DNA of 64,000 bases from Pyrinomonadaceae bacterium (lineage in GTDB: Bacteria; Acidobacteriota; Blastocatellia; Pyrinomonadales; Pyrinomonadaceae). How positions within the stretch are numbered: the first letter of the stretch is position 1; each line of letters starts with the position of its first letter. Below, in pieces: positions 1-64,000 of this stretch. The notes below the pieces were generated by a model. That model saw only the letters and a program-made list of their open reading frames with translations. It searched no databases and was not told where the DNA came from. The stretch is taken from the NCBI GenBank assembly GCA_044228265.1, contig JBGAVC010000011.1, positions 816-64,815 of the forward strand, in the 5' to 3' direction. The position numbers were made by a program, and so were the translations under genes.

Positions 1-2
1 GG

Positions 3-605
3 ATGCGGTTTGTAGATCAAGCCTGGCGTGAAATATCCTGCGCTGTGCTTGCCTGTTATCCAGTCGGCGGCAACGGTAAGTTTGTCGTTCACCGTCTGCT
101 CGAATCCGAACTGCCCACCGCCCCTCACTGCATTCGGTGCGAAGACGTTTTTGCTGGCCACATAGCCTCCCGCCGTAACGCGCGTCTTGTTTACAGTCTT
201 GCTGACCTCAGCGTACGACCATGTGCCGAAGTTGTATGTGCGCGCTATCACCGGAACATAGAAATTGGTGCCCGCAATAAACGCGACATTCCTTTTCTTA
301 TCCTCAAAGAATTTCCACTTCACGGTCGGCACTATCGTGGTCGCGTCCTTGCCGGGCTGAATGTTTCCGGTTAGATTTAAGCCGGCCTCAACGCGGCCGC
401 CGACACCAAGAACAACGCGGGGCACAAAGCTCGAAAATTTACCGGCAGCAGCCTGATGGTTGAACTTGAACGATGCGTCGAGTTCCGCGTAGACCTTTCC
501 ACGGTCGAGAACGTCAGTCGTCGGGACGTTAAAGATCGTTTGTTGAGCGCTGACAAAAACGGCCGACGTCATGACGACGGCCGCCAATTGAATCGAGATT
601 CTCAT
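3..605 (-). CDS. putative outer-membrane beta-barrel protein, N-terminal 201 codons (C-terminus lies beyond window start)
   Basis: Open minus-strand frame absent from the supplied track because it runs off the edge. ATG at 605-603 overlaps the stop of the upstream ORF (ATGA). Translation starts MRISIQLAAVVMTSAVFVSAQQ (signal peptide), followed by alternating beta-strand-like segments (KVYAELDASFKF, VEAGLNLTG, VAFIAGTNFYVPV). Confidence 0.5.
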   Translation of the reverse strand, partial: MRISIQLAAVVMTSAVFVSAQQTIFNVPTTDVLDRGKVYAELDASFKFNHQAAAGKFSSFVPRVVLGVGGRVEAGLNLTGNIQPGKDATTIVPTVKWKFFEDKKRNVAFIAGTNFYVPVIARTYNFGTWSYAEVSKTVNKTRVTAGGYVASKNVFAPNAVRGGGQFGFEQTVNDKLTVAADWITGKHSAGYFTPGLIYKPH

Positions 606-934
606 TTCTTTACTTCGATCTCGTCCACAAACATGGATCCGATCAGGATCATCGGGATGGCAACTATCAGAAGGACCGTTCCCAGACGGTCAAATATGCG
701 ATCCGCGGAAACCATGGCATGGATCATTACTGAAACAATGCCGACGAAAAGTGCCGAGATACCCCCAAAAATGCCGAGCGACGCCATGACCGAACAAACG
801 AATGGCGTCAAGACGGCCTTTCGCAGAGATCCGCGCGATCTACGCTGAGCTGTAAGTCCGCTATCTAAAGCCGTGCTGTTCATTTTTACCTCGTCTTTCA
901 TCGAACTCTTGGTGTCGCCATTTTCGGCTGACAA
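602..934 (-). CDS. small integral membrane protein (2 predicted TM helices)
   Basis: 110-aa ORF with hydrophobic stretches VLTPFVCSVMASLGIFGGISALFVGIVSVMI and TVLLIVAIPMILIGSMF. The first codon is TTG and in-frame ATGs lie 33 and 51 nt downstream, so the start is uncertain. The stop overlaps the next gene's ATG. Confidence 0.4.
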   Translation of the reverse strand: MSAENGDTKSSMKDEVKMNSTALDSGLTAQRRSRGSLRKAVLTPFVCSVMASLGIFGGISALFVGIVSVMIHAMVSADRIFDRLGTVLLIVAIPMILIGSMFVDEIEVKK

Positions 935-1094
935 TTAGAGATTAACGAAGATGGGATAAGGGTTGAGTAAGGCTTTTATAAAAAGTTCGTAAATGTTGGA
1001 TCTAACTAAATGCTCAGTTGCCTGCAAAGAACGGCAAAGCAATATCAGAAAGCAGAGCGGCGAGAACAGCGCGTTGGAAGTTGAACTTTCGACC

Positions 1095-1793
1095 TTATTC
1101 ACCCGAAGATTGGAATCGATACCCGACCCAAGGTTCGGTGCGGATGTAGCGGGGATGTGCCGGGTCCGGCTCGACCTTTTTGCGAAGCTGGCCGATGAAT
1201 ACGCGGAGGTATTCGGTCTGTTCGGTGTAGTTACCGCCCCAGATCGCTGCAAGGATGGCACGATGGGTGATGACCTTGCCTCGATTGCGAAATAAAAAGA
1301 CGAGCAGGTCAAATTCTTTCGGAGTAAGATGGATAGGCTTGCCTGCTACCGAGATCTCGCGCGACGAGAGATCGATGTGAAATTCGCCGTCTTCGAGGAC
1401 GTCGTCCTCGGCCGATCCGCTCGCCTGTCCACGTCGAAGGCCGGCACGCACGCGTGCAAGCAATTCGTCGATGCCGAACGGCTTTGTAACGTAGTCGTCG
1501 GCACCGGCGTCGAGGGCCTCGACCTTGGTCTTTTCCTCGCCGCGAACCGAAAGCACAATGATCGGGACGTTCGAGGTTTTTCGCAGCTCGCGGCAAAATT
1601 CGATCCCGTCCATCTCCGGCATCTGCAGGTCTGTAATGATCAGGTCCGGATGCCAGTCGTGAAAAGTGTCGAGGCCTGAGACGCCGTCGGCGGCGGTACG
1701 GACATCGAACTGGTGAGCGATAAGGCTGTGCCTCAGAACACGCGTTATCTGCGGTTCGTCGTCGACCACCAGTATTTTATGGTTCTCGGTCAC
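1095..1793 (-). CDS. two-component response regulator, OmpR/PhoB family (KdpE-like)
   Basis: Receiver domain (ILVVDDEPQI, DLIITDLQMPEMDG, KPF) plus a winged-helix output domain (LTPKEFDLLVFL, YLRVFIGQLRKKVE, GYRF). The GTG start overlaps the kinase stop (GTGA). Confidence 0.9.
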   Translation of the reverse strand: MTENHKILVVDDEPQITRVLRHSLIAHQFDVRTAADGVSGLDTFHDWHPDLIITDLQMPEMDGIEFCRELRKTSNVPIIVLSVRGEEKTKVEALDAGADDYVTKPFGIDELLARVRAGLRRGQASGSAEDDVLEDGEFHIDLSSREISVAGKPIHLTPKEFDLLVFLFRNRGKVITHRAILAAIWGGNYTEQTEYLRVFIGQLRKKVEPDPAHPRYIRTEPWVGYRFQSSGE

Positions 1794-2905
1794 TCTTCTC
1801 CTATCTGCAGCGAGACCACGACCTTGGTACCCGGTTTGTTTGTCCTGGATCTGATCTCGATCGTACCGTTTTGCGCCTCGACTATCCCTTTGGCTATTGC
1901 CAGGCCCAAACCGAGCCCGCTTCGCGAAGTCCCGTCAAGCCGAACGAATTTTTCGAAAACACGCTCACGCATCTCGGGCGGGATGCCCTTGCCTTCGTCC
2001 GCCACGGAGATCTTCACGCTGTCACCGTGGGACTCCGCCGAAATCGTGACCGTAGTCCCGGGCTGAGAATATTTCGCAGCATTCTCGACTAGATTGTATA
2101 TCACTTCTGCGATGGCTCTGGCGTCGGCACGCACCAGCGGTATTTCCTTTTCCATATTCACCACGACGTGGTGCCGGCTGAGGCATTCCTCTGCCCTCTC
2201 CAGGGCGCTCGCAAGTATTTCTTCTACGTTGGCGAGCGAGGACGGCGATCCCGGGGAACCGGCCTCGACCCGTGCCAGAGCGACCATGCTCTGAATGAAC
2301 CCGTTCAACCGGTCGGTTTCTTCGTTAATGATATTCAGGAATTCTAAGCGGCCGCGGCCGTCGAGCTCGATCGTCCGGTGACCGCCCTCGCTGTCAAGCA
2401 GAGTTGTCACGGCGGCCTTGATCGACGTAAGCGGCGTACGCAGGTCGTGCGTTACGGCGTCCAACAACGCCGATTTGAGCTTCTCGCTCTGTTTCAAGGC
2501 TTCGGCTTCTGTGGCCGTCTTGAACGCCGTTTGAAGTTCATCGTAGAGCCGTTTGGACTCGTTCGCACGGCGTCTCGCGTAGGCCGATAGTTCACCGGCG
2601 ATGATCGCTGTAAGCGTAAACGCAGCCCATGCCACCAGATTTTGCGGGTCGGCGATCGTCCAGGTGTGAACAGGTGGTATGAAAAAGTAGTTGAAACACA
2701 GCATCGCCACAAACGAGGCAAGCAATGCCGGATTGCGGCCAAAGAACGTCGCCGACGTGAGAACGCCGAGCAATAACACGAGCGCGACCGTGGTTGTGTT
2801 TATGTGCGTTTCGACCGACGCAAGAAACAGAGTGACCAGAAGTATCGCGGCTAGCGAAACGCCGAAGCGAATGGGTTTCGAACTGAAGATGCTCTCGACC
2901 TTCAT
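1790..2905 (-). CDS. sensor histidine kinase with DUF4118-like membrane module (resembles the C-terminal half of KdpD)
   Basis: 371 aa. N-terminal multi-TM region, H-box AVTHDLRTPLTSI, HATPase_c boxes NLVENAAKYS, DEGKGIP, GLGLAIAKGIV. The ATG directly abuts the glyQS stop (TAA-ATG). Confidence 0.9.
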   Translation of the reverse strand: MKVESIFSSKPIRFGVSLAAILLVTLFLASVETHINTTTVALVLLLGVLTSATFFGRNPALLASFVAMLCFNYFFIPPVHTWTIADPQNLVAWAAFTLTAIIAGELSAYARRRANESKRLYDELQTAFKTATEAEALKQSEKLKSALLDAVTHDLRTPLTSIKAAVTTLLDSEGGHRTIELDGRGRLEFLNIINEETDRLNGFIQSMVALARVEAGSPGSPSSLANVEEILASALERAEECLSRHHVVVNMEKEIPLVRADARAIAEVIYNLVENAAKYSQPGTTVTISAESHGDSVKISVADEGKGIPPEMRERVFEKFVRLDGTSRSGLGLGLAIAKGIVEAQNGTIEIRSRTNKPGTKVVVSLQIGEE

Positions 2906-4302
2906 TTATCCGAGTCGATCGGCGAGATATCCTCTCAAGGCGTCGACACCGACGCGTTCCTGCTCCCATGTGTCACGGTCACGGACCGTCACGGCCTGGT
3001 CTTCGAGCGTTTTGTGGTCGACAGTGACGCAGAACGGCGTGCCGATCTCGTCCTGGCGGGCGTAGAGCTTGCCGATGCCGCCCGTGTCGTCGTAAACGGT
3101 GCGCATATGAGGCTGGAGGTCGTGTTTGAGCTTTTTCGCTGTTTCGACGATCTCGGCGTTGTTTTTGGCAAGCGGGAGGACGGCGACCTTGATCGGGGCC
3201 ATTTCGGGCGTGAGTTTCAGGATGACGCGGACCTCGCCCTTATCATTCGTCTTCTCGGTGTAGGCGTCCATCATTACGGCCAAAGCGTGCGGTTTACGCC
3301 GATCGCCGGCTCGATGACGTATGGATAAAACCGCTCGTTGGTCTGCGGGTCAAAATAGGAGAGGTCCTCGGTCGAATCCGGGTTGATCCGCTTCCCTTCC
3401 GCGTCTTCGGGCTTTTTCGAGTGGACACGCAGGTCATAGTCCGTGCGGTTGGCGATGCCCATCAGCTCGTCCCACTGCTTGTCCTCGTCCTCGCGTTCCG
3501 GGAAAAAACGGTACATGATATCGACCGTGCGGACGGCGTAATGCGCAAGCTCCTCTCTTGACTGCTCGTAAAGCGAGAGATTTCCAGCCGAGATGCCCAA
3601 GCCTTGTATCCACGCCTGAAACCCGTCGATCCACTCCTGATGCACCGCCGCGGCGTCCTCGGCACGGCAGAAATACTCCATCTCCATCTGCTCGAACTCG
3701 CGCGTGCGGAAAATAAAGTTTCCCGGCGTCACCTCGTTGCGAAACGCTTTTCCGATCTGGGCGATGCCGAACGGCAGTTTTCGCCGCGAAGTGTTCAGGA
3801 CATTGGCGAAGTTGATAAAAATGCCCTGCGCCGTCTCCGGCCTCAAATACGCCAGCGCCGTCGGGTCGTCATCGCTCGAGACCGCACCCATCGTCGTCTT
3901 GAACATCAGGTTGAACTCGCGGGCCTCCGTCAGGCTGCACTCGCCGCTCTCGCCGGGATGCACCTCCGGGTGGTTGACGCATTGGACGTCCTGCAGCTTA
4001 TCCAGGCGAAACCGGCCCTTGCACGTCCGGCAGTCGACAAGCGGATCGTGAAACGTCTGCTCGTGGCCGCTGTATTTCCACACCATCCGGTTCTGGATGA
4101 TCGACGAATCCAACCCCTCAATGTCGTCACGCTCGTAAACCAGCCAATTCCACCAGCTCTTTTTGATGTTATTTGCCAGTTCGACGCCCAGCGGCCCGTA
4201 GTCCCATGACGATCCGAGCCCGCCGTATATGTCGGACGCCGGAAAAACAAATCCGCGGCGCTTTGAGAGCGAGACGATAGTTTCGATATTAGGTGCTGTC
4301 AT
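2906..4302 (-). pseudogene. glyQS: glycine--tRNA ligase (homodimeric class II type), reading frame broken by an apparent 1-nt deletion near 3282-3284
   Basis: ORF 3274-4302 holds the catalytic core (MTAPNIETIVSLSKRRGFVFPASDIYGG..., ends VIEPAIGVNRTLWP*). ORF 2906-3283, in another frame, continues with (L)AVMMDAYTEK... and an anticodon-binding domain. Adding one T to the TTT run restores ...NRTLLAVMMDAY. Confidence 0.85.
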
Positions 4303-4648
4303 TATGCAAAAAAGCCCGGACCGCCCGGGAAGAAAGATAGATTTTAGCAGTTTAACAACCGCTTATCACTTTCAGGCGAGGAAAAAGAGGTCCGACAATT
4401 CGAGGGAGCAAGACATGAGACCGGTTGTAATAGGAGTGTTTCCGGTTTTCAAACAAAGCGGAAGACATTCTCAAATCGTATAGAAAGTAGACCCGCCCCT
4501 GTTCCTTATCGTTCTAATGTGCGCAGTCGTACATACTCGACAAAGGGGGCTTTAGCATAATCAATATCACAGACCAATGGGGCCATAATGGTGATCAGAA
4601 GAATTTACGGCCGCAGATATTCGAAACTAAAGATCCAGGAGTAATAAA

Positions 4649-4906
4649 ATGGGACAGGGAACACAGACAGAAAAGGAAAAGGAACAGGAACAGGAACAGA
4701 AAACAGAAACCAGCACTTTTCCGGGGCAAGGACAGCCGGGTAAGGGTCCGGGACAGTTGAACCAGGAACCGCAGCATCAGAGCGAGCATGGACTGCAGCC
4801 GATCCCGAACCGTAAGGAAGACAATGAGAAACAATCCGACCCTGTCGAACAGAGCGAACAAAACAAAAGGCCGCGAGTTCCGGACGATACTGGCGCTGAA
4901 CAATAG
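4649..4906 (+). CDS. small, highly hydrophilic low-complexity protein (85 aa, E/Q/K/G/P-rich), function unknown
   Basis: AGGAG lies about 8 nt upstream of the ATG and a clear intrinsic terminator lies 43 nt after the stop. The composition has no hydrophobic core (MGQGTQTEKEKEQEQEQKTETS...). Confidence 0.45.
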   Translation: MGQGTQTEKEKEQEQEQKTETSTFPGQGQPGKGPGQLNQEPQHQSEHGLQPIPNRKEDNEKQSDPVEQSEQNKRPRVPDDTGAEQ

Positions 4907-4948
4907 AACGATGCGGGCCCAGGCGACGTCAAATGCCGTGTAAAATTG

Positions 4949-4976
4949 CTCCGTCCTTATGGGCGGAGTTTTTTTT
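4949..4976 (+). terminator. rho-independent terminator
   Basis: CTCCGTCC-TTAT-GGGCGGAG stem (8 bp, one G-U) followed by T8. Confidence 0.7.
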
Positions 4977-5005
4977 GTCTGTTTTTACCTCTTTCTGCGG
5001 GCGCA

Positions 5006-5194
5006 GAGGAGACGATAGGCGAATACGTCCAGCGACGGCGTGTCGAATACGAGATCGAAATGTTTCATCGCAAGGATCAGGCTCTTGCCGAAATCTCGCA
5101 TTCAGCCGGTTTTTCGGACCAGAGCCATTTTACCCGTTTTTTCAAACGCCAGACCGGAATCACACCCGGTGCCTATCGCCGAATGACGGGCTGA
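5006..5194 (+). pseudogene. C-terminal remnant of an AraC/XylS-family regulator (second HTH only)
   Basis: Translation ...TIGEYVQRRRVEYEIEMFHRKDQALAEISHSAGFSDQSHFTRFFKRQTGITPGAYRRMTG matches the conserved AraC C-terminal HTH signature (GF.dqShFsR.Fk...G.tP..yR). There is no N-terminal domain, no plausible start, and it begins right after a terminator. Confidence 0.7.
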
Positions 5195-5264
5195 CCAGTT
5201 TTTGTCACAGTTGTTTCATAGGTGACCCCAAATCTCCCAAATCTTAATGCCCCAAATCTAAAGG

Positions 5265-7073
5265 TCATTTTGCTTTCGTTAATTCAGCCAGTTTTACGGC
5301 TGGCCGGCGGTTCATTGGATTCAGCTTCAAGCATCGTTCGTATTGAGCGATCGCTTCGGCTATCATGCCGTTCGCCTCGAACGAGTCACCAAGTCTTTCG
5401 GTTAGGAAGAGATTGTCCGGAAAGATCTCTAAACCAAGCTTAAAAATATCCATTGCTTCCTTCGGCTTTTTGTCGTCATTCAACAATGTGACACCGAGGT
5501 TGCCAAAGATATAAGACGAAAGATATTGTTCGGATTGAGTTCCATTCCATTCGCGGGCTTTTTTAATGGCGGCCTCGACACCGTTTTCCGCAATGATCTT
5601 CTTTAGTTCGAGAAATAGCTTCCTCTCGTTGGCCGCTCGCAGTTCAAAGGCGACACTGATCTTTTCCGGAACCTTTTTACCGTCTAGAAAATCCGACATA
5701 GCCGCTAAAACCTGTGGTGAAAGGTGATAAAAATTATGCGAGGCTCCCTCAACAACGATTTGCTGACTGTTGGTAAACTGTTGCCGGACAATAGCGGCAT
5801 CGGGTAAAGATGTGCGGCCGTCGAGCGTTGCGCTAAGGAAAAGAGCGGGGACATCGCTTTTGAACGGAGCTCGAAATTCACCACCTAGATCCTTAACATT
5901 CCACGCTGCAAGAAACTCTTTTTCACTGTACGGGTAATTCATGCCGCGACCAAAAAGCGTCTTGCCTTCCTGCTTCTCGATCTCGTTCGATCTTTCCGAG
6001 GAGACGCCCGAGGCAATATGCATCGAAAACCGCATTGCAGTTCCCCAGTCTCTTTGTTTTATCGCGGCGTTGACCATCTGTGCGGTAAATCCGTAATCGC
6101 CATCCTGCATTTGGCCGAACAGCATCGGAAGCATCTTGACAAACTCCAAATCTCCGGACCGCAGAGCGACTAGGGTTTGAACTTCCAACTTGCCTATTTT
6201 TACCGCGTTCCCGTTCAGCCGAACATTGACTGGGTTCTTTTCCAGTCGCGAGAACACCGTCGAGACCGCTTGTCTTAAACTCGGCATTTGACGCTTCAGC
6301 CTCTGGTCCAGTTTTATGTATGAATCGACTCGATCGATCAAGTCGTCAAGATTCGACGGGTACCGCCAGCGTTGGTCCAGGCCGTTGATGCTTCCCAGGA
6401 TCGCTCGATCAACGCTGCCCGGATACCGCTTGATAAATGCCAACGCCAAGTGAGTGCCATAGCTGTGTCCCCAAACGGTTAGCTTTTCCGCGCCCAATGC
6501 CTTTCGCAGATCCTCTACATCGTCGGCATTCTCGGCGGTGTTATATGACGATAGATTTATTCCACGGCTGGCAATTTCGGCTGCGGCCGCTTTAGCTTTT
6601 TCGGTAACATAAAGCCGGCTCGCATCCTCGTCCAATGTTGCGTCGGCCGGCATTGCTGTTCGTCCGGAAATATTCAAACTCGGTTCCGCCCGACCGGTAC
6701 CCCGTTGGTCAAATACAATTACATCCGAGCGCTGGCGTAACGCCATCAGAAGCGGGAAAATTTCTTCCTTTGCACTGAGGAGACCCGATGCACCGGGTCC
6801 GCCTGCTAAATAAATTATCGGATTGCCCGGCTTTGTTGCCAAAGTCTTGAATCTGACAACCGGCAGCTTTATGGTCGGGCTTTGCGGGTTAGCATGAGTT
6901 TCGCGCACGATGACCCAACCGGTCTCAGCATCAGCTACTTCACCTGAGGTGGATATGAATCTTGTCGGCTGGAAATTAATCGGCTTGTTTGACTGAGCAC
7001 AGACAAACGAAGCTGGCATCAATAACGCGATTAAGACCGCGTTTCCGATTTGTCGGATTCTACAAATAATCAT
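5265..7073 (-). CDS. secreted alpha/beta-hydrolase (S33 prolyl/tripeptidyl aminopeptidase-like) with C-terminal TPR-like repeats
   Basis: 602 aa. Signal peptide, LAGGPGASG oxyanion region, nucleophile elbow GHSYG, and a C-terminal TPR-like segment (AIAQYERCLKLNPMN). Confidence 0.75.
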   Translation of the reverse strand: MIICRIRQIGNAVLIALLMPASFVCAQSNKPINFQPTRFISTSGEVADAETGWVIVRETHANPQSPTIKLPVVRFKTLATKPGNPIIYLAGGPGASGLLSAKEEIFPLLMALRQRSDVIVFDQRGTGRAEPSLNISGRTAMPADATLDEDASRLYVTEKAKAAAAEIASRGINLSSYNTAENADDVEDLRKALGAEKLTVWGHSYGTHLALAFIKRYPGSVDRAILGSINGLDQRWRYPSNLDDLIDRVDSYIKLDQRLKRQMPSLRQAVSTVFSRLEKNPVNVRLNGNAVKIGKLEVQTLVALRSGDLEFVKMLPMLFGQMQDGDYGFTAQMVNAAIKQRDWGTAMRFSMHIASGVSSERSNEIEKQEGKTLFGRGMNYPYSEKEFLAAWNVKDLGGEFRAPFKSDVPALFLSATLDGRTSLPDAAIVRQQFTNSQQIVVEGASHNFYHLSPQVLAAMSDFLDGKKVPEKISVAFELRAANERKLFLELKKIIAENGVEAAIKKAREWNGTQSEQYLSSYIFGNLGVTLLNDDKKPKEAMDIFKLGLEIFPDNLFLTERLGDSFEANGMIAEAIAQYERCLKLNPMNRRPAVKLAELTKAK

Positions 7074-7382
7074 GATTTACAGCTAACTCCTTTAATTACT
7101 ACGATACTGCCTATTGGTTAACACCGCCGCCTTAAATGATGTGACACTTTTTCGTCGAAATGTATTCCAGGCTGAATGCTGCGCTATGATGTGGTTTTTA
7201 GTATTGTGGTTAATGTGACAGTTGCTAGAGCGCTGCCGAAAGTTTGGCATCTCCCATCAATTTGCGTCGGAAGTCACGCTCACCTACACTCGCACATCTT
7301 TATCCTGGTCTTTTTGGTTGGTTGCTGAGTTAGCTGACAATAAAACATCTCTCAGTAAGAACGGGGTCACCGTAAGAACGAT

Positions 7383-7420
7383 AAGAACGGAGTCAGGCCT
7401 ACTTTCTTGATGATTCTCAC
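7383..7420. repeat. solo copy of the left end of the 7990-8336 element (34/38 identical to 7992-8029)
   Basis: AAGAACGGAGTCAGGCCTACTTTCTTGATGATTCTCAC versus AAGAACGGGGTCAGGCCTACTTTCTTTACGATTCTCAT. Preceded by further partial copies of AAGAACGG(G)GTCA at 7357-7369 and 7374-7380. Confidence 0.75.
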
Positions 7421-7811
7421 CTTGGACTAAGTTGCTCCATAACCCGGAAAATAAAGGCGTCACGGAAAGTAAAGGGGTCAAACTTGCAATCTGGGAATTC
7501 TTCATCAGTTACCTCTGTCGACAACTGCCCGGCAACGCCGTCCCGGAATTGCGAAAAATGCCGGACTCTAAGTTGTTTCAAGGGGCCTGGATCTGCATCG
7601 TCGATGCCCATCTACTTAAGGGGTTTGGAGCATTTCTTAAGTGGAACGACTGTGGCGGACTAAATCATGTGTTCTCAGTCATTTAGCCGTTCCACTGTCG
7701 CATAAGATAAGAGGAACGGCCGCTCGGAGCGGCTTCTGCCCTCCTTCGTGAGAGCTGATCGGCTGTTTAAGCGAATTCCGCGTTATCAGGGCAGACTTGG
7801 GACCGAAGAAG

Positions 7812-7992
7812 ATCGGGGCCGGAATACGTTCCGGCCCCGCTTGAATGTACTAACTGAATGACGCTGAGCTATCGCATCACAGGCAATTTGGCTCCCGGAG
7901 GAACGACCCATACCTGGTATGTCGTACGTGCTCTGCTGCCGCCCTTGATCACGTCGATCCGACTGGGATCGAGATGAAGGTCTTTGACCAGA
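7812..7992. repeat. orphan copy of the 3' end plus terminator of the PEGA-domain gene (direct repeat of 11761-11941)
   Basis: 181 nt with a single mismatch relative to 11761-11941 (constant offset 3949). Weaker similarity extends about 55 nt further left (7757-7811 versus 11698-11760). It is not attached to any ORF with a start codon. Confidence 0.9.
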
Positions 7993-8336
7993 AGAACGGG
8001 GTCAGGCCTACTTTCTTTACGATTCTCATGATCCATTTGGCGTCTGCGTGACCCGGGGGACGGCTTGTTCCAGTTGGTCGTCGTTTCTCATGGTGTGTAG
8101 CGCAGCATCGTGGCGGCGGCTGATGGTTGCGATGCTGAGACTCGTGAGCTCGGACAGGGCCAAAGTACTCATCCCGGCTCGCCGCCCGGCAACGATCAGG
8201 ATCTCTCTGGCCGCGACCAGATGCCGTCCCTTTGCTTTGCTGCAAATATCGTCTCGCGAGACCTTATACAATTGCTCCAAATACGGGTCCGATTGGCATA
8301 GGATCGCCCTGTGACGCCCCTTGGCCCCGTTCTTCT
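7990..8336. mobile_element. 347-bp segment bounded by imperfect terminal inverted repeats, enclosing a small HTH ORF; probable decayed transposable / REP-associated element
   Basis: Left end AGAAGAACGGGGTCAGG (7990-8006) and the reverse complement of 8319-8336 (AGAAGAACGGGGCCAAGG) share 12 contiguous identical bases and 15/17 overall. On the opposite strand the left end reads GTAGGCCTGACCCCGTTC (GTAG-headed, like REP elements). Confidence 0.4.
8026..8280 (-). CDS. 84-aa helix-turn-helix protein resembling the DnaA_C-like C-terminal domain found on IS200/RayT-type transposase-like proteins; possibly a remnant
   Basis: The pattern ...ICSKAKGRHLVAAREILIVAGRRAGMSTLALSELTSLSIATISRRHDAA resembles the 'sR...v.aR.ia.yl.re.g.s..eig..lg.s.stvs' pattern. 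No Y1 transposase domain fits in the 130 nt upstream. Confidence 0.35.
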   Translation of the reverse strand: MEQLYKVSRDDICSKAKGRHLVAAREILIVAGRRAGMSTLALSELTSLSIATISRRHDAALHTMRNDDQLEQAVPRVTQTPNGS

Positions 8337-8356
8337 TCAGTCTGAGCTAACTGATC

Positions 8357-8385
8357 AAAAAAGGACGGCCCGAAAGCCGCCCTTT
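8357..8385 (-). terminator. rho-independent terminator of the TonB-dependent receptor gene
   Basis: Minus strand: GGGCGGC-TTTCGG-GCCGTCC (7 bp, one G-U) followed by T6, about 25 nt after the stop at 8410. Confidence 0.65.
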
Positions 8386-8409
8386 GAAAATAACCAAGCC
8401 TCCGCCGCC

Positions 8410-11400
8410 TTAGAAATCGAACCGTATCCCGAGTTGGAACTCGCGGTTATAGCTCGAATTGTTGAGCGAGAACGACGGAGAGCCCGAGTAGAACTGCCTC
8501 GGTGTACTGAAATTGGTCGTCGCGGTAAAACGCGCGAGTGACGAGCTGAACGTATACTGCGTGTTATTGACCGAAATGATGTTCGAACGGTTAAAGACGT
8601 TGAACCCTTCCGCAAAGAGGGTGAATTTCACGCGTTCTCCGATCCGGATCGCTCGCCCGACACGCATGTCCAGGATATAGGCCGGGGGCGTATGGAACTG
8701 GTTTCTCGCACTACCGGGCGTACGGTCGTTCAACGTGTTCCCGTCATTATTAGGATCGCCGGAAACGGCCGCCGAATACGCGATGCCCGAGTTTGCCTGA
8801 AAGATCCAGGTGAACACGTAATCGCTCAGCAGGGCGCGGGCGACGGCATTGTCCGAGTACTTGAATTTGCCGGTATCGAAGACGGAAGCAAATACGAACC
8901 GGTGCCGCAGGTCAAGGTCCGACGTACCGTATTCGCCGGAAAGGTCGAACTGATTCTGGGCCAGCTTGCCGTCATCGGCGCCGACGACCACCGCCGTCTG
9001 ATCAGGCTTGTCGTCCTTGGCCTTGGACAGCGTGTAGCTTGCATCGAGCGACCACCTACGCGACATACGGCGGTTCAGCGAAAAGCTTAGGCCGTTATAG
9101 AGCGATCGGGCCGAGCTTTCAAAGAGCGAAATACGGTTAAACCCCGCGATCGGCCTGGCCGCGGTGAAACGCTGCACGGTAACCGTCTGGCCTGTGCTAT
9201 TGCCGGCGGCGTCAAAGATGGGATAGGTCGTCGCCGTAGGAGTCGGCAGGTTGGCATCGCGTGTACGCGACAGCTGCACACCCTTGAACAGCTCGTAGTG
9301 CACCGAAAATGTCGTATCCTTCCACAACTCGCGCTCAAACTGTATGCGTGCCTGATGTGTATAAGGCTGCTTGTAGCTCTTTGAGAAGAGATATAGGTTG
9401 ATCGGGGCGAGCGCGGAACCCGAAGGCGGCGCCGTAAATACGTTCGGGTAGATCGGACAGACGCCCACTGAGCAAGTGATGTCGATGCCGATCACCTGAA
9501 CGCCGTTATTTGAATGCGCCGTTCCGGTCATGATCGCCGGCGTACGTCCGTAATACAGGCCGTACCCGCCGCGGACCACGGTCTTTTCGTCGAAAGCGTA
9601 GACAAGGCCGATCCTCGGAGCGATGTTGTTTTTATCGGACGGACGGAAGCTCGTGTCGAAGCCAGCCGCGAGTAACGCCGGATTTGGGTTCTGCAGCGGC
9701 GGCTTGGCGATCAACTGATAGTCATAGCGTATACCAAGATTCAGAGTCAGCCGCGGGTCGACGCGCCAATCGTCCTGCAAGAAGAACCCGAACTCGTTAT
9801 TGTTCGGGTGGGTTGTCGCCCCTGTCCCTGCTCCGGCGAAGTTCTGACGGTATCGCGTAGCGAATTGTGATCCCGGCGTCGCTAACTGGTTGGACAACGC
9901 CGTGTATCCCGAGAAGGAGTATGAACCGCTAAAGAGGCCCGGAAAGAAATTGAAGATGCGGTCAAAGAGGAGATCGGCCCCGTATTTCAATGTGTGCGGC
10001 CCCACAATATAGGTCTGGCTGTCTATGATCTGGTTGCGGTTAATGGTCGTCTCACGAGGGCTGAAATTATTACGGCCGATGTTGAACGTTCCGTCCGAAA
10101 TGCCGCCCGCGCTGGCCGTAAAGGTGGCTTCGGGAGACGACGAATTCGCCAGGCCCGGCTCCTTGTCGCGTGAGAATTGATACCGAAACTCGTTGAACCA
10201 CCTCGCGGACAGTGACCGCGTCCAGGAACCCGTTATGGTGACGGTCTTAACGTTGCTGTTGCCGGTGTGCTCGAGGGCGCTGAGATTGCCGCCGCTCTCG
10301 AGGTTGGTGCCCTTGAAGTTCTGATAATTTAGACGGATCCATGCCTGGTCTTTGGGATCGATATTGAGATCGACCTTGCCGAGGAAAGTGTCCTGTACGC
10401 GGTCGAGCTGATAGGAAGCGACCTTGGGACCCAAAAATGCCTGAACGTTTGCCGGCGCGAACGGCAGCGAATTAAGAAAAACGGGATTGGGCAGGCCGGA
10501 CCGCTGGCCTTCGTACGCCGCGAAGAAGAATGCCTTGTCACGCTTTAGCGGGCCGCCAAATGTCGCGCCAAACTGATTGATCTTTCCCTTGGGCCGCGAC
10601 CGGTTGGCGGCGGCGAGATTTGGATTGCGGGCATTAAGCTGATCGCCGCGAAAATACTCGAAAGCGCTGGCCGAAAATCTGTTCGTGCCCGATTTGGTAA
10701 CGACGTTTATGACCGCACCGGCGGCACGTCCGAATTCGGCCGAGAAACCACTCTGATTGACCTGAAACTCCTTGACGGTGTCGATCGAGAACTGCGACGG
10801 AGCTCGGCCCGAGCCGATGCGGCCCGACGACTGGCCGAAAAACGTATTGTCGCTGCTTGCACCGTCGATCTGGACGCTGTTAAGAGTTCCTTTCTGACCA
10901 CCCACCGCAAGGTCGCCAGCGCGAGTCGGGTCGCGAACAATGCCCGGTGTAAGTGTGGCAAAATCGAGGAAATTGCGGCCGTTGGTAGGCAGATTGCCCA
11001 CGCGCTGCTCGTCAACTGTCGTCGATATCGACGACCGTGTGGTTTCGATCGCCGCGGCCCCGGCGCTGACGTCGACGATGACGGTCGCACCGCCTGCTTT
11101 CAAGGCGATGTCGAGCGGCGTTTTAGCGCCTACGGTGACCTTGACGTTCTGGTAAGTCGTTGCGGCGAACCCCTTGGACGCGCCGGTCGTAACGTTATAA
11201 TTGCCGGGCGGCAGCAGCACCATAATGTATCCGCCGTCGCTATCGCTGACCACCGTCTTGGCAAATCCGGTGTCCTGATTAGTTGCCGTTACCGATACGC
11301 CAGGCACTACGGCGCCGTTCTGGTCAGTGATCCGGCCTTCGATATTGCCGGTCGTCGATTGCGACTGCGCTAATGCAGCAACTGCAAGAACGAGGCTTGC

Positions 11401-11427
11401 CGCGATCGAGAACATAAGTTTTCGCAT
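8410..11427 (-). CDS. TonB-dependent outer-membrane receptor with N-terminal carboxypeptidase-regulatory-like domain
   Basis: 1005 aa. Signal peptide (ALAQSQS), CarboxypepD_reg-like segment GRITDQNGAVVPGVSVTATN, a plug region, and a long barrel ending in an aromatic residue (...QLGIRFDF). Confidence 0.9.
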   Translation of the reverse strand: MRKLMFSIAASLVLAVAALAQSQSTTGNIEGRITDQNGAVVPGVSVTATNQDTGFAKTVVSDSDGGYIMVLLPPGNYNVTTGASKGFAATTYQNVKVTVGAKTPLDIALKAGGATVIVDVSAGAAAIETTRSSISTTVDEQRVGNLPTNGRNFLDFATLTPGIVRDPTRAGDLAVGGQKGTLNSVQIDGASSDNTFFGQSSGRIGSGRAPSQFSIDTVKEFQVNQSGFSAEFGRAAGAVINVVTKSGTNRFSASAFEYFRGDQLNARNPNLAAANRSRPKGKINQFGATFGGPLKRDKAFFFAAYEGQRSGLPNPVFLNSLPFAPANVQAFLGPKVASYQLDRVQDTFLGKVDLNIDPKDQAWIRLNYQNFKGTNLESGGNLSALEHTGNSNVKTVTITGSWTRSLSARWFNEFRYQFSRDKEPGLANSSSPEATFTASAGGISDGTFNIGRNNFSPRETTINRNQIIDSQTYIVGPHTLKYGADLLFDRIFNFFPGLFSGSYSFSGYTALSNQLATPGSQFATRYRQNFAGAGTGATTHPNNNEFGFFLQDDWRVDPRLTLNLGIRYDYQLIAKPPLQNPNPALLAAGFDTSFRPSDKNNIAPRIGLVYAFDEKTVVRGGYGLYYGRTPAIMTGTAHSNNGVQVIGIDITCSVGVCPIYPNVFTAPPSGSALAPINLYLFSKSYKQPYTHQARIQFERELWKDTTFSVHYELFKGVQLSRTRDANLPTPTATTYPIFDAAGNSTGQTVTVQRFTAARPIAGFNRISLFESSARSLYNGLSFSLNRRMSRRWSLDASYTLSKAKDDKPDQTAVVVGADDGKLAQNQFDLSGEYGTSDLDLRHRFVFASVFDTGKFKYSDNAVARALLSDYVFTWIFQANSGIAYSAAVSGDPNNDGNTLNDRTPGSARNQFHTPPAYILDMRVGRAIRIGERVKFTLFAEGFNVFNRSNIISVNNTQYTFSSSLARFTATTNFSTPRQFYSGSPSFSLNNSSYNREFQLGIRFDF

Positions 11428-11754
11428 AGATAATCTCCTGTTTGTCGAGAGAAGTCGTGTTAGGCTCAGTGCGGCGTGGCCGCCTGCTCAAATCCCCAGT
11501 GAATACCAGATTTCAGAATGATATTTTATCTTCCCCGGAGCTTCAAGGAAGGAGTCGCAGAAATGCGCCTTGGGTCCGAATCAGGCCTCGCCTTCTTCCC
11601 AATGCTCGCCATCGACGTAGACTTCTTTTTTCCAGATTGGGACCACGCTTTTGAGTTCCATGATGAGCCACTAAGGAACGGGGTCAGGACCTGTCGTATT
11701 GATCGGCTTTTTAGGCGAATTAATTCCGCGTGTACAGGGCGGAAATTGGGGCCG

Positions 11755-11787
11755 AAAAAAATCGGGGCCGGAATACGTTCCGGCCCC
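11755..11787 (-). terminator. rho-independent terminator of the PEGA-domain gene
   Basis: Perfect 10-bp stem GGGGCCGGAA-CGTA-TTCCGGCCCC on the minus strand, followed by GATTTTTTT. The duplicated copy at 7814-7837 has the T-run disrupted (GATCTTCTTC). Confidence 0.8.
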
Positions 11788-11941
11788 GCTTGAATGTACT
11801 AACTGAATGACGCTGAGCTATCGCATCACAGGCAATTTGGCTCCCGGGGGAACGACCCATACCTGGTATGTCGTACGTGCTCTGCTGCCGCCCTTGATCA
11901 CGTCGATCCGACTGGGATCGAGATGAAGGTCTTTGACCAGA
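11761..11941. repeat. resident copy of the 181-bp direct repeat (3' end of the PEGA gene plus terminator)
   Basis: See 7812-7992. This copy is continuous with the full-length ORF. Confidence 0.9.
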
Positions 11942-12771
11942 TAATCGAGCATGTTCTTGGACGCTCGTTCATATGTGTTCTTGGTCGTACTCAGCTTGTC
12001 CGTGCCGGGATAGATGAAGACGTAGAACCTCGCGTTCGGCGTGTTCTTTACTTGGATGGCACAGTTATCGAATCGCGCCTTGTCCTGGTCTCGGTTCTTA
12101 GCCTCAAACTCGTCGCAGATGTAGGATGTCGGCTCGACGATCTTGATCTTATCCACGTCGGTCGGAACAGAGATGAGCTGGCGGCATTTATTGTCGTAAA
12201 CGTCGTCGTTCACATCGAGTTCGGCATTGATAGTGCGGCCGCCCATTCCAGTGGAATCGATCGTGATGGTCGGGGTACCGAGGCCGCTAACGACCTTGAG
12301 GTTGTCGGGCGTGACTCGCCAATCATACCGGATCGGCACCGGGGCCGTACCCGAATTGATCGCAGCGAAAATGACCAGGTCCCCTTCCTTGACCCTGCCT
12401 GGCCCGTCGAGATGGAAATTGTACGGACAAGGACGTTTGGTGACTATCGTGTCCGTTCTCAGGCAAAGGCACGTCTTCGAGTCCTTCCTGATCTCGATCT
12501 CCTTCTTAAAGACTGCGCCGTTCGGCCCCTCGACGACGACTGTGTGCATGCCCGGCGTAAGGTAAAATTCGGCCGGCGTGCCGACGCCGCTGACGCCGCG
12601 GACTACGCCATCGATCCTGACCGGATAAGACTTCTCCGTGGTTCGAACGGTAAGCGTCCCCGTATTTTTCGGGCGTTTGTTATCGTCGCCGCCCGCCGCA
12701 AGAGCGTTGGAGACGCCGAGAATGATGATCAGCCCGATCAGGAAAAGGATCTTCGATCTGTTTGCACGCAT
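11818..12771 (-). CDS. membrane-anchored/secreted PEGA-domain protein
   Basis: 317 aa from ATG 12771 (the track ORF extends 15 codons upstream). N-terminal anchor MRANRSKILFLIGLIIILGV and a PEGA-like segment YPVRIDGVVRGVSGVGTPAEFYLTPGMHTVVVEG. Confidence 0.65.
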   Translation of the reverse strand: MRANRSKILFLIGLIIILGVSNALAAGGDDNKRPKNTGTLTVRTTEKSYPVRIDGVVRGVSGVGTPAEFYLTPGMHTVVVEGPNGAVFKKEIEIRKDSKTCLCLRTDTIVTKRPCPYNFHLDGPGRVKEGDLVIFAAINSGTAPVPIRYDWRVTPDNLKVVSGLGTPTITIDSTGMGGRTINAELDVNDDVYDNKCRQLISVPTDVDKIKIVEPTSYICDEFEAKNRDQDKARFDNCAIQVKNTPNARFYVFIYPGTDKLSTTKNTYERASKNMLDYLVKDLHLDPSRIDVIKGGSRARTTYQVWVVPPGAKLPVMR

Positions 12772-12887
12772 TATAGGTTTCCTCTCAAATGTGGCAGAAT
12801 CTGCCGATTCCCGCAACTTCTGTCCACCAAGTCCGCTTTGGATCTAACGCAGGTCGTGGATAGACCGCCGCAGAACCACTTCAAATC

Positions 12888-13532
12888 CTATTCTCGCTCG
12901 TCCTCATTCTCCTCGGCTGCTTTCCCAGACGAACGAAGCCTGCGTCGTGCAGCCAGGCCGATCGATGCGAGTCCAGTGCCGAACAACAAGATCGTGATCG
13001 GCTCCGGCACCGTCTGAGGCGGCGTGGGCGTCGGCGTCATCGGCGGAGTCGGCGTCGGCGTCGGCGTCACGGTCGGCGTGACCGTCGGAGTCGGCGTCAT
13101 CGGCGTCGGCGTCGGAGTGGTCGGCGTCGGGGTCGGCGTATCCTTGTGACGTTTGATGATGATCAATGCGATCGGAATAGCCGCCAGTCCCAGCAACGCC
13201 CACTTGGGAAAGCGTCCGGGTAGCGGCTCGACACAATCGCACACGTCGTCTTCGACGATGTCCGTGCGGGTCTCGGTGATCACGCGGCCGTCTTGCTGCG
13301 GTCCGTCTTTTTTCTTCTTATCGTCATCGTCGTCGCCGACGATAAAACCCTGATAGTAATCAGCGACTCTCAAACGGGCAAAATTACTGCTCGAAGCCTG
13401 GCCGGGCCGAGCGTTCATGATCTGAACGACCTGATCGAATCGTACGGGCGCAGCCTGAACCTTAGTGAACGCCGCCATTATCGACAGCAGGCAAATCCCT
13501 GACAAGGCTATTCTGAGATTGATATTCTTCAT
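12888..13532 (-). CDS. PEP-CTERM sorting-signal protein with (Thr-Pro)n linker
   Basis: 214 aa from ATG 13532 (signal peptide MKNINLRIALSGICLLSIMAAFTKVQA). C-terminal VPEP-ITILLFGTGLASIGLAA-RRRLR matches the PEP-CTERM architecture. About 45 aa of TPTPTP repeats are encoded by (GTCGGC)n on the plus strand. Confidence 0.75.
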   Translation of the reverse strand: MKNINLRIALSGICLLSIMAAFTKVQAAPVRFDQVVQIMNARPGQASSSNFARLRVADYYQGFIVGDDDDDKKKKDGPQQDGRVITETRTDIVEDDVCDCVEPLPGRFPKWALLGLAAIPIALIIIKRHKDTPTPTPTTPTPTPMTPTPTVTPTVTPTPTPTPPMTPTPTPPQTVPEPITILLFGTGLASIGLAARRRLRSSGKAAEENEDERE

Positions 13533-13800
13533 TTTTGTAACCCGGCCTAAATTTATCGGTCTCGCGACAGAAGTAACACGATCACAGAACTGTGGCACTC
13601 TCGCCTTATCCTGGGAAAGCTGGACGGCGTCAAACTTTCGTTCGAGCGAAGCGGGCAAGCGCTTTGCTCTGGGACCATCCAACGGCTCGAGTTTCCTAAA
13701 ACGGATCGTTTATTAAACCCAGGCGAATATAGGTGTAATTGGCCGCGGATTCCACAATTCGCCACGATCCATCGGGCAACCCGCCGGCTCCCAAATGCGA

Positions 13801-13871
13801 AGACCGGCTACCACTAGAAAGTGATAACCGGTCTATATTTCCGAATTCGAACGCCATCCGCTCGAGCGGAT
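13801..13871 (-). terminator. two stem-loops downstream of pnp (candidate terminator region)
   Basis: A 16-nt perfect palindrome ATCCGCTCGAGCGGAT (13856-13871) lies 5 nt after the stop. A second hairpin AGACCGG...CCGGTCT (13801-13834) follows. The T-tracts are weak. Confidence 0.3.
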
Positions 13872-13876
13872 TTGGA

Positions 13877-16003
13877 CTATTCGCTGTCGCGTGCGGCCTT
13901 TGCCTTTTCCTCGGCAAGAATAGCCTTGCGTGAGAGCTTGATCTTGTTGCCTTCTTTGCCGATGCACTTGACCAGGATCTGCTGGCCTTCCTTGAGTTCG
14001 TCCCGCACGTCGCGTACACGGCGGTCCGAGATCTCAGAGATGTGCAGCAGACCGTCCAGTCCGGGCATGATCTCGACGAACGCACCGAAATCGACGATCC
14101 GCGAAACGGTTCCCATGTACGTCTCGCCGATCTCGGCCTCGGCCGTGAGCGCCTTGATCCGGGCGATCGCCATCTGTGCTGCTTCCCCGTCGGCAGTCGC
14201 TATCATGACTGTACCGTCGTCCTCGATGTCGATCTTGGCACCCGTCTCTTCGGTGATCGAACGGATGACCGATCCGCCCTTACCGATGACGTCGCGGATC
14301 TTGTCCGGATGGATGTGGATGGTGATGATCCGCGGTGCATACTCCGATAATTCAGGACGCGGCTCGGCAAGGGCCTTGGCCATGATGTCAAGGATGTGGA
14401 GACGGCCCTTTTTAGCCTGTTCCAGAGCTTCCTGCAGGATCATGGCGTTGATGCCGCCGATCTTGATGTCCATCTGGAGTGCAGTGATGCCGTCCGCCGT
14501 ACCGGTTACCTTAAAGTCCATATCGCCGTAATGGTCCTCGGCACCGGCGATATCCGAAAGGATAGCGTAGCGGTTGCCCTCCATCACGAGGCCCATCGCA
14601 ACACCTGCGACCGGCTTCTTGATCGGGACGCCCGCATCCATGAGGCTGAGAATGCCGCCGCAGACCGAGGCCATCGAAGACGACCCGTTCGACTCGGTGA
14701 TGTCCGAGACGATCCGGATCGTGTACGGAAAGTCCGCGTCGTCCGGCAGCACCGACTGGATCGCACGGCGGGCAAGGTTCCCATGACCCGTTTCGCGTCG
14801 TGACGTGCTGCCAAAACGGCCAGTCTCGCCAACTGAATACGGTGGAAAATTGTAGTGGAGCATGAACCGGCGTTTGACCTCGCCTTTTTCGATGTCATCC
14901 ATGTACTGCTCGTCCATTTTCGTGCCTAGCGTCGTCGTGACAATGGCCTGTGTTTCACCACGGGTAAACAGCGACGAGCCGTGCACCCGCGGCAGCCAGC
15001 CTACCTCGCACGATATCGGACGGATCTCTGAGAATTTGCGCCCGTCCGGCCGTCGGCGGTTGCCGAGGATGTCTTCTCGAAAGATCTTCTCCTTCAGGTG
15101 GCCGAACACCTTTCCCGCCATAGCCCTCGTTTCGTGCTGGTCCTCGGGATAGCTTTCCACGACCTCCTTCTTGAGGGCGTCGATCCCGGCGTAAACCTCG
15201 ATCTTTTCGCGGCCGGTCGAGTCGAGAGCCGCCCGAAGTTTGTCGGCATAGTTTGCCTCGATCTCACTGACGATCTTTTCGTCCAGCGGAGCGACGTGAA
15301 ATTCACGCTTGGTAATTTCGAGGGCCTTGCCAAGCTCCTTCTGCCATAGGCAAAGCCGCTTGATCTCACGGTGTGCAAGCATCAAAGCCTCGACCATGAT
15401 CGACTCAGCGACCTCCTGGGCTTCACACTCGACCATGCAGATCGCTTCTTCCGTTCCGGCGACGATGAGATTGAGCTCCGAATCGCGCCTCTCGTCATAT
15501 GTCGGATTGATCAGGTACTTTCCATCGATCAAGCCGACTCGCACTCCGGCGATCGGGTTGTTGAACGGGATGTCCGACAAGTACAGAGCGCACGACGCTC
15601 CCGTGATCGCTACCACGTCCGGGTCATTATCGGCATCCGCCGAGATGACCGAAGCGACGATCTGAGTCTCATAGCGGTAGCCTTCGGCGAACAATGGACG
15701 GACCGGACGGTCGATAAGCCGGCAGGTCAACACCTCTTTTTCGTTCGGCCGGCCTTCGCGGCGAAAATAGTTACCGGGAATGCGCCCGGCGGAGAACGTG
15801 TTCTCACGATATTCCACCGTCAGTGGAAAGAAATCGAGGCCCTCGCGTGCCGTCCGGGCACTGACTGCGGCAACCAGCAACATCGTGTCGCCATAACGAA
15901 TGATGACCGAACCATCGGCCTGTTTTGCGACCTTCCCGGTTTCGACGATTAGGTCGTTACCACCGAGCTTGATCGACTCTTTCAAATACTTCTTCTTTGA
16001 CAT
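13877..16003 (-). CDS. pnp: polyribonucleotide nucleotidyltransferase (PNPase)
   Basis: 708 aa. Duplicated RNase PH domains, KH (GKGGSVIRSITEETG) and S1 (GTVSRIVDFGAFVEI) domains. It sits downstream of rpsO as in the canonical unit. Confidence 0.97.
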   Translation of the reverse strand: MSKKKYLKESIKLGGNDLIVETGKVAKQADGSVIIRYGDTMLLVAAVSARTAREGLDFFPLTVEYRENTFSAGRIPGNYFRREGRPNEKEVLTCRLIDRPVRPLFAEGYRYETQIVASVISADADNDPDVVAITGASCALYLSDIPFNNPIAGVRVGLIDGKYLINPTYDERRDSELNLIVAGTEEAICMVECEAQEVAESIMVEALMLAHREIKRLCLWQKELGKALEITKREFHVAPLDEKIVSEIEANYADKLRAALDSTGREKIEVYAGIDALKKEVVESYPEDQHETRAMAGKVFGHLKEKIFREDILGNRRRPDGRKFSEIRPISCEVGWLPRVHGSSLFTRGETQAIVTTTLGTKMDEQYMDDIEKGEVKRRFMLHYNFPPYSVGETGRFGSTSRRETGHGNLARRAIQSVLPDDADFPYTIRIVSDITESNGSSSMASVCGGILSLMDAGVPIKKPVAGVAMGLVMEGNRYAILSDIAGAEDHYGDMDFKVTGTADGITALQMDIKIGGINAMILQEALEQAKKGRLHILDIMAKALAEPRPELSEYAPRIITIHIHPDKIRDVIGKGGSVIRSITEETGAKIDIEDDGTVMIATADGEAAQMAIARIKALTAEAEIGETYMGTVSRIVDFGAFVEIMPGLDGLLHISEISDRRVRDVRDELKEGQQILVKCIGKEGNKIKLSRKAILAEEKAKAARDSE

Positions 16004-16014
16004 TTATCTTCCTC

Positions 16015-16062
16015 AAAAAACAGAGACGAAAGGAGCTATGTCGTGAAGCCCTTTCGTCTCTG
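16015..16062 (-). promoter_or_regulatory. pnp leader hairpin: perfect 13-bp stem plus U6 immediately 5' of the pnp Shine-Dalgarno
   Basis: Minus strand: CAGAGACGAAAGG-(16 nt)-CCTTTCGTCTCTG-TTTTTT-GAGGAAGATAA-ATG. Confidence 0.7.
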
Positions 16063-16283
16063 AACTACTCTCTATTGACGACGATCCCGTTTGTCCGAGC
16101 GGCAAAATAAGCTGTCACGTTCAGCAACCTCCGGCAAACCCTTCGAAGGGATCTATATCTACTAACGGCTCGAAGAAGCCTTGTTTAATGTGAAAGGGCG
16201 GAAAAGCACAAATGCGGAAACGTAGGTTGGAACTCGATCTTATGACTCTTACACCGTTCCAGCTTTTTCACTCTTTCCCTTTC

Positions 16284-16553
16284 TTATCGACGCAGGCCAA
16301 GTTTCTTGATTATCTCGTGATACTCACCAATATTGCGGCGCTTGAGATAATCAAGCAGTTTCCTGCGTCGTGAGACCATCTGCAGCAACCCGCGGCGCGA
16401 GTTATTGTCCTTTTTGTGCACCTTAAAATGCTCGGTCAATTCGTTAATACGCTGCGTTAACAACGCGATCTGCACCTGCGACGAACCCGTATCCGACGTG
16501 TGTGTTTTGTAATCTCCGACTATCTTTTCTTTAACTTCTTTCAGCGTTGACAT
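16284..16553 (-). CDS. rpsO: 30S ribosomal protein S15
   Basis: 89 aa from ATG 16553: [49 protein letters not shown]... The track ORF's 30-codon N-terminal extension is rejected. Confidence 0.95.
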
Positions 16554-16651
16554 AAAATATGCTGCAAACAGCCTCTCCTTTGGCTCGCAGTAACTCCGCA
16601 CGTCGTGCGGTAACCGCAAAGATTTAGTTTCCAAAAATAACAATTATCGTT

Positions 16652-16695
16652 AATTGTCCCTATAAAGCTAACATATCCATACAATAAGGACAATT
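16652..16695 (-). promoter_or_regulatory. AT-rich spacer with 8-bp inverted repeat abutting the accC stop; candidate accC terminator / rpsO promoter-operator
   Basis: AATTGTCC (16652-59) and GGACAATT (16688-95). On the minus strand there is a possible -35 TTGTCC, a 17-nt spacer and a -10 TAGCTT. A second weak hairpin ACAATT-AACGAT-AATTGT is followed by TATTTTT. Confidence 0.3.
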
Positions 16696-18045
16696 TCAGA
16701 TCTCGTACTTGAACTCTTCCATGAACTTCGTTGAAAAATCGCCGGCCCGGAACTTTTCGTCGGCCATAATTTTTTGATGAAGCGGGATGGTGGTCTTTAT
16801 ACCCTCTATGACCATCATCTCCAAAGCCCGCTGCATACGCGCGATAGCGAGTTCGCGAGTACGGGCGTGAACGATCAGCTTTGCGATCATCGAATCATAG
16901 TATGGGGGAACCACATATCCCGGATAAACGGCGGTGTCCACACGGACTCCGGGTCCGCCCGGAATGTTGAATGCAGTGATCCTTCCCGGGCTCGGCGTGA
17001 ACTTGACCGGATCCTCAGCATTTATACGACACTCGATCGAATGGCCGGATATTATGACCTCGTCCTGTGTGTAGCCGATGTTCTCGCCGGTCGCGATGCG
17101 AATCTGATTGCGAACTATATCCGCCAGCGTGACCATCTCTGTCACAGGATGCTCCACCTGGATGCGCGTGTTCATCTCCATGAAGTAGAACCGCTGGTCC
17201 TCATCCAATAGAAACTCAAACGTCCCGGCGCTCGAGTACCCGATCTTCTTGCACGCCTTTACGGCAACCGCTCCCATCTTATCGCGCAGCTTCTTGCTGA
17301 TAACCGGCGACGGGGCCTCTTCAAGAAGTTTCTGATGACGGCGCTGAATGGTGCATTCGCGTTCGCCCAGGTGAATGACATGGCCGTGCTCATCGCCGAG
17401 CACCTGTATCTCGATATGCCTGGGACGTTCGATATAGCGTTCGATATAGACCGAGCCATTCTTGAACGCCGCCAGAGCCTCCGACTGCGCCGTTTCGAGC
17501 TGGCCGACCAACTCACTTTCTTTGCGGACTATGCGCATTCCACGGCCGCCGCCTCCGGCCGCCGCCTTTATGATGATGGGAAATCCGATCTCCAGGGCCA
17601 ACCGGCGAGCTTCATCCGCCGATTCGATGGGGTCCGGACTGCCGGGAAGGATCGGCACCCCTGCGGCGGTCATCGTCCGCCGCGCCTCGACCTTGTCGCC
17701 CATCATTGCTATTACGTCAGCCCGGGGACCGATGAATTTTATGTTGCAATCTTCGCAGATCTTGGCAAACGTCGCCGATTCTGCCAGAAAACCGTAACCC
17801 GGATGGATCGCATCGACATTGGTGATCTCGGCCGCGCTTATGATCGAAGGAATATTTAGATAGCTCTCAGCCGACGGAGGAGGGCCGATACAAACGGCTT
17901 CGTCGGCAAACCGGACGTGAAGAGCCTCGCGGTCAGCTTCAGAGTGGACGGCAACGGTCTTGATGCCCATCTCGTTACACGTCCAGATGATGCGGCACGC
18001 GATCTCGCCGCGATTGGCGATCAGAACTTTTTTGATCTCTCTCAC
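16696..18045 (-). CDS. accC: acetyl-CoA carboxylase, biotin carboxylase subunit
   Basis: 449 aa. (M)[20 protein letters not shown]-grasp motif [25 protein letters not shown] start. Confidence 0.97.
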
Positions 18046-18057
18046 AAAAAGCCTTAA

Positions 18058-18140
18058 ACCGCAGAGACGCCGAGTCGCAGAGAAGGAAGATCGAGACAGG
18101 TCTTGCCTTGCATTTCTCTGCGTCTCCGCGTCTCAGCGGT
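18058..18140 (-). repeat. palindromic intergenic element with 8-nt periodic arms (CGCAGAGA family), accB-accC spacer
   Basis: Left arm ACCGCAGAGACGCCGAGTCGCAGAGAAGG; right arm CATTTCTCTGCGTCTCCGCGTCTCAGCGGT (about 25/29 complementary). A related copy lies at 23884-23958. Confidence 0.85.
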
Positions 18141-18145
18141 GAACC

Positions 18146-18709
18146 CTACTTTCGAACCCCAAAGAGCGGTTGCCCGTACTCGACCGGTTGGCCGTTCTCG
18201 ACGTAGATCTTGACAACCTCACCCGAAACCTCGGCCTGGATCTCGTTCATCAATTTCATGGCCTCGACAATACAAACCGTCGTTTCAGGCTTGACCGTGC
18301 TGCCTTCGGAAACATAAGGATCTTTGTCAGGGCCGGGCGAACGGTAGAATGTGCCCACTATCGGTGAAGTGATCTTGTGAAGGCCGGCGTCTGCTTCGAC
18401 AGGTGGCGCAGCGAGTTCTGCGGCGGGAGCGGACGCCGCGGCAGCCTGGGGCGCCACAGGAGCGTGCGCGGCCACCGGTAAACTCTGATAGGCCGGTGCA
18501 GCCATTTTGCTCAAGCGAACGCGGATATTCTCGTTTTCAAATTCGAAATCCGTGAACCCGTGCTCATCGACGAGCGATGCGAGGGCCTGAAGCTCGTCCA
18601 TATTGAACGACGGATCCGGTTTTTTCACGCTTTTTGCCGAGGATGGACGCTTTTTTTCGACCGTTTGACCGCTTTCTTTGGCCTTTGCCGATCCAGTGTT
18701 TTCGCTCAT
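18146..18709 (-). CDS. accB: acetyl-CoA carboxylase, biotin carboxyl carrier protein
   Basis: 187 aa. Ala/Pro-rich linker and a C-terminal biotinyl domain with EAMKLMNEI. Confidence 0.93.
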
Positions 18710-18727
18710 TTGCGACTCCCCTTAGAG

Positions 18728-19231
18728 CTAGCCTTTAGCGGCCGTTTCGCGCGCATTGTCAACGAGTTCGATGACTGCCATTTCTGCATTATCGCCGACC
18801 CGCCGCCCAAGTCTTATGATCCGGGTATATCCGCCGTTACGGTCTTTGTAACGCGCCCCGAGTTCATTAAAAAGCCGCTGCACCGCTTTGACGCCCGCGG
18901 TACGCTCTACGGTCTCTTTGGCCTCGCCTTTCTTTCCGCGAAACCGGCTTTGTTGGGCCTTGAAATTGCTGTTTCCCGCGTGGAAGAACCGAGCAGCCTG
19001 ACGTCGAAGATGTACCCGACGAAGTACGGTATCATCGCCGTCCAACTCTTGAGCCTTGCGGGCGAGCGTGATCGCCTTTTCGACAAAGGGACGGAGCTCT
19101 TTGGCCTTTGGGACCGTGGTCACGATGTGCTCTTTTTCCGAATTGACCAGCGAAGTCGCCAAATTGCGAAGCATCGACATCCGGTGCTCGGTCGTCCTTC
19201 CAAGTTTACGGTGTGCTTTTAAGTGTCTCAT
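18728..19231 (-). CDS. rplQ: 50S ribosomal protein L17
   Basis: [28 protein letters not shown]...; last gene of the alpha cluster. Confidence 0.95.
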
Positions 19232-19237
19232 AACAAC

Positions 19238-19286
19238 GGTGCTCAGTTGTCAGTGGCAAGTCGTCAGCAATTGACCACCGACCACT
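19238..19286 (-). repeat. intercistronic hairpin with 7-nt periodic arms (GTGGYCA/TGRCCAC-related), rpoA-rplQ spacer
   Basis: GGTGCTC AGTTGTC AGTGGCA AGTCGTC AG / CAATTGA CCACCGA CCACT. Confidence 0.7.
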
Positions 19287-19290
19287 CTTC

Positions 19291-20307
19291 TTAGTCTAGG
19301 TCTCTTCCTCCGGAACCGGGAATGGGATTGCCCTGTTCATCGAAATCCATCCCGAAATCCAGTCCCATGCCGTGAAGCATGTCCTTGATCTCGGTCAGCG
19401 ATTTCTTGCCGAAATTCTTTGTGCCGAGCATGTCTTTTTCGCTGCGGCGGATGAGGTCGCGGATCGAGCGAATGTCAGCGTTCTTTAGGCAGTTGTATGA
19501 CCTTACGGAAAGCTCGAGTTCGTCGACGGATTTATCCAGCAGATCATTGCGCATCAACGGCGGACGCGCAATGTCCTCGTACTTGTATTCTTCTTCCTCT
19601 TCTTCGAAGTTGATGAAGATGGTCATGTGGTCCTTGACCAGTTTGGCTGCCAAGCCGATCGAATCCTCGGGTTTCACCGATCCGTCGGTCCAAACCTCGA
19701 TCGTAAGCCGGTCAAACTCGGTGTTCGAACCCTGTCGCGTTTTATCGACCGTGTAGTTCACCTTCTTGATCGGCGTGTGGACCGAGTCGATCGGAATATA
19801 GCCGACCGAGAGGTCTTCGTCGTTGTTCAGTTCGGCCGAGACGTATCCGCGTCCTGATTTGAGCCGCATCTCAATATTGATCGAACCGCTCGCACTGACC
19901 GTTGCGATGTGGACCTCGGGGTCAAGCACCTCGACATCACCATCGGCAACAATGTCGCCGCTCATCACCTCACCCGCTCCCTTTTTACTGATCGATAGTG
20001 TCTTTGGCCCCGGGCCGTGAAGTTTGAACGGTATCTGCTTGAGGTTGAGGATAACGTCAGTTGCATCTTCGACGACGCCTTTTATGGAGGAGAATTCATG
20101 CTCGACGCCGTCGATCTTGACTGCGGTAATCGCAGCGCCCTCGATCGAGGACAGTAGGGCCCTCCGGATGGAGTTGCCGATAGTCGTCCCGAATCCTCTC
20201 TCAAATGGTGCGGCATAGAACTTACCGTAACGTTCCGACAAGGTCTCGTTCTCTACGTTCAGACGACCCGGCATCTGGAAATCTGTCCAATTATTGCTCT
20301 GTGTCAT
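19291..20307 (-). CDS. rpoA: DNA-directed RNA polymerase subunit alpha
   Basis: 338 aa. N-terminal domain ([28 protein letters not shown]) and C-terminal domain ([22 protein letters not shown]). Confidence 0.97.
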
Positions 20308-20328
20308 AAATTTATACGTTCAAATGAG

Positions 20329-20391
20329 AGTTTAGAGCCCAACGGGTTTAGAGGTGCAGTCGATCTGCAACGAAACCCGATGAACTCTAAA
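20329..20391 (-). repeat. long imperfect intercistronic hairpin with repeated GTTTAGAG units, rpsD-rpoA spacer
   Basis: GTTTAGAGCCCAACGGGTTTAGAGGTGCAG-TCGAT-CTGCAACGAAACCCGATGAACTCTAAAC. Confidence 0.8.
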
Positions 20392-20402
20392 CGACAGGCT
20401 GA

Positions 20403-21035
20403 CTACTTGCTGTAAAGCTCAACAATAAGCTGCTCGTTAATGTTAGCGTCGATGTCCTCGCGCCGAGGGCTGCCCGATACCGAAATACTGTATTCCTGTG
20501 CACCCGCGCTAAGCCACGAAGGACGGCCTCGGCCGACCGCCGTCTGCCATGCGCCTTCCACATGCGGATTCTTCTGGCTGCGGTCCTTGACCGTCACGAC
20601 GTCGCCCGTCTTGACCTGGAACGAAGGAATATTGACCTTGCGGCCGTTCACGGTAATGTGCCCGTGATTGACAAGCTGTCGGGCCTGGCGCCGCGAAGTC
20701 GAGAATCCAGAGCGATAGACAACATTGTCCAGTCGCCGCTCAAGCATAAACAAAAGGTTCTCGCCGGTGACACCCTTCTGCCGGAGAGCCTTTTCGAAAT
20801 AGTTACGAAATTGCTTTTCCAGAATGAAGTAAATGCGCTTTACCTTCTGTTTCTCGCGAAGCTGCTCGCCATAACCTTGGAGCATCTTTCGTCGCGCTGC
20901 TCCGTGCTGGCCGGGAGGATTGGTCCCCCGTTTTTCGATCGCACATGAGGGCTTGTAACACCTGTCGCCCTTCAAAAATAACTTTCCGCCTTCGCGGCGG
21001 CACAATCGGCACACCGCATCTCTGTATCTAGCCAT
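20403..21035 (-). CDS. rpsD: 30S ribosomal protein S4
   Basis: [31 protein letters not shown]... (Cys-cluster form) with an S4 RNA-binding domain. Confidence 0.95.
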
Positions 21036-21140
21036 ATTTTATTTTCCTGCCTCCGCGTTTTAAGCGGAAAAGTTTACAAGCCGATGGCTCTTCTTCCTTT
21101 CGATAATTCCTTTCCGTCTCAAAAATTTACATTTGAGATC

Positions 21141-21539
21141 TCAGACCCTTCTGCGTTTCGGCGGCCGGCAGCCGTTGTGCGGGATGGGCGTGACGTCGCG
21201 GATAGCCGTCACGCGAATGCCCGCCTGACTTACCGCTCTTATGGCCGATTCCCTGCCCCCACCGGGCCCTTTCACACGAACCTCTACCTCGCGCATGCCC
21301 GCCTCGACCGCCTTGCGCGCAACCTCCGAGGCGGCCTGCTGGGCCGCAAACGGAGTTCCTTTTCGCGAACCGCGAAAGCCGCGGGCTCCGGAAGAGGATT
21401 GGGCGACGAGATTACCGTTAGCGTCGGTGATCGAGATCAACGTATTATTGAAGGACGCAGCGATATGAACGATCCCGACGGGAATGTTCTTTCGCTCTTT
21501 CTTCTTGAAGGTCTTCTTTTTAGCTGCTGCTTTTGCCAT
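21141..21539 (-). CDS. rpsK: 30S ribosomal protein S11
   Basis: ...[22 protein letters not shown]...[11 protein letters not shown]... Confidence 0.95.
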
Positions 21540-21546
21540 TTGATTC

Positions 21547-21616
21547 TGTCATCGGCGGTCAATGGCCGGCGACCAGCGTCAGGAAGTCCTGATCACTGAC
21601 CACTGGCCACAGGCCG
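21547..21616 (-). repeat. intercistronic hairpin with 7-nt periodic arms (GTGGYCA/TGRCCAC family), rpsM-rpsK spacer
   Basis: GTCATCG GCGGTCA ATGGCCG GCGACCA GCGTCAGG ... CCTGATCA CTGACCA CTGGCCA CAGGCCGC. The right arm ends at the rpsM stop codon. Confidence 0.75.
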
Positions 21617-22000
21617 CTATTTCTTCCCTGGAGCCTTCTTCTTGGCGACGGCCGCTTTACGCGGGCCCTTTCGCGTTCGGGCATTTGTGCTTGTCCTCTG
21701 ACCGCGAACCGGCAGACTGCGGCGATGACGGAGCCCGCGGTAGCATCCGATGTCCATCAAGCGCTTGATGTCCATCTGAACACGCTTGCGGAGATCGCCC
21801 TCGATCTCACCGTCAGTGTCCAAGATGGCACGGATCTTATTCAGTTCGTCTTCGTTCAGGTCACGGATCTTGGTATCGTTGCTGATCCCGGCACGTTCGA
21901 GTATCGAAGCGGCGCGTGACCTGCCTACACCGTAAATATAGGTCATCCCGATCTGTGCCCTCTTGTTGGGCGGTAAATCTACTCCTGCAATACGAGCCAT
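21617..22000 (-). CDS. rpsM: 30S ribosomal protein S13
   Basis: [30 protein letters not shown]... Confidence 0.95.
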
Positions 22001-22009
22001 AACTGTCTA

Positions 22010-22123
22010 TTATCCCTGCCTCTGTTTATGCTTAGGGTTATCGCAAATGACGCGCACGACGCCTTTGCGGTGTATGATCTTGCACTTGTCGCAGATCTTC
22101 TTTACTGACGGTCGAACTTTCAT
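22010..22123 (-). CDS. rpmJ: 50S ribosomal protein L36
   Basis: Not in the supplied track (below its length cut-off). Minus-strand translation [37 protein letters not shown] (37 aa). Confidence 0.92.
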
Positions 22124-22137
22124 GATGTCTCACCTGC

Positions 22138-22359
22138 CTATTTGTAGCGATAAGTTATCCGTCCCCGCTTCAGGTCATAAGGCGACAGTTCCACAAGAAC
22201 CTTGTCGCCGGGCAGGATGCGAATGAAATTCTTCCGCATTTTGCCGGATATGTGAGCCAGGACCTCGTGCTGGTTGTCGTCGACTTCTACTTTGAACATC
22301 GCGTTCGGCAAAGTCTCCAACACGGTCGCCATGACCTCGATCGCTTCTTCCTTAGACAT
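22138..22359 (-). CDS. infA: translation initiation factor IF-1
   Basis: [73 protein letters not shown]. Confidence 0.96.
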
Positions 22360-22370
22360 ACCTCCATTGC

Positions 22371-22390
22371 CTAACCAAAGGATTGGTTAG
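22371..22390 (-). promoter_or_regulatory. perfect 8-bp hairpin just 5' of the infA Shine-Dalgarno
   Basis: CTAACCAA-AGGA-TTGGTTAG. On the minus strand it is followed by GCAATGGAGGT-ATG. Confidence 0.5.
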
Positions 22391-22431
22391 ACAAACCATC
22401 AATGTTACCCCGTTCCGCTGCATTTTTCAAG

Positions 22432-23217
22432 TCAAGCCGCAGCGGCCGTTGCAAGCTCACGCTTCTGTGCCTTTGTCAGCGTAAGTATCTCCGGTCCATC
22501 GGCGGTAACAGCCAGCGTGTGCTCGGCATGAGCAGACGGCTTGCCGTCCAGCGTAACTACGGTCCATTTATCGCTGAGCGTCCGCGTTTCGTGCGTTCCC
22601 AGATTGAGCATGGGCTCGATCGCAAAGCAATAACCAACACGGATCTTTTCACGTGTTCCCGCCCGGCCGTAGTTCGGTATCTGCGGAGCCTCGTGCATCT
22701 GCCGGCCTATGCCGTGTCCGGTATAGTCGCGAACTATGCCGTAGCCAAACTTTTCGGCGTGTTGCTGCACCGCGAACCCGATATCCCCGACACGGTTGTT
22801 AGCCCTTGCGGCCTGGATCCCGAGTTCAAGGCACTCCTCGGTGACGCGGATCAACTGCTTCAATTCGTCTGCTATCTCGCCAACCGGCAGCGTCATCGCG
22901 GTGTCGCCGACAAATCCCTGATAAGTCGCGGCCATATCAAGCGAAACAATGTCGCCCTCGACGAGCGGCGTCTCCTTTGAGAACCCATGGACGATCTCCT
23001 CATTGACCGAAGCGCAGATCGCGTACGGAAAACCGTGATAGCCGATAAAGGTCGGGATCGCTCCCGCATCCCGCATCATTTTCTCGGCCGCCCTGTTGAG
23101 CTCCATCGTTGAAACGCCCGGCCGGACCATCGTCCTAAGAGATTCTCGCACCTCGGCGATCAGCTCACCGACGGCACGCATCTTATCGAGGTCTTTTGCT
23201 GATTTCGCAAATATCAT
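22432..23217 (-). CDS. map: type I methionine aminopeptidase
   Basis: 261 aa. Metal-ligand pattern (VSLDMAATYQGFVGDTA; GHGIGRQMHE; FAIEPM; EHT). Confidence 0.95.
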   Translation of the reverse strand: MIFAKSAKDLDKMRAVGELIAEVRESLRTMVRPGVSTMELNRAAEKMMRDAGAIPTFIGYHGFPYAICASVNEEIVHGFSKETPLVEGDIVSLDMAATYQGFVGDTAMTLPVGEIADELKQLIRVTEECLELGIQAARANNRVGDIGFAVQQHAEKFGYGIVRDYTGHGIGRQMHEAPQIPNYGRAGTREKIRVGYCFAIEPMLNLGTHETRTLSDKWTVVTLDGKPSAHAEHTLAVTADGPEILTLTKAQKRELATAAAA

Positions 23218-23232
23218 CGACGCTCCGCAAGA

Positions 23233-23877
23233 CTATATCAATGAATCCACTTGACGATAGATGTCCTCGATCTCACCCGTACCGTCCACCTTTTTCAAGC
23301 GACCGGAACTCTCGTAAAACTCGAGCAGCGGCTTGGTCAACTCATCGTAGGTTTCAAGGCGGACCATGACCTTGTCTTCCGAATCGTCAGCACGATGTTC
23401 GAGTACGGCGTCCGGGTGAATGTCGCAGCGTCCATCGGCCTTCGGGGGCTTGGAGTAGATATTAAAGATCTCGCCGCATACAGGACACGAACGGCGTCCC
23501 GTAAGTCGCTTCAACAATTCATCCCTGGGAACATCGATCTCGACGGCCTGGATCGACTTGCCCTGTTCTCGAGCAAGATCCTCGAGCTGCCCGGCCTGGA
23601 CAGCCGTCCGCGGATATCCGTCCAGAATGTATGAACCGGACGCATCCGGCTTTGATGTTCGCTCCTTAACAATACGAAAAGTGATGTCGTCTGAAATGAG
23701 CTTTCCCGACGCCATGATCGCCTGTACCTCGCGAGCGAGCGGCGTGTCGGCGTTCTTCATTTCGCGGAACATATCACCCGTCGAGATCTGCGGGATCCCG
23801 CGTCTCTCTTGAAGCAGCCGGGCCTGCGTCCCTTTGCCGGCTCCCGGCGCCCCGATCAATACTACGATCTTGTCCAT
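23233..23877 (-). CDS. adk: adenylate kinase (zinc-lid type)
   Basis: P-loop GAPGAGKGTQ; lid CPVCGEIF...DGRCD. Confidence 0.96.
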   Translation of the reverse strand: MDKIVVLIGAPGAGKGTQARLLQERRGIPQISTGDMFREMKNADTPLAREVQAIMASGKLISDDITFRIVKERTSKPDASGSYILDGYPRTAVQAGQLEDLAREQGKSIQAVEIDVPRDELLKRLTGRRSCPVCGEIFNIYSKPPKADGRCDIHPDAVLEHRADDSEDKVMVRLETYDELTKPLLEFYESSGRLKKVDGTGEIEDIYRQVDSLI

Positions 23878-23883
23878 ATCTCT

Positions 23884-23958
23884 AACCGCAAAGACGCCGA
23901 GACGCAGAGTGAAGAAATATCAACTGATATTTCTCGGCGCCTCCGCGTCTCTGCGGTT
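23884..23958 (-). repeat. palindromic intergenic element, CGCAGAGA family, secY-adk spacer
   Basis: AACCGCAAAGACGCCGAGACGCAGAGTGAAGAAATATCA ... TGATATTTCTCGGCGCCTCCGCGTCTCTGCGGTT. It shares termini AACCGCAGAGACGC / GCGTCTCTGCGGT with 18058-18140. Confidence 0.85.
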
Positions 23959-23967
23959 CAGATCCGA

Positions 23968-25386
<1,419 letters not shown>

Positions 25387-25457
25387 AAGTTCCTCTCAAC
25401 GTTCAGGTGCTGACGATAGGACTGTCCGACAAGGGGGACGCTCGAAAGAGCGGGCCA

Positions 25458-25931
25458 TTAGGCCGCTGCTGCATCCGCTTTCACGATCTGCGTCGCGGTG
25501 CCGCCGGCTTTTTCGATCTTTTCCTTCGCGGTCTTGGTGAACCTGTGCGCCGATATCTTGAAAGATTTGGTCACGTCCCCGTTGCCAAGGATAACGAGGT
25601 CGTGTTTCGCCTTTTTGATCAGCCCGCGTTCGTGGAGTATCTCAGGCGTGATCTCGTCTCCGGCCTTAAAACTCTCCTCGATCTTGGCAATGCTGATCTC
25701 AAGCCACTGCTTCTTAAATATGTTGGTGAATCCGCGTTTCGGCAAGCGACGCTGAAGCGGCATCTGACCGCCCTCGAATCCGGGACGGCTGCTGTATCCA
25801 GAACGCGACTTCTGTCCTTTATGGCCGCGGCCGGCAGTTTTGCCGAGTCCTGAACCGGGACCGCGTCCGACACGCTTCTTTTTGTGCGTCGAGCCGGGAG
25901 CCGGGTGTAAGTTATTCAGTGATAATGCCAT
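25458..25931 (-). CDS. rplO: 50S ribosomal protein L15
   Basis: 157 aa from ATG 25931: [40 protein letters not shown]. The track ORF's 28-codon extension is rejected. Confidence 0.93.
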
Positions 25932-26007
25932 CTTTTTTCCTCTCAGATCGCAGTAAAAAATCAAGTCGATGCTCGGGCGAGTACCCTTTGAATACCACCC
26001 AGGCCGA

Positions 26008-26211
26008 TCAGTCAACGATCCTCAATAGATGCGGCACTTTCGCGACAATACCACGCGTAGCCGCGGAATCCGTCCGCTCGATCGTCTGATTAAGCTTTGT
26101 GATCCCAAGGCTCTTGATGATCTCCTTCTGCTTCTTGGAATACCCGATCATGCTCCGGTAGTACTGGATCCTGATCTTTCCGCCCTCGTTATTCTCTGCT
26201 TTCTTTGCCAT
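26008..26211 (-). CDS. rpmD: 50S ribosomal protein L30
   Basis: ...[52 protein letters not shown]. Confidence 0.9.
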
Positions 26212-26215
26212 TTTC

Positions 26216-26725
26216 TTAAATAAGCTCGTCGACCTGCTTGCCTCGCAGACGTGCGACCTCGATCGGGTCCTTCATCCTCAACAATCCGTTGAATGTCGCC
26301 CGAATGACGTTATGTGCGTTGTTGGATCCGAGGATCTTCGTTCGTACGTTATGAACACCGAGACTCTGAAGCACCGCCCGGACGGCACCGCCGGCGATGA
26401 CGCCGGTTCCCTCTTTAGCGGGTTTGAGCAGAACCCGCCCGGCACCATAAACGCCGATCAGTTCGTGCGGCAGAGTGCCCTCGATAAGCGGAACGCGGAT
26501 CAAGTTGTTTTTGGCCGCTTCGACAGCCTTCTTGATCGCGTTCGGCACCTCTTTTGCCTTGCCGGTACCAAAGCCTACGTGGCCGGCTTCGTCGCCTACA
26601 ACGACCAGCGCCGCGAACGACATGTTCTTGCCGCCTTTTACGACCTTGGTGACACGGTTGATCGAGATCAACTGGTCCTTGAGCAGCAACCCGCCCGGTG
26701 AGATCCTTTGTTTATTCTTCGTCAT
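26216..26725 (-). CDS. rpsE: 30S ribosomal protein S5
   Basis: ...[27 protein letters not shown]... Confidence 0.95.
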
Positions 26726-27119
26726 TGCTCTTTTCGTTTGATTCCTTTACCGCTGCTTCGTGCTTGTTCAATCCGGCCTCTCGTGTCGCATCGATCAGGG
26801 CCTTGACGCGCCCGTGATATACGTAACCGCCGCGATCGAAAATAACGCTCGATATCCCGGCCTTCTGCGCACGTTCGGCAATGGCCTTGCCAACAGTGCG
26901 GGCCGCTTCGACATTACCGCCCGTTTTTCCGGCCAACGCCTTTTCCGTCGTCGAGGCCGTTGCCAGCGTAGTTCCGGTCCTGTCGTCGATGACCTGAGCG
27001 TAAATGTGGTTCAGGCTTCGAAAGACCGCAAGCCTGGGCCTCTCGGCCGTGCCGCGAACTTTCTTACGGATGCGGCTGTGAACTCCCGCTCGTATGTCTG
27101 CTCTGCTTTTCTGTGCCAT
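26712..27119 (-). CDS. rplR: 50S ribosomal protein L18
   Basis: ...[31 protein letters not shown]... Overlaps the rpsE start by 14 nt. Confidence 0.94.
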
Positions 27120-27126
27120 AAACTTA

Positions 27127-27187
27127 GTTTCTTGTTTCCAGTTCCATCGTCGCGCCCACGAAACACGGAACGCGAAAACCAGGAACC
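27127..27187 (-). repeat. intercistronic hairpin with 7-nt periodic arms (GTTTCNN / GGAAAC family), rplF-rplR spacer
   Basis: GTTTCTT GTTTCCA GTTCCAT ... CACGAAA CACGGAA CGCGAAA ACCAGGAACC. Confidence 0.7.
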
Positions 27188-27192
27188 CGGAC

Positions 27193-27753
27193 CTATTTAC
27201 CTGTCTTGCCCGGCTTCAGCTTGTAATACTTATCCGAGTATCGGACGCCTTTGCCCTTGTACGCATCTGGCTTTCGCAGCCGGTTCAGTTCCGCTGCGAC
27301 CTGCCCGAGAAGCTGTTTGTCGATGCCGCTCAGCGTGATCGTCGTCTGATACTGATTGATCGATGTTTTGGTATTTATCCTCTCGGCCTTGGCTTCGATA
27401 CCGTCCGGCAACGCGTACTCGACCGGGTGCGAATAACCAAGAGCGAAAACAAGCTTTTTGCCCTGAACTTCCGCCTTGTAACCCACACCAACGATGTCGA
27501 GGTCTTTTTTGAAGCCCTCTGTCACGCCAACGACGGCATTGTTCGCAAGTGCTCTTGCCAGGCCGTGAAACGCGGCGAGATCGTCACCTGCGCGTTCCGC
27601 CACGAGGCTGCCGTCTTCCTGTTTGAAGGTGACTCCCGCCGGAATAGGCGTTTTTAGCGTGCCCTTTGGGCCTTTTACTTCCAGCTCTTGGTTGCCGACG
27701 GTAACGGTCACACCGGAAGGAATGCTGATCGGTTTTTTACCAACTCTAGACAT
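27193..27753 (-). CDS. rplF: 50S ribosomal protein L6
   Basis: 186 aa from ATG 27753: [31 protein letters not shown]. Confidence 0.94.
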
Positions 27754-27794
27754 AACTTTTATGGACCGGCTTACGAGAGCCAAATCCCTCATCC

Positions 27795-28187
27795 TTAATA
27801 TACTTCTGCAAGTATCTCGCCACCGACATTTTCCTTTCGTGCCCGCTTTCCGCTCATTAGCCCTTTGGAGGTCGAAACGATGTTTACGCCGTAACCGCCA
27901 AGCACGCGAGGTATTTCGCCGGAGCCGACATAGACGCGGCGGCCCGGTCGCGAAACTCGCGACAGGTGCGTGATCGACGAAACGCCCTTAGCATCGTACC
28001 TAAGAAAGACGCGGATCATGTACTTGACGCCTTCGCCTTTGGTCGAGAAATTATTAATGTAACCCTCTTCCTTTAGGATCCGCGCAACTTCTAGCTTTAA
28101 CTTTGAGCCCGGAATATCGACGCGTGTATGATTCGCTGCTATCGCATTGCGTATCCGCGTGAGCATATCGGCTATTGGATCTGTCAT
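27795..28187 (-). CDS. rpsH: 30S ribosomal protein S8
   Basis: [31 protein letters not shown]... Confidence 0.95.
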
Positions 28188-28221
28188 CTCTTCTAATTAA
28201 CTCCGTCTAAACTCTTGAATC

Positions 28222-28269
28222 CGGATCTTCGGCTTACAGTCCAAGATCCGCGATCTATTCTCGCGATCT
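28222..28269 (-). repeat. intercistronic hairpin plus direct CGCGATCT repeats, rpsN-rpsH spacer
   Basis: CGGATCTT-(13 nt)-AAGATCCG is a perfect 8-bp stem. CGCGATCT occurs at 28249-56 and 28262-69. Confidence 0.7.
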
Positions 28270-28271
28270 AA

Positions 28272-28577
28272 TTACCAACTCGACTTGGTGACTCCCGGTA
28301 TCTGGCCTTCAAGGGCCAACTCTCGCAGAGCGATCCTCGAGACGCCAAACTTCCTCAAGTAACCTCTCGACCGTCCCGTTTGCGAGCAGCGATTACGCAC
28401 CCTGATGGGACTGCCGTCGCGGGGCATCTTCTGGAGCCGAATTACCGCAGCGTCGACCTCTTCGGGTGTCGATCGCGGGTTATTGACGATCTTTTTGGCT
28501 TCAGCACGGCGCGCGGCCCACAATTTGACCTTGTCCTTACGCCGATCGTTCATGACTATCTTGCTTATCTTTGCCAT
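28272..28577 (-). CDS. rpsN: 30S ribosomal protein S14 (long, non-zinc form)
   Basis: 101 aa, ending ...[41 protein letters not shown]. Confidence 0.93.
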
Positions 28578-28593
28578 TTCTTTCTGGTCTTCC

Positions 28594-29133
28594 CTATTGC
28601 CTGAAGGGCATTCCGAGCGCTTTCAAAAGCGATCGGGCTTGCTCGTCGTTGCCTGCCGTTGTGACGATGGAGATGTTCATTCCCCGCGTCTTGTCGACCT
28701 TGTTAAAATCGATCTCCGGAAAAATGAGCTGCTCGCGAACACCAAGCGTATAGTTGCCGCGACCGTCAAAGGCCTTTGCCGAGATGCCACGGAAATCACG
28801 CACACGCGGCAAAGCGACCGAGATCAGGCGATCGAGAAACTCATACATACGCTCGCCTCTAAGCGTGACCATCGTTCCGATGCTCATTCCCTGACGAAGC
28901 TTGAACGCCGCGATCGACTTCTTCGCTTTTGTGATCACAGGCTTCTGACCTGTGACCGATCTTAGCTCTTCCGTCGCGACCTCGAGGATCTTAGCGTTCG
29001 CGCTTGCCTCACCAAGCCCCATATTGACGACGATCTTCTCGATCTTCGGTATCGCCATGGGATTCGAGATCTCGAATTCCTTTGCTAATGCGGGTGCTAC
29101 CTCGCTTTTATACTTGTCTCTTAATCTGGCCAT
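28594..29133 (-). CDS. rplE: 50S ribosomal protein L5
   Basis: 179 aa from ATG 29133: [20 protein letters not shown]... The TTG five codons upstream is rejected. Confidence 0.94.
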
Positions 29134-29195
29134 TTTCGACCTCTCCAATTATCGGCTTGGGTATCGTCCTGTTGACGTTTCCAAGCCACAAAAAC

Positions 29196-29627
29196 TTATT
29201 TACTCTCTGCCGGCTCTTCGTCTTCTACCTTTTTCTTCGGCTCTTTCTTATAGGCCCCGGATTCCGGTATCACCTTGCCGCTTTTGGCGACGCGTACCTT
29301 GTTCCCGTCACGGATCTCATACTTGACGCGCGTAGGCTTGCCCGTCTCGGGGTCGACCAGAGCCACGTTGGATACGTTCACCCAAGCTTCCTGCTCAACG
29401 ATCCCGCCTTCTCGATTTAGTTGTGGTACCGGTTTGCGGTGACGCTTGACGATCATCGCTCCCTCGACCTTGACCTTACCGCTGCGGGCGTCCACCGCGA
29501 GCACCTTGCCGCGATACGGCTGGCGTTTACCGGCGGAATCGTAGCGGTTGTATTCCTTGCCGGCGATAAACACGACCTGGTCACCCCGTTTTATTCGGCT
29601 TCTAACTGTTCCTTTTCCCGTTTTCAT
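29196..29627 (-). CDS. rplX: 50S ribosomal protein L24
   Basis: KOW motif IKRGDQVVFIAGKE. The C-terminal tail is Lys/Glu-rich. Confidence 0.9.
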   Translation of the reverse strand: MKTGKGTVRSRIKRGDQVVFIAGKEYNRYDSAGKRQPYRGKVLAVDARSGKVKVEGAMIVKRHRKPVPQLNREGGIVEQEAWVNVSNVALVDPETGKPTRVKYEIRDGNKVRVAKSGKVIPESGAYKKEPKKKVEDEEPAESK

Positions 29628-29630
29628 CTG

Positions 29631-29999
29631 CTATATAACCTCCGGAGCGAGGCTGACGATCTTCATGAAGTTCTTTTCACGCAATTCCCTCGCGACAGGC
29701 CCGAAAACTCGTGTTCCGATCGGCGAACCATCATCCTTGATGAGGACGGCAGCGTTCTCATCAAATCGGATATAGGTGCCGTCACGGCGCCTTACTTCCT
29801 TTCGCGTGCGGACGATAACGGCGTTATAGACCTTACCTTTTTTCGCTGTACCGTCGGGAGATGCTTCTTTTACGGTGACCTTGATAGTGTCTCCGAGCCG
29901 CGCGATCTTACCCGTCGAACCACCGACCGGCATTATCATTTCCACACGTTTGGCTCCCGAATTGTCCGCGACCGCCAACGAGGTCTGCATCTGAATCAT
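29631..29999 (-). CDS. rplN: 50S ribosomal protein L14
   Basis: [22 protein letters not shown]... Confidence 0.96.
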
Positions 30000-30013
30000 A
30001 AAATCACCTCAAC

Positions 30014-30078
30014 CTGATCGTTGATGGTTGCCGGTCGATCGTCGCACGATTTCAACGATCAACGGTCCACGATCAACC
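30014..30078 (-). repeat. intercistronic hairpin with 7-nt periodic arms (GATCGTT/AACGATC family), rpsQ-rplN spacer
   Basis: CTGATCG TTGATGG TTGCCGG TCGATCG TCG ... CGATTTCAA CGATCAA CGGTCCA CGATCAA CC. The right arm touches the rpsQ stop codon. Confidence 0.7.
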
Positions 30079-30626
30079 TACAATTCTGCTTTTTGAATGA
30101 TCTCCACAACACGCCAACGCTTTCTAGCCGATAGAGGACGCGTTTCAACGATCTTCACCTTGTCACCGATCTTTGACCCAAGCTCGTCATGGGCCATAAA
30201 TTTCTTACGTTTCTTGACGTACTTGCGATAGATCGGGTGTTTTACGAGCCGGTCCACGCGAACAACGACCGTTTTGGTCATCTTGTCGGACGAGACGATC
30301 CCAACCTTTTCGGCGCGTTTGTGAGCGGCCTTCTTTTCACCAGTGTCCGCCGTCTTCGCCTTCTTCTCGGCTTTTGGCGCGGCCGCCTTCCTGGCCTTCG
30401 CTGGCTTTGCCTCAGCAGCCGGAGCCTTGCTCGCTTTGGCAGGGGCAGATTCCTGGGCCGGAGCCTCCGCGGCGGCTTCCTCTACCGCTGCAGGCTCTTC
30501 AACAGCAACAGGGACGTCTTCGGACTTGGCCTCGACCGCTGCTTCCTCGGCCACTGCGGTCTCGGGGCTTTCCGTTGTCGCCTCAGCGACTGTCTCTTCG
30601 ATTTCCTCGTTTTTCTTCTTCGGCAT
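30078..30626 (-). CDS. rpsQ: 30S ribosomal protein S17 with a ~100-aa acidic-then-basic low-complexity N-terminal extension
   Basis: The S17 core [42 protein letters not shown]... occupies only the last ~80 aa. Start taken at ATG 30626 (MPKKKNEE...); a TTG at 30668 overlapping the rpmC stop is an alternative. Confidence 0.88.
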
Positions 30627-30664
30627 TTCGTTCTCTTGTGATCGACGCTCTGACCCTGCGGTGC

Positions 30665-30865
30665 TCAAGCGCTCTTCTTGTTCAGAAGCGTATAAACCCT
30701 CGCCAGTGTCTTCTTCTCACGGCGGATATCCTTTACCGTTTCTCCAACACCGAGCGATTTTCGAAACTTCAGGCGAAACAGAGACTCCTTCAGAGCATCC
30801 GCCTGTTCTTTCAATTCGTCCGCGTTCATTTCGCGAAGCTGTTCGAGCTGTTCCTTGCGTTTCAT
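30665..30865 (-). CDS. rpmC: 50S ribosomal protein L29
   Basis: [37 protein letters not shown]... Confidence 0.92.
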
Positions 30866-30868
30866 TTC

Positions 30869-31297
30869 TTAAACAATGCCTCCTTCGAGGTCGGCACGGC
30901 TCACGAACTTGGTCTTGATCGGCAGCTTTTGCGCGGCGAGCCTGAACGCTTCCTGTGCCAATTGCTGGTCGACCCCCTGGATCTCGTACAAAACTCGACC
31001 GGGCTTGACGACCGCGACCCAGTGATCCGGTGCACCCTTGCCGCTGCCCATACGTGTTTCGGCCGGTTTCTTGGTGATCGGCTTGTCGGGGAACATGCGG
31101 ATCCAGATCTTTCCGCCGCGTTTGACGTGACGCGTCATTGCAATACGGGCGGCTTCGATCTGCCGGTCGGTAATCCAGCCTGCTTCTAACGCTTTGAGGC
31201 CGAAATCACCAAAGCTGATCTGCTCGCCACGCGTGGCTTTTCCACGCATGCGGCCCTTCATGACCCTTCGGTGCTTGACCTTTTTCGGCATTAACAT
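30869..31297 (-). CDS. rplP: 50S ribosomal protein L16
   Basis: [24 protein letters not shown]... Confidence 0.96.
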
Positions 31298-31308
31298 AAG
31301 TTAGTCTC

Positions 31309-31416
31309 CAGTGGTCAGTGGTCAGTGGCCAGCGGCCAGTCGACTTGCGACCCTACATTTCTTAAGCTATCGATTCAATTTCTCATCTGACCACTGGCCA
31401 CCGGCCACTGACCACT
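31309..31416 (-). repeat. 108-nt intercistronic hairpin with 7-nt periodic arms (GTGGYCA/TGRCCAC family), rpsC-rplP spacer
   Basis: Left arm CAGTGGT CAGTGGT CAGTGGC CAGCGGC CAGT; right arm CTGACCA CTGGCCA CCGGCCA CTGACCA CT. The loop is ~46 nt. The right arm overlaps the rpsC stop codon (31415-17). The left arm ends 11 nt from the rplP ATG, abutting GGAG. Confidence 0.9.
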
Positions 31417-32149
31417 ATCTTCGATCGTCTCTCCTCGGGCCTCGATCATTCCTTCGTGCTCCGCGTTCGACCTTGACCTCGTTCATCGGGTCGGTCGTCG
31501 TTCCGCGCGCAATAGATGCATTAGGATCGAGTATTTCACCGCGGTAGATCCATACCTTGACGCCGATAATTCCAAAGGTCGTCAGTGCTTCGGCGAACCC
31601 GAAATCCACGTCCGCTCGCAGGGTATGGAGCGGAAGGCGGCCTTGCAGCGACCATTCGGTACGGGCGATCTCGGCCCCGTTCAGGCGGCCGGCGATCATT
31701 ACCTTGATCCCCTGGGCTCCGAATCGCTGCGATTCTTCCATCGTCTTTTTCATCGCACGGCGAAAGGCGATACGCTTTTCGAGCTGCTGAGTGATCTTTT
31801 CGGCCTGAAGCTGGGCGTTGAGTTCGGGATGGCGAATTTCCTGTATCGAGATCAGCACCTCGCGGCCCGTCTTTCTCGAAAGGTCCTCGCGGAGTTTCTC
31901 GATCTCGGAGCCCTTTCGGCCGATGATGATTCCGGGCCGGGCGGTATAAATGATGATCTTTAGCCGGGTGGCCGCACGTTCAATGTCGATGTGCGAAACG
32001 CCGCCGCCGCTGAACCGCCTTTTCAGATCACGCTTGAGCTTGAGGTCCTCGGCGAGAAACTCTGCAAACTCCTGTTTTGCGAACCAGTGCGAGTGCCAAT
32101 CTTTGTTGTATCCGACCCTAAAGCCGTATGGATGAACTTTCTGTCCCAT
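31415..32149 (-). CDS. rpsC: 30S ribosomal protein S3
   Basis: [24 protein letters not shown]... The C-terminal tail is Arg/Asp-rich. Confidence 0.96.
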
Positions 32150-32151
32150 AT

Positions 32152-32838
32152 TTATTGTTTCTCGAGCTCCTCGTTCGTGTCAGCCATCTTCTCATCGGCC
32201 GGAGCTTCTGCATTCTCTTCAGCTGTCGTCTGCGACTCAGCTTCTTTTGCCGCCGCAACCTCGGCTTCGCCCTCGGCAGCCTCGACGGCCGCCACCTGTG
32301 CCGGCGTTTCCTCGACTGGCGCCGCAACCGTTTCCTCAGCGATCGGCGTCGTCTCTACCTCTTCAGATTTTGACTTCTTGGCCTCTTTCTTCGGAGCGGC
32401 AGCTTTCTTCTTTTCCTTCTTCGGAGCGTCAGCCCTTTTCGCCTTGGCAGCTTCGGCCCTAAGTTCCTTCTCGGTCTTGGCCTTTTCCTCGCTCGTCACC
32501 TGGATCGTAATGTGGCAATAGTGACGCTGCTCGCGATAGGCCCTGCCCTGCGGAGCCGGTCGCATACGCCGGCGATTCTTCGTCGGGCCCATGTCGATGT
32601 AGCACAAGTTGACCCACAGATCGTCGGGGTCGATCGCTATGTTCTGCTGCTCGGCGAGAAACGTCGCGTTCGCGATCGCCGAATTAAGACATTTTGCGAT
32701 CGGCTGAGCGGCGCGCTTGTCGGTAAACTTGAGTATCGACAAAGCCTGCGACACATTCTGCCCGCGGATCAGATCGATCACGAGCCGGGCCTTACGAGGG
32801 CTTCCCTTGAGATATTTTGTTTTTGCTATCGCTTCCAT
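32152..32838 (-). CDS. rplV: 50S ribosomal protein L22 with a ~110-aa Lys/Ala/Glu-rich C-terminal extension
   Basis: The L22 core ([26 protein letters not shown]...HITIQVT) is followed by [62 protein letters not shown]... Confidence 0.9.
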
Positions 32839-32844
32839 CTTTTT

Positions 32845-32917
32845 AATGGTGAACAGTGAAGTGTGAATGGTGAATGGTCGTTCTTCGACTTATCACTCGT
32901 CACTCATCACTTATCAC
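32845..32917 (-). repeat. intercistronic hairpin with 7-nt periodic arms (GGTGAAN / NTCACNN family), rpsS-rplV spacer
   Basis: AATGGTG AACAGTG AAGTGTG AATGGTG AATGG ... CTTATCA CTCGTCA CTCATCA CTTATCA C. The right arm overlaps the rpsS stop codon. Confidence 0.85.
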
Positions 32918-33204
32918 TTTCTTTTCGCCGCTTTCTCTGCTTTCGTCCCGGGATGCCCCTTGAACATGCGCGTCGGTGAAAATTCGCCAAGCTTGTGTCC
33001 GACCATATTTTCCGTAATAAAGACCGGAATATGGCGTTTACCGTTATGTACTCCGAATGTCAGCCCGACCATATCGGGCGAGATCGTCGAACGACGTGAC
33101 CAGGTCCTGATCGCCGGCGGTTTCGGACCTCCGTCGGAGATACGGCGCATCGTTTTCTGGATGCTCAGGTCGATGAACGGTCCTTTCTTTACTGAACGTG
33201 GCAT
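32914..33204 (-). CDS. rpsS: 30S ribosomal protein S19
   Basis: [18 protein letters not shown]...[16 protein letters not shown]. Confidence 0.96.
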
Positions 33205-33214
33205 ATCTTATCTA

Positions 33215-33281
33215 GTGGCGAATGTTGAGCGGTGAACGGTGAATTCTCTTCACCCATCACTCATCATTCACAATTCATCAC
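33215..33281 (-). repeat. intercistronic hairpin with 7-nt periodic arms (GGTGAAN / NTCACNN family), rplB-rpsS spacer
   Basis: GTGGCGA ATGTTGA GCGGTGA ACGGTGA A ... TTCACCC ATCACTC ATCATTC ACAATTC ATCAC. The right arm overlaps the rplB stop codon. Confidence 0.85.
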
Positions 33282-34108
33282 TTTCTCCTGCGGTCTTTGA
33301 CGATCATGTTCGTCGTTCGTTTGTTCCTTCGGGTCTTGTAGCCGCGCGTCGGCTGTCCCCACGGAGTCACCGGGTTACGCCCGCCGGACGTTTTGCCTTC
33401 ACCACCGCCGTGCGGGTGATCGACCGGATTCATCGCCACACCTCGGACCTTGGGACGTTTGCCCATCCAGCGCGATCGTCCGGCCTTGCCCAGACTTACG
33501 TTTTCGTGCTCGGTGTTGCCTACCTGTCCGACCGTCGCCATGCATACGACCGGCACTTTACGTACCTCGCCAGAGGGCATGCGGAGCTGGGCAAAATCGC
33601 CTTCCTTTGCGACGATCTGTGCAAATCCGCCTGCGGAACGCACCATCTGGCCGCCTTTACCGGGCCGAAGCTCGATATTGTGAACTTCCGTTCCAAGCGG
33701 GATGTTCTTGATAGGAAGCGCGTTTCCAGGCAGAATGTCCGCCTCTTCGCCGCTCAGGATCATCGTACCGACCTTCAATCCCAGCGGAGCGATGATGTAA
33801 CGCTTCTCGCCGTCGAGATACGATATGAGCGCGATGTGCGCCGAACGGTTCGGATCGTACTCGATCTGTGCGACCTTACCCGGAATCCCGGATTTATCGC
33901 GCTTAAAGTCAATGATCCTGTAATGACGTTTGTGACCCCCGCCGCGACGACGGATCGTGATACGCCCGTCGCTGTTACGCCCGGAGATCCTCTTCTTTGG
34001 CTCCAGCAGTGATTTTTCGGGTACTGCGTTCGGAGTCAACTCATCGCGCGTCAGGTACGTTTGATAACGCCTTGCCGGTGATGTCGGTTTTAATCTCTTG
34101 ATTCCCAT
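33278..34108 (-). CDS. rplB: 50S ribosomal protein L2
   Basis: 276 aa from ATG 34108: [19 protein letters not shown]... The track ORF's 22-codon extension runs through the hairpin and is rejected. Confidence 0.95.
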
Positions 34109-34123
34109 ATTATTTCGATAGTG

Positions 34124-34186
34124 GATCGTTGCTCGTTGTTCGTTGCAGAGTCTCGATCGATCAACAACGATCAACGATCAACGATC
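34124..34186 (-). repeat. intercistronic hairpin with 7-nt periodic arms (GATCGTT/AACGATC family), rplW-rplB spacer
   Basis: GATCGTT GCTCGTT GTTCGTT G ... CAACAAC GATCAAC GATCAAC GATC. Confidence 0.88.
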
Positions 34187-34192
34187 GTCGAA

Positions 34193-34522
34193 CTAGATCG
34201 CTTCCGCGTAATCCACCATCGGTTCGCCCTTTCGCAGGGTTACGTAAGCTTTCTTGAATCCAGCACGGCGGCCCTCGATTCGTCCGCGTTTCTTTGCTTT
34301 TCCTTCGTAGAGAACCGTCCGCACCGCGGCGACCTTTACGTTGAAAACTTCCTCGACCGCGCCCTTGATGTCAGTTTTCGACGCCTTTTTGTCAACGCGG
34401 AACGTCAACACCTGTCCGGTCTTGCGGCCGCTGTTCTCTTCGGTCGAATCCTCCTTGAGGATCACGCTTTTTTCCGTGACGACGGGCGATTTAAGAATGT
34501 CCCAAACTCCAACCTTACTCAT
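34193..34522 (-). CDS. rplW: 50S ribosomal protein L23
   Basis: ...[13 protein letters not shown]...; the start overlaps the rplD end by 8 nt. Confidence 0.93.
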
Positions 34523-35402
34523 TTCCCTCGCCCTCCTTTTCGGCCGCCGGAAGCTCAGAGGCTTCGCCCGCCGGCGCTTCAGCCGGTTCCGTTACATCGG
34601 ACGGCTCTGTGTCTCCCGCTGCTTCCTTCTTGGCCTGTTTCGCAGGCTTCTCTTCTTTTTCGGCCTTCGGAGCTGCTTCCTTCTTGGCTTTCGGAGCCGA
34701 TTCCTTCTTTGCTTTTGGTTCGGCCGCAGGCGCGGTCTCCGCGACGTCCGTTCCTTCGGCCTTGGGATCCAACAGGCTGGTCAGTTCTTCGACCGCTGCT
34801 TTAGAGATCACAAGCTTCTCGTGATATATGATGTCGTAAATGTTCAGGCCAAAGCTGTTGGTCACCTTGGTCTTTTGGACGTTTCGCGACGAAAGCACGA
34901 GATTCTCGTTATCGAGGCTGTCCACGATCAAGGTCTTTGCTCGCTTTGCTTTCTCGACGAGGCCGAGCGAACCGAGTGCCGATAAGAATCCCTTTGTCTT
35001 CGGATCCTTGAATGTGATCTCGTCGACCACGATCAGGTTGCCTTCGCGAAGCCGTTCGGACAGTGCTGAACGTAGTGCACCGCGGCGCATCTTCTTCGGC
35101 ATCTGGTACGACCAGTCACGCGGCTGCGGTCCGTGAACGTTACCGCCGCCTTTCCAGAGCGGCGAACGCAAACTCGCGATGCGGGCGCGACCTGTGCCTT
35201 TCTGCTTCCAAAGCTTGCGGCCGGAGCCTGAAACGTTTCCGCGAGTTTTGGTCGCGGATGTTCCCTGCCGTCCGTTTGCCTGAAAATTTCGCACGGCTGC
35301 GTGGATCAGCGACTCGTTCAGCTCGACGCCAAACACGGCGTCCGACAATGCGATGTCGCCGACTTCTTTATTCTTTAAATTGCGAACCTTTACGGTAGGC
35401 AT
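34515..35402 (-). CDS. rplD: 50S ribosomal protein L4 with a ~85-aa Lys/Glu/Ala/Pro-rich C-terminal extension
   Basis: 295 aa from ATG 35402 ([21 protein letters not shown]...). The tail reads ...[66 protein letters not shown]... Confidence 0.92.
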
Positions 35403-35410
35403 AATTACCT

Positions 35411-35480
35411 CAGTGATCAGTGAGCAGTGATAAGTGAACAGTGAAGATCTCTCGTCACCCGTCACCCGTCACTCGTCACT
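35411..35480 (-). repeat. intercistronic hairpin with 7-nt periodic arms (CAGTGAN / CGTCACN family), rplC-rplD spacer
   Basis: CAGTGAT CAGTGAG CAGTGAT AAGTGAA CAGTGAA G ... CTCGTCA CCCGTCA CCCGTCA CTCGTCA CT. The right arm overlaps the rplC stop. The left arm ends 8 nt from the rplD ATG, abutting GAGG. Confidence 0.9.
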
Positions 35481-36117
35481 AGCTTTTCCTAACTACTACC
35501 AAACTTCCATTCGCTCCGGGCACCGCACCGCGGACCATAAGCAGGTTGTTATCGATGTCCACCTTCGCGATGGTCAATCCTTTGACGGTCACACGCTCGT
35601 CGCCCATATGTCCCGAAGAACGCGTTCCCTTGATCACACGCGATGGATATGCCGACTGTCCTATCGAACCTGGCCGACGGACATTCATAGAACCGTGCGA
35701 TTCGGGCCCGCGACTGAAATTGTGCCGTTTGACCGTGCCGGCAAAACCTCTTCCCTTAGAACGGCCAACGACCTCAACTCGGTCGCCGTCAGCGAAAAGA
35801 TCTACTTTTACCTGGTCGCCGATGGCAGCCTCCGGTTCCGCCGTCAGCCGGATCTCTTTTAGCACGCGGGTCGGCGGAATTCCTCCGCCGGTCTTTTCAA
35901 AATGGCCACGCAGCGGTTTCGTAACGTTTTTCGCCCGGATCGGCTTGTCCTCGACAAGTCCGAGTTGGACGGCGTTATAGCCGTCAGCCCCGGCGGCGCT
36001 TTTCGTCTGGACGACTACGCACGGACCGGCCTTGATGACGGTCACCGGTGTAACGGTCCCGTCCTCGGCAAAGATCTGCGTCATGCCAACTTTTCTACCG
36101 ATGATTCCACTGATCAT
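35479..36117 (-). CDS. rplC: 50S ribosomal protein L3
   Basis: [28 protein letters not shown]... Confidence 0.96.
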
Positions 36118-36125
36118 ATCTTTAA

Positions 36126-36212
36126 GTGATCGTCGTTCGTTGCCCGCTGATCGTTAGGCCTCGGCCCTGGCGTTCGACGACTCCAAGCGACGAACAACGA
36201 TCAACGATCAAC
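36126..36212 (-). repeat. intercistronic hairpin with 7-nt periodic arms (GATCGTT/AACGATC family), rpsJ-rplC spacer
   Basis: GTGATCG TCGTTCG TTGCCCG CTGATCG TT ... GCGACGA ACAACGA TCAACGA TCAAC. Confidence 0.8.
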
Positions 36213-36215
36213 TAT

Positions 36216-36536
36216 CTAGCTTTTCCCAAACGCCTTGATCTCGACATCGACGCCCGCAGGCAGGTCCAGTTTCATCAGCGCGTCGACCGTTTCGCTAGTC
36301 GGGTCGAGAATATCCATCAATCGCTTGTGCGTTCTGATCTCGAACTGCTCACGCGATTTCTTATCGACGTGAGGAGACCTGAGCACCGTCCATTTGTTCT
36401 TAATGGTCGGCAGGGGTATCGGCCCCGCGATCCTCGCTCCGGTTCTTTTCGCCGTATCCACGATCTCCTGGGTCGACTGGTCGAGAACGCGGTGATCGTA
36501 AGCCTTTAACTTGATGCGGATCTTTTCGTTTAACAT
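36216..36536 (-). CDS. rpsJ: 30S ribosomal protein S10
   Basis: [26 protein letters not shown]... Confidence 0.96.
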
Positions 36537-36539
36537 AGA

Positions 36540-37727
<1,188 letters not shown>

Positions 37728-37752
37728 ATCTTCTCCTAAATTCTTTGATCTC

Positions 37753-37798
37753 AGATCTGCGATCGTTTCGGATCGATCGCAAATCTCAATCGCAAATT
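37753..37798 (-). repeat. intercistronic hairpin plus direct ATCGCAAAT repeats, fusA-tuf spacer
   Basis: AGATCTGCGATCG-(9 nt)-CGATCGCAAATCT (12/13 bp). ATCGCAAAT occurs at 37777-85 and 37789-97. Confidence 0.7.
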
Positions 37799-37799
37799 C

Positions 37800-39896
37800 C
37801 TAGCTGCTTGCTCCCTTTACCTTGGCAATGATCTCTTCAGCGACGTTTCTCGGCGCCTCGGCGTAGCGTTCAAAATGCATGCTCGATGTCGCCCGGCCCT
37901 GCGTCGAAGACCGAAGGTCGGTCGTGTACCCGAACATCTCCGAAAGCGGCACAAACGCTGTAACTACCGAAACGTTGCCCGGACGCGGCTCCATCTTGTC
38001 GATCTGACCGCGACGACGGTTAAGATCGCCGTTGACTGCACCCATGTATTCTTCGGGTGTAACGACCTCTACCTTCATGATCGGTTCCAGTAAGACGGGC
38101 TTTGCCTTTTTCAATGCGTCCTGGAACGCAAGGCTGCCGGCGATATGGAAAGACCGTTCGTCCGAGTCGACCTCATGGTAGGAACCGTAAACAAGGCTCG
38201 CCTTGATATCGACCAATTCATACCCGGCAAGGAAGCCACGACGCATAGCGTCCCTGATACCTTCCGAAACCGGTTTGATAAACTGACGCGGGATGACACC
38301 GCCGGTGATCTTGTCCTCGAATACGAAGCCCTCGCCCGGAGCCGGCTCGATCTCGAGCTCGACGTGGCCAAACTGCCCGCGGCCGCCCGACTGCTTCTTG
38401 AATATTTCCTTTCCGGGTGCTCCTGCAGTGATCGTTTCGCGATAAGCAACCTGCGGTTTACCGACGTTGGCCTCGACACCAAATTCCCGCTTCATGCGGT
38501 CGACGATGATCTCCAGGTGAAGCTCGCCCATGCCGGCGATGATCGTCTGGCCCGTCTCATGATCGGTCGAAACCTGAAATGAAGGGTCTTCCTGAGCAAG
38601 CCGATTGAGGGCAATTCCCATTTTGTCCTGATCGGCACGCGTCTTGGGCTCAACCGCGACACGAACGACCGGATCCGGGAACTCCATCGACTCAAGGATG
38701 ATCTGCCTGGTCTCGTCGGAGATCGTTTCTCCGGTCGTGACATTTTTCATGCCGCCGATCGCGATGATCTCACCTGCGCTTGCCGATTCGACGTCCTCGC
38801 GCTTATTCGCATGCATCAGCATAAGGCGGCCGACGCGTTCCTTGGTGTTCTTGATCGTGTTGTAAACGTAGGAACCGGAATTAACGGTGCCGGAATATAT
38901 TCGGACAAAAGCGAGCTGGCCAAGATGTTTGTCGGCCATTAATTTGAAAACCAAACCTGCAAACGGAGCCTTCGCATCTGGTTCACGAGTCTCGACCGAG
39001 TCTGTCTTCGGATTGATCCCCTCGATCGCGGGAATATCCAGCGGGCTCGGCAAATAATCAACCACTGCGTCGAGCAACGTCTGGACACCTTTGTTTTTGA
39101 ACGCCGAACCTGTAAATACAGGGACGATCTTCATTGCGAGCGTTCCGGCGCGTAGTGCGTTGCGAAGTTCCGCTTCTGAGATCTCCTCGCCTTCGAGGTA
39201 CTTCATCATCAGATCGTCATCGACCGCCGAAACGGCCTCAACCAACGTTTCGCGTGCCGTCTTAGCCGCGTCAACGAGATCAGCGGGGATGTCAAGTGTT
39301 TCGTACTTAGCTCCTTTCGCCTCGTCATTCCAGACCAGAGCTTTCATCGTGATCAAGTCGACCACGCCCTTGAACTGGTCTTCAAGCCCGATCGGGATCT
39401 GCATTGCGACAGCGTTTGCGCCCAATCGTTTCAAGATCGAGTCGAACGAGCGATCAAACGAAGCACCGGCCCGGTCAAGCTTGTTTATAAAACAAATACG
39501 GGGCACGCCGTATTTGTCAGCCTGCCGCCAAACTGTCTCTGACTGCGGTTCAACACCGGCGACGCCGTCAAAAACACAAACCGCTCCGTCCAAAACTCGA
39601 AGGGACCGCTCAACTTCCATCGTGAAGTCAACGTGTCCCGGTGTGTCGATAATGTTGATGCGATGCTCGACGCCATTGCGCGTCCAGAAGCAGGTCGTAG
39701 CGGCCGACGTGATCGTAATACCACGCTCCTGCTCCTGCTCCATCCAGTCCATCGTCGCCGTTCCTTCATGAACTTCGCCGATCTTGTGCGAAACACCTGT
39801 GTAATACAAAATGCGCTCAGTCGCCGTGGTCTTACCCGCGTCGATATGGGCCATGATGCCGATGTTTCTAAATTTGTCTAAACTGATGTTCGCCAT
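37800..39896 (-). CDS. fusA: elongation factor G
   Basis: 698 aa: ...[26 protein letters not shown]... Confidence 0.98.
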
Positions 39897-39939
39897 AACA
39901 AAAAATAGGACCTACGAGTCTCATAGGACCTATCTGCCA

Positions 39940-40410
39940 TTAAAATCTATAATGTGCGAACGCCTTGTTCGCTTCCGCCATGCGGTGGACGTCGTCCTTT
40001 TTCTTCATCGCTCCGCCGCGGCCATTTGTCGAATCGAGCAACTCGCCTACCAAGCGGTCTTCCATCGTCTTTTCGCTGCGGTTACGAGCGTTCAATACGA
40101 TCCAGCGAATTGCAAGCGTATTGCGGCGGTCGCGGCTCACCTCGAGCGGGACCTGATAAGTGGCACCACCGATACGGCGAGACTTGACCTCCAGCGCAGG
40201 AGCTACTGCATCAAGAGCTTTCTTGAAGACCTTGAGCGGCTCCTCGCCGGTCTTTTCACCGATCCGCTCCATCGCGGCGTAGAAGATCTGTTCAGCGACG
40301 CTCTTCTTGCCTTCCCACATCAGGCCGTTGATGAACTTGGTCACGGCGATACTGTTATAGATCGGATCCGGCAATACTTCTCTTTTTCCTGCAACTCTTC
40401 GTCTTGGCAT
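39940..40410 (-). CDS. rpsG: 30S ribosomal protein S7
   Basis: [20 protein letters not shown]... Confidence 0.96.
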
Positions 40411-40428
40411 AAATCTATTGATTCATCG

Positions 40429-40479
40429 GGTTATTTGTTCATTTTTTCATTCGTGAACGACACAATGAACAAATGAACC
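40429..40479 (-). repeat. intercistronic hairpin with ~7-nt periodic arms (TGTTCAT/ATGAACA family), rpsL-rpsG spacer
   Basis: GGTTATTTGTTCATT ... AATGAACAAATGAACC (one bulge), with an inner TTCA-TTCG-TGAA. Confidence 0.8.
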
Positions 40480-40490
40480 AACGGTTAAAT

Positions 40491-40871
40491 CTATTTCGCT
40501 CCCTTCGGCCTCTTAGCTCCGTACTTCGACCTCGCCTGATTGCGGTTCGCGACGCCGGAAGCATCCAGGGTTCCGCGGATGACGTGATAACGCACACCCG
40601 GAAGATCCTTGACGCGACCGCCGCGAATGAGCACTATCGAGTGCTCCTGCAAGTTATGGCCGATGCCCGGGATATAGGTCGTGACCTCGATCTGGTTCGT
40701 CAGACGCACGCGGGCGACCTTGCGAAGTGCCGAATTCGGCTTTTTCGGAGTCGATGTGTAAACACGCGTGCAAACGCCGCGCTTCTGCGGGTTTGACTGC
40801 AACGCCGGGCTCGCGGTCTTGTATTTGACCCTCTGACGACCTTTGCGTACTAACTGGTTAATTGTCGGCAT
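40491..40871 (-). CDS. rpsL: 30S ribosomal protein S12
   Basis: [25 protein letters not shown]... Confidence 0.97.
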
Positions 40872-41386
40872 ATTTGGATCGCCGGCACCCCGCCGGCATC
40901 TTTAACCTATTTCCACCTAACCGGTGGCCTCTCAAATGGCAAAACTAACGCCTTACCTGACTCTTGCTCGGAACTTGTCCGGCAGTTAGCTCAAGCAGCT
41001 CTCGCTGAATGAATTGCTAGATTTTGTTTCAGCCCTAACCTGAAGTCGAGGCTTAATTAAAGAATCGAGACTTTGCTGTAGCGTGGCAAACGGGGTACGG
41101 ACATGAAAGTCCGCATCTTGTTAAGCCGGCCGATCGGTAGGCCCGAACGCCATTTACGCAACAATTCCTTCCTTCGATTCTCAAAAATCCTGTCTTTTCA
41201 ACCGTTCGGCCACAAAGACGGTTCAGACCGCAAAGCCCGAAACTTTAGATATTATGAATTTGAGGCGAGGGTGTCAAGCCGTGCGTGGCAATTTCACCCG
41301 TGTTGCGTCATGTGGTCATAACGTGGTGCATTTGCCTGAACCGGCTATTTTTGATTAACTCTTTGATTTGCTTCTGGTACTTATTT

Positions 41387-42493
41387 ATGAGCAACGCACT
41401 AATACAACATTTGGCCACATTTAACGAACCCGACTGGCTCGCCGCCGTCAATGAGATGCTGCCTTGTATTCACGAGGTGGACCGCGATGCGGTGCAGATC
41501 TGGTTCCGTTTCTACCCGTTGAGCCTCAAGCGGTATATCGATGCCGCTGAGGACCGAGATGCTTTGATCCGCGAACTGGCTCTTCAGGGCGACCACGAGC
41601 TCAAAAATCGCATCGATACATCGCACCATTTTCTATACGGCCACAGGTTCTGGCCGACGGTAAAACAAAAGATCGAACTTCTGGCCGAACTCCCTGTGGC
41701 AGCAGAAGGCAGATCCGGTGAACCGAAGACCGCCTCCGAACCGCCTGCTCCCGTGGGCGGTTCTGACCCGTTGCCGCTCGTCGAGGTCATTAAGGACGTT
41801 GCGATCCGCGTCTCCGAAAAGCTAAAGGTCGAGCGCCCGCTGGTCAACGCGATAACGGCCGTCGGACTCGCGACACTGAACCAGGTCGGTCTCGACGCCT
41901 TCAAAGCCGCGCCGGGCGACGTCGAGAAACCAACTGGAATAATGGCAAAATCACCGGAAACGATCGTCGCAGAGCGTGAACGCGATGATTCCCAGGGAAT
42001 ATTTGGATTTCTCCGGACGGTCAATAAAAAATATACGATAACTTACGACAACCTGCGCGGCACGGGCCGATTCCCCGTGATCAACGATCAGGAGATCGCG
42101 GCCGCGTCGGCAAGACACGAGACCGGCAAGTTCAAGGATGCCGACGAACGCTGCTGGGAGGGCGTCGTTCCTGTCGAATGCCTTTCAGCAAGCTGCGGAA
42201 CCTGCTGGGTCGGCGTATTGGGCGGACAGGAAAAACTCTCCGAAGTCGGCCGACGCGAGCGCCGAGCCATGAAGGTATTCGGCTATAACCAGCCGGATGA
42301 ACCCAAACCCTTCTTACGTCTCGCTTGCCAGGCAAAGGCGTCGGGTAACGTGTCCATCGTCATTCCGCCTTGGAATGCCGTCTTCGGCAAAAAGGTCCAT
42401 GGAGACGTGGAAGAGCTCGAACTCGAACCGGCAACAACCTCGGCGAAACAGCTTCGAGAAACGATCGCGTCGGCAGCTAAAACCGACAACTAA
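41387..42493 (+). CDS. protein of unknown function with C-terminal plant-type [2Fe-2S] ferredoxin domain
   Basis: 368 aa from ATG 41387. The C-terminal region carries C-x4-C-x2-C (ECLSASCGTCWV) plus a distal Cys (LRLACQAK). The ~250-aa N-terminal region is not recognised. Confidence 0.6.
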   Translation: MSNALIQHLATFNEPDWLAAVNEMLPCIHEVDRDAVQIWFRFYPLSLKRYIDAAEDRDALIRELALQGDHELKNRIDTSHHFLYGHRFWPTVKQKIELLAELPVAAEGRSGEPKTASEPPAPVGGSDPLPLVEVIKDVAIRVSEKLKVERPLVNAITAVGLATLNQVGLDAFKAAPGDVEKPTGIMAKSPETIVAERERDDSQGIFGFLRTVNKKYTITYDNLRGTGRFPVINDQEIAAASARHETGKFKDADERCWEGVVPVECLSASCGTCWVGVLGGQEKLSEVGRRERRAMKVFGYNQPDEPKPFLRLACQAKASGNVSIVIPPWNAVFGKKVHGDVEELELEPATTSAKQLRETIASAAKTDN

Positions 42494-42734
42494 CTGATAG
42501 ATCGACCTGCCGGAAAACAGCGTCGCTGCTTTGGGCGACGCTTCGGCATGCCTTTTCGCATTCCGGCCCGCGGCCCCCCTGTTCTACCATAAATCCAATT
42601 GTATTAGACCTTACCGACCCTTTCCTCGCTTTGTCGTCAAATGTAATTGCGCCGGAACGGACGGCATTAAGGCCGCTGTAAAAGGCCGGCTACCCCGTCC
42701 GATTCCGGCATCTCCCACGCGAGGAGGCTGACTA

Positions 42735-43679
42735 ATGCACAAACCCCGATCTCTCGTTCGCCTTACGGCGATAGTTGCCTTTGTCTTTATATTTGGCTTA
42801 ACGGCGGCTGCACAGGAGCCAGTTCTTTGGGAAAAGCCCGACACCAAGAATCTTGACCTTTATTGGGGCCCGGGCGGCGAAGCGATGAAGCCTGATCTGA
42901 GCAGCATCACCTTCCTGGAACGCGAAAAGCACGGTCATAACACCAAATACCGGATCAAAGACGGTTCCGGCCGCATCTGGGTAGCCAAGATCGGACGCGA
43001 AGCCCGGCCCGAGACCGCTGCCGTCCGGCTGCTTTACGGTCTCGGATACAAGACCGAGATCAACTATCTCGTGCCCTCGCTGACCATCCCCGGCAAAGGC
43101 GAGTTCAAGAACGTTCGGCTCGAAGCACGGCCCGCGGACGTCAAACGCGGCGACGCCTGGAAATGGAGGGACAACCCGTTCGTCGGCAGCGATCCTCTGC
43201 AAGGGCTCAAGATCATGATGGTCTTCATGACCAATTGGGACCTGCTGGATATGCAGAACAAGATACTGAAAACAAAAGACGGCGGCGATCCCGAGACGCG
43301 ATACGTCATCAGCGACCTCGGAGCGACATTCGGTCGATTTGGCAACAACAATCTGCCTTTGTTTTTTCGCCTTGGCCGCAAAACTGGAGACGCGGTCGCA
43401 TGGAGTAAGACGCGGTTCATTAAGAGGGTCAAGGGAAACGAAATACAGTTCGAATACAAAGGAGGCAAAAGCCGCGACCTGATGAAGCACATCACGGTCG
43501 ATCAGGCCCGGTGGTTGACTGCGCTACTCGTGCAGCTCGACGAACGACAGATCCGCGACGCGTTCCACGCCGCCAACTTCTCTCAACAGGACATCGACCT
43601 GTTTACTGCCACCGCCAGGAAAAAGATCGCCGAGCTGAAGGAAGTGGTCGACACCGGCAAGTTTGCGGCCCGCCGATGA
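42735..43679 (+). CDS. secreted protein with protein-kinase-like motif arrangement (atypical kinase fold candidate)
   Basis: Signal peptide MHKPRSLVRLTAIVAFVFIFGLTAAAQE. Then in kinase order: a VAIK-like WVAKIG, an alphaC-like Glu (ARPETAAVRLLYGLGY), a catalytic-loop-like NWDLLDMQNKIL and a DFG-like ISDLGATFG. No homology search was possible. Confidence 0.4.
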   Translation: MHKPRSLVRLTAIVAFVFIFGLTAAAQEPVLWEKPDTKNLDLYWGPGGEAMKPDLSSITFLEREKHGHNTKYRIKDGSGRIWVAKIGREARPETAAVRLLYGLGYKTEINYLVPSLTIPGKGEFKNVRLEARPADVKRGDAWKWRDNPFVGSDPLQGLKIMMVFMTNWDLLDMQNKILKTKDGGDPETRYVISDLGATFGRFGNNNLPLFFRLGRKTGDAVAWSKTRFIKRVKGNEIQFEYKGGKSRDLMKHITVDQARWLTALLVQLDERQIRDAFHAANFSQQDIDLFTATARKKIAELKEVVDTGKFAARR

Positions 43680-43685
43680 TCCGAA

Positions 43686-44543
43686 ATGCGAAAGTTTAGC
43701 CGCACATTTATTGCTCTCGCCGTATTCGTGATCATCGGGCTTGGTCTCGTCATCGTATATTCGAGATCACAAGGTTCAGATCTCTCGTCGGTGGCCGGTC
43801 CCAACGGAACCGGGATCTCCGAACAAACGCCGTCGTTACTCTCGGAGATCTTTCATACCGGAAGTCCATCTGAATCGGCGGGCATCGGCATTCGAACGGC
43901 TGAGATCTTTATGCGGCTGTTCCTGGCCGTCCTCTTTTCGGCCACCCTCGCATTTCGGCCGAGAAACAATGTTCCGCTCTTTCGCCGCAGCCTTTTTGTA
44001 TCGCAAACGCAGATCCTGCTCGCCGTTGTCGCCGCCGCACTAATGATGATCGTCGGCGATAATGCTGCAAGGGCGTTCGCAATATTTGCCGCTGTGTCGC
44101 TGGTCCGCTTCAGGACCAACATCCGTGACCCGAAAGAGATCACCGTGCTGCTTATCAGCCTTTCGCTCGGACTGGCTGCAGGCGTCGGCCGCTGGGACCT
44201 CGGGATAGCCCTGTGTTTGTTCGCGCTCGCATTGCTCTGGCTCCTCGAATACAACGAGCCCCATCAGGTCTACCGCTCGATGGAAGTAACGGTCCGAACC
44301 CGCAATCCTGAACGCACGCAGGCCACTTTGAAAAAGATCTTTAAGCGAATGAAGATCGACGCCGAGGTCCGCGAGATCGTCCCGCCTGACAAAAAGGACA
44401 TCGGTTCGATCAACTACTATGTAAACCTGCGACTCAGCTTGACGACCGACCAACTGACGGAACGTATCAATGGCGCAGACCCCGACAATATCGAGGGTAT
44501 CCAGTGGTCGCAGAAGAAGAGCGCTACGGACATCTATCAATGA
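43686..44543 (+). CDS. DUF4956-like integral membrane protein
   Basis: 285 aa. TM helices and the core FAAVSLVRFRTNIRDPKEITVLLISLSLGLAAGVG, which matches my recollection of the DUF4956 signature (SLVRFR...eI...GLA.G.G). The start lies 6 nt after the preceding gene. Confidence 0.6.
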   Translation: MRKFSRTFIALAVFVIIGLGLVIVYSRSQGSDLSSVAGPNGTGISEQTPSLLSEIFHTGSPSESAGIGIRTAEIFMRLFLAVLFSATLAFRPRNNVPLFRRSLFVSQTQILLAVVAAALMMIVGDNAARAFAIFAAVSLVRFRTNIRDPKEITVLLISLSLGLAAGVGRWDLGIALCLFALALLWLLEYNEPHQVYRSMEVTVRTRNPERTQATLKKIFKRMKIDAEVREIVPPDKKDIGSINYYVNLRLSLTTDQLTERINGADPDNIEGIQWSQKKSATDIYQ

Positions 44544-44555
44544 CCGCCGAAATGC

Positions 44556-44582
44556 AAAAAGCCGCCCATAAGGCGACTTTTT
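44556..44582. terminator. bidirectional terminator-like hairpin between convergent genes
   Basis: AAAAAGCCGCC-CATAA-GGCGACTTTTT (A-run, stem with one mismatch, T-run). Confidence 0.55.
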
Positions 44583-44625
44583 CGTTGCAGAACAACTTGC
44601 CGGACCGGAGGCGGTTCCACGAGTC

Positions 44626-45243
44626 TTAATTGGTCTTATCAGCCGCAGCAGCGTTTGCAGGGGCGGGCGGCGCGGCAGCTTTCTTGGCAGAACGAGCCTG
44701 TGCGTAGTGCTGAACATAGCTCTTGAACCCACCGTGGAAGAGATCGGTAGTGAAGTTGTAATTCTTCATTTCCTGATACGCCGTATCGTAGTCCCAATCG
44801 TACTTCGTCATCCGATATACTGCTCCGGCGACGCCCGTGCGGTGTCTTCCGGCCTTGCAGTGAACGTACATCGGTCCCGTGGATGGATCGTTGGCGAGCT
44901 TTAAGAACGCTTCCATGTCCGAACTTTTCGGCGTGCCCCAGCCTTTCATCGGGATCAGGACGTACTTGAGGCCGGCTGCTTCGGCCGCTGTCTTTTCGTA
45001 GTCCGTCGGATCGTCGCGAAGGTCGACGATCGTCTTGATGCCAAGCTTTGCGAGCGACTGATAATCATCAGGCCCAGGCTGGGCGCCTCGGTAGAAATTT
45101 GCGTCCATCTGCCCGAAATTGTCGATCTTGATGTTCTCGAACGCCGAGGGCGACGTCGGCTTCATCTGTGCCGACGCGGCAACTGTTAGAAAAAGAAACG
45201 AAACGAGTGAGAGGATGCCGGCGCGAAATATGTTGTTTTTCAT
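44626..45243 (-). CDS. secreted Cys-based phosphatase, PFA-DSP/Siw14-like (CX5R)
   Basis: Signal peptide. Active-site loop VHCKAGRHRTG (HCxxGxxRTG), with upstream FYRGAQP and IKTIVDLR. Confidence 0.75.
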   Translation of the reverse strand: MKNNIFRAGILSLVSFLFLTVAASAQMKPTSPSAFENIKIDNFGQMDANFYRGAQPGPDDYQSLAKLGIKTIVDLRDDPTDYEKTAAEAAGLKYVLIPMKGWGTPKSSDMEAFLKLANDPSTGPMYVHCKAGRHRTGVAGAVYRMTKYDWDYDTAYQEMKNYNFTTDLFHGGFKSYVQHYAQARSAKKAAAPPAPANAAAADKTN

Positions 45244-45515
45244 TTATTCTCCGTATTGAGCGCCGGCGCGGTCCATCCGTGAGGAGATGTGCCCGGACGG
45301 CACTGGGAAGTTTGTCAACTCCGAAAGAAATATTATATCCGTGACGTCAAATATCGGCGAGCGATACCGTATCAACAGGTGTTAGAAGAAAATGCAACGG
45401 ATGGCGGTTGCCAAGCATTTACCTGCGGATCATCATTTTTTTTGTGACCGCTAACTCATCTCGATGCTGTAGTTTACGTCAGCCGTGCGAGGCCGGTTTA
45501 CGCTAATCGCAGGAT

Positions 45516-46412
45516 ATGTTCTATGCTTTTGTGTTCGCGGCAGCGATTCCAAAAGTGACGAAAAGATCCCTCGACCCAGTTTGGCTGGTGGTGCTCGCCG
45601 TTCTTCTTTGGAGCACCGGCGGGCTGTTCATCAAGCTGACGACGCTCGACGCTTATCAAGTGACCTTTTTTCGGTCGTTGCTTGCCGCGTTGACAGTCCT
45701 CATCCTGACCCGGAAGAACGGCCTGAGAATAAACGCGTTCGGCATCATGGCGTCGATCATTTACGCCATATTGCTCTTCCTCTTCGTCTGGGCGACAAAA
45801 CACACAACGGCGGCCAACGCTATCTTCCTTCAATACACGGCTCCGGTCTATATCCTCATCCTGGCCCCTTTTGTCATCGGCGAACGGTTCCACCTGAAGG
45901 ACCTCGCGACCATCATTTTCTGTATCGGCGGCATGAGCCTGTTCTTCGTGGGCAAGTTGGAATTGTCGGACTATCAGGGCAATGCTGCCGCATTGGGATC
46001 GGGTATTTTCCTCGGTCTTTACATAATGCTGCTGCGCCACCCGAAAGCAGCGGGGATGAACTCAACCATCACGGTCATCTACGGCAATTTCCTGCTCGCG
46101 CTGTTGACGCTTCCCAATGGGTTGGCGGCGATCCCGACCATTACAACACTCGACATCGTCGCTGTCGGATTCCTGGGCGTATTCCAGATCGGACTCTCTT
46201 ATATTCTTTTTATCAAAGGAGTTACCGCAGGCACACGACCGCTCGATGCCAGCATAATCGGATTTATCGAGCCGCTCCTAAATCCCGTCTGGGTGTTTTT
46301 GTTCGTTGGCGAGAAGCCCTCAAATTGGGCTGTCCTCGGCGGAGCGATCATCATTGCGACCGTGGTCGTCCACACTCTCAACCAATACCGCAGCAGGCCG
46401 GCACCCGCCTGA
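45516..46412 (+). CDS. EamA/DMT-family transporter
   Basis: 298 aa, about 10 TM helices in two EamA-like halves (WSTGGLFIKL..., ...GEKPSNWAVLGGAIIIATVVV). Confidence 0.8.
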   Translation: MFYAFVFAAAIPKVTKRSLDPVWLVVLAVLLWSTGGLFIKLTTLDAYQVTFFRSLLAALTVLILTRKNGLRINAFGIMASIIYAILLFLFVWATKHTTAANAIFLQYTAPVYILILAPFVIGERFHLKDLATIIFCIGGMSLFFVGKLELSDYQGNAAALGSGIFLGLYIMLLRHPKAAGMNSTITVIYGNFLLALLTLPNGLAAIPTITTLDIVAVGFLGVFQIGLSYILFIKGVTAGTRPLDASIIGFIEPLLNPVWVFLFVGEKPSNWAVLGGAIIIATVVVHTLNQYRSRPAPA

Positions 46413-46428
46413 ATCCGCCGTTTGCGGA

Positions 46429-49400
46429 CTATTTTCCCGGAATGGCGATCGTCTCGAGGCCCGCACGTTTCAGAGCGTCATTTATGCCAGCCAGGTCCTT
46501 CGTGACCCAGTCGTCCAGTGACTTTAAGACATCTCCCAATTCCTTTGCGAGCGACGCCGCCCTATCGACCTGCATCTTCGACGGACGGCCCTCGTATCCG
46601 TTCACGTCGCCGTAAAGCCCGGCGAGAAACTCGCGTAATCGCTCTTCTCCGGTTATCGCTCCCCCCTCTTTGGTGGCCACGATCTTTCGTCGCAGCTCGT
46701 CGACCGTTGCCGACGCAGCCTGCAGCCTCGTTCTCAATGCCGCATCGCTCGTTTTTGCTGCCCGGTCATCGAGTGCGAAACGCATTGCGTTTATCCGATC
46801 GACCGTTCTCGACATGTCGCCAAACAGGTTATAAAGCTTCATCGAGAGGTCGAACTGGGCTTGCCGGTCGGCGAGAGAGTACTTCGCTCTCGGGTCCATC
46901 ACGACATTAAGCGGCGTTTCATATACGACGCCGTCCTTTGTCATCCTTACCGTATATTTCCCGGGCAGAACGCGCGGGCCTACTGTCGCTCCGCCGGCAA
47001 TGCTGGCCGCCGGTGGAACTGTCGGTGCAGGCATTCGCATCGACCATTTCACTCGATTGAGGCCGCGACGTTTGCTGGCCGGCACGGTTCCGACCACGCT
47101 GCCCTTCGGATCGAGGACCTCGATCTTCAGATCGCCAAAAATATGCCGTTTCTTCTGGTAATAGGTGATGACCGCGTCGTCCGGCGGATTGTCACCCGTA
47201 AATGAAGCGTCGCCATTGACCCACCCGCCAAAAGCCTGCATTTTCTGAACGACAGGCTCAGCCTGCAGGAAGGCGATGTCCTTGGACAAAACGTCCTGCG
47301 ACAATGCCCTCAGCGGGCTCAAATTGTCGATGATCCAGATACCTCGGCCGTGAGTCGCGATGACCAGGTCTTTGTCACGCGGATGTATTGCAAGGTCGCG
47401 GACCGCGACGTTCGGAAAGTCACCGCCCTTGAATTGCGCCCACTGGTTACCGCCATCGACACTGACCCAGAGGCCCATTTCCGTGCCGACAAACAGCAGA
47501 TCCTTGTTCTCCAGGTCTTCCTTTACGACATGGGCGTATCCGCGAACGTTTGAAGACGGCCCGATAACAGCGGTCCAGGTCTTGCCGTAATCCGATGTTT
47601 TATAAACGTACGGCGACATATTGCCGAACGTATGAAGATCAAATGTCGCGTAAGCCGTTCCCTGGTCAAAATGTCCGGCATCGATCGACGACACCCACGC
47701 GTTCGCCGGCAGGCCCTTGATATTCGCCGTGACGTTAGACCAGCTTTTACCGCCATCGCGGGTGATCTGAACATTGCCGTCATCGGTCCCGACCCAGATC
47801 AAATTAGGGTCTTTCGGCGACTCACAGATCGCGTAAATGGTCGTGTGCATCTCGGCGGACGAATTATCGACGCTCACCCCGCCCGATTCTTCCTGCTTTT
47901 GCTTGTTCGGATCGTTTGTCGTCAGGTCGGGCGAGATCCTGTCCCATGTTTGACCATGGTCGACCGAGCGAAACAGAAACTGGGAACCGATAAAGAGCGT
48001 ACCGTTCTTAGACACCTGGATGGGAGTGTTCCAGTTGTAACGCATCTTGCCTTCCTTGTATCCGGGCAGGGGCTGCAGTCCGCGGGTCTCATGAGTTTTG
48101 CGATTGACGCGGCCGATATAGCCGCCCTGGGACTCGGCGTACAGATAGTCGGGATCGGACGGATCGGCGAACATCCAAAACCCGTCGCCGCCATACATGT
48201 TCTCCCAGCGGTCGTTGGTTATGCCGCCCGGGTACTGCGAGTCGCCCACCCACGAACTGTTATCCTGCAGTCCGCCGTAAACGCGGTATGGCGTCTCCAT
48301 ATCCACGGAAACGTGATAGAACTGCGAAACGGGCAGGTTGTTGGCCTTCCACCACTTGTTGGCCTGATCGAACGAATACCACAAACCGCCGTCGTCGCCT
48401 GTGATCACGTGATCAGAATTTCGCGGGTCTATCCAGACAACGTGAAAATCACCGTGCGCGCCGCCTGCAACATTGCTAAAGCTGCGTCCGCCGTCGCTGC
48501 TGTAGATCAGCGACCCGCCCGCTTTGTAGACCTTGTTCTCGTCCTTGGGATCGACGATCAGATTGGCGAAATAGAATGGCCGCCAGATCATCATCTGGCT
48601 CCGGTCGACCGCCGTCCATGTTTTCCCGGCGTCATCCGATCGGTAAAGCCCGTTCCTCGGCATCACGGCCTCGATCATCGCGTAAACGACCTTTGGATTT
48701 GACGGGGCAACCGCAACCGCGGTGCGTCCCCACGGCTTTGGCGGCAGGCCGTTCGCCGACTTTTCGTCAAGCTCCGTCCACGTCGCTCCGCCGTCGGTGC
48801 TCTTGAACAGCCCGCTCCCGCTCGGAGCGCTCTCGTTCTCTCCGCCTGAACGGAATGTCCATCCCTTTCGACGAAAATCCCACATTCCCGCATAGATCAC
48901 ACGCGGGTCCGAACTGTCCATCGACATCATCGAGCATCCGGTCGAAAGATTTCGTCCCTTCAACACATTGGACCACGTCTTGCCGCCGTCAGTCGTTTTA
49001 TAAACGCCGCGCTCGTCGCTGTCGCTCCACAGTTTACCGGTCGCACAAACGTATACCGTGTCTGTGTTTGATGGGTCGATCAGGATCTTTGCAATATGCT
49101 CCGAGTTCTTAAGGCCGAGATTAGCCCACGTCTCGCCGCCGTCGGCCGAGCGGTAAACGCCGTCGCCAACCGAAACCGAGTTTCGCATCCACGATTCGCC
49201 GGTTCCGACCCACACCGTCTTTGGGCTTTTCGGATCTATCGCGATCGCTCCGATCGATTGGGTACTCTCCTTGTCAAATACCGGTTTGAAGGTCGTTCCG
49301 CCGTTCTGCGATTTCCAGACGCCTCCCGAAGCCGCACCCACATAGAGCGTCAACCGCTGACCGTCCCAGACGCCGTCAAGCGCGGCGATGCGTCCGCTCA

Positions 49401-49551
49401 TCGTTGCAGAGCCGATATTTCTCGCACCGAGGCCCGAGATCGTCTGCGAGTCCACCGTCACTGGCGACTGAGCCCGGACGACGCCGCTAACCGCCAACAT
49501 GAACGCAACCCAGAAAAACAAAGCACCTGTTCTTTTCATCGATCTATTCAA
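46429..49551 (-). CDS. secreted BNR/Asp-box repeat protein (VPS10/sortilin-like or GH74-like double propeller)
   Basis: 1040 aa. Signal peptide and at least nine Asp-boxes (SADGGETW, TTDGGKTW, STDGGATW, SDDAGKTW, SSDGGRSF, SVDHGQTW, TRDGGKSW, TSDYGKTW, SVDGGNQW). Confidence 0.8.
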   Translation of the reverse strand: MNRSMKRTGALFFWVAFMLAVSGVVRAQSPVTVDSQTISGLGARNIGSATMSGRIAALDGVWDGQRLTLYVGAASGGVWKSQNGGTTFKPVFDKESTQSIGAIAIDPKSPKTVWVGTGESWMRNSVSVGDGVYRSADGGETWANLGLKNSEHIAKILIDPSNTDTVYVCATGKLWSDSDERGVYKTTDGGKTWSNVLKGRNLSTGCSMMSMDSSDPRVIYAGMWDFRRKGWTFRSGGENESAPSGSGLFKSTDGGATWTELDEKSANGLPPKPWGRTAVAVAPSNPKVVYAMIEAVMPRNGLYRSDDAGKTWTAVDRSQMMIWRPFYFANLIVDPKDENKVYKAGGSLIYSSDGGRSFSNVAGGAHGDFHVVWIDPRNSDHVITGDDGGLWYSFDQANKWWKANNLPVSQFYHVSVDMETPYRVYGGLQDNSSWVGDSQYPGGITNDRWENMYGGDGFWMFADPSDPDYLYAESQGGYIGRVNRKTHETRGLQPLPGYKEGKMRYNWNTPIQVSKNGTLFIGSQFLFRSVDHGQTWDRISPDLTTNDPNKQKQEESGGVSVDNSSAEMHTTIYAICESPKDPNLIWVGTDDGNVQITRDGGKSWSNVTANIKGLPANAWVSSIDAGHFDQGTAYATFDLHTFGNMSPYVYKTSDYGKTWTAVIGPSSNVRGYAHVVKEDLENKDLLFVGTEMGLWVSVDGGNQWAQFKGGDFPNVAVRDLAIHPRDKDLVIATHGRGIWIIDNLSPLRALSQDVLSKDIAFLQAEPVVQKMQAFGGWVNGDASFTGDNPPDDAVITYYQKKRHIFGDLKIEVLDPKGSVVGTVPASKRRGLNRVKWSMRMPAPTVPPAASIAGGATVGPRVLPGKYTVRMTKDGVVYETPLNVVMDPRAKYSLADRQAQFDLSMKLYNLFGDMSRTVDRINAMRFALDDRAAKTSDAALRTRLQAASATVDELRRKIVATKEGGAITGEERLREFLAGLYGDVNGYEGRPSKMQVDRAASLAKELGDVLKSLDDWVTKDLAGINDALKRAGLETIAIPGK

Positions 49552-49596
49552 CCCTCGGCCTCCGGCCTTTTTCGTTTTTCACTTTTTCCCTTTCTG

Positions 49597-50340
49597 TTAT
49601 GGCTTCTTAGCGGTTCCCGGCACCGTAAACCTCGAGTCAGGCAGGTCCTGATTTACCTCGATCTTCTCGATCCGCGTACTTTGTTTGTTTTGGCTGCCTT
49701 TTTGGCCGCTTTCGATCGAGAACGGAAAGTAAACACCCCCGACCAATTTGTAATCGCCTAGAATCGTCTCCGACTCAGATTCGGCACCGCGATTCACCTG
49801 TTTGGTCTCGATCTTCAGCGGCAGGTAATATTCAGCGTCGAGATAATAGTGTTTGACAGTGCCGTTCGCGAGCGTGACTTTGAGTTTATAGACGTCGGAT
49901 CCTTCAAAATCCTCTTTCCCCTCAAAAACGACCTTGTTGCCCTTGGCGGCATAGTTGACGAGCGGCCCGTCAAAGTCGGCATCCTCGACCGCCTGTTTCA
50001 TCTCCTCTTCACCAAGGGTCTCAGCGTCCTTCTTTCCGTCAAATGGATTTATCTTCCATCCCGACTTTCCGTCGTAGGCGATCGACGCCGTCATTCCCTG
50101 GATCAAAAAGTCCTCCCGGACCATGTTAGGGCGCTTGTTTTCATTGACGACGACCGCTTCAAAACCGCCGCCGGCGTAGAACTTCCCCGTCGAACGCTTC
50201 GACTTTATCGCCTGGATCTTATCGATCCCGCCGCTCTTCTGTATATATTTGGCCACTATCTCATCCGCGGTCTGGCCTACAACGGAAACCGCAAGCAGCA
50301 GCACCCCGAGGACTCCCGAGAACACCTTTTTCATAGACAA
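49597..50340 (-). CDS. LolA-like / outer-membrane lipoprotein-sorting-like secreted protein
   Basis: 247 aa. Signal peptide and a beta-rich sequence. The pattern ADEIVAKYIQKSGGIDKIQAIKS is typical of LolA-fold DUF proteins. Assignment is tentative. Confidence 0.45.
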   Translation of the reverse strand: MSMKKVFSGVLGVLLLAVSVVGQTADEIVAKYIQKSGGIDKIQAIKSKRSTGKFYAGGGFEAVVVNENKRPNMVREDFLIQGMTASIAYDGKSGWKINPFDGKKDAETLGEEEMKQAVEDADFDGPLVNYAAKGNKVVFEGKEDFEGSDVYKLKVTLANGTVKHYYLDAEYYLPLKIETKQVNRGAESESETILGDYKLVGGVYFPFSIESGQKGSQNKQSTRIEKIEVNQDLPDSRFTVPGTAKKP

Positions 50341-50689
50341 CTCCTGGTTTGATCAGCGATCACCCGATACGAAGTCGGGATCTCAGTTCGCGTTATTCGG
50401 TCAAAGGACTCCATATCGAATACACCTATCTCATTTTATTTGCAAGCACATACCGCGGAACGGAACCTTGCAGCACGAGCTCCTGACATCTCTTGTATTT
50501 CGGGACTTATTTTCAGAAGGAAAGCCAGAAACCCAAATGTTTGTCAGGTAAACGGTTAACCGATCAAAACGCGTTAACAATTATGTTACTCCGTGATAAA
50601 ATTCGCTTATATTTCGCATTGCGGGCTGTCGTCCGCTTTCAACTTTCGACCCAGAATTTTATTCAAAAACTCTATTGGAGAACACGTCC

Positions 50690-52582
50690 ATGACAGACCC
50701 TAATTTACCGCCAAACATCACAAACGAAGAACTCATTAAATTCGTCACCGAGGCTGTCGAGCTATGCAAACCTGATGCGGTTCACTGGTGTGACGGGTCG
50801 CAGGCAGAGTACGACCGTCTATGCCAGGAGATGGTCGAATCGGGTACGTTTATCAAACTCAACCCTTCAAAACGGCCAAATTCGTTCCTAGCTCGCTCGC
50901 ACCCGTCGGACGTCGCGCGGGTCGAAGACCGTACATATATCTGCTCGCTCGCCAAGACCGATGCCGGACCGACCAACAACTGGATGGCGCCGCACGAGAT
51001 GAAGCAGATACTGAAAAAGAAGTTTGACGGTGCCATGCGCGGCCGCACGATGTACGTCGTACCATTCTGCATGGGGCCGATCGGCTCGCCGATATCGCAG
51101 TTCGGCGTGCAAGTGTCGGATTCGCCGTACGTGGCTGTCAACATGCGTATCATGACCCGTATGGGAACGCGGGCCCTCGACGCTCTCGGAAACGGCGAGT
51201 TCACACGCTGTCTCCACTCGGTAGGCATGCCTCTTGCGGCCGGCCAGCAGGACGTTCCATGGCCGTGCTCGCCTGACCCCAAGGACAAGTACATCGTTCA
51301 CTTCCCTTCGGAAAATTCGATCATCTCGTATGGCTCTGGCTACGGCGGCAACGCACTTTTGGGCAAGAAATGCCTCGCTCTGCGTATCGCGTCGAACCTC
51401 GGCCGTGCCCAGGGTTGGCTCGCAGAGCACATGCTCATCGTCGGCGTTAAGTCACCCGACGGCAAAAAGGATTATGTCTGCGCGGCGTTCCCGTCCGCCT
51501 GCGGCAAGACAAATTTTGCAATGCTCATTCCGCCCAAGGAGTTTCGTGATGAGGGCTGGGAGATCACGACCGTCGGCGACGATATTGCCTGGATCAAGCC
51601 TGACGAAAAAGGCCGACTCCACGCGATCAACCCGGAAGCCGGATTTTTTGGCGTCGCCCCGGGCACCAATTACTCGACCAACCCCAACGCCATGGAGTCG
51701 ATCCGTGAGAATACGATCTTTACGAACGTGGCCCTGACTGACGACGGCGACGTTTGGTGGGAAGGAATGGACGGCGAGCCGCCCGCACACGCCATCGACT
51801 GGCAGGGCAACGACTGGACGCCGGCCAGCGAGGCCAAGGCAGCTCATCCGAATTCGCGATTTACGGCACCGATCGAGCAATGTCCGGTCGCCGACGAGCG
51901 ATTTGACGACCCCAAAGGCGTGCCGGTTTCGGCCTTCATCTTCGGCGGCCGCCGCAACAACGTCGTGCCGCTCGTTCAGCAGTCCTTCAACTGGGCCTTT
52001 GGCGTTTATATGGCCGCGACAATGGGCTCCGAGATGACGGCGGCGGCATTCGGCAACATCGGCGAGGTCCGCCGCGACCCGTTCGCGATGCTTCCGTTCT
52101 GCGGATACCACATGGGCGAATATTTCGGCCACTGGCTCGATTTCGGCCGCAACATTCCGGATCCGCCGCGGATCTTCTCGGTGAACTGGTTCCTCAAGGA
52201 CGAGAACGGCAAGTTTGCCTGGCCGGGTTACGGCGAGAATATGCGCGTCCTGAAATGGATCGTGGAACGTTCACGAGGAAAATCGATCGGCATCGAAACC
52301 CCGCTCGGCTGGATGCCGCGCTACGAGGACATGGACTGGCGCGGGATCGATTTTACCCGCGAGCAATTCGACAAGGTCATGAACATCGACCGCGACCTGT
52401 GGCTCAAGGAGATCGCGATGCACGACGAGCTGTTCTTCAAACTCTACGATCGCTTGCCAAAAGAAATGACGTTCATCCGCGAGTTGCTGGTGTCCAATCT
52501 CTGGCGTTCGCATGAACTCGGCCTTGCAGCTTCGACTCCTGAATCGCTCGAGAGCGTGCGGGCCGCGAGCAAGGCAAAATGA
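50690..52582 (+). CDS. pckG: phosphoenolpyruvate carboxykinase (GTP)
   Basis: 630 aa from ATG 50690 (GGAG 9 nt upstream). P-loop FPSACGKTN and GDDIAWI. The TTG at 50675 in the track is rejected. Confidence 0.95.
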
Positions 52583-52614
52583 CCGGTCAGTTTAGGGATC
52601 GGCTAAGTACGCTG

Positions 52615-52645
52615 AGGACGGGTTACGGCCCGTCCTTGTTCGTTT
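52615..52645 (+). terminator. candidate rho-independent terminator of pckG
   Basis: AGGACGGG-TTACGG-CCCGTCCT followed by TGTTCGTTT. Confidence 0.55.
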
Positions 52646-52730
52646 GAAAGCACGATCTACGTCTGTTCTCTGACAATCGAAGCCACAAAATAGGCGAATA
52701 TCAGATATGCAAAAGGAATAACGGCATAAA

Positions 52731-54080
52731 GTGACGAGCGATGGGAAAAAAGAGGAGAAACGAGCGTCGGAAGGCGACGGCTCCCGCTTACCGCCCATAT
52801 TCAGGGCGCTGCGTCACCGCAATTTTCAGTTGTTCTTTAGCGGTCAATTCATTTCACTTACTGGTACGTGGATGCAGTCGGTCGCTCAGAGCTGGCTCGT
52901 TTATCGCCTGACGGGCTCGGTTGTCCTTCTTGGGATGATCGGCTTTGCGTCGCAGATCCCGGTCTTCTTACTGGCACCGATCGGAGGGACGTTCGCCGAC
53001 CGGCACAACAGGCAAAAGATACTCATTTTCACGCAGTCGGCTGCGATGGCACTCGCTTCTGTACTCGCCGTACTCACGTTGACCGGCCTGGTCCACATTT
53101 GGCATCTGTTCGTCATCGCTGCCGGATTCGGTGTCGCCAACGCTTTTGATATCCCGACACGGCAGGCATTTGCCGTCGATATGGTCGGCAAAGAAGACCT
53201 TATTAATGCCATTGCGCTCAACTCGTCTATGTTCAATGGAGCGAGGATCGTGGGGCCGGCGATCGCCGGGATCCTGGTCGCGGCCGTCGGAGAAGGATGG
53301 TGTTTTTTCGGCAACGCAGTCAGTTACATCGCCGTCATCGCCGGCATCGTAATGATGAGGATCGAGCGTTCTGACCGGCCGCGGAAAGGTTCGACGATCA
53401 AGCACATCGCCGAGGGATTTCGGTTTGTGTACGAAACCGCCCCGGTACGTGCTCTGCTCCTGCTTCTTGGCCTGGTGAGCCTGATGGGGATGCCTTACGC
53501 CGTCCTGATGCCGATCTTCGCGGACCAGTATCTCGGTGGCGGCTCGAGCACGTTGGGATTTCTGATGGGAGCGAGCGGCCTCGGCGCATTGCTGGCCGCC
53601 CTTGCACTTGCATCACGAAAACACGTGTTCGGTCTTGGCAAATGGATCGCATTCGCCTGCGCAGGCTTGGGCACGGCCCTGATCTTGTTTTCCGTCTCCC
53701 GTAATTTCTACCTTTCACTCGTTCTTCTCGTCCCGGTCGGATTCTCGATGATGACGCAGATGTCTTCGTCGAACACGCTGGTCCAGGCGATGGTGCCCGA
53801 TACTCTTCGTGGCCGGGTGATGTCGGTCTACTCGATGATGTTCATGGGTCTGGCACCGTTCGGGGCCCTGCTCGCCGGTATGCTTGCAGGATATATTGGG
53901 GCGGCGGAGACGGTGGCTCTCGGCGGGGCAGTCTGCATTGTTGGGGCCGTGGTGTTTGGTTACAAGCTTTCGGGTCTCGAACAGGAAGGTAGGCAAATGA
54001 TCGTCGCAATGCAAATGACCGGCGGCGAGCCCGCATCGAAGGCGTTCGCCGGTTCACCTACCGAAGACGAGGTCGATTGA
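52731..54080 (+). CDS. MFS transporter (EntS/MFS_3-like)
   Basis: 449 aa, about 12 TM. N-terminal FRALRHRNFQLFFSGQFISLTGTWMQSVAQSWLVYRLTGS. GTG start. Confidence 0.85.
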   Translation: MTSDGKKEEKRASEGDGSRLPPIFRALRHRNFQLFFSGQFISLTGTWMQSVAQSWLVYRLTGSVVLLGMIGFASQIPVFLLAPIGGTFADRHNRQKILIFTQSAAMALASVLAVLTLTGLVHIWHLFVIAAGFGVANAFDIPTRQAFAVDMVGKEDLINAIALNSSMFNGARIVGPAIAGILVAAVGEGWCFFGNAVSYIAVIAGIVMMRIERSDRPRKGSTIKHIAEGFRFVYETAPVRALLLLLGLVSLMGMPYAVLMPIFADQYLGGGSSTLGFLMGASGLGALLAALALASRKHVFGLGKWIAFACAGLGTALILFSVSRNFYLSLVLLVPVGFSMMTQMSSSNTLVQAMVPDTLRGRVMSVYSMMFMGLAPFGALLAGMLAGYIGAAETVALGGAVCIVGAVVFGYKLSGLEQEGRQMIVAMQMTGGEPASKAFAGSPTEDEVD

Positions 54081-54179
54081 GAGGTTGTGAGCGGTCACGA
54101 GGCCCCGCGATCCATCGTTTGTCAACGGTTTTCTCAGACTTGCGCTATACTTGCGAACGTCTCCCGCAGGAGGGCTAAC

Positions 54180-54605
54180 ATGGAACGGTTTTTGGGAAGA
54201 TACTCGACTTACATTTACGCGATCTTGAGAATCGTTACGGGTTTTTTGTTCATGTGGCACGGGACCCAAAAGCTGTTTGGATATCCGCCTCAACAACTGC
54301 CGCCGGGCAGCCCGGCTCCTGGCGGCCTGTCGGCGACGATGGCAGCCGCGGGCGTCATCGAGACATTCGGAGGCCTGCTCATTATGGTCGGCCTATTTGC
54401 GGGCATCACGGCATTTATCGCTTGTGGAGAGATGGCTGTAGCTTTTTTTACGGCGCACTTTAGCTTGGCGGCGGTCCTGCCGATCCAAAACCGCGGCGAG
54501 CCGGCAGTTCTGTTCTGCTTTGTACTCCTTTACATTGCGTCCCGCGGCTCAGGGGTCTGGAGCATCGACTCGATATTTCGCACCGGCCCGGTCAGCGACA
54601 CCTGA
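54180..54605 (+). CDS. DoxX-family membrane protein
   Basis: 141 aa from ATG 54180: MERFLGRYSTYIYAILRIVTGFLFMWHGTQKLFG... Confidence 0.8.
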   Translation: MERFLGRYSTYIYAILRIVTGFLFMWHGTQKLFGYPPQQLPPGSPAPGGLSATMAAAGVIETFGGLLIMVGLFAGITAFIACGEMAVAFFTAHFSLAAVLPIQNRGEPAVLFCFVLLYIASRGSGVWSIDSIFRTGPVSDT

Positions 54606-54655
54606 TGGCGGACAAACTTTGCGCTTCGTACGATATCTAAGTAGCTGACAAATAT

Positions 54656-55366
54656 ATGGAAAACTTTACCTCCACATTTGGAAATCCGGTCGCCGAAGCT
54701 GCTCCCGTTGAGCGTGCCGCGTTCATTCGAAAGACTTACTTGCTGCTTGCCGCGGCAATCCTCGCCTTTATCGTTGTCGAGGCTCTTTTCTTTGCATCGG
54801 GTATTGCATCGGTGATCGCGACGGTCGTCTTCTCAGGCGGCAGGATCGGGTGGCTCGGGATACTTGCCGGGTTTATGCTCATTTCATGGCTCTCTAACAA
54901 ATGGGCGGTTTCCGATGTCTCAAGCGCGGTCCAATACCTCGGACTCGGAATATTCATAGTCGCCGAGGCTGTCATTTTCGTCCCGCTCCTGACGATAGCG
55001 GCATACGCCTCCGGCGACCCGTCGGTGATCCTCAAAGCGGGCATCGTATCGCTCGGTTTGTTCGGCGGGCTTAGCCTGACGGTCTTCGTCACGAGGTCCG
55101 ATTTCTCCTGGCTCGCTCCGATCCTCGCGATCGGCGGGTTTGCGGCTCTCGGATTCATCGTTGCCAGTGCCATCTTCGGATTTACGCTTGGTAATGTCTT
55201 TGCGTTCGTAATGGTCGCTTTCGCCGGAACGGCCATACTTTACGAAACATCGAACGTACTTCACCGGTTCAACACGAAACAGCATGTCGCCGCGGCCTTG
55301 TCTCTGTTTGCAAGCGTTGCGTTGTTGTTCTGGTATATTTTGAGAATTTTCAGCTCTCGGCGATAA
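54656..55366 (+). CDS. Bax inhibitor-1/YccA-family membrane protein
   Basis: 236 aa, 7 TM. N-terminal [18 protein letters not shown] and a C-terminal charged tail. Confidence 0.8.
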
Positions 55367-55391
55367 TTGGCTGGAAAACGGGGGAAAAGAT

Positions 55392-55994
55392 ATGAAACTA
55401 CTGATCAAAACTGCCTTGCTGATCGCCGCGATGGCGATCGCCGCGATGGCCCAAACGCCGACGCCGTCTCCAGCAAAGGCACCGACGCCGGCTCCGACGC
55501 CGCCGCCGTACGACAAGCTCAAGGTCGGCGACATGGCGCCGGACTTCACGCTTCCCGACCTCACGGGTAAAGCAGTGAAATTGAGCGACTTTCGCGGCAA
55601 GAACAACGTCGTACTGGCCTTCTACGTATTCGCCTTCACAGGTGGCTGAACGAAGGAAATGCAGGGATACCAGGCTGGTATCGCCAAATTCGAAGAAGCA
55701 AATACGAAGGTTTTTGGGATCAGCATGGACTCGCGGTTCTCTAACGCGGCCTTTGCTGAAAAGATAGGTGTCACGTCATTCCAGATATTGAGCGACTGGA
55801 CGCGCGTGGCCACCAAAGAATACGGGCTTTACAACGAGGCAAGACAGTTCGGACGTCGAGGTACGTTCGTGGTCGATAAGGAAGGCAAGATCCAGCAGAT
55901 CGTGATCGACAACCTTGCGATCGATCCGACGAGCACGCTTGAAGCATGCAGCCTGCTTGAAAAGAAGCTTGTCGTCGCGCCGCCGAAACCATAA
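55392..55994 (+). CDS. exported AhpE-type 1-Cys peroxiredoxin with in-frame TGA (55647-55649) at the peroxidatic position; probable selenocysteine protein
   Basis: Two track ORFs (55392-55649 and 55659-55994) share one frame and are separated only by the TGA. The joined product is ...[22 protein letters not shown]...FQILSDW...[12 protein letters not shown]..., collinear with AhpE-like Prx (…FFPLAFTGIC…RGTFVVD…). It also has a signal peptide and a TP-rich linker. Confidence 0.7.
55664..55685 (+). promoter_or_regulatory. SECIS-like stem-loop 14 nt downstream of the in-frame UGA
   Basis: GG-GAUACCA-GGC-UGGUAUC-(G)-CC: 7 bp plus 2 bp with one bulged G and a G-rich apical loop. The UGA-to-loop distance is about 23 nt. 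Confidence 0.55.
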
Positions 55995-56009
55995 CGCCCG
56001 ATAGCTCGG

Positions 56010-56270
56010 GTGAGTTATATGCAGACAACCAGCTACGCCCCGTGTCCAAAGTGCGGGGCGTCAGATGCAAAGGCTGTAAGCTTTACCTGGTGGGGCGGCG
56101 TGCTCGGCCCCAAGATGCTAAACCACGTCAAATGCCAGGCTTGCCGTGCCGCATACAACGGGAAGACTGGCAAGGACAACACCGCTGGGATCGCGATCTA
56201 TTTTGTCGTGGTCGGTGTACTGGCGTTCGTACTGATGGCAGTAATGATCGTCGCTTTCAAGGCTGTTTAG
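56010..56270 (+). CDS. small zinc-ribbon protein with C-terminal TM helix
   Basis: CPKC...CQAC pairs and a C-terminal IAIYFVVVGVLAFVLMAVMIVAF. The GTG start at 56010 or the ATG at 56019 is possible. Confidence 0.5.
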   Translation: MSYMQTTSYAPCPKCGASDAKAVSFTWWGGVLGPKMLNHVKCQACRAAYNGKTGKDNTAGIAIYFVVVGVLAFVLMAVMIVAFKAV

Positions 56271-56503
56271 ATATCGGCGAGAGCGTCGGTATCGAGGTCC
56301 CTGACGCCCATCTCACCGTTTGCGTCCTTCATCAATACCTGGATCCGCCGCTCGGCGGTTGCAAGGCGTTCGCGGCATTCTCTCGACAGTTTTATCCCGC
56401 TTTCAAACAAGGTGAGGCTCTCCTCAAGCGGCAGGTCGCCTTGCTCGAGTCGTGAAACGATCGTCTCGAGTTCCTCCAAAGATTGTTCAAATGTTTTTTC
56501 CAT
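56267..56503 (-). CDS. xseB: exodeoxyribonuclease VII small subunit
   Basis: MEKTFEQSLEELETIVSRLEQGDLPLEESLTLFESGIKLSRECRERL... The ATG at 56503 lies 2 nt after the upstream stop. Confidence 0.9.
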   Translation of the reverse strand: MEKTFEQSLEELETIVSRLEQGDLPLEESLTLFESGIKLSRECRERLATAERRIQVLMKDANGEMGVRDLDTDALADI

Positions 56504-56505
56504 GA

Positions 56506-57279
56506 TCACCTGATCAGCTCATCCGCCTTTTTCAGTATGTCAGTCAGCGCCGGGACGCCGAGCTTGCTCGCCGCCTTGCTCAAGCCGCCGTTCTTCGCAA
56601 CGTCAATTATCTCCTGTCCGATCTTTCGGGCAATGTCGGTAGCAAGATTGTCGTCCTTGACGCCAACTACATGCCAGCGGTCGCCGTTGCGTTTCATCTT
56701 CAGCTCAAGCGGATGCTCGGCCAATTTGCTCTTTACAACCGCCGAGTCGCCCGTCACTGTGATATCAAGATATCGACCGGCCCCGAGCACCATCAAGGCA
56801 AAAGGTACGTTCCCAAACGCCGCGACGCGGTCCCTGATGATCCGCGGCAATTCGGCCTTTGCACGTTCCTTGACGGACGGCATGATCGGCGTCGCGAGCT
56901 TTGCAAGCTGGCCAACGACAGCAGGCGGCAAACCCTTGCCATAAAGCTCGACCGCCTTACTCGTGACCTGCGGCACAAAATCCTCGACGACAGCATCGAC
57001 GTCGACGAGCGTGTTGACCGTGGTTTGATCGTCGTTGCGGGCCGCGTCCGCGATCAATGCCAGCGAGTACTGCGGTGTGCTTTTCAGGCTTTGCCAATAT
57101 ATCGCTCCTCCGATCGCCCCGATCACCGCGATCAGCAATAATGGCACCGCGATCAACAGTAGGATCTTTCCCGCACGGCCGGCACGACGAGGTCTCGGTA
57201 TGTCCGCGGCGGGTTCGGCAGACGGTTGCGGGTCCTTGTCCGGGCCGTTACCCGAAAGATCGACTGTAAACCTCGACAT
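56506..57279 (-). CDS. membrane-anchored protein of unknown function inserted between xseA and xseB
   Basis: 257 aa. Disordered N-terminus, one TM helix (ILLLIAVPLLLIAVIGAIGGAIYW), then a ~190-aa soluble domain. The gap to the xseA stop is 9 nt. Confidence 0.6.
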   Translation of the reverse strand: MSRFTVDLSGNGPDKDPQPSAEPAADIPRPRRAGRAGKILLLIAVPLLLIAVIGAIGGAIYWQSLKSTPQYSLALIADAARNDDQTTVNTLVDVDAVVEDFVPQVTSKAVELYGKGLPPAVVGQLAKLATPIMPSVKERAKAELPRIIRDRVAAFGNVPFALMVLGAGRYLDITVTGDSAVVKSKLAEHPLELKMKRNGDRWHVVGVKDDNLATDIARKIGQEIIDVAKNGGLSKAASKLGVPALTDILKKADELIR

Positions 57280-57288
57280 CGATGAGAG

Positions 57289-58608
57289 CTACTCCTCCGC
57301 CGGCAAAACCGCCGCGTTCAGTTTGCCCTTTTCGAGGCGTATTTTCAATTTATCTCCCGGCCGTACATCGGCCGGGTCGCGAAGAATGCGCCCATCGGCC
57401 GTTTGTGTGATCGAGAACCCGCGATGGAGCACCGAGAGCGGTGACAACGCATCGAGCTTTGCCACGCCGAGCTTGAGGCTTTCCTGTTTTGCCGCGAGCA
57501 GCTTCGACACCGCTGCGGACTGCCGCTGCAGCAGCGATCTCATGACGTGAACGCCATCCGAAACTCGCGCGGTCAGCCGGACCGGCGACAATCGGGCAGA
57601 AACCTGTGCAAACTTGCTTGCCGCGGACGTGAACTTCGCCGTAAATGCGTCGCGCATCGTCATATCAGCGTAATTCACGCGGCCGGCAGTCTCTGCGATT
57701 TCCATCGTCATGATGTCCACAAGCTTTTCTTCTCGCGATCTGAGCCGGTAGATAATGTCTTCTTCACGGCCGGCGACTATCTCGGCCGCTGCCGAAGGAG
57801 TCGCGGCACGCACATCAGCCACCATGTCGGCGATGGTCGTGTCGATCTCGTGGCCCACGGCCGAGATCACGGGTATCACGCTCGCCCTCAGCACGCGCGC
57901 CAGTTGCTCGTCGTTAAATGCCCACAGGTCCTCTGCCGAACCGCCGCCGCGGCCCACGATCAGGACGTCGATCCTCTCAGTCTGCGAGAGGCTGAGGTTA
58001 TAGGCGTTAACGTCAAGGACCGCTTGACGAATGCAATCAGCCGCGGTCTCGCCCTGCACGAGCGTCGGTATGAGCAGCATGCTGACCGAGCGAGCGCGTC
58101 TGGTGAGAACGTTTTTGATATCGTGAAACGCCGCTCCCGTCGCGCTGGTCACTACACCGACCCTCCGTGGCAGGAACGGGATCGGTCGCTTGATCTCGGG
58201 AGCGAACAGTCCCTCGGTTTCGAGCCGCGTTCGTATCTGCTCGAATGCCGCCCGCAGTGCCCCTTCGCCGGAAGGTTCGAGCGAGTCGACCGTGAGCTTC
58301 AGCTCGCCCTTAGCTTCCCAGTAAGTGATCTTTCCACGTATGCGGATCAGATCGCCGTTTCGCGGCATGTACCTGATCCGCGTGTTGGTCCCTCTCCAGC
58401 AGACGCACTTTATCTGGGCGGTCCCGTCATTGAGATTGAAATACCAGTGCTGCGACGCCGCCGAGTTGAAATTTACGACCTCGCCTTCGACCCAAACGTT
58501 CGAAAACTTTCGTTCGATCGTTGAACGCACTTGCGCGTTCAACTCCGACACCGTCAGCGGCCGGCGTTCGGCCTGTTCCAGTAAAATGTCGAATAGTGGT
58601 GCGCTCAA
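57289..58608 (-). CDS. xseA: exodeoxyribonuclease VII large subunit
   Basis: 439 aa. N-terminal OB fold (LTVSELNAQVRSTIERKFSNVWVEGEVVNF), a catalytic core (GRGGGSAEDLWAFNDE) and a C-terminal coiled region. Confidence 0.93.
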   Translation of the reverse strand: MSAPLFDILLEQAERRPLTVSELNAQVRSTIERKFSNVWVEGEVVNFNSAASQHWYFNLNDGTAQIKCVCWRGTNTRIRYMPRNGDLIRIRGKITYWEAKGELKLTVDSLEPSGEGALRAAFEQIRTRLETEGLFAPEIKRPIPFLPRRVGVVTSATGAAFHDIKNVLTRRARSVSMLLIPTLVQGETAADCIRQAVLDVNAYNLSLSQTERIDVLIVGRGGGSAEDLWAFNDEQLARVLRASVIPVISAVGHEIDTTIADMVADVRAATPSAAAEIVAGREEDIIYRLRSREEKLVDIMTMEIAETAGRVNYADMTMRDAFTAKFTSAASKFAQVSARLSPVRLTARVSDGVHVMRSLLQRQSAAVSKLLAAKQESLKLGVAKLDALSPLSVLHRGFSITQTADGRILRDPADVRPGDKLKIRLEKGKLNAAVLPAEE

Positions 58609-58614
58609 ATGTGG

Positions 58615-60402
58615 TTATTGTACCGCGACGACTGAATTAATGGTCGTAAAGGTATTTGGCTTCCGGACACGGATCTTAAGTCTTGGCGAAGCCCCTTCGG
58701 CCGAAGTCGCTGAGGCCGAGCGGTATTTGACGTTGTAGGCCGTTCGAAGCTGGAGGACGATGTCCTCGTACGCTTCCTGGATCTGGCTCAGACGCGAGAT
58801 CGAATAATAGACTCCGCCCGACACCTTTGCGAGCTTTTCGCCCTCGCCTTCGGATTTAGCCGACAGCGACATATATTTTTCGCGCATCGGATCGACGCGG
58901 GCGGCGTTGGATTGCGCCGCGAGGGCGATGAGGCCCGAAGGCACGTAGAGCGGATAGATCAACGCCCCGCTTTCCTGGATCGAGCCCATCAGCGAATCGA
59001 ACGCCAGGAACGAACGGTTGTCGTCCCCATCCGTCAACACGACGATCGCGGTCCGTTCGCCCTTGATCGGCCGCAAGGTGTCCGAAATGACGTACGCGAG
59101 GGCATCGTAATAAGCCGTCCCGCCGCCCGCATCGAAGGTATCGAGGCTCTCGGACAGTTTGCCTTTGTCGGTAGTGAATCTGGACAGAACTTTGATGTCT
59201 TCGTTGAATATCACGATCGAGATACGGTCATTACGGTCAACAGTTTCGACAAAGCTCCTCGCCGCTTTGCGTATAAAGTTGACATAGTTCTCGACGCTTC
59301 CCGACACGTCGAGCAGGAGCACGAGATTAAATGGAGCGGTCGAACGCTCAACCGAGACGACCTCTTTCTGCGAGCCGCCTTCCGTGACCTCAAAGTCCCT
59401 TGCTTCGAGCCCCGGGATCGAGCGGTTCCTGAGATCTGTGACGCGAACAAGGGCCTGTCGAAACTCGGTCGTAGGCACATCCGGAGCCTTGTCTCTGGTC
59501 GCGAACGTCGGCTCTTTTTTGAGCGGCGGCAGGCTTCGGGCATAATCGCCGTAATATTTCGGTGCCGCACGTCGTATAGCTTCCATCAATAGCGAATCGC
59601 CGCTTCGGACGATCGCTTTTGCGGCCTCGGTTAGCGGCCGCTCGCGAAGGTCGCTGCCGACCTCGTTCGGCGGCACGTTGACGAGAACGATGCCGCGGGC
59701 CGTGGTGAAATTGAGCGAGACCTCTCTCGAGACAGGACGCTTGTCGTCTGCGGGCGGATCGCTCGTTCCGTCAGTCGCCTGGCCGGGATCTGCATCCGCG
59801 TCGTCTTCCTTTTTCTTCTTTTTCTTTCGTTTGGCCTCGCCGTTGTCCGAATACGTACCGCGTATCTCGAATCTGCCCGCTTTCATTTCACGGACCTTGG
59901 CAAGCTCGAAATCGCAAACGTATCTCGGCCTTGAGTCGGTCCATGTAAACCGGTATTTAAGGTCATCGGTCGGCACGTCGACCGCGACCGTTCCTGTCTC
60001 GGTCTTGACGTCGACGGCCGCAAGATTACCCGAGACGTCGACCTGGCCTCTACCTGTATTTATTTTGACTGTCGTGCGTTCGGGGACCGACAGCGTCAGA
60101 TCGATCCGCTTTTCAACCTGGGCCGAAGCCACTTCGATGACGGCGGATCCGGCGCTTTCGTTGATCTTCAGCTCGGTGCCGCTTACTCCTGCGGGCGAGA
60201 CCGCCGTCACCTTGCTCTCTGCCGGTACGCCCTTTGAAGGAGCAACGGCCATGACGGTCACACGTCCAAATTTGTTCGTGATCTCGACCGTCGCGTGGTC
60301 GTTGAGCTTCAACTGACGATCCACGCTCTGTGCCAAGACGGCAGTTCCGGAGATCGTTAAAGTTATTAAAGTGAGAGTGGGAATACGGAGTCTAAGATGC
60401 AT
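58615..60402 (-). CDS. secreted protein with N-terminal DUF4097/Toastrack-like beta-rich domain and C-terminal von Willebrand factor A domain
   Basis: 595 aa. Signal peptide, repetitive beta segments (VDVSGNLAAVDVKTETGTVAVDVP), a poly-Lys/acidic linker (KRKKKKKKEDDADAD) and the MIDAS motif LLLDVSGSV. Confidence 0.75.
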   Translation of the reverse strand: MHLRLRIPTLTLITLTISGTAVLAQSVDRQLKLNDHATVEITNKFGRVTVMAVAPSKGVPAESKVTAVSPAGVSGTELKINESAGSAVIEVASAQVEKRIDLTLSVPERTTVKINTGRGQVDVSGNLAAVDVKTETGTVAVDVPTDDLKYRFTWTDSRPRYVCDFELAKVREMKAGRFEIRGTYSDNGEAKRKKKKKKEDDADADPGQATDGTSDPPADDKRPVSREVSLNFTTARGIVLVNVPPNEVGSDLRERPLTEAAKAIVRSGDSLLMEAIRRAAPKYYGDYARSLPPLKKEPTFATRDKAPDVPTTEFRQALVRVTDLRNRSIPGLEARDFEVTEGGSQKEVVSVERSTAPFNLVLLLDVSGSVENYVNFIRKAARSFVETVDRNDRISIVIFNEDIKVLSRFTTDKGKLSESLDTFDAGGGTAYYDALAYVISDTLRPIKGERTAIVVLTDGDDNRSFLAFDSLMGSIQESGALIYPLYVPSGLIALAAQSNAARVDPMREKYMSLSAKSEGEGEKLAKVSGGVYYSISRLSQIQEAYEDIVLQLRTAYNVKYRSASATSAEGASPRLKIRVRKPNTFTTINSVVAVQ

Positions 60403-60405
60403 GTC

Positions 60406-62760
60406 CTAGGACTTGCTCGTTATCCGGCCTGACTGTATGAGGCGTTGGCGGACGCGCTCCTGCCATTTTTTCTGCGGCCGTTCGTCGTCCTCGAACCGTT
60501 CGATCAGGTCGTTCATCGATTCGCCGCCCGCAAGCCGGGTCTTCAAATAGAGCAACGCAACTATGATAGCAGAAAACGACAGGACAATGATCTGAAGCGG
60601 AAGCCAGATGATCTGTACGAGCGAGCCGAGCACCGTGTGCTTGAGCTGGGTCCGCATATCGGCATTGTCCACGTTCTCGGTCGGCCCGATGTTGATCGTG
60701 CGGCTTCGGCCGAACTGGATATTGAGCGTGTCGTTCTTCTTTTCAGAGTTCGCAACCGGCTCTGCGGCAGTCGGATCCGGGTTATTTACCTGCTGCTCGA
60801 CAGCTACTTGCGTTTGCGTTTTGGGATCGATGGCCTTTGCGGCGAGGCTAACGACAAGCGAGAGCGAGCTAGCGAGTATCACAGGGATCAGGAACAGCAT
60901 CGCCGCGGCTCCCATCGAGGTCATAAATGAACGGGTCGTCAGGCGCTTTGAACGGACGAACGCATCGCGAATTCGGCCTGGTTCCATCATCACCACCGGA
61001 GTGACCAGCATGCAGAGCACGTAACCGACAAAGAAACACACCAGGCAGCCGATCGCACCGCCGACCCCGGTGATGATCGCGGTCACTGTTCCGAGACCCG
61101 TGAACAGAGAGGCGAGCAAGCCGATCAGTCCGAACACGATACATCCGGCGATCGCACCGGCAATGGCAGAGGCGAACGGGGCGATCGCTACGAGCACGCC
61201 GCTGCCCATGAATTTCTTCCATTTTCGCCGTGCCTCCTGAAGCGCGGGCCGCAGCCTCACTGGCCGCAGAGGCACTGCGAGATACTGAGTTACGATCCAC
61301 ACGATCGTTCCGATCGTCAACGTCGCGGTAAACGCACTCATCAGCGTCAGCAGAAATCCGCCCAATCCCGAAGCGACGTTTGCTGTCGTGTCCGAAACGA
61401 AGTTACTGACCTTGAGGAACGAGAAGACGACCAGGAACATCGTCAAAATTGCAACCGGAAAATAAAAGAACGTCGTCAGCAGCAAGAACTTCGGCAGGTG
61501 TTCGCTATAAATGACTAGCGCACGCCGCAGGAGCCCGAACAGTCCCTCGGACCGGGCACGGAGCACGCTGGCAAACGCTTCGGCGGTCTGAGGACGATTT
61601 TCGGGATCCTTGTCGAGTGCCGAGTGGATGGCGAGCTTCATCTTTCGGCGGACCCGTTTTGCACGGAGCGGCCGCGGCGTCGCCAATTTGTGGGCCTCCA
61701 TTACCGCTTTAAGGTCACCCGAGAACGGAGTATCGCCCGATAGCATCTGATACGCGATCACGCCGAGGCTGTAAATGTCCGATCGAGGATCGAGCCGTTC
61801 GCCCCGGCACTGTTCGGGCGACATATAGAGCGGCGTCCCCAGTACCGCGCCGACTCGGGTCAGTTCGGCCGAATTAGATGATTCCGGGCGCGAATTGCCG
61901 CTGACACGCGCTGGTGAGCCCGATCGCCCCGCCTCCGAAGTGCCGTTGATCACATGCGTGTCGGCGTTCTCGGTGTCGATATTCGCCCTGTCGTAGTCCT
62001 CCAGGATCGCGGTCTTGCTTTCGGACTCGACCGGCGCAATAAGCAACGTTCCCGCTTCCGCCGCGATCGTTCCATGGCTGCCGGTCTGCGAGATCGTGGC
62101 GCTGTCGGAAACGATCGTCGACGGCCCTTCTCCGGCGATGGTCTCGCCGTCGGGATTCCCGCCGAAAGTGATCCGTCCGGTCGTTGCGTATGTCGGCAGC
62201 GTCGAGTGATTCCGGTGAATTATGTCGGCTTCGCCCTCAACATGCTCTTCGAGCTTGGCGATGCCAAAATCGAGCACTTTGACCGTATAGCCACCGCGCT
62301 GATTGGGTTCGAGCCAGATATTGTCCGGCTTTAGGTCGCGATGGATGATGCCTTGCTCATGTGCTTCCTGCACCGCCGAGCAGACCTGCTCCAGGATGTC
62401 GATCGTCCAGCCGACCGGTAGGTTCTTTTCTTCGTCAAGTATCTCGCCGAGCGTACAGCCGTCGAGATATTCCATCACGAGATACGCGACCTGGCCTTCT
62501 TTCGACTCGGCAAACCCGAAATCGGTCACGTCGACTACGTTCGGGTGCCGAAGCCGTCCCGCCGCACGTGCTTCGCGACGAAAACGCTCGACAAATTCAG
62601 CCCGTTTCATGAACTGCGGCGAAATGATCTTTACCGCGACCGGACGCTCGGTCCCGAGGTGGGTCGCAAGGTACACCGTGCCCATCCCGCCGCGGCCAAG
62701 CTCGCGTTCGAGATGGTACTTGCCGTCGAGTGTCTGGCCTGTAATATCGAGGTCTGGCAT
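60406..62760 (-). CDS. Ser/Thr protein kinase with long multi-pass membrane C-terminal region
   Basis: 784 aa. GRGGMGTVY, VAVK, HRDLKPDNIW, DFGIAK and SPEQ in the N-terminal 330 aa. The C-terminal ~400 aa has roughly 8 hydrophobic helices. Confidence 0.9.
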   Translation of the reverse strand: MPDLDITGQTLDGKYHLERELGRGGMGTVYLATHLGTERPVAVKIISPQFMKRAEFVERFRREARAAGRLRHPNVVDVTDFGFAESKEGQVAYLVMEYLDGCTLGEILDEEKNLPVGWTIDILEQVCSAVQEAHEQGIIHRDLKPDNIWLEPNQRGGYTVKVLDFGIAKLEEHVEGEADIIHRNHSTLPTYATTGRITFGGNPDGETIAGEGPSTIVSDSATISQTGSHGTIAAEAGTLLIAPVESESKTAILEDYDRANIDTENADTHVINGTSEAGRSGSPARVSGNSRPESSNSAELTRVGAVLGTPLYMSPEQCRGERLDPRSDIYSLGVIAYQMLSGDTPFSGDLKAVMEAHKLATPRPLRAKRVRRKMKLAIHSALDKDPENRPQTAEAFASVLRARSEGLFGLLRRALVIYSEHLPKFLLLTTFFYFPVAILTMFLVVFSFLKVSNFVSDTTANVASGLGGFLLTLMSAFTATLTIGTIVWIVTQYLAVPLRPVRLRPALQEARRKWKKFMGSGVLVAIAPFASAIAGAIAGCIVFGLIGLLASLFTGLGTVTAIITGVGGAIGCLVCFFVGYVLCMLVTPVVMMEPGRIRDAFVRSKRLTTRSFMTSMGAAAMLFLIPVILASSLSLVVSLAAKAIDPKTQTQVAVEQQVNNPDPTAAEPVANSEKKNDTLNIQFGRSRTINIGPTENVDNADMRTQLKHTVLGSLVQIIWLPLQIIVLSFSAIIVALLYLKTRLAGGESMNDLIERFEDDERPQKKWQERVRQRLIQSGRITSKS

Positions 62761-63025
62761 CAGGATCGTATCCTTCAGAAATCTAACCGCTTTGGCGGAA
62801 CCTTTGCAAGTAATTACGACCTCATCCTCGGATTAGTTTTCTAAATCGCTGTAAGGTTTTGTAAACGCCACTCGGTCGTCCCCGGCACGTCCTTGTCGCC
62901 CCGGTCTTGGGTTCTTTTGGATATTCCGGCAAAATCGTCTTGCATCGCCGTCACACAGTTGTTAGTAAGGTTCATCCCTGAAAACTCGCACCAGAGTGCG
63001 ATCAAACCAACGCAGGAGGCAAGTC

Positions 63026-63382
63026 ATGTCAAGGCCATTAACATCTGTGATGCGATTTAATCCTAAACTCAGAGCGTGTTTAGTCAACGACAAAGACCAC
63101 ATCGGGCTCGCAACGTTTCCCGAGCGCGATCGCAGAGGAATTCACGTGGTACTGATCAAAAAGGCGCTAAACGCATTTGCTAGGCGATTCGGGATGGACG
63201 AGTTGGACGAGACGAACGATTTTTATGATCAGGAGACGGCGGATCTGGTGACGACCTTTAAGGAACTTCACAAACCACCGATTCTCAATTTCATGAGACA
63301 AATAGATAATATCGTCGGGAAACAGACTATTGCAGCTCTCGACGATGAATTGCCTTTCCAGTCACCCGGTAAGCTGAGTTAA
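63026..63382 (+). CDS. small protein with peptidoglycan-binding-like (PG_binding_1-type) helical repeat
   Basis: 118 aa from ATG 63026 (AGGAGG 7 nt upstream). ...VVLIKKALNAFARRFG...FYDQETADLVTTFKE...GKQTIAALD resembles the PGB pattern. Confidence 0.45.
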   Translation: MSRPLTSVMRFNPKLRACLVNDKDHIGLATFPERDRRGIHVVLIKKALNAFARRFGMDELDETNDFYDQETADLVTTFKELHKPPILNFMRQIDNIVGKQTIAALDDELPFQSPGKLS

Positions 63383-63504
63383 CCGCGGCGACTGCCAGGC
63401 CAAACGGGGGTGAAGGTAAGTCCGCGTTCTCGTCGAAATGCAGGCTTTTCCCTGCCGACCCGCGGAGGGGCAGTCGACTGGCGTTCCGGCATACGAAGGA
63501 AAGT

Positions 63505-64000
63505 CTAACGCACGATCGAATTCGACGCAGGCTTGTCCTCGGCGGTGCCGAATTGTAGGGCGGAAAACCCGGAGGTCGACAGTTGCATGTACCAAATGCC
63601 CTCGTTAGGCCGGTAGACCGCGATGTCAGTCTTGCCGTCGCCGTCGTAGTCGCCCGGTGCCGGAAGATCGCTCGAAGCTCCGAATTGCAAACCGTAGAAA
63701 CCGAGGTTCTCGCTTCTGAGGATATACCACGAACCGGTCATAGGCCGCCATACAGCGATGTCCGCCTTACCGTCGCCCGTGTAATCTGCCGGAACGACTT
63801 TGTCGCTTGCAACGCCGAATTGGGCAGCAAAGAACGACCCGTTCGAGCTGTTGAGCCGGTACCATACACCGTCCGACGGCCTGAAGACCGCGATATCGGC
63901 TTTGCCGTCACCATCAAAATCGCCGGCCGTTGGCCGGTCACCAGAGCTTCCGAATCCGACGGCAGAGAATCCCACGGTCGATTGCTGAAGGAACCACGTG
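63505..64000 (-). CDS. FG-GAP/VCBS-repeat protein, C-terminal part (N-terminus beyond window end)
   Basis: Four tandem ~38-aa repeats (GDFDGDGKADIAVFRPSDGVWY / ADYTGDGKADIAVWRPMTGSWY / GDYDGDGKTDIAVYRPNEGIWY). The frame stays open to position 64000. Confidence 0.8.
   Translation of the reverse strand, partial: TWFLQQSTVGFSAVGFGSSGDRPTAGDFDGDGKADIAVFRPSDGVWYRLNSSNGSFFAAQFGVASDKVVPADYTGDGKADIAVWRPMTGSWYILRSENLGFYGLQFGASSDLPAPGDYDGDGKTDIAVYRPNEGIWYMQLSTSGFSALQFGTAEDKPASNSIVR

Follow-up and report, generated by a model that had tools for sequence, protein, structure and literature searches.

[quoted passage not shown] The first-pass annotation had counted about 23 long junctions in the block; there are exactly 23, of 38-117 nt, and the apparent infA-rpsM spacer holds rpmJ. 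Approximately half of the gaps between the ribosomal-protein genes are filled by heptamer-array hairpins. Inverted arrays of period 7, with more stable folds than shuffled controls, are present at ten of the 23 long junctions. A further four or so have period-8 or looser variants, so that the earlier figure of about 15 arrays is fair only with these variants counted. TRF found period-7 arrays where they had first been annotated. Lag-7 autocorrelation was 0.48-0.67 in the ten period-7 spacers, and comparison with dinucleotide shuffles, a check proposed with the original annotation, gave hairpin z-scores of -1.8 to -6.7.

Repeat hairpins between the genes of the block

All of the spacers described here are on the minus strand. 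GTTGATC-family inverted heptamer arrays occupy the rpsJ>rplC spacer (98 nt, 36118..36215; repeat family D3; lag-7 autocorrelation 0.51, z -3.2), the rplW>rplB spacer (84 nt, 34109..34192; 0.57, z -5.0) and the rpsQ>rplN spacer (78 nt, 30000..30077; 0.48, z -2.2). The rpsM>rpsK spacer (77 nt, 21540..21616; 0.50, z -3.9) contains inverted arrays of the GTGGYCA family, and the rpoA>rplQ spacer (59 nt, 19232..19290; 0.48, z -2.7) short inverted arrays of the GTGGTCR family. Arrays of the GTTYCNG / GGAAAC type are found at rplF>rplR (73 nt, 27120..27192; 0.48, z -1.8).

At the four remaining period-7 junctions, the arrays are in phase with the upstream stop codon (of rplC, rpsC, rplB and rpsS), bearing out the stop-codon overlap noted originally. 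The rplC>rplD spacer (76 nt, 35403..35478; 0.67, z -2.1) sets (GTGACGR)x4 against (TCACTNN)x5; the left array keeps the phase of the TAG stop codon, the right array finishes in the GAGG Shine-Dalgarno sequence of rplD, and pairing registers 0, +7 and +14 lie within 0.5 kcal/mol. The rpsC>rplP spacer (117 nt, 31298..31414; MFE -57.3 kcal/mol, z -6.7) sets (CAGTGGY)x4 against (CTGRCCA)x4-5, forming inverted repeat I3 with 30 nt arms complementary at 87%, and its array extends from the TAG stop codon to the GGAG Shine-Dalgarno sequence of rplP. The abutment of arrays on ribosome-binding sequences at rplP and rplD had also been correctly described. In the rplB>rpsS spacer (73 nt, 33205..33277; 0.59, z -4.1), the first of the GTGA-type arrays begins inside the TGA stop, and two-sided changes that keep the pair occur at 4 of 15 pairs among five orthologues. 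The first unit of the (AAGTGAT)n arrays at rpsS>rplV (75 nt, 32839..32913; 0.63, z -3.8) consists of the last codon and the stop.

Period 8 replaces period 7 at two junctions of the block. The rpsL>rpsG spacer (80 nt, 40411..40490) is a palindrome of period-8 units, GTTCATTT / AAATGAAC (lag-8 autocorrelation 0.53, MFE -21.8 kcal/mol, z -3.7), and the secY>adk spacer (90 nt, 23878..23967) is a period-8 palindrome, CCGCAGAGACGCGGAGGCGC..., with an MFE of -50.9 kcal/mol and z -7.3. The latter is a paralogue of the accB>accC element (100 nt, 18046..18145; z -4.7), a second copy of this palindrome family just outside 19238-40479; the window contains four arm matches, where 0.05 would be expected. 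Two further spacers hold looser repeat-hairpins. The fusA>tuf spacer (72 nt, 37728..37799; lag-7 autocorrelation 0.38, z -4.2) forms a hairpin with repeated GATTTGCGAT. The rpsG>fusA spacer (43 nt, 39897..39939; z -3.7) had been described as only a direct repeat, but the repeated decamer, TAGGTCCTA, is itself quasi-palindromic and its two copies form a hairpin followed by a T run, TTTTTTGTT. This element was flagged as terminator-like, and from its appearance it looks like a terminator or attenuator, not a heptamer array. No T runs were found 3' of the heptamer-array hairpins, which are thus not terminators.

Architecture and position of the heptamer arrays

The element is a self-complementary heptamer microsatellite, in which 3-5 tandem G/T-rich units in the 5' arm stand opposite an array of the complementary A/C-rich unit in the 3' arm. 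The periodicity scan covered 1156 spacers (40 nt or longer) of 80 related genomes; 598 of them had 7 as their best period, and period-14, period-8 and period-9 variants were also present. A strong period-7 signal (autocorrelation of at least 0.45) was seen in 491 of the 1156 spacers, compared with one in shuffled copies and none in coding controls, excluding a chance origin; the paired arrays first annotated are real. The two arms carried arrays in 74% of elements, and left- and right-arm units were reverse complements of each other at six or more of seven positions in 64%, versus 7% in controls that paired arms across different elements. With 135 distinct repeat units in the family, these figures support the view that pairing counts for more than sequence. 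Stems had a median of 27 pairs and arm lengths were loosely correlated (r=0.29). The proposal that the RNA can pair in several registers held up: the second- and third-best pairing diagonals fell at +/-7 or +/-14 in all ten window elements, and a shifted register lay no more than 4 kcal/mol from the optimum in four of the ten.

Each element separates the upstream stop codon from the short ancestral ribosome-binding-site spacer that belongs to the following cistron. The array start fell inside the stop codon or no more than 6 nt 3' of it in 73% of cases, and the array end lay a median of 10 nt upstream of the start codon. In other genomes these junctions measure just 2-18 nt, and this short tail is retained where an element is present. 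The ribosome-binding site was consistently unpaired in predicted folds. After folding, a median of 14 nt of the median 81 nt spacer remained outside helices, only slightly less than the 16 nt in shuffled sequences, so this measure has no discriminating power.

Specific cis-regulatory sites that set ribosomal-protein stoichiometry, through RNase III processing or as arrays read by an RNA-binding protein, could produce some of these features. The stems are long enough for RNase III, and a core Shine-Dalgarno sequence near the start is retained less often when a junction is filled (30%) than when it is empty (56%). The 3' arrays also stop a few nt short of start codons, as do TAACTGA repeats, in ribosomal-protein operons among others, for which S1, cold-shock or CsrA-type binders have been proposed. 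However, the diversity of units is too great for recognition by a sequence-specific protein, predicted folds place the arrays in helices rather than in single strands, many orthologous junctions lack an element, and the elements matched no Rfam family. We give this explanation little credence.

The G/T-rich arm comes first as a strict rule: the 5' arm was richer in G than in C in 463 elements, compared with 49 showing the opposite. For the GGATTTT element, the GGATTTT-first order occurred 15 times in 80 genome loci that were not chosen by pattern, and the reverse order was absent from all 209 loci. Folding energy was nearly equal in sense (-25.9 kcal/mol) and antisense (-25.3 kcal/mol) for array elements, and adjacent non-repeat spacers folded with a strong sense bias. 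Such near-equal stability is more in keeping with a palindrome at the DNA level than with an RNA refined by selection. Cruciform or otherwise unusual DNA, perhaps originating as a scar of double-strand-break healing, could be consistent with both observations, as strict convergence is a property of both DNA strands and G/T-rich repeats added to both 3' ends before joining would leave a G/T-rich 5' arm on each strand. Yet non-repeat hairpins of the same junctions show the same 5'-arm G>C bias (332 vs 55), which points to a cause at the RNA level, and a DNA-level cause does not readily account for the siting of elements at stop codons and ribosome-binding sites. We know of no enzyme that adds site-specific units, and consider a DNA-level feature very improbable.

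Distribution and turnover

In Pyrinomonadaceae, element density (per 10 kb) is 5.9 in the block and 0.36 in the 139 kb of DNA that flanks it, a difference of approximately 16-fold, and 11 of the 13 period-7 regions in the window lie inside the block (p=3e-4), although other same-strand junctions exist nearby. Further sites include rplU-rpmA, rplA-rplJ, rpoB-rpoC, gap-pgk and mdh-icd, revealing a preference for highly expressed operons. The first-pass annotation had assigned the arrays to the cistron junctions of essential operons; this stands as a preference within the family, but the elements are not confined to ribosomal-protein operons, essential operons, cistron junctions or the Pyrinomonadaceae lineage. 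The GGATTTT hairpin is present in distant phyla, at gap-pgk and rpoB-rpoC, beside cyanobacterial ntcA, and at rpoA-rplQ of a bacterium whose RpoA is only 40% identical. Of 120 metagenome GGATTTT sites, only about 10 are next to a gene of the block and 17 fall between convergent genes; in other organisms, elements likewise occur between convergent genes and occasionally in divergent regions.

A comparison of related genomes, also suggested at the outset, showed arrays at 552 of 1603 junctions in 80 Pyrinomonadaceae genomes and empty sites at 417, with differing units. Many genomes do well with empty junctions, and the hairpins are thus dispensable. Turnover is fast even among close relatives: genomes with RpsC 95-98% identical carry unrelated units or empty sites.

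The idea that REP-like elements home to junctions was part of the original proposal, and spread of REP- or MITE-like elements by a transposase, whether Y1 (RAYT or IS200-type) or another, that favours sites just 3' of stops has several observations on its side. Unit sharing inside one genome is approximately threefold above background, a single unit can recur at as many as 10 junctions, and two neighbouring junctions of L075 have a loop sequence in common. The secY>adk and accB>accC paralogues, the occurrence of the GGATTTT element in distant phyla, and Y1_Tnp genes near the str operon in L205 and L207 are in keeping with mobility. Nevertheless, each genome has about five unit families among about eight elements, with no single consensus, array phase follows the local stop codon or Shine-Dalgarno sequence, and filled and empty sites differ without target-site duplication or fixed termini. 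The L205 Y1 transposase is IS200 by score (78.6 bits; 23 bits with the RAYT model, against a cut-off of 80) and is flanked by GCCCGCGTAGCGGGC hairpins instead of heptamer arrays. The pattern occurred in only 2 of 2.9 million viral contigs. Mobile elements are a poor fit, and we regard them as improbable.

A proposed origin by slippage, and known heptamer arrays

We tentatively favour, at somewhat less than even confidence, a self-complementary microsatellite, made by slippage and retained because the insert folds into an RNA hairpin that loops it out of a tight junction and may also stabilize the mRNA. Arrays would grow, shrink and be replaced through replication slippage of 7 nt units, with growth seeded on local sequence at the stop codon, which would explain why units differ between sites and between genomes. 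Turnover of this type is suggested by the unrelated units or empty sites of close relatives, by the period-14, period-8 and period-9 variants and by a tandem duplication of a whole element in L043. In the polycistronic mRNA, the two arrays would zip into a hairpin of approximately 25 bp, possibly in several registers, looping out the extra 60-100 nt. Stop and next start would then be separated by about 10-15 nt of unpaired RNA, close to the empty 2-18 nt junction, so that termination-reinitiation coupling would survive, and the start region would be left single-stranded. Selection would act on the hairpin, not on the sequence, and transcribing the G/U-rich arm first may keep a C-rich stretch, attractive to Rho, from lying exposed before the hairpin can close. 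REP hairpins and the intercistronic hairpins of phage T7 shield flanking mRNA segments from exonucleases, and by analogy these hairpins probably do so too. The RNA roles proposed originally (stability, processing and coupling) are plausible hypotheses.

Several observations count against this reading: the similar sense and antisense folding, the near-equal looped-out length of shuffled sequences, the empty junctions and the sites between convergent genes or in divergent regions. It had also been argued that arms no more complementary than shuffled repeats would speak against a function, and in one respect this was found. When the unit variants of an arm were rearranged among themselves, the fold was no weaker (real minus permuted = +0.38 kcal/mol), indicating no fine-scale, base-by-base compensatory evolution beyond the shared consensus unit.

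The same results agree with a neutral or slightly harmful mutational by-product, in which intrinsic heptamer slippage expands palindromic seeds after stops in both arms with no positive RNA function, and a self-pairing insert persists as the least harmful kind in a tight junction. The extreme turnover, with its many presence/absence differences, the uncompensated unit variants, the near-equal strand stabilities and the loose arm-length correlation are all consistent with such an origin, as is the lack of an assigned function for the arrays of Xanthomonas despite study; polymerase slippage is Mrazek's explanation for heptamer excess, as cited in PMC4692102. However, slippage alone predicts neither the two-armed state of most elements nor the rule of G/T-rich arm first, and the consistently unpaired ribosome-binding site and the concentration in ribosomal-protein operons, despite other same-strand junctions nearby, also argue against a pure by-product, which we judge rather unlikely.

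The architecture, at first thought undescribed, has a precedent: Rehm et al. 2015 (PMC4692102) reported 70-75 paired convergent heptamer arrays per Xanthomonas genome. These are found in intergenic DNA close to the 3' ends of ORFs, differ among closely related species and have no assigned function. The window elements belong to the same class as these 'convergent' inverted heptamer simple-sequence repeats (SSRs). The packing of such arrays into essential operons has not been reported previously. As the Xanthomonas pairs are always convergent (PMC4692102), so the Pyrinomonadaceae elements place the G/T-rich arm first.

Hairpins with heptamer arms in the ribosomal-protein operons of the window

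[quoted passage not shown] The encoded RpsC protein is 86–98% identical to proteins from metagenome-assembled genomes of the Pyrinomonadaceae (Acidobacteriota, Blastocatellia). Twenty-three junctions between cistrons are 38–117 nt in length, and rpmJ was located within the apparent infA–rpsM spacer. The first-pass annotation had described spacer hairpins in which a left array of tandem 7 nt units faces a right array of complementary units. Tandem Repeats Finder recovered period-7 arrays at the same positions, and ten spacers showed lag-7 autocorrelation of 0.48–0.67. All ten fold into long hairpins, with energies 1.8 to 6.7 SD below those of dinucleotide-shuffled controls. The next-best pairing diagonals were offset by ±7 or ±14 in 10/10 of these elements, as expected from the proposal that the arms pair in several registers, and a shifted register lay within 4 kcal/mol of the optimum in four of the ten.

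Because the arrays, folds and register shifts were all verified in the window, the original description stands, with small corrections. About 15 junctions had been assigned to a single plan; ten have period 7, whilst others have period 8 (rpsL–rpsG and secY–adk) or represent a looser member of the class (fusA–tuf). The rpsG–fusA spacer (39897–39939) had been read as a mere direct repeat, but its unit is quasi-palindromic and forms a hairpin followed by TTTTTTGTT, a terminator-like arrangement with a T run. This hairpin lies inside the str operon and could be an attenuator. It should be noted that the elements were detected with an autocorrelation scan, as a strict detector of array pairs missed most of them (the repeats are only ~80% regular); the 'hairpin' flag of the scan was too lax for periods 6 and 9, owing to coding repeats, and was not used there.

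Three explanations of the heptamer hairpins were rejected. They are not terminators, as no T runs follow the stems and only the rpsG–fusA hairpin qualifies. An Rfam scan of the whole window, covering known ribosomal-protein leader and autoregulatory RNAs, gave no match at the gathering threshold, and so the elements do not correspond to known leaders. Finally, the elements are present in 80 independent assemblies, including complete and long-read assemblies, and are not an assembly artefact.

Within the window, 11 of 13 period-7 regions fall inside the 22 kb ribosomal-protein block (p=3e-4), and none of ~25 intergenic regions outside the block showed the element architecture. Several other features were seen elsewhere in the window. 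Two copies of a 196 nt direct repeat, 98% identical and 3.9 kb apart, occupy positions 7797–7992 and 11746–11941, each mostly intergenic; candidate identities for the repeat are a small mobile element, a small-RNA gene and a duplicated terminator region. At an ORF boundary (12993–13136) lies an imperfect GC-rich array of ~20 CGGCGT-type copies, with periods of 6, 9 and 12 nt, which is partly complementary to positions 55455–55505. The PNPase gene (13877–16003) is preceded by a 280 nt spacer (16004–16283) with a strong non-repeat hairpin, CAGAGACGAAAGG...CCTTTCGTCTCTG, which may be an rpsO terminator or a pnp leader. No tRNA was found by a scan of the window.

Occurrence, placement and turnover in related genomes

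Orthologous genes were located in 80 related genomes, and 1603 junctions were extracted. Of these, 417 were short (<30 nt), 552 carried a period-7 or period-14 signal, 66 had period 8 or 9, and 538 were long without such periodicity. Seven was the best period in 598 of the 1156 spacers of at least 40 nt, and a strong period-7 signal was present in 491 spacers, versus one shuffled copy and no coding controls. The element architecture is, therefore, a family-wide phenomenon and not a quirk of one genome. Arrays occupy both arms in 74% of elements, with typically three to four units per arm (maximum 6.7), and the left and right consensus units are reverse-complementary at six or more of seven positions in 64% of elements, versus 7% of cross-element arm pairs. 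The arrays draw on 135 distinct heptamers; a typical genome has ~8 elements from ~5 unit families in these operon-sized samples.

Some junctions are invariably tight (rplD–rplW, rplP–rpmC, rplR–rpsE and infA–rpmJ), and others, adk–map and map–infA, are long but never periodic. The map–infA spacer of the window (22360–22431) is 83% conserved with one related locus (L003) and carries a promoter-like TTGAAA-17-TAACAT. Small G+C-rich hairpins without repeats, such as CGCGATTTATCGCG and ACGGGCTAAAGCCCG, were seen at rplC–rplD in four related loci (L001, L011, L023 and L037) and at rplW–rplB in a fifth (L004); palindromic inserts of different kinds are therefore found at these junctions. Many of the contigs break ~4.3–5 kb upstream of rpsC, at tuf, as would be expected if a second copy of tuf collapses short-read assemblies.

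The elements occupy the interval between the stop codon and the ribosome-binding site (RBS). The abutment of arrays on stop codons and Shine–Dalgarno (SD) sequences, already remarked on in the window, was borne out: left arrays frequently keep phase with the stop codon (at rpsS, for instance, aag-TGA-T / AAGTGAT / GAGTGAC), and the right array runs into the SD at rplP and rplD. Across the family, the array starts inside the stop codon or within 6 nt of it in 73% of cases, the median distance from the last array base to the start codon downstream is 10 nt, and only 11 of 626 period-7 regions are inside coding sequence. At junctions known in both states, the empty form measures 2–18 nt (rplN–rplX, for instance, reads TAA-GAG-ATG), and filled forms retain a short tail beside the ATG. 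The element thus looks like an insertion or expansion in an ancestrally tight junction, directly behind its stop codon. A core SD is found within 15 nt of the start codon at 30% of filled versus 56% of empty junctions, and the SD of empty junctions often lies inside the upstream gene.

The 'outside-block' regions of the 80 rpsC loci proved to be more ribosomal-protein junctions, and seven further Pyrinomonadaceae loci around the PEPCK gene were used as the outside control instead. These loci contained five period-7 regions in 139 kb outside the block (0.36 per 10 kb), versus seven in the 12 kb of the str/S10 part (5.85 per 10 kb). Two of the five outside regions were coding false positives and one was the rplU–rpmA junction. 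The concentration in ribosomal-protein operons, suggested by the window, is therefore real in the Pyrinomonadaceae.

The architecture occurs in other phyla too. Metagenomes were searched for the GGATTTT hairpin with an unbiased pattern scan, which returned at least 120 sites; only ~10 of these adjoin genes of the block, yet this is far more than the ~0.8% expected (p=6e-8). Other sites lie at gap–pgk, rpoB–rpoC, rplA–rplJ, mdh–icd and thyA–folA, and 17 are between convergent genes. The number between divergent genes depends on the gene caller, being 4/58 by one method and 13/79 by the other, which trims starts. Owing to stop-free repeat frames, a greedy ORF map set 42 of 121 metagenome elements artefactually 'inside' ORFs. 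The host contigs range from 40 to 71% G+C and hold 255 period-7 regions in 625 kb, with many different units on single contigs. A GGATTTT/AAAATCC hairpin adjoins a cyanobacterial ntcA gene (389 bits; cut-off 245), and an element fills rpoA–rplQ in a bacterium with an RpoA of only 40% identity to that of the window. The pattern was present in two of 2.9 million viral contigs, once in one (L208, 340–383) and as two hairpins in the other (L209, 512–562 and 1652–1697).

The elements are hypervariable. Even in genomes with RpsC 95–98% identical to that of the window, the orthologous junction contained unrelated units or no element, and the highest spacer identity to the window among the 80 genomes was ≤83%, so that exact gains and losses of units are not readable. 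Identical units are shared by ~5% of element pairs at the same junction in different genomes, and likewise at different junctions of one genome, where the figure is 5.3% against a background of 1.8%. This unit sharing shows some vertical inheritance together with some within-genome spread or bias. Clear paralogues exist, as the secY–adk and accB–accC elements have a common period-8 palindrome, and two adjacent junctions of one related locus (L075) have a loop sequence in common. In the 262 nt rplB–rpsS spacer of another (L043), an entire heptamer hairpin (~95 nt) is present as a tandem duplication; growth is therefore possible in element-sized steps as well as by 7 nt units.

The interpretation offered in the first-pass annotation found partial support. 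Among its possibilities were REP-like mobile elements that home to junctions. The diversity of units and the phasing of arrays with local codons weaken this explanation. No target-site duplication, of the kind that goes with the terminal inverted repeats of a MITE, was evident on comparison of empty and filled junctions, amongst which no orthologous pair was close enough for an exact before/after comparison. Two of the PEPCK loci do encode IS200-type Y1 transposases between the str operon and PEPCK (L205, 5900–6900; L207, 4259–4498). These Y1_Tnp genes score as IS200, with the RAYT model below its cut-off, and are flanked by GCCCGCGTAGCGGGC hairpins and not by heptamer arrays. In L205, GCCCGCGTAGCGGGC and CCACGGG...CCCGTGG hairpins stand on both sides of the gene, a REP-plus-transposase arrangement unrelated to the heptamer arrays, and this different, REP-like hairpin beside the nearby transposase also weakens the case for mobility of the elements described here.

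Arm orientation, pairing and possible origin

The two arms follow an orientation rule: G and T are abundant and C is scarce in the 5′ arm (G 0.26, C 0.11), and A and C are abundant in the 3′ arm. G outnumbers C in the 5′ arm of 463 elements, versus 49. The commonest unit occurs in the order GGATTTT...AAAATCC 15 times in the 80 genome loci, and the reversed order, AAAATCC first, was found in none of all 209 loci. As the element is a palindrome, the rule is true of both DNA strands. Non-periodic hairpins at these junctions show the same G>C bias of the 5′ arm (332 versus 55), which indicates a reason at the RNA level that is not specific to repeats.

Three tests addressed fine selection on pairing; two gave a negative answer and one a weakly positive answer. 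When unit variants of the 3′ arm were placed in permuted order, the fold was not weakened (mean difference +0.38 kcal/mol), and 126 elements were more stable than their own permutations whilst 162 were less stable. This permutation was aimed at mirrored unit variants between the arms and found none, with limited power because G–U pairs and register shifts absorb single changes. Sense and antisense folds of periodic elements were almost equal (−25.9 versus −25.3 kcal/mol; 305 versus 240). Lastly, a five-genome alignment of rplB–rpsS contained two-sided, pair-keeping changes in 4 of 15 pairs, a sample too small to count for much. The two arms thus agree in their consensus unit, without base-by-base matching: the complementarity claimed in the first-pass annotation exceeds the cross-element control but is indifferent to unit order. 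The long non-periodic spacers of ribosomal-protein operons in the 80 loci gave strongly sense-biased folds (437 versus 158), which suggests that they harbour genuine RNA structures.

Our proposal for the observed architecture, stop-to-RBS placement, hypervariability, orientation rule and enrichment in ribosomal-protein operons of the Pyrinomonadaceae is that the arrays would arise and turn over by slippage of 7 nt units seeded at the stop codon, and that whatever folds back on itself would persist. The hairpin may loop out the extra 60–100 nt, keeping the stop and start codons effectively close and leaving the start region unpaired. An 'exterior length' measure for this looped-out model barely separates real from shuffled sequences. 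By analogy with REP hairpins, the elements might, in addition, shield segments of the mRNA. With the G/U-rich arm in first place, Rho might be denied a C-rich, G-poor stretch before the hairpin closes. A purely neutral explanation, in which the element is simply the least harmful kind of insert, performs nearly as well as this functional proposal, and is favoured by the negative permutation and sense/antisense tests.

We can also speculate more broadly, though we think it improbable, that register-degenerate heptamer hairpins are general, convergently evolved organizers of highly expressed polycistronic mRNAs. They would arise preferentially by transcription-linked slippage just after stop codons and, with the G/U-rich arm first, escape Rho. 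The terminating ribosome would melt the base of the stem, and re-zipping in a shifted register would transiently free the next start site, making the element a sliding coupling device as opposed to a fixed hairpin.

Few parts of bacterial genomes are more conserved or more densely packed than ribosomal-protein operons; those of the Pyrinomonadaceae instead carry 10–15 hypervariable microsatellite hairpins of 60–120 nt each. With 80 genomes and ~30 junctions, each filled or empty, they represent a natural experiment with hundreds of replicates. This bears on the spacing and structure that translational coupling tolerates, on whether intercistronic hairpins stabilize mRNA segments, on the over-representation of 7 nt repeats in bacteria, and on the G-rich arm always coming first in paired arrays. 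In practical terms, short-read assemblies will probably break at these elements, which might also be used as fine-scale strain markers in the Acidobacteriota.

Comparison with known systems

The elements may work like two other groups of long hairpins between the cistrons of polycistronic RNA, namely the RNase III hairpins that separate cistrons in the early mRNA of phage T7 and the Correia/NEMIS elements of Neisseria, which define and stabilize RNA segments once cleaved. Unlike the heptamer elements, both have conserved sequences and proven cleavage, and neither has tandem-repeat arms. REP/BIME elements and REPINs of enterobacteria and Pseudomonas are likewise extragenic palindromes that lie in transcribed DNA, both at the 3′ ends of genes and within operons, and the REPs of Escherichia coli act as mRNA-stabilizing hairpins. 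Each genome has only one or a few conserved REP consensus sequences, which carry a GTAG or CGTC head and are accompanied by a RAYT. The units described here are, in contrast, diverse and tandemly repeated, with a median of five families per eight elements in operon-sized samples. By inspection, the window elements lack a GTAG or CGTC head, their first bases following the local stop codon (TGGTCAG, TGACGAG, GTTGATC and others).

The classical short tandemly repeated repetitive (STRR) units of heterocystous cyanobacteria are CCCCAGT, TTGGTCA and CAACAGT, and the Nostoc heptamers GGGGAYT and TTTTGAA offer a further comparison. Both are intergenic tandem 7 nt arrays, often near start codons, as are the present elements, whose host is an acidobacterium and not a cyanobacterium. 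In Nostoc, heptamer repeats near start codons had modest effects in reporters (bioRxiv 10.1101/2022.06.06.494920), and 'only a few' arrays are paired (PMC4692102). TAACTGA direct heptamers, which directly precede start codons in marine Beggiatoaceae and also in cyanobacteria and Bacteroidetes, appear to replace SD sequences, and their sites include ribosomal-protein operons (fusA, L3 and S4; MacGregor 2015, PMC4679880). They resemble the present elements in ending a few nucleotides before start codons and in their presence in ribosomal-protein operons. However, the TAACTGA unit is fixed and direct, with one inverted case among 170 sets and a predicted lack of structure (PMC4679880), whereas the units here vary and most elements have a complementary partner array.

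The first-pass annotation knew of no description of paired inverted heptamer arrays systematically occupying the cistron junctions of essential operons. Convergent pairs as such have, in fact, been published: Rehm et al. 2015 (PLoS One, PMC4692102) described GGGAATC heptamer repeats in Xanthomonas campestris and X. axonopodis, with 70–75 convergent array pairs per genome that could form stem-loops. Those arrays are ~90% intergenic and lie at an average distance of 28 nt from the preceding ORF, chiefly between co-directional genes; between divergent genes they are under-represented. They are transcribed and differ between close species, and the authors state no known function; they also cite Mrazek's proposal that the excess of heptamers reflects the polymerase footprint during slippage (PMC4692102). 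For the other part of the claim, although coverage was incomplete, we found no paper on heptamer palindromes in Acidobacteriota and none on such palindromes saturating ribosomal-protein operons.

The likeness to the Xanthomonas pairs is close. In both, nearby 7 nt tandem arrays on opposite strands are always convergent, with the G-rich arm first, and capable of forming a stem-loop; they are variable in length and sequence between close relatives, and transcribed or in transcribed regions. Their placement also seems similar (~90% intergenic, near the 3′ end of the upstream ORF and mostly between genes of the same direction). The Xanthomonas arrays differ in that a single G-tract unit, examined as a G-quadruplex former, dominates, and in being genome-wide with no favoured functional class. 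In the present elements, the units fall into many families per genome and mostly lack G-runs (there is no G3 run in GTGGTCA, GTTGATC and GTGACGR of the window); the elements are strongly concentrated in ribosomal-protein operons and fill whole stop-to-RBS junctions. They therefore share the tandem units, convergent arrays and variability of Xanthomonas-type pairs without the single dominant G-tract unit. The elements belong to a known, little-studied class of repeats, of which the form in ribosomal-protein operons is a variant.

Follow-up and report, generated by a model that had tools for sequence, protein, structure and literature searches.

Probable selenocysteine at the catalytic site of a predicted exported peroxiredoxin from Pyrinomonadaceae-type Acidobacteriota

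The window analysed here, a stretch of DNA 64,000 nucleotides in length, carries on its forward strand two open reading frames, 55392-55649 (85 amino acids) and 55659-55994 (111 amino acids), that lie in a common frame. Translation of the whole interval 55392-55994 gives 200 sense codons with a single internal stop, TGA 55647-55649, and a terminal TAA at 55992-55994. An earlier note on this DNA had described the two frames as one, split only by the TGA; both the coordinates and the peptide quoted there are reproduced by our translation. Read through the TGA, the interval encodes a peroxiredoxin in which the stop codon falls on the catalytic residue and is followed by a hairpin resembling a selenocysteine insertion sequence (SECIS). 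The features to which the text refers, numbered for the read-through protein with selenocysteine abbreviated as Sec, are as follows.

54087..54605, + strand: DoxX gene (Pfam), upstream of the peroxiredoxin
54656..55366, + strand: gene for a Bax1-I/YccA-type membrane protein (Pfam), directly upstream of the peroxiredoxin
55392..55994, + strand: complete coding sequence of the probable Sec-peroxiredoxin, 200 codons including Sec86; Pfam AhpC-TSA match across the TGA; collinear orthologues in 22 genomes
55392..55451, + strand: predicted Sec-type (export) signal peptide, read from the sequence; cleavage predicted after AMA, before Gln21
55452..55508, + strand: linker rich in Pro, Thr and Ala; length and sequence differ among orthologues, some of which have no linker
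55626..55628, + strand: Val79 (GTA), where the PxxxTxxC motif has an otherwise universal Pro (alignment of 79 sequences)
55638..55640, + strand: Thr83 (ACA), active-site residue of the TxxU motif; found in at least 90% of homologues and paired with the corresponding Thr in alignments to solved peroxiredoxins
55647..55649, + strand: UGA codon, probable Sec86 and peroxidatic residue; aligns with the peroxidatic Cys in PDB 2ywn/4g2e and in Cys homologues
55664..55685, + strand: SECIS-like hairpin; 7-bp upper stem GAUACCA/UGGUAUC, loop GGC at 55673-55675, a bulged G and two further G-C pairs
55857..55859, + strand: Arg156 (CGA), catalytic Arg conserved among peroxiredoxins; identical in all 79 aligned sequences
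55947..55949, + strand: Cys186 (TGC), candidate resolving residue; the mature protein has no other Cys; invariant in 79 of 79 aligned sequences, Sec and Cys forms alike

With Cys placed at the stop, the Pfam family AhpC-TSA (PF00578) matches residues 45-169 across the TGA (E = 4.6e-35; 120.7 bits against a cut-off of 26) and spans profile positions 1-123 of 124. Since the match extends on both sides of the TGA, the domain runs uninterrupted through the stop. Alignment to proteins of known structure pairs the string AFTGG[TGA]TKEM of the window with AFTQVCTKEM of a Sulfolobus tokodaii peroxiredoxin (2ywn/4g2e, E = 2e-27), and Cys-containing homologues read AFTGGCTKEM at the same column. The proposal that the TGA sits exactly at the peroxidatic Cys is thus borne out by both the PDB and the homologue alignments. 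Bcp4 of S. solfataricus (3hjp) is also among the solved structures that match best by sequence, with E values for the archaeal Bcp-type proteins of 2e-27 and 3e-23.

A check of the peroxiredoxin motif residues found Thr83 and Arg156 in place and the TGA, at position 86, in the column of the Cys. The Pro of the PxxxTxxC motif is absent from the window protein, which has Val79 in the alignment at this position. The missing Pro is a departure within a clear homologue and gives no ground for placing the protein outside the superfamily; that Val79 in place of the canonical Pro permits normal peroxidase chemistry is an assumption on our part. Among the NCBIfam models, no equivalog was assigned: the Bcp model NF006960 scores 78.7 bits against a cut-off of 140, and the model of PrxU, the Sec-containing thioredoxin-dependent peroxiredoxin (NF040737), gives 63.7 bits where 270 are needed, which rules out a PrxU orthologue.

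For the fold, an AlphaFold2 model was made not of the window protein itself but of a proxy, the natural homologue P0100, which is 48% identical and combines Val at the motif-Pro position with a catalytic Cys. The model is a confident single domain (pLDDT 89.4), and its top PDB matches in Foldseek are structures of Mycobacterium tuberculosis AhpE (TM 0.89-0.92, rmsd 1.2 Å, 32-33% identity over 150 residues), followed by Sulfolobus Bcp4. In the earlier note the protein had been called AhpE-type. This label stands in part: the fold, as judged from the proxy, is nearest to AhpE, whereas by sequence the archaeal Bcp-type proteins score slightly higher, and the invariant second Cys is unlike the 1-Cys enzyme AhpE. 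We consider 'AhpE-type' a reasonable description of the window protein as far as the proxy model can guide the comparison. The equivalent of Cys186 falls in the C-terminal helix of the model, and its invariance across the alignment suggests that this residue may act as the resolving Cys.

The N-terminus reads as an export signal, with a Lys-containing n-region, a hydrophobic core and an A-x-A motif followed by Gln. This Gln21 is invariant in an alignment of 15 sequences and present in at least 90% of the 79 homologues, whose consensus likewise begins with a signal-peptide-like stretch, in keeping with the signal peptide that had been proposed from the window sequence. The linker that follows is a spacer outside the fold, since it varies or is missing among orthologues. 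On these sequence features, the peroxiredoxin is predicted to be exported to the cell envelope.

A database search returned dozens of 111-amino-acid 'half' proteins with 72-100% identity. We fetched DNA from one genome per species, which gave 24 loci (L001-L024) from Pyrinomonadaceae, Pyrinomonadales, Chloracidobacterium, Terriglobales, Bryobacterales and Myxococcaceae. In 22 of these species-level loci (L001-L022), TGA occupies the same column, embedded in AF(T)GG*TKE, in relatives whose protein identity falls as low as 48%; the genomes that carry it belong to Pyrinomonadaceae, Chloracidobacterium and Terriglobales. The six metagenome contigs examined (L028-L033) all have it as well, and every stop-bearing relative checked at the DNA level, 28 of 28, therefore has TGA rather than another stop at this position. 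The two most distant loci, L023 and L024, have TGC at the catalytic column, and Cys is found there in these two and in 58 database homologues. Such recurrence of TGA at the catalytic column is more than chance. Pairwise dN/dS amounts to 0.076 for the N-terminal half and 0.13 for the C-terminal half, with dS of about 1.5, and both halves of the gene are under purifying selection. A decaying downstream half behind the same stop in relatives had been named as a sign that would speak for a pseudogene; what the relatives display is the opposite, a TGA that is kept and selection that acts on both sides of it.

The hairpin, GGGAUACCA-GGC-UGGUAUC-g-CC, begins 14 nt after the UGA, and its loop is 23 nt away from the UGA. 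In the published model of bacterial SECIS elements (bSECIS; PMC13188914), the loop has 3-9 nt and lies 16-37 nt from the UGA, the upper stem has 4-16 bp, a G stands in the first two loop positions and the minimum free energy is at most -7.5 kcal/mol. The window hairpin agrees with the model on four of four criteria (loop GGC with GG at its start, 7-bp stem, 23 nt, -8.7 kcal/mol). This model has low specificity, as 34 of 150 random in-frame positions in the genes of the window (23%) also pass, and the local folding z-score of the hairpin is only -1.28. In the window sequence alone the hairpin is weak evidence, and it gains significance only through the relatives.

In these relatives, the same geometry at the same offset is present in 27 sequences, comprising 21 Pyrinomonadaceae-type sequences and 6 metagenomic forms, although the threshold of -7.5 kcal/mol is reached by only 12 of the 21. 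At pair 24-32, 14 sequences have C-G and seven have U-A, and none is unpaired; the switch consists of a synonymous change from TAC to TAT plus a change from Gly to Asp. Two pairs of the lower stem covary as well, with few independent events behind the covariation as a whole. Across the alignment, 87% of cells are paired, compared to at most 58% when the partner strand is slid by one to three columns. Synonymous sites point in the same direction. The third positions of codons +8, +9 and +10, which correspond to the loop G and the U's pairing with A26 and A23, are invariant in the 21 sequences, so that three of eight hairpin codons have an invariant synonymous site, versus three of 137 elsewhere; four-fold sites outside the hairpin have a mean entropy of 1.57 bits. 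At this offset, a different hairpin of 11 bp and -22 to -24 kcal/mol is found in the two Terriglobales forms; its loop of 13-15 nt lies outside the strict bSECIS model. A search of the window against Rfam gave no match at the gathering threshold, and around the gene nothing beyond noise at E<=10. From the comparison of sequences, we conclude that the hairpin is under RNA-level constraint; the suggestion that its geometry matches a bacterial SECIS thus receives support from the published model and, beyond it, from conservation with covariation in relatives.

We searched the window and the related loci for the Sec machinery. With E. coli SelA, SelB and SelD and 17 acidobacterial-type SelB sequences as tblastn queries, neither the 64-kb window nor 384 kb of DNA from related loci yielded selA, selB or selD; the sole match was EF-Tu (36540-37727) in a ribosomal protein operon. 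ARAGORN reported no tRNA in the 64-kb window and no tRNA-Sec in the 24 loci. Acidobacteria are on record with selenoproteins and as Sec decoders, including a SelA/SelB/SelD set in Solibacter (PMC1794560), and our database search found SelB to be abundant in Acidobacteriota metagenomes. A query with Solibacter SelB returned relatives only at an identity of at least 74%, all of the Solibacter/Bryobacterales type. A search of 50% representatives gave 150 diverse SelBs, and the source names of the top 10 did not resolve to Blastocatellia. Among the papers accessible to our literature search, none dealt with Sec in Pyrinomonadaceae, Blastocatellia or Chloracidobacterium.

These results bear on the explanation that survives best next to Sec insertion, namely that the UGA is decoded by a suppressor tRNA or by near-cognate read-through as Trp, Cys or Arg, yielding a full-length protein free of selenium. 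Besides the Sec machinery not having been found in the window and the 384 kb of related loci, this reading can draw on the 8/4 and 9/3 allo-tRNAs of Acidobacteria, which may be nonsense suppressors, and on tRNA-Sec-like tRNA-Cys opal suppressors that occur with a second SelB in other phyla (Mukai et al., PMC5389517). However, no such selC* tRNAs were reported in Acidobacteria (PMC5389517). All homologues without TGA have Cys at the column, which is the classic signature of a Sec/Cys pair, and the RNA-constrained hairpin stands at the canonical SECIS distance, where general suppression would have no need of one. Trp, Ser or Arg at the peroxidatic site would leave the enzyme inactive, yet purifying selection on the gene is strong. 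A general suppressor would also be costly, as TGA is the normal stop of 16 of the 45 long open reading frames in the window, conserved genes among them. We consider decoding as an amino acid other than Sec unlikely, and keep a small probability for it in view of the proposal that allo-tRNAs of Acidobacteria act as nonsense suppressors.

A pseudogene, in which a nonsense mutation struck a Cys-peroxiredoxin and left the two frames as decaying remnants, would fit with gene callers and NCBI giving only the 111-amino-acid fragment, and one sequence by itself cannot tell the cases apart. The relatives can: the TGA is shared by the 22 species-level genomes and six contigs despite their divergence, no further stops or frameshifts occur, dN/dS is low (0.08 and 0.13) while synonymous sites are saturated, and synteny is conserved. 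A variant of this explanation, one recent sequence spread clonally, is contradicted by the dS value. We regard a pseudogene as very improbable.

The same holds for a split gene, in which an exported N-terminal piece of 85 amino acids and a separately started C-terminal piece of 111 amino acids would reassemble into a peroxiredoxin-like fold. An ATG at 55659, three codons past the TGA, does open the 111-amino-acid frame. This Met codon, though, is replaced by a Leu codon (CTN or TTA) in 14 of 21 orthologues and is a start codon in only seven. The C-terminal piece would moreover lack a signal peptide and hence end up in a different compartment from the N-terminal piece, and the catalytic residue is encoded in neither.

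A genetic code with TGA as a sense codon for Trp or Gly, for which 20 database homologues recorded with W at the catalytic column might speak, has a negligible probability: the W entries checked (including P0033 and P0035) have TGA at this codon, code 11 does not yield the database sequence, they are code-4 miscalls on contigs about 1 kb long, a length at which callers may select that code, TGA ends 16 of the 45 long frames in the window, and Trp at the peroxidatic position would be inactive. Taken together, the conservation of the TGA, the dN/dS values, synteny, the normal TGA stops and the Leu codons rule out that the gene is a pseudogene or split, that the TGA is a sequencing error, or that the code is reassigned.

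The gene is therefore intact and conserved, with selection acting on either side of a UGA that lies on the catalytic column. We infer that the amino acid inserted there is Sec rather than another, and conclude with high confidence that 55392-55994 is a real selenoprotein gene whose catalytic-site UGA is read as Sec. As such, the window peroxiredoxin joins an already known class, the bacterial Sec-peroxiredoxins. It is the only credible case in the window, since all other members of a set of 15 candidate frames split by TGA are of low complexity or antisense.

Sec and the motif Pro are linked across the family. An alignment of 79 sequences comprises 57 with Pro and Cys, 20 with Val and TGA (W in databases), one with Val and Cys (P0100) and the query with Cys substituted; at the DNA level, all Sec forms have Val or Ile at the motif-Pro position. 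A strict coupling of the Pro-to-Val change with Sec is ruled out by P0100 (Val and Cys) and L023 (Ile and Cys). The coupling of Sec with loss of the motif Pro is thus strong but not absolute among the sequences compared. In a neighbor-joining tree, the main group of Sec forms is monophyletic, with a large clade of Pro-and-Cys forms as its sister, while the Terriglobales Sec pair is located on another branch together with one Pro-and-Cys form and P0100. The two Sec branches with their distinct hairpins suggest that Cys and Sec were exchanged at least twice in the family.

Based on these data, we propose the following route from gene to function. During translation in the cytoplasm, the hairpin 55664-55685 would act as a bacterial SECIS that recruits SelB with Sec-tRNA(Sec), so that the UGA 14 nt upstream is read as Sec instead of as a stop. 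The Sec translocon would then carry the full-length precursor out of the cytoplasm, and cleavage after Ala20 would remove the signal peptide, releasing a mature exported peroxiredoxin of about 180 amino acids with an AhpE/Bcp-like fold and a peroxidatic Sec. Once in the envelope, Sec86 would, as a selenolate held in position by Thr83 and Arg156, reduce H2O2 or organic hydroperoxides and be converted to the selenenic acid, which Cys186 could resolve to a selenenylsulfide. Re-reduction might then fall to a thioredoxin-like protein of the envelope, which a transporter of the DsbD/CcdA/ScsB type would feed from the cytoplasm. This reductant chain is suggested by analogy to known envelope systems; scanning the window for open reading frames with a CxxC motif gave no credible candidate for a thioredoxin-like reductant, and Pfam annotation of the adjoining genes revealed no TlpA, ScsB, DsbD or CcdA gene.

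Joined into one picture, the data would describe the founding member of a family of cell-envelope selenoperoxidases that is widespread in soil Acidobacteriota (Pyrinomonadaceae, Chloracidobacterium and Terriglobales), uses Sec without the active-site Pro, is resolved by Cys186 to a selenenylsulfide, and in which Sec has arisen or been exchanged with Cys at least twice, with different SECIS hairpins. We hold the chances of this joint reading being right or wrong to be about equal. If true, the extracytoplasmic peroxide defense of dominant soil bacteria would depend on selenium, and a whole family would have been missed by the databases.

Peroxiredoxins with a TxxU motif are an established bacterial selenoprotein family (PMC1794560, PMC5029168, PMC13188914). 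A survey in 2006 counted 12 members and five Cys-to-Sec events (PMC1794560), and by 2016 peroxiredoxins ranked seventh in frequency among bacterial selenoprotein families, at 91 proteins from 78 organisms (PMC5029168). Like the members of this family, the window protein has an AhpC/TSA domain, a UGA at the peroxidatic TxxU site and widespread Cys homologues, and its gene has the SECIS hairpin within the coding region just 3' of the UGA. The motif Pro has been called 'absolutely conserved' (PMC3322552), and the Sec motif is given as PxxxTxxU (PMC13188914).

The member for which Sec has been shown experimentally, PrxU of Eubacterium acidaminophilum, is a cytoplasmic AhpC/Prx1-type enzyme of an anaerobe. 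The window protein, by contrast, is AhpE/Bcp-like, has a signal peptide and Val in place of Pro, and comes from Pyrinomonadaceae-type Acidobacteriota. M. tuberculosis AhpE (1xxu, 1xvw, 5id2), the closest solved fold for the proxy, shares a compact domain and a similar active site, F-x-x-x-F-T-G-x-C. AhpE is a cytoplasmic 1-Cys enzyme that uses Cys, keeps the motif Pro and has no resolving Cys, whereas the window family is predicted to be exported, has probable Sec (Cys in sister clades) and contains the invariant Cys186. The archaeal Bcp-type peroxiredoxins (2ywn/4g2e, 3hjp) have a near-identical active-site string, AFTxxCTKEM, but are cytoplasmic Cys enzymes with the canonical Pro, unlike the window protein.

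A precedent for an envelope chain is PprX of Caulobacter crescentus, an envelope peroxiredoxin with a signal sequence that is reduced by TlpA and ScsB (PMC3322552). PprX is a PrxQ-type Cys enzyme with conservation of its Pro, its Thr, its Cys and its Arg alike, whereas the window gene departs from it at the Pro and in having no adjoining TlpA, ScsB or DsbD gene. New here is that several traits come together: the subfamily is AhpE/Bcp-like, it has a signal peptide and has lost the motif Pro, it occurs in Pyrinomonadaceae-type soil Acidobacteriota, and databases misannotate it systematically. Current understanding is not overturned, because Sec-peroxiredoxins and exported peroxiredoxins were each already known.

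An exported Sec-peroxidase would place selenium-dependent peroxide defense in the cell envelope. To our knowledge, no repair of over-oxidized Cys is available in this compartment. The natural pairing of Sec forms without Pro and Cys forms with Pro offers a comparison for studying what a peroxiredoxin gains from Sec. A corrected annotation would add one more selenoprotein to many Acidobacteriota genomes and would mark Pyrinomonadaceae-type soil bacteria as probable Sec decoders. At present, the NCBI entries are 111-amino-acid fragments named 'redoxin/peroxiredoxin family' (e.g., MCC6328076.1 and MBV9242248.1), and metagenome catalogues contain full-length proteins with Trp at the catalytic position.

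The surroundings of the gene are conserved as well. Synteny is kept in the order pckG, (MFS), DoxX, Bax1-I, peroxiredoxin, a small Zn-ribbon gene, xseB, a gene of unknown function and xseA, and the order DoxX, Bax1-I, peroxiredoxin is common to most Pyrinomonadaceae-type loci.

All Sec forms, that is, homologues with TGA at the catalytic column, carry valine or isoleucine at window 55626-55628, in place of the proline that the peroxiredoxin PxxxTxxC motif otherwise has universally, as alignments A2 and A3 show. The same alignments have the motif proline kept in 57 Cys homologues, and the Cys forms without it are two, namely the natural database protein P0100, with valine, and the locus L023, with isoleucine.

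The bases immediately flanking the UGA codon are conserved (window 55644-55650; alignment A1). The four-fold degenerate site of the GGC codon directly 5' of UGA does not vary across 21 sequences, and the base directly 3' is A in 20 of these 21. Such flanking bases may represent a context requirement for recoding.

The Terriglobales Sec forms (L021, 2315-2375; L022, 10142-10200) place a hairpin at the same offset behind the UGA, its structure being very unlike that of the others, with an 11-bp stem, a loop of 13-15 nt and a folding energy of -22 to -24 kcal/mol. In the tree, these sequences lie on a branch separate from the other Sec forms. The different hairpin together with the separate branch suggests that the Cys/Sec switch in the Terriglobales forms was independent.

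Public catalogues record the Sec-peroxiredoxin family wrongly in two ways: as 111-aa fragments (e.g., NCBI MCC6328076.1, MCC7307927.1 and MBV9242248.1) and as full-length entries with tryptophan at the catalytic column, the latter because genes on short contigs were called with code 4.

Misrecorded database proteins
P0012, P0016, P0021, P0033-P0039 and others; P0001, P0031, P0080

The surroundings of the peroxiredoxin gene contain the following features.

Features around the peroxiredoxin gene (window coordinates)
54087-55366, +: DoxX and Bax1-I/YccA-type membrane protein genes, directly 5' of the peroxiredoxin gene
55340-55367, +: sigma-70-like promoter match (TTGAGA, 16-nt spacer, GATAAT; 10/12)
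56010-56270, +: small protein gene (86 aa as listed), 3' of the peroxiredoxin gene
56506-57279, -: 257-aa ORF between xseB and xseA

The DoxX and Bax1-I genes share the strand of the peroxiredoxin gene, with 50 nt between the two and 25 nt between Bax1-I and peroxiredoxin; beside the peroxiredoxin gene their order is retained in most Pyrinomonadaceae-type loci, and they may constitute an envelope stress operon. The promoter match overlaps the end of the Bax1-I gene shortly 5' of the peroxiredoxin start; around this start, the count of sigma-70-like matches is not above that in shuffled sequence. Downstream, the small protein gene begins about 15-25 nt or less past the peroxiredoxin stop and is retained in this position in many loci. 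Its product combines a CxxC...CxxC zinc-ribbon-like N-terminal segment with a C-terminal transmembrane helix and weakly matches Pfam Lar_restr_allev. The 257-aa ORF, which has an N-terminal transmembrane segment and gave no match in a Pfam search, keeps its place in almost all related loci.

Elsewhere in the window, two ORFs of the ribosomal-protein operon each bear a Lys/Ala/Glu-rich C-terminal extension of about 100 aa.

ORFs at the expected places of rplV and rplD
32152-32838, -
34515-35465, -
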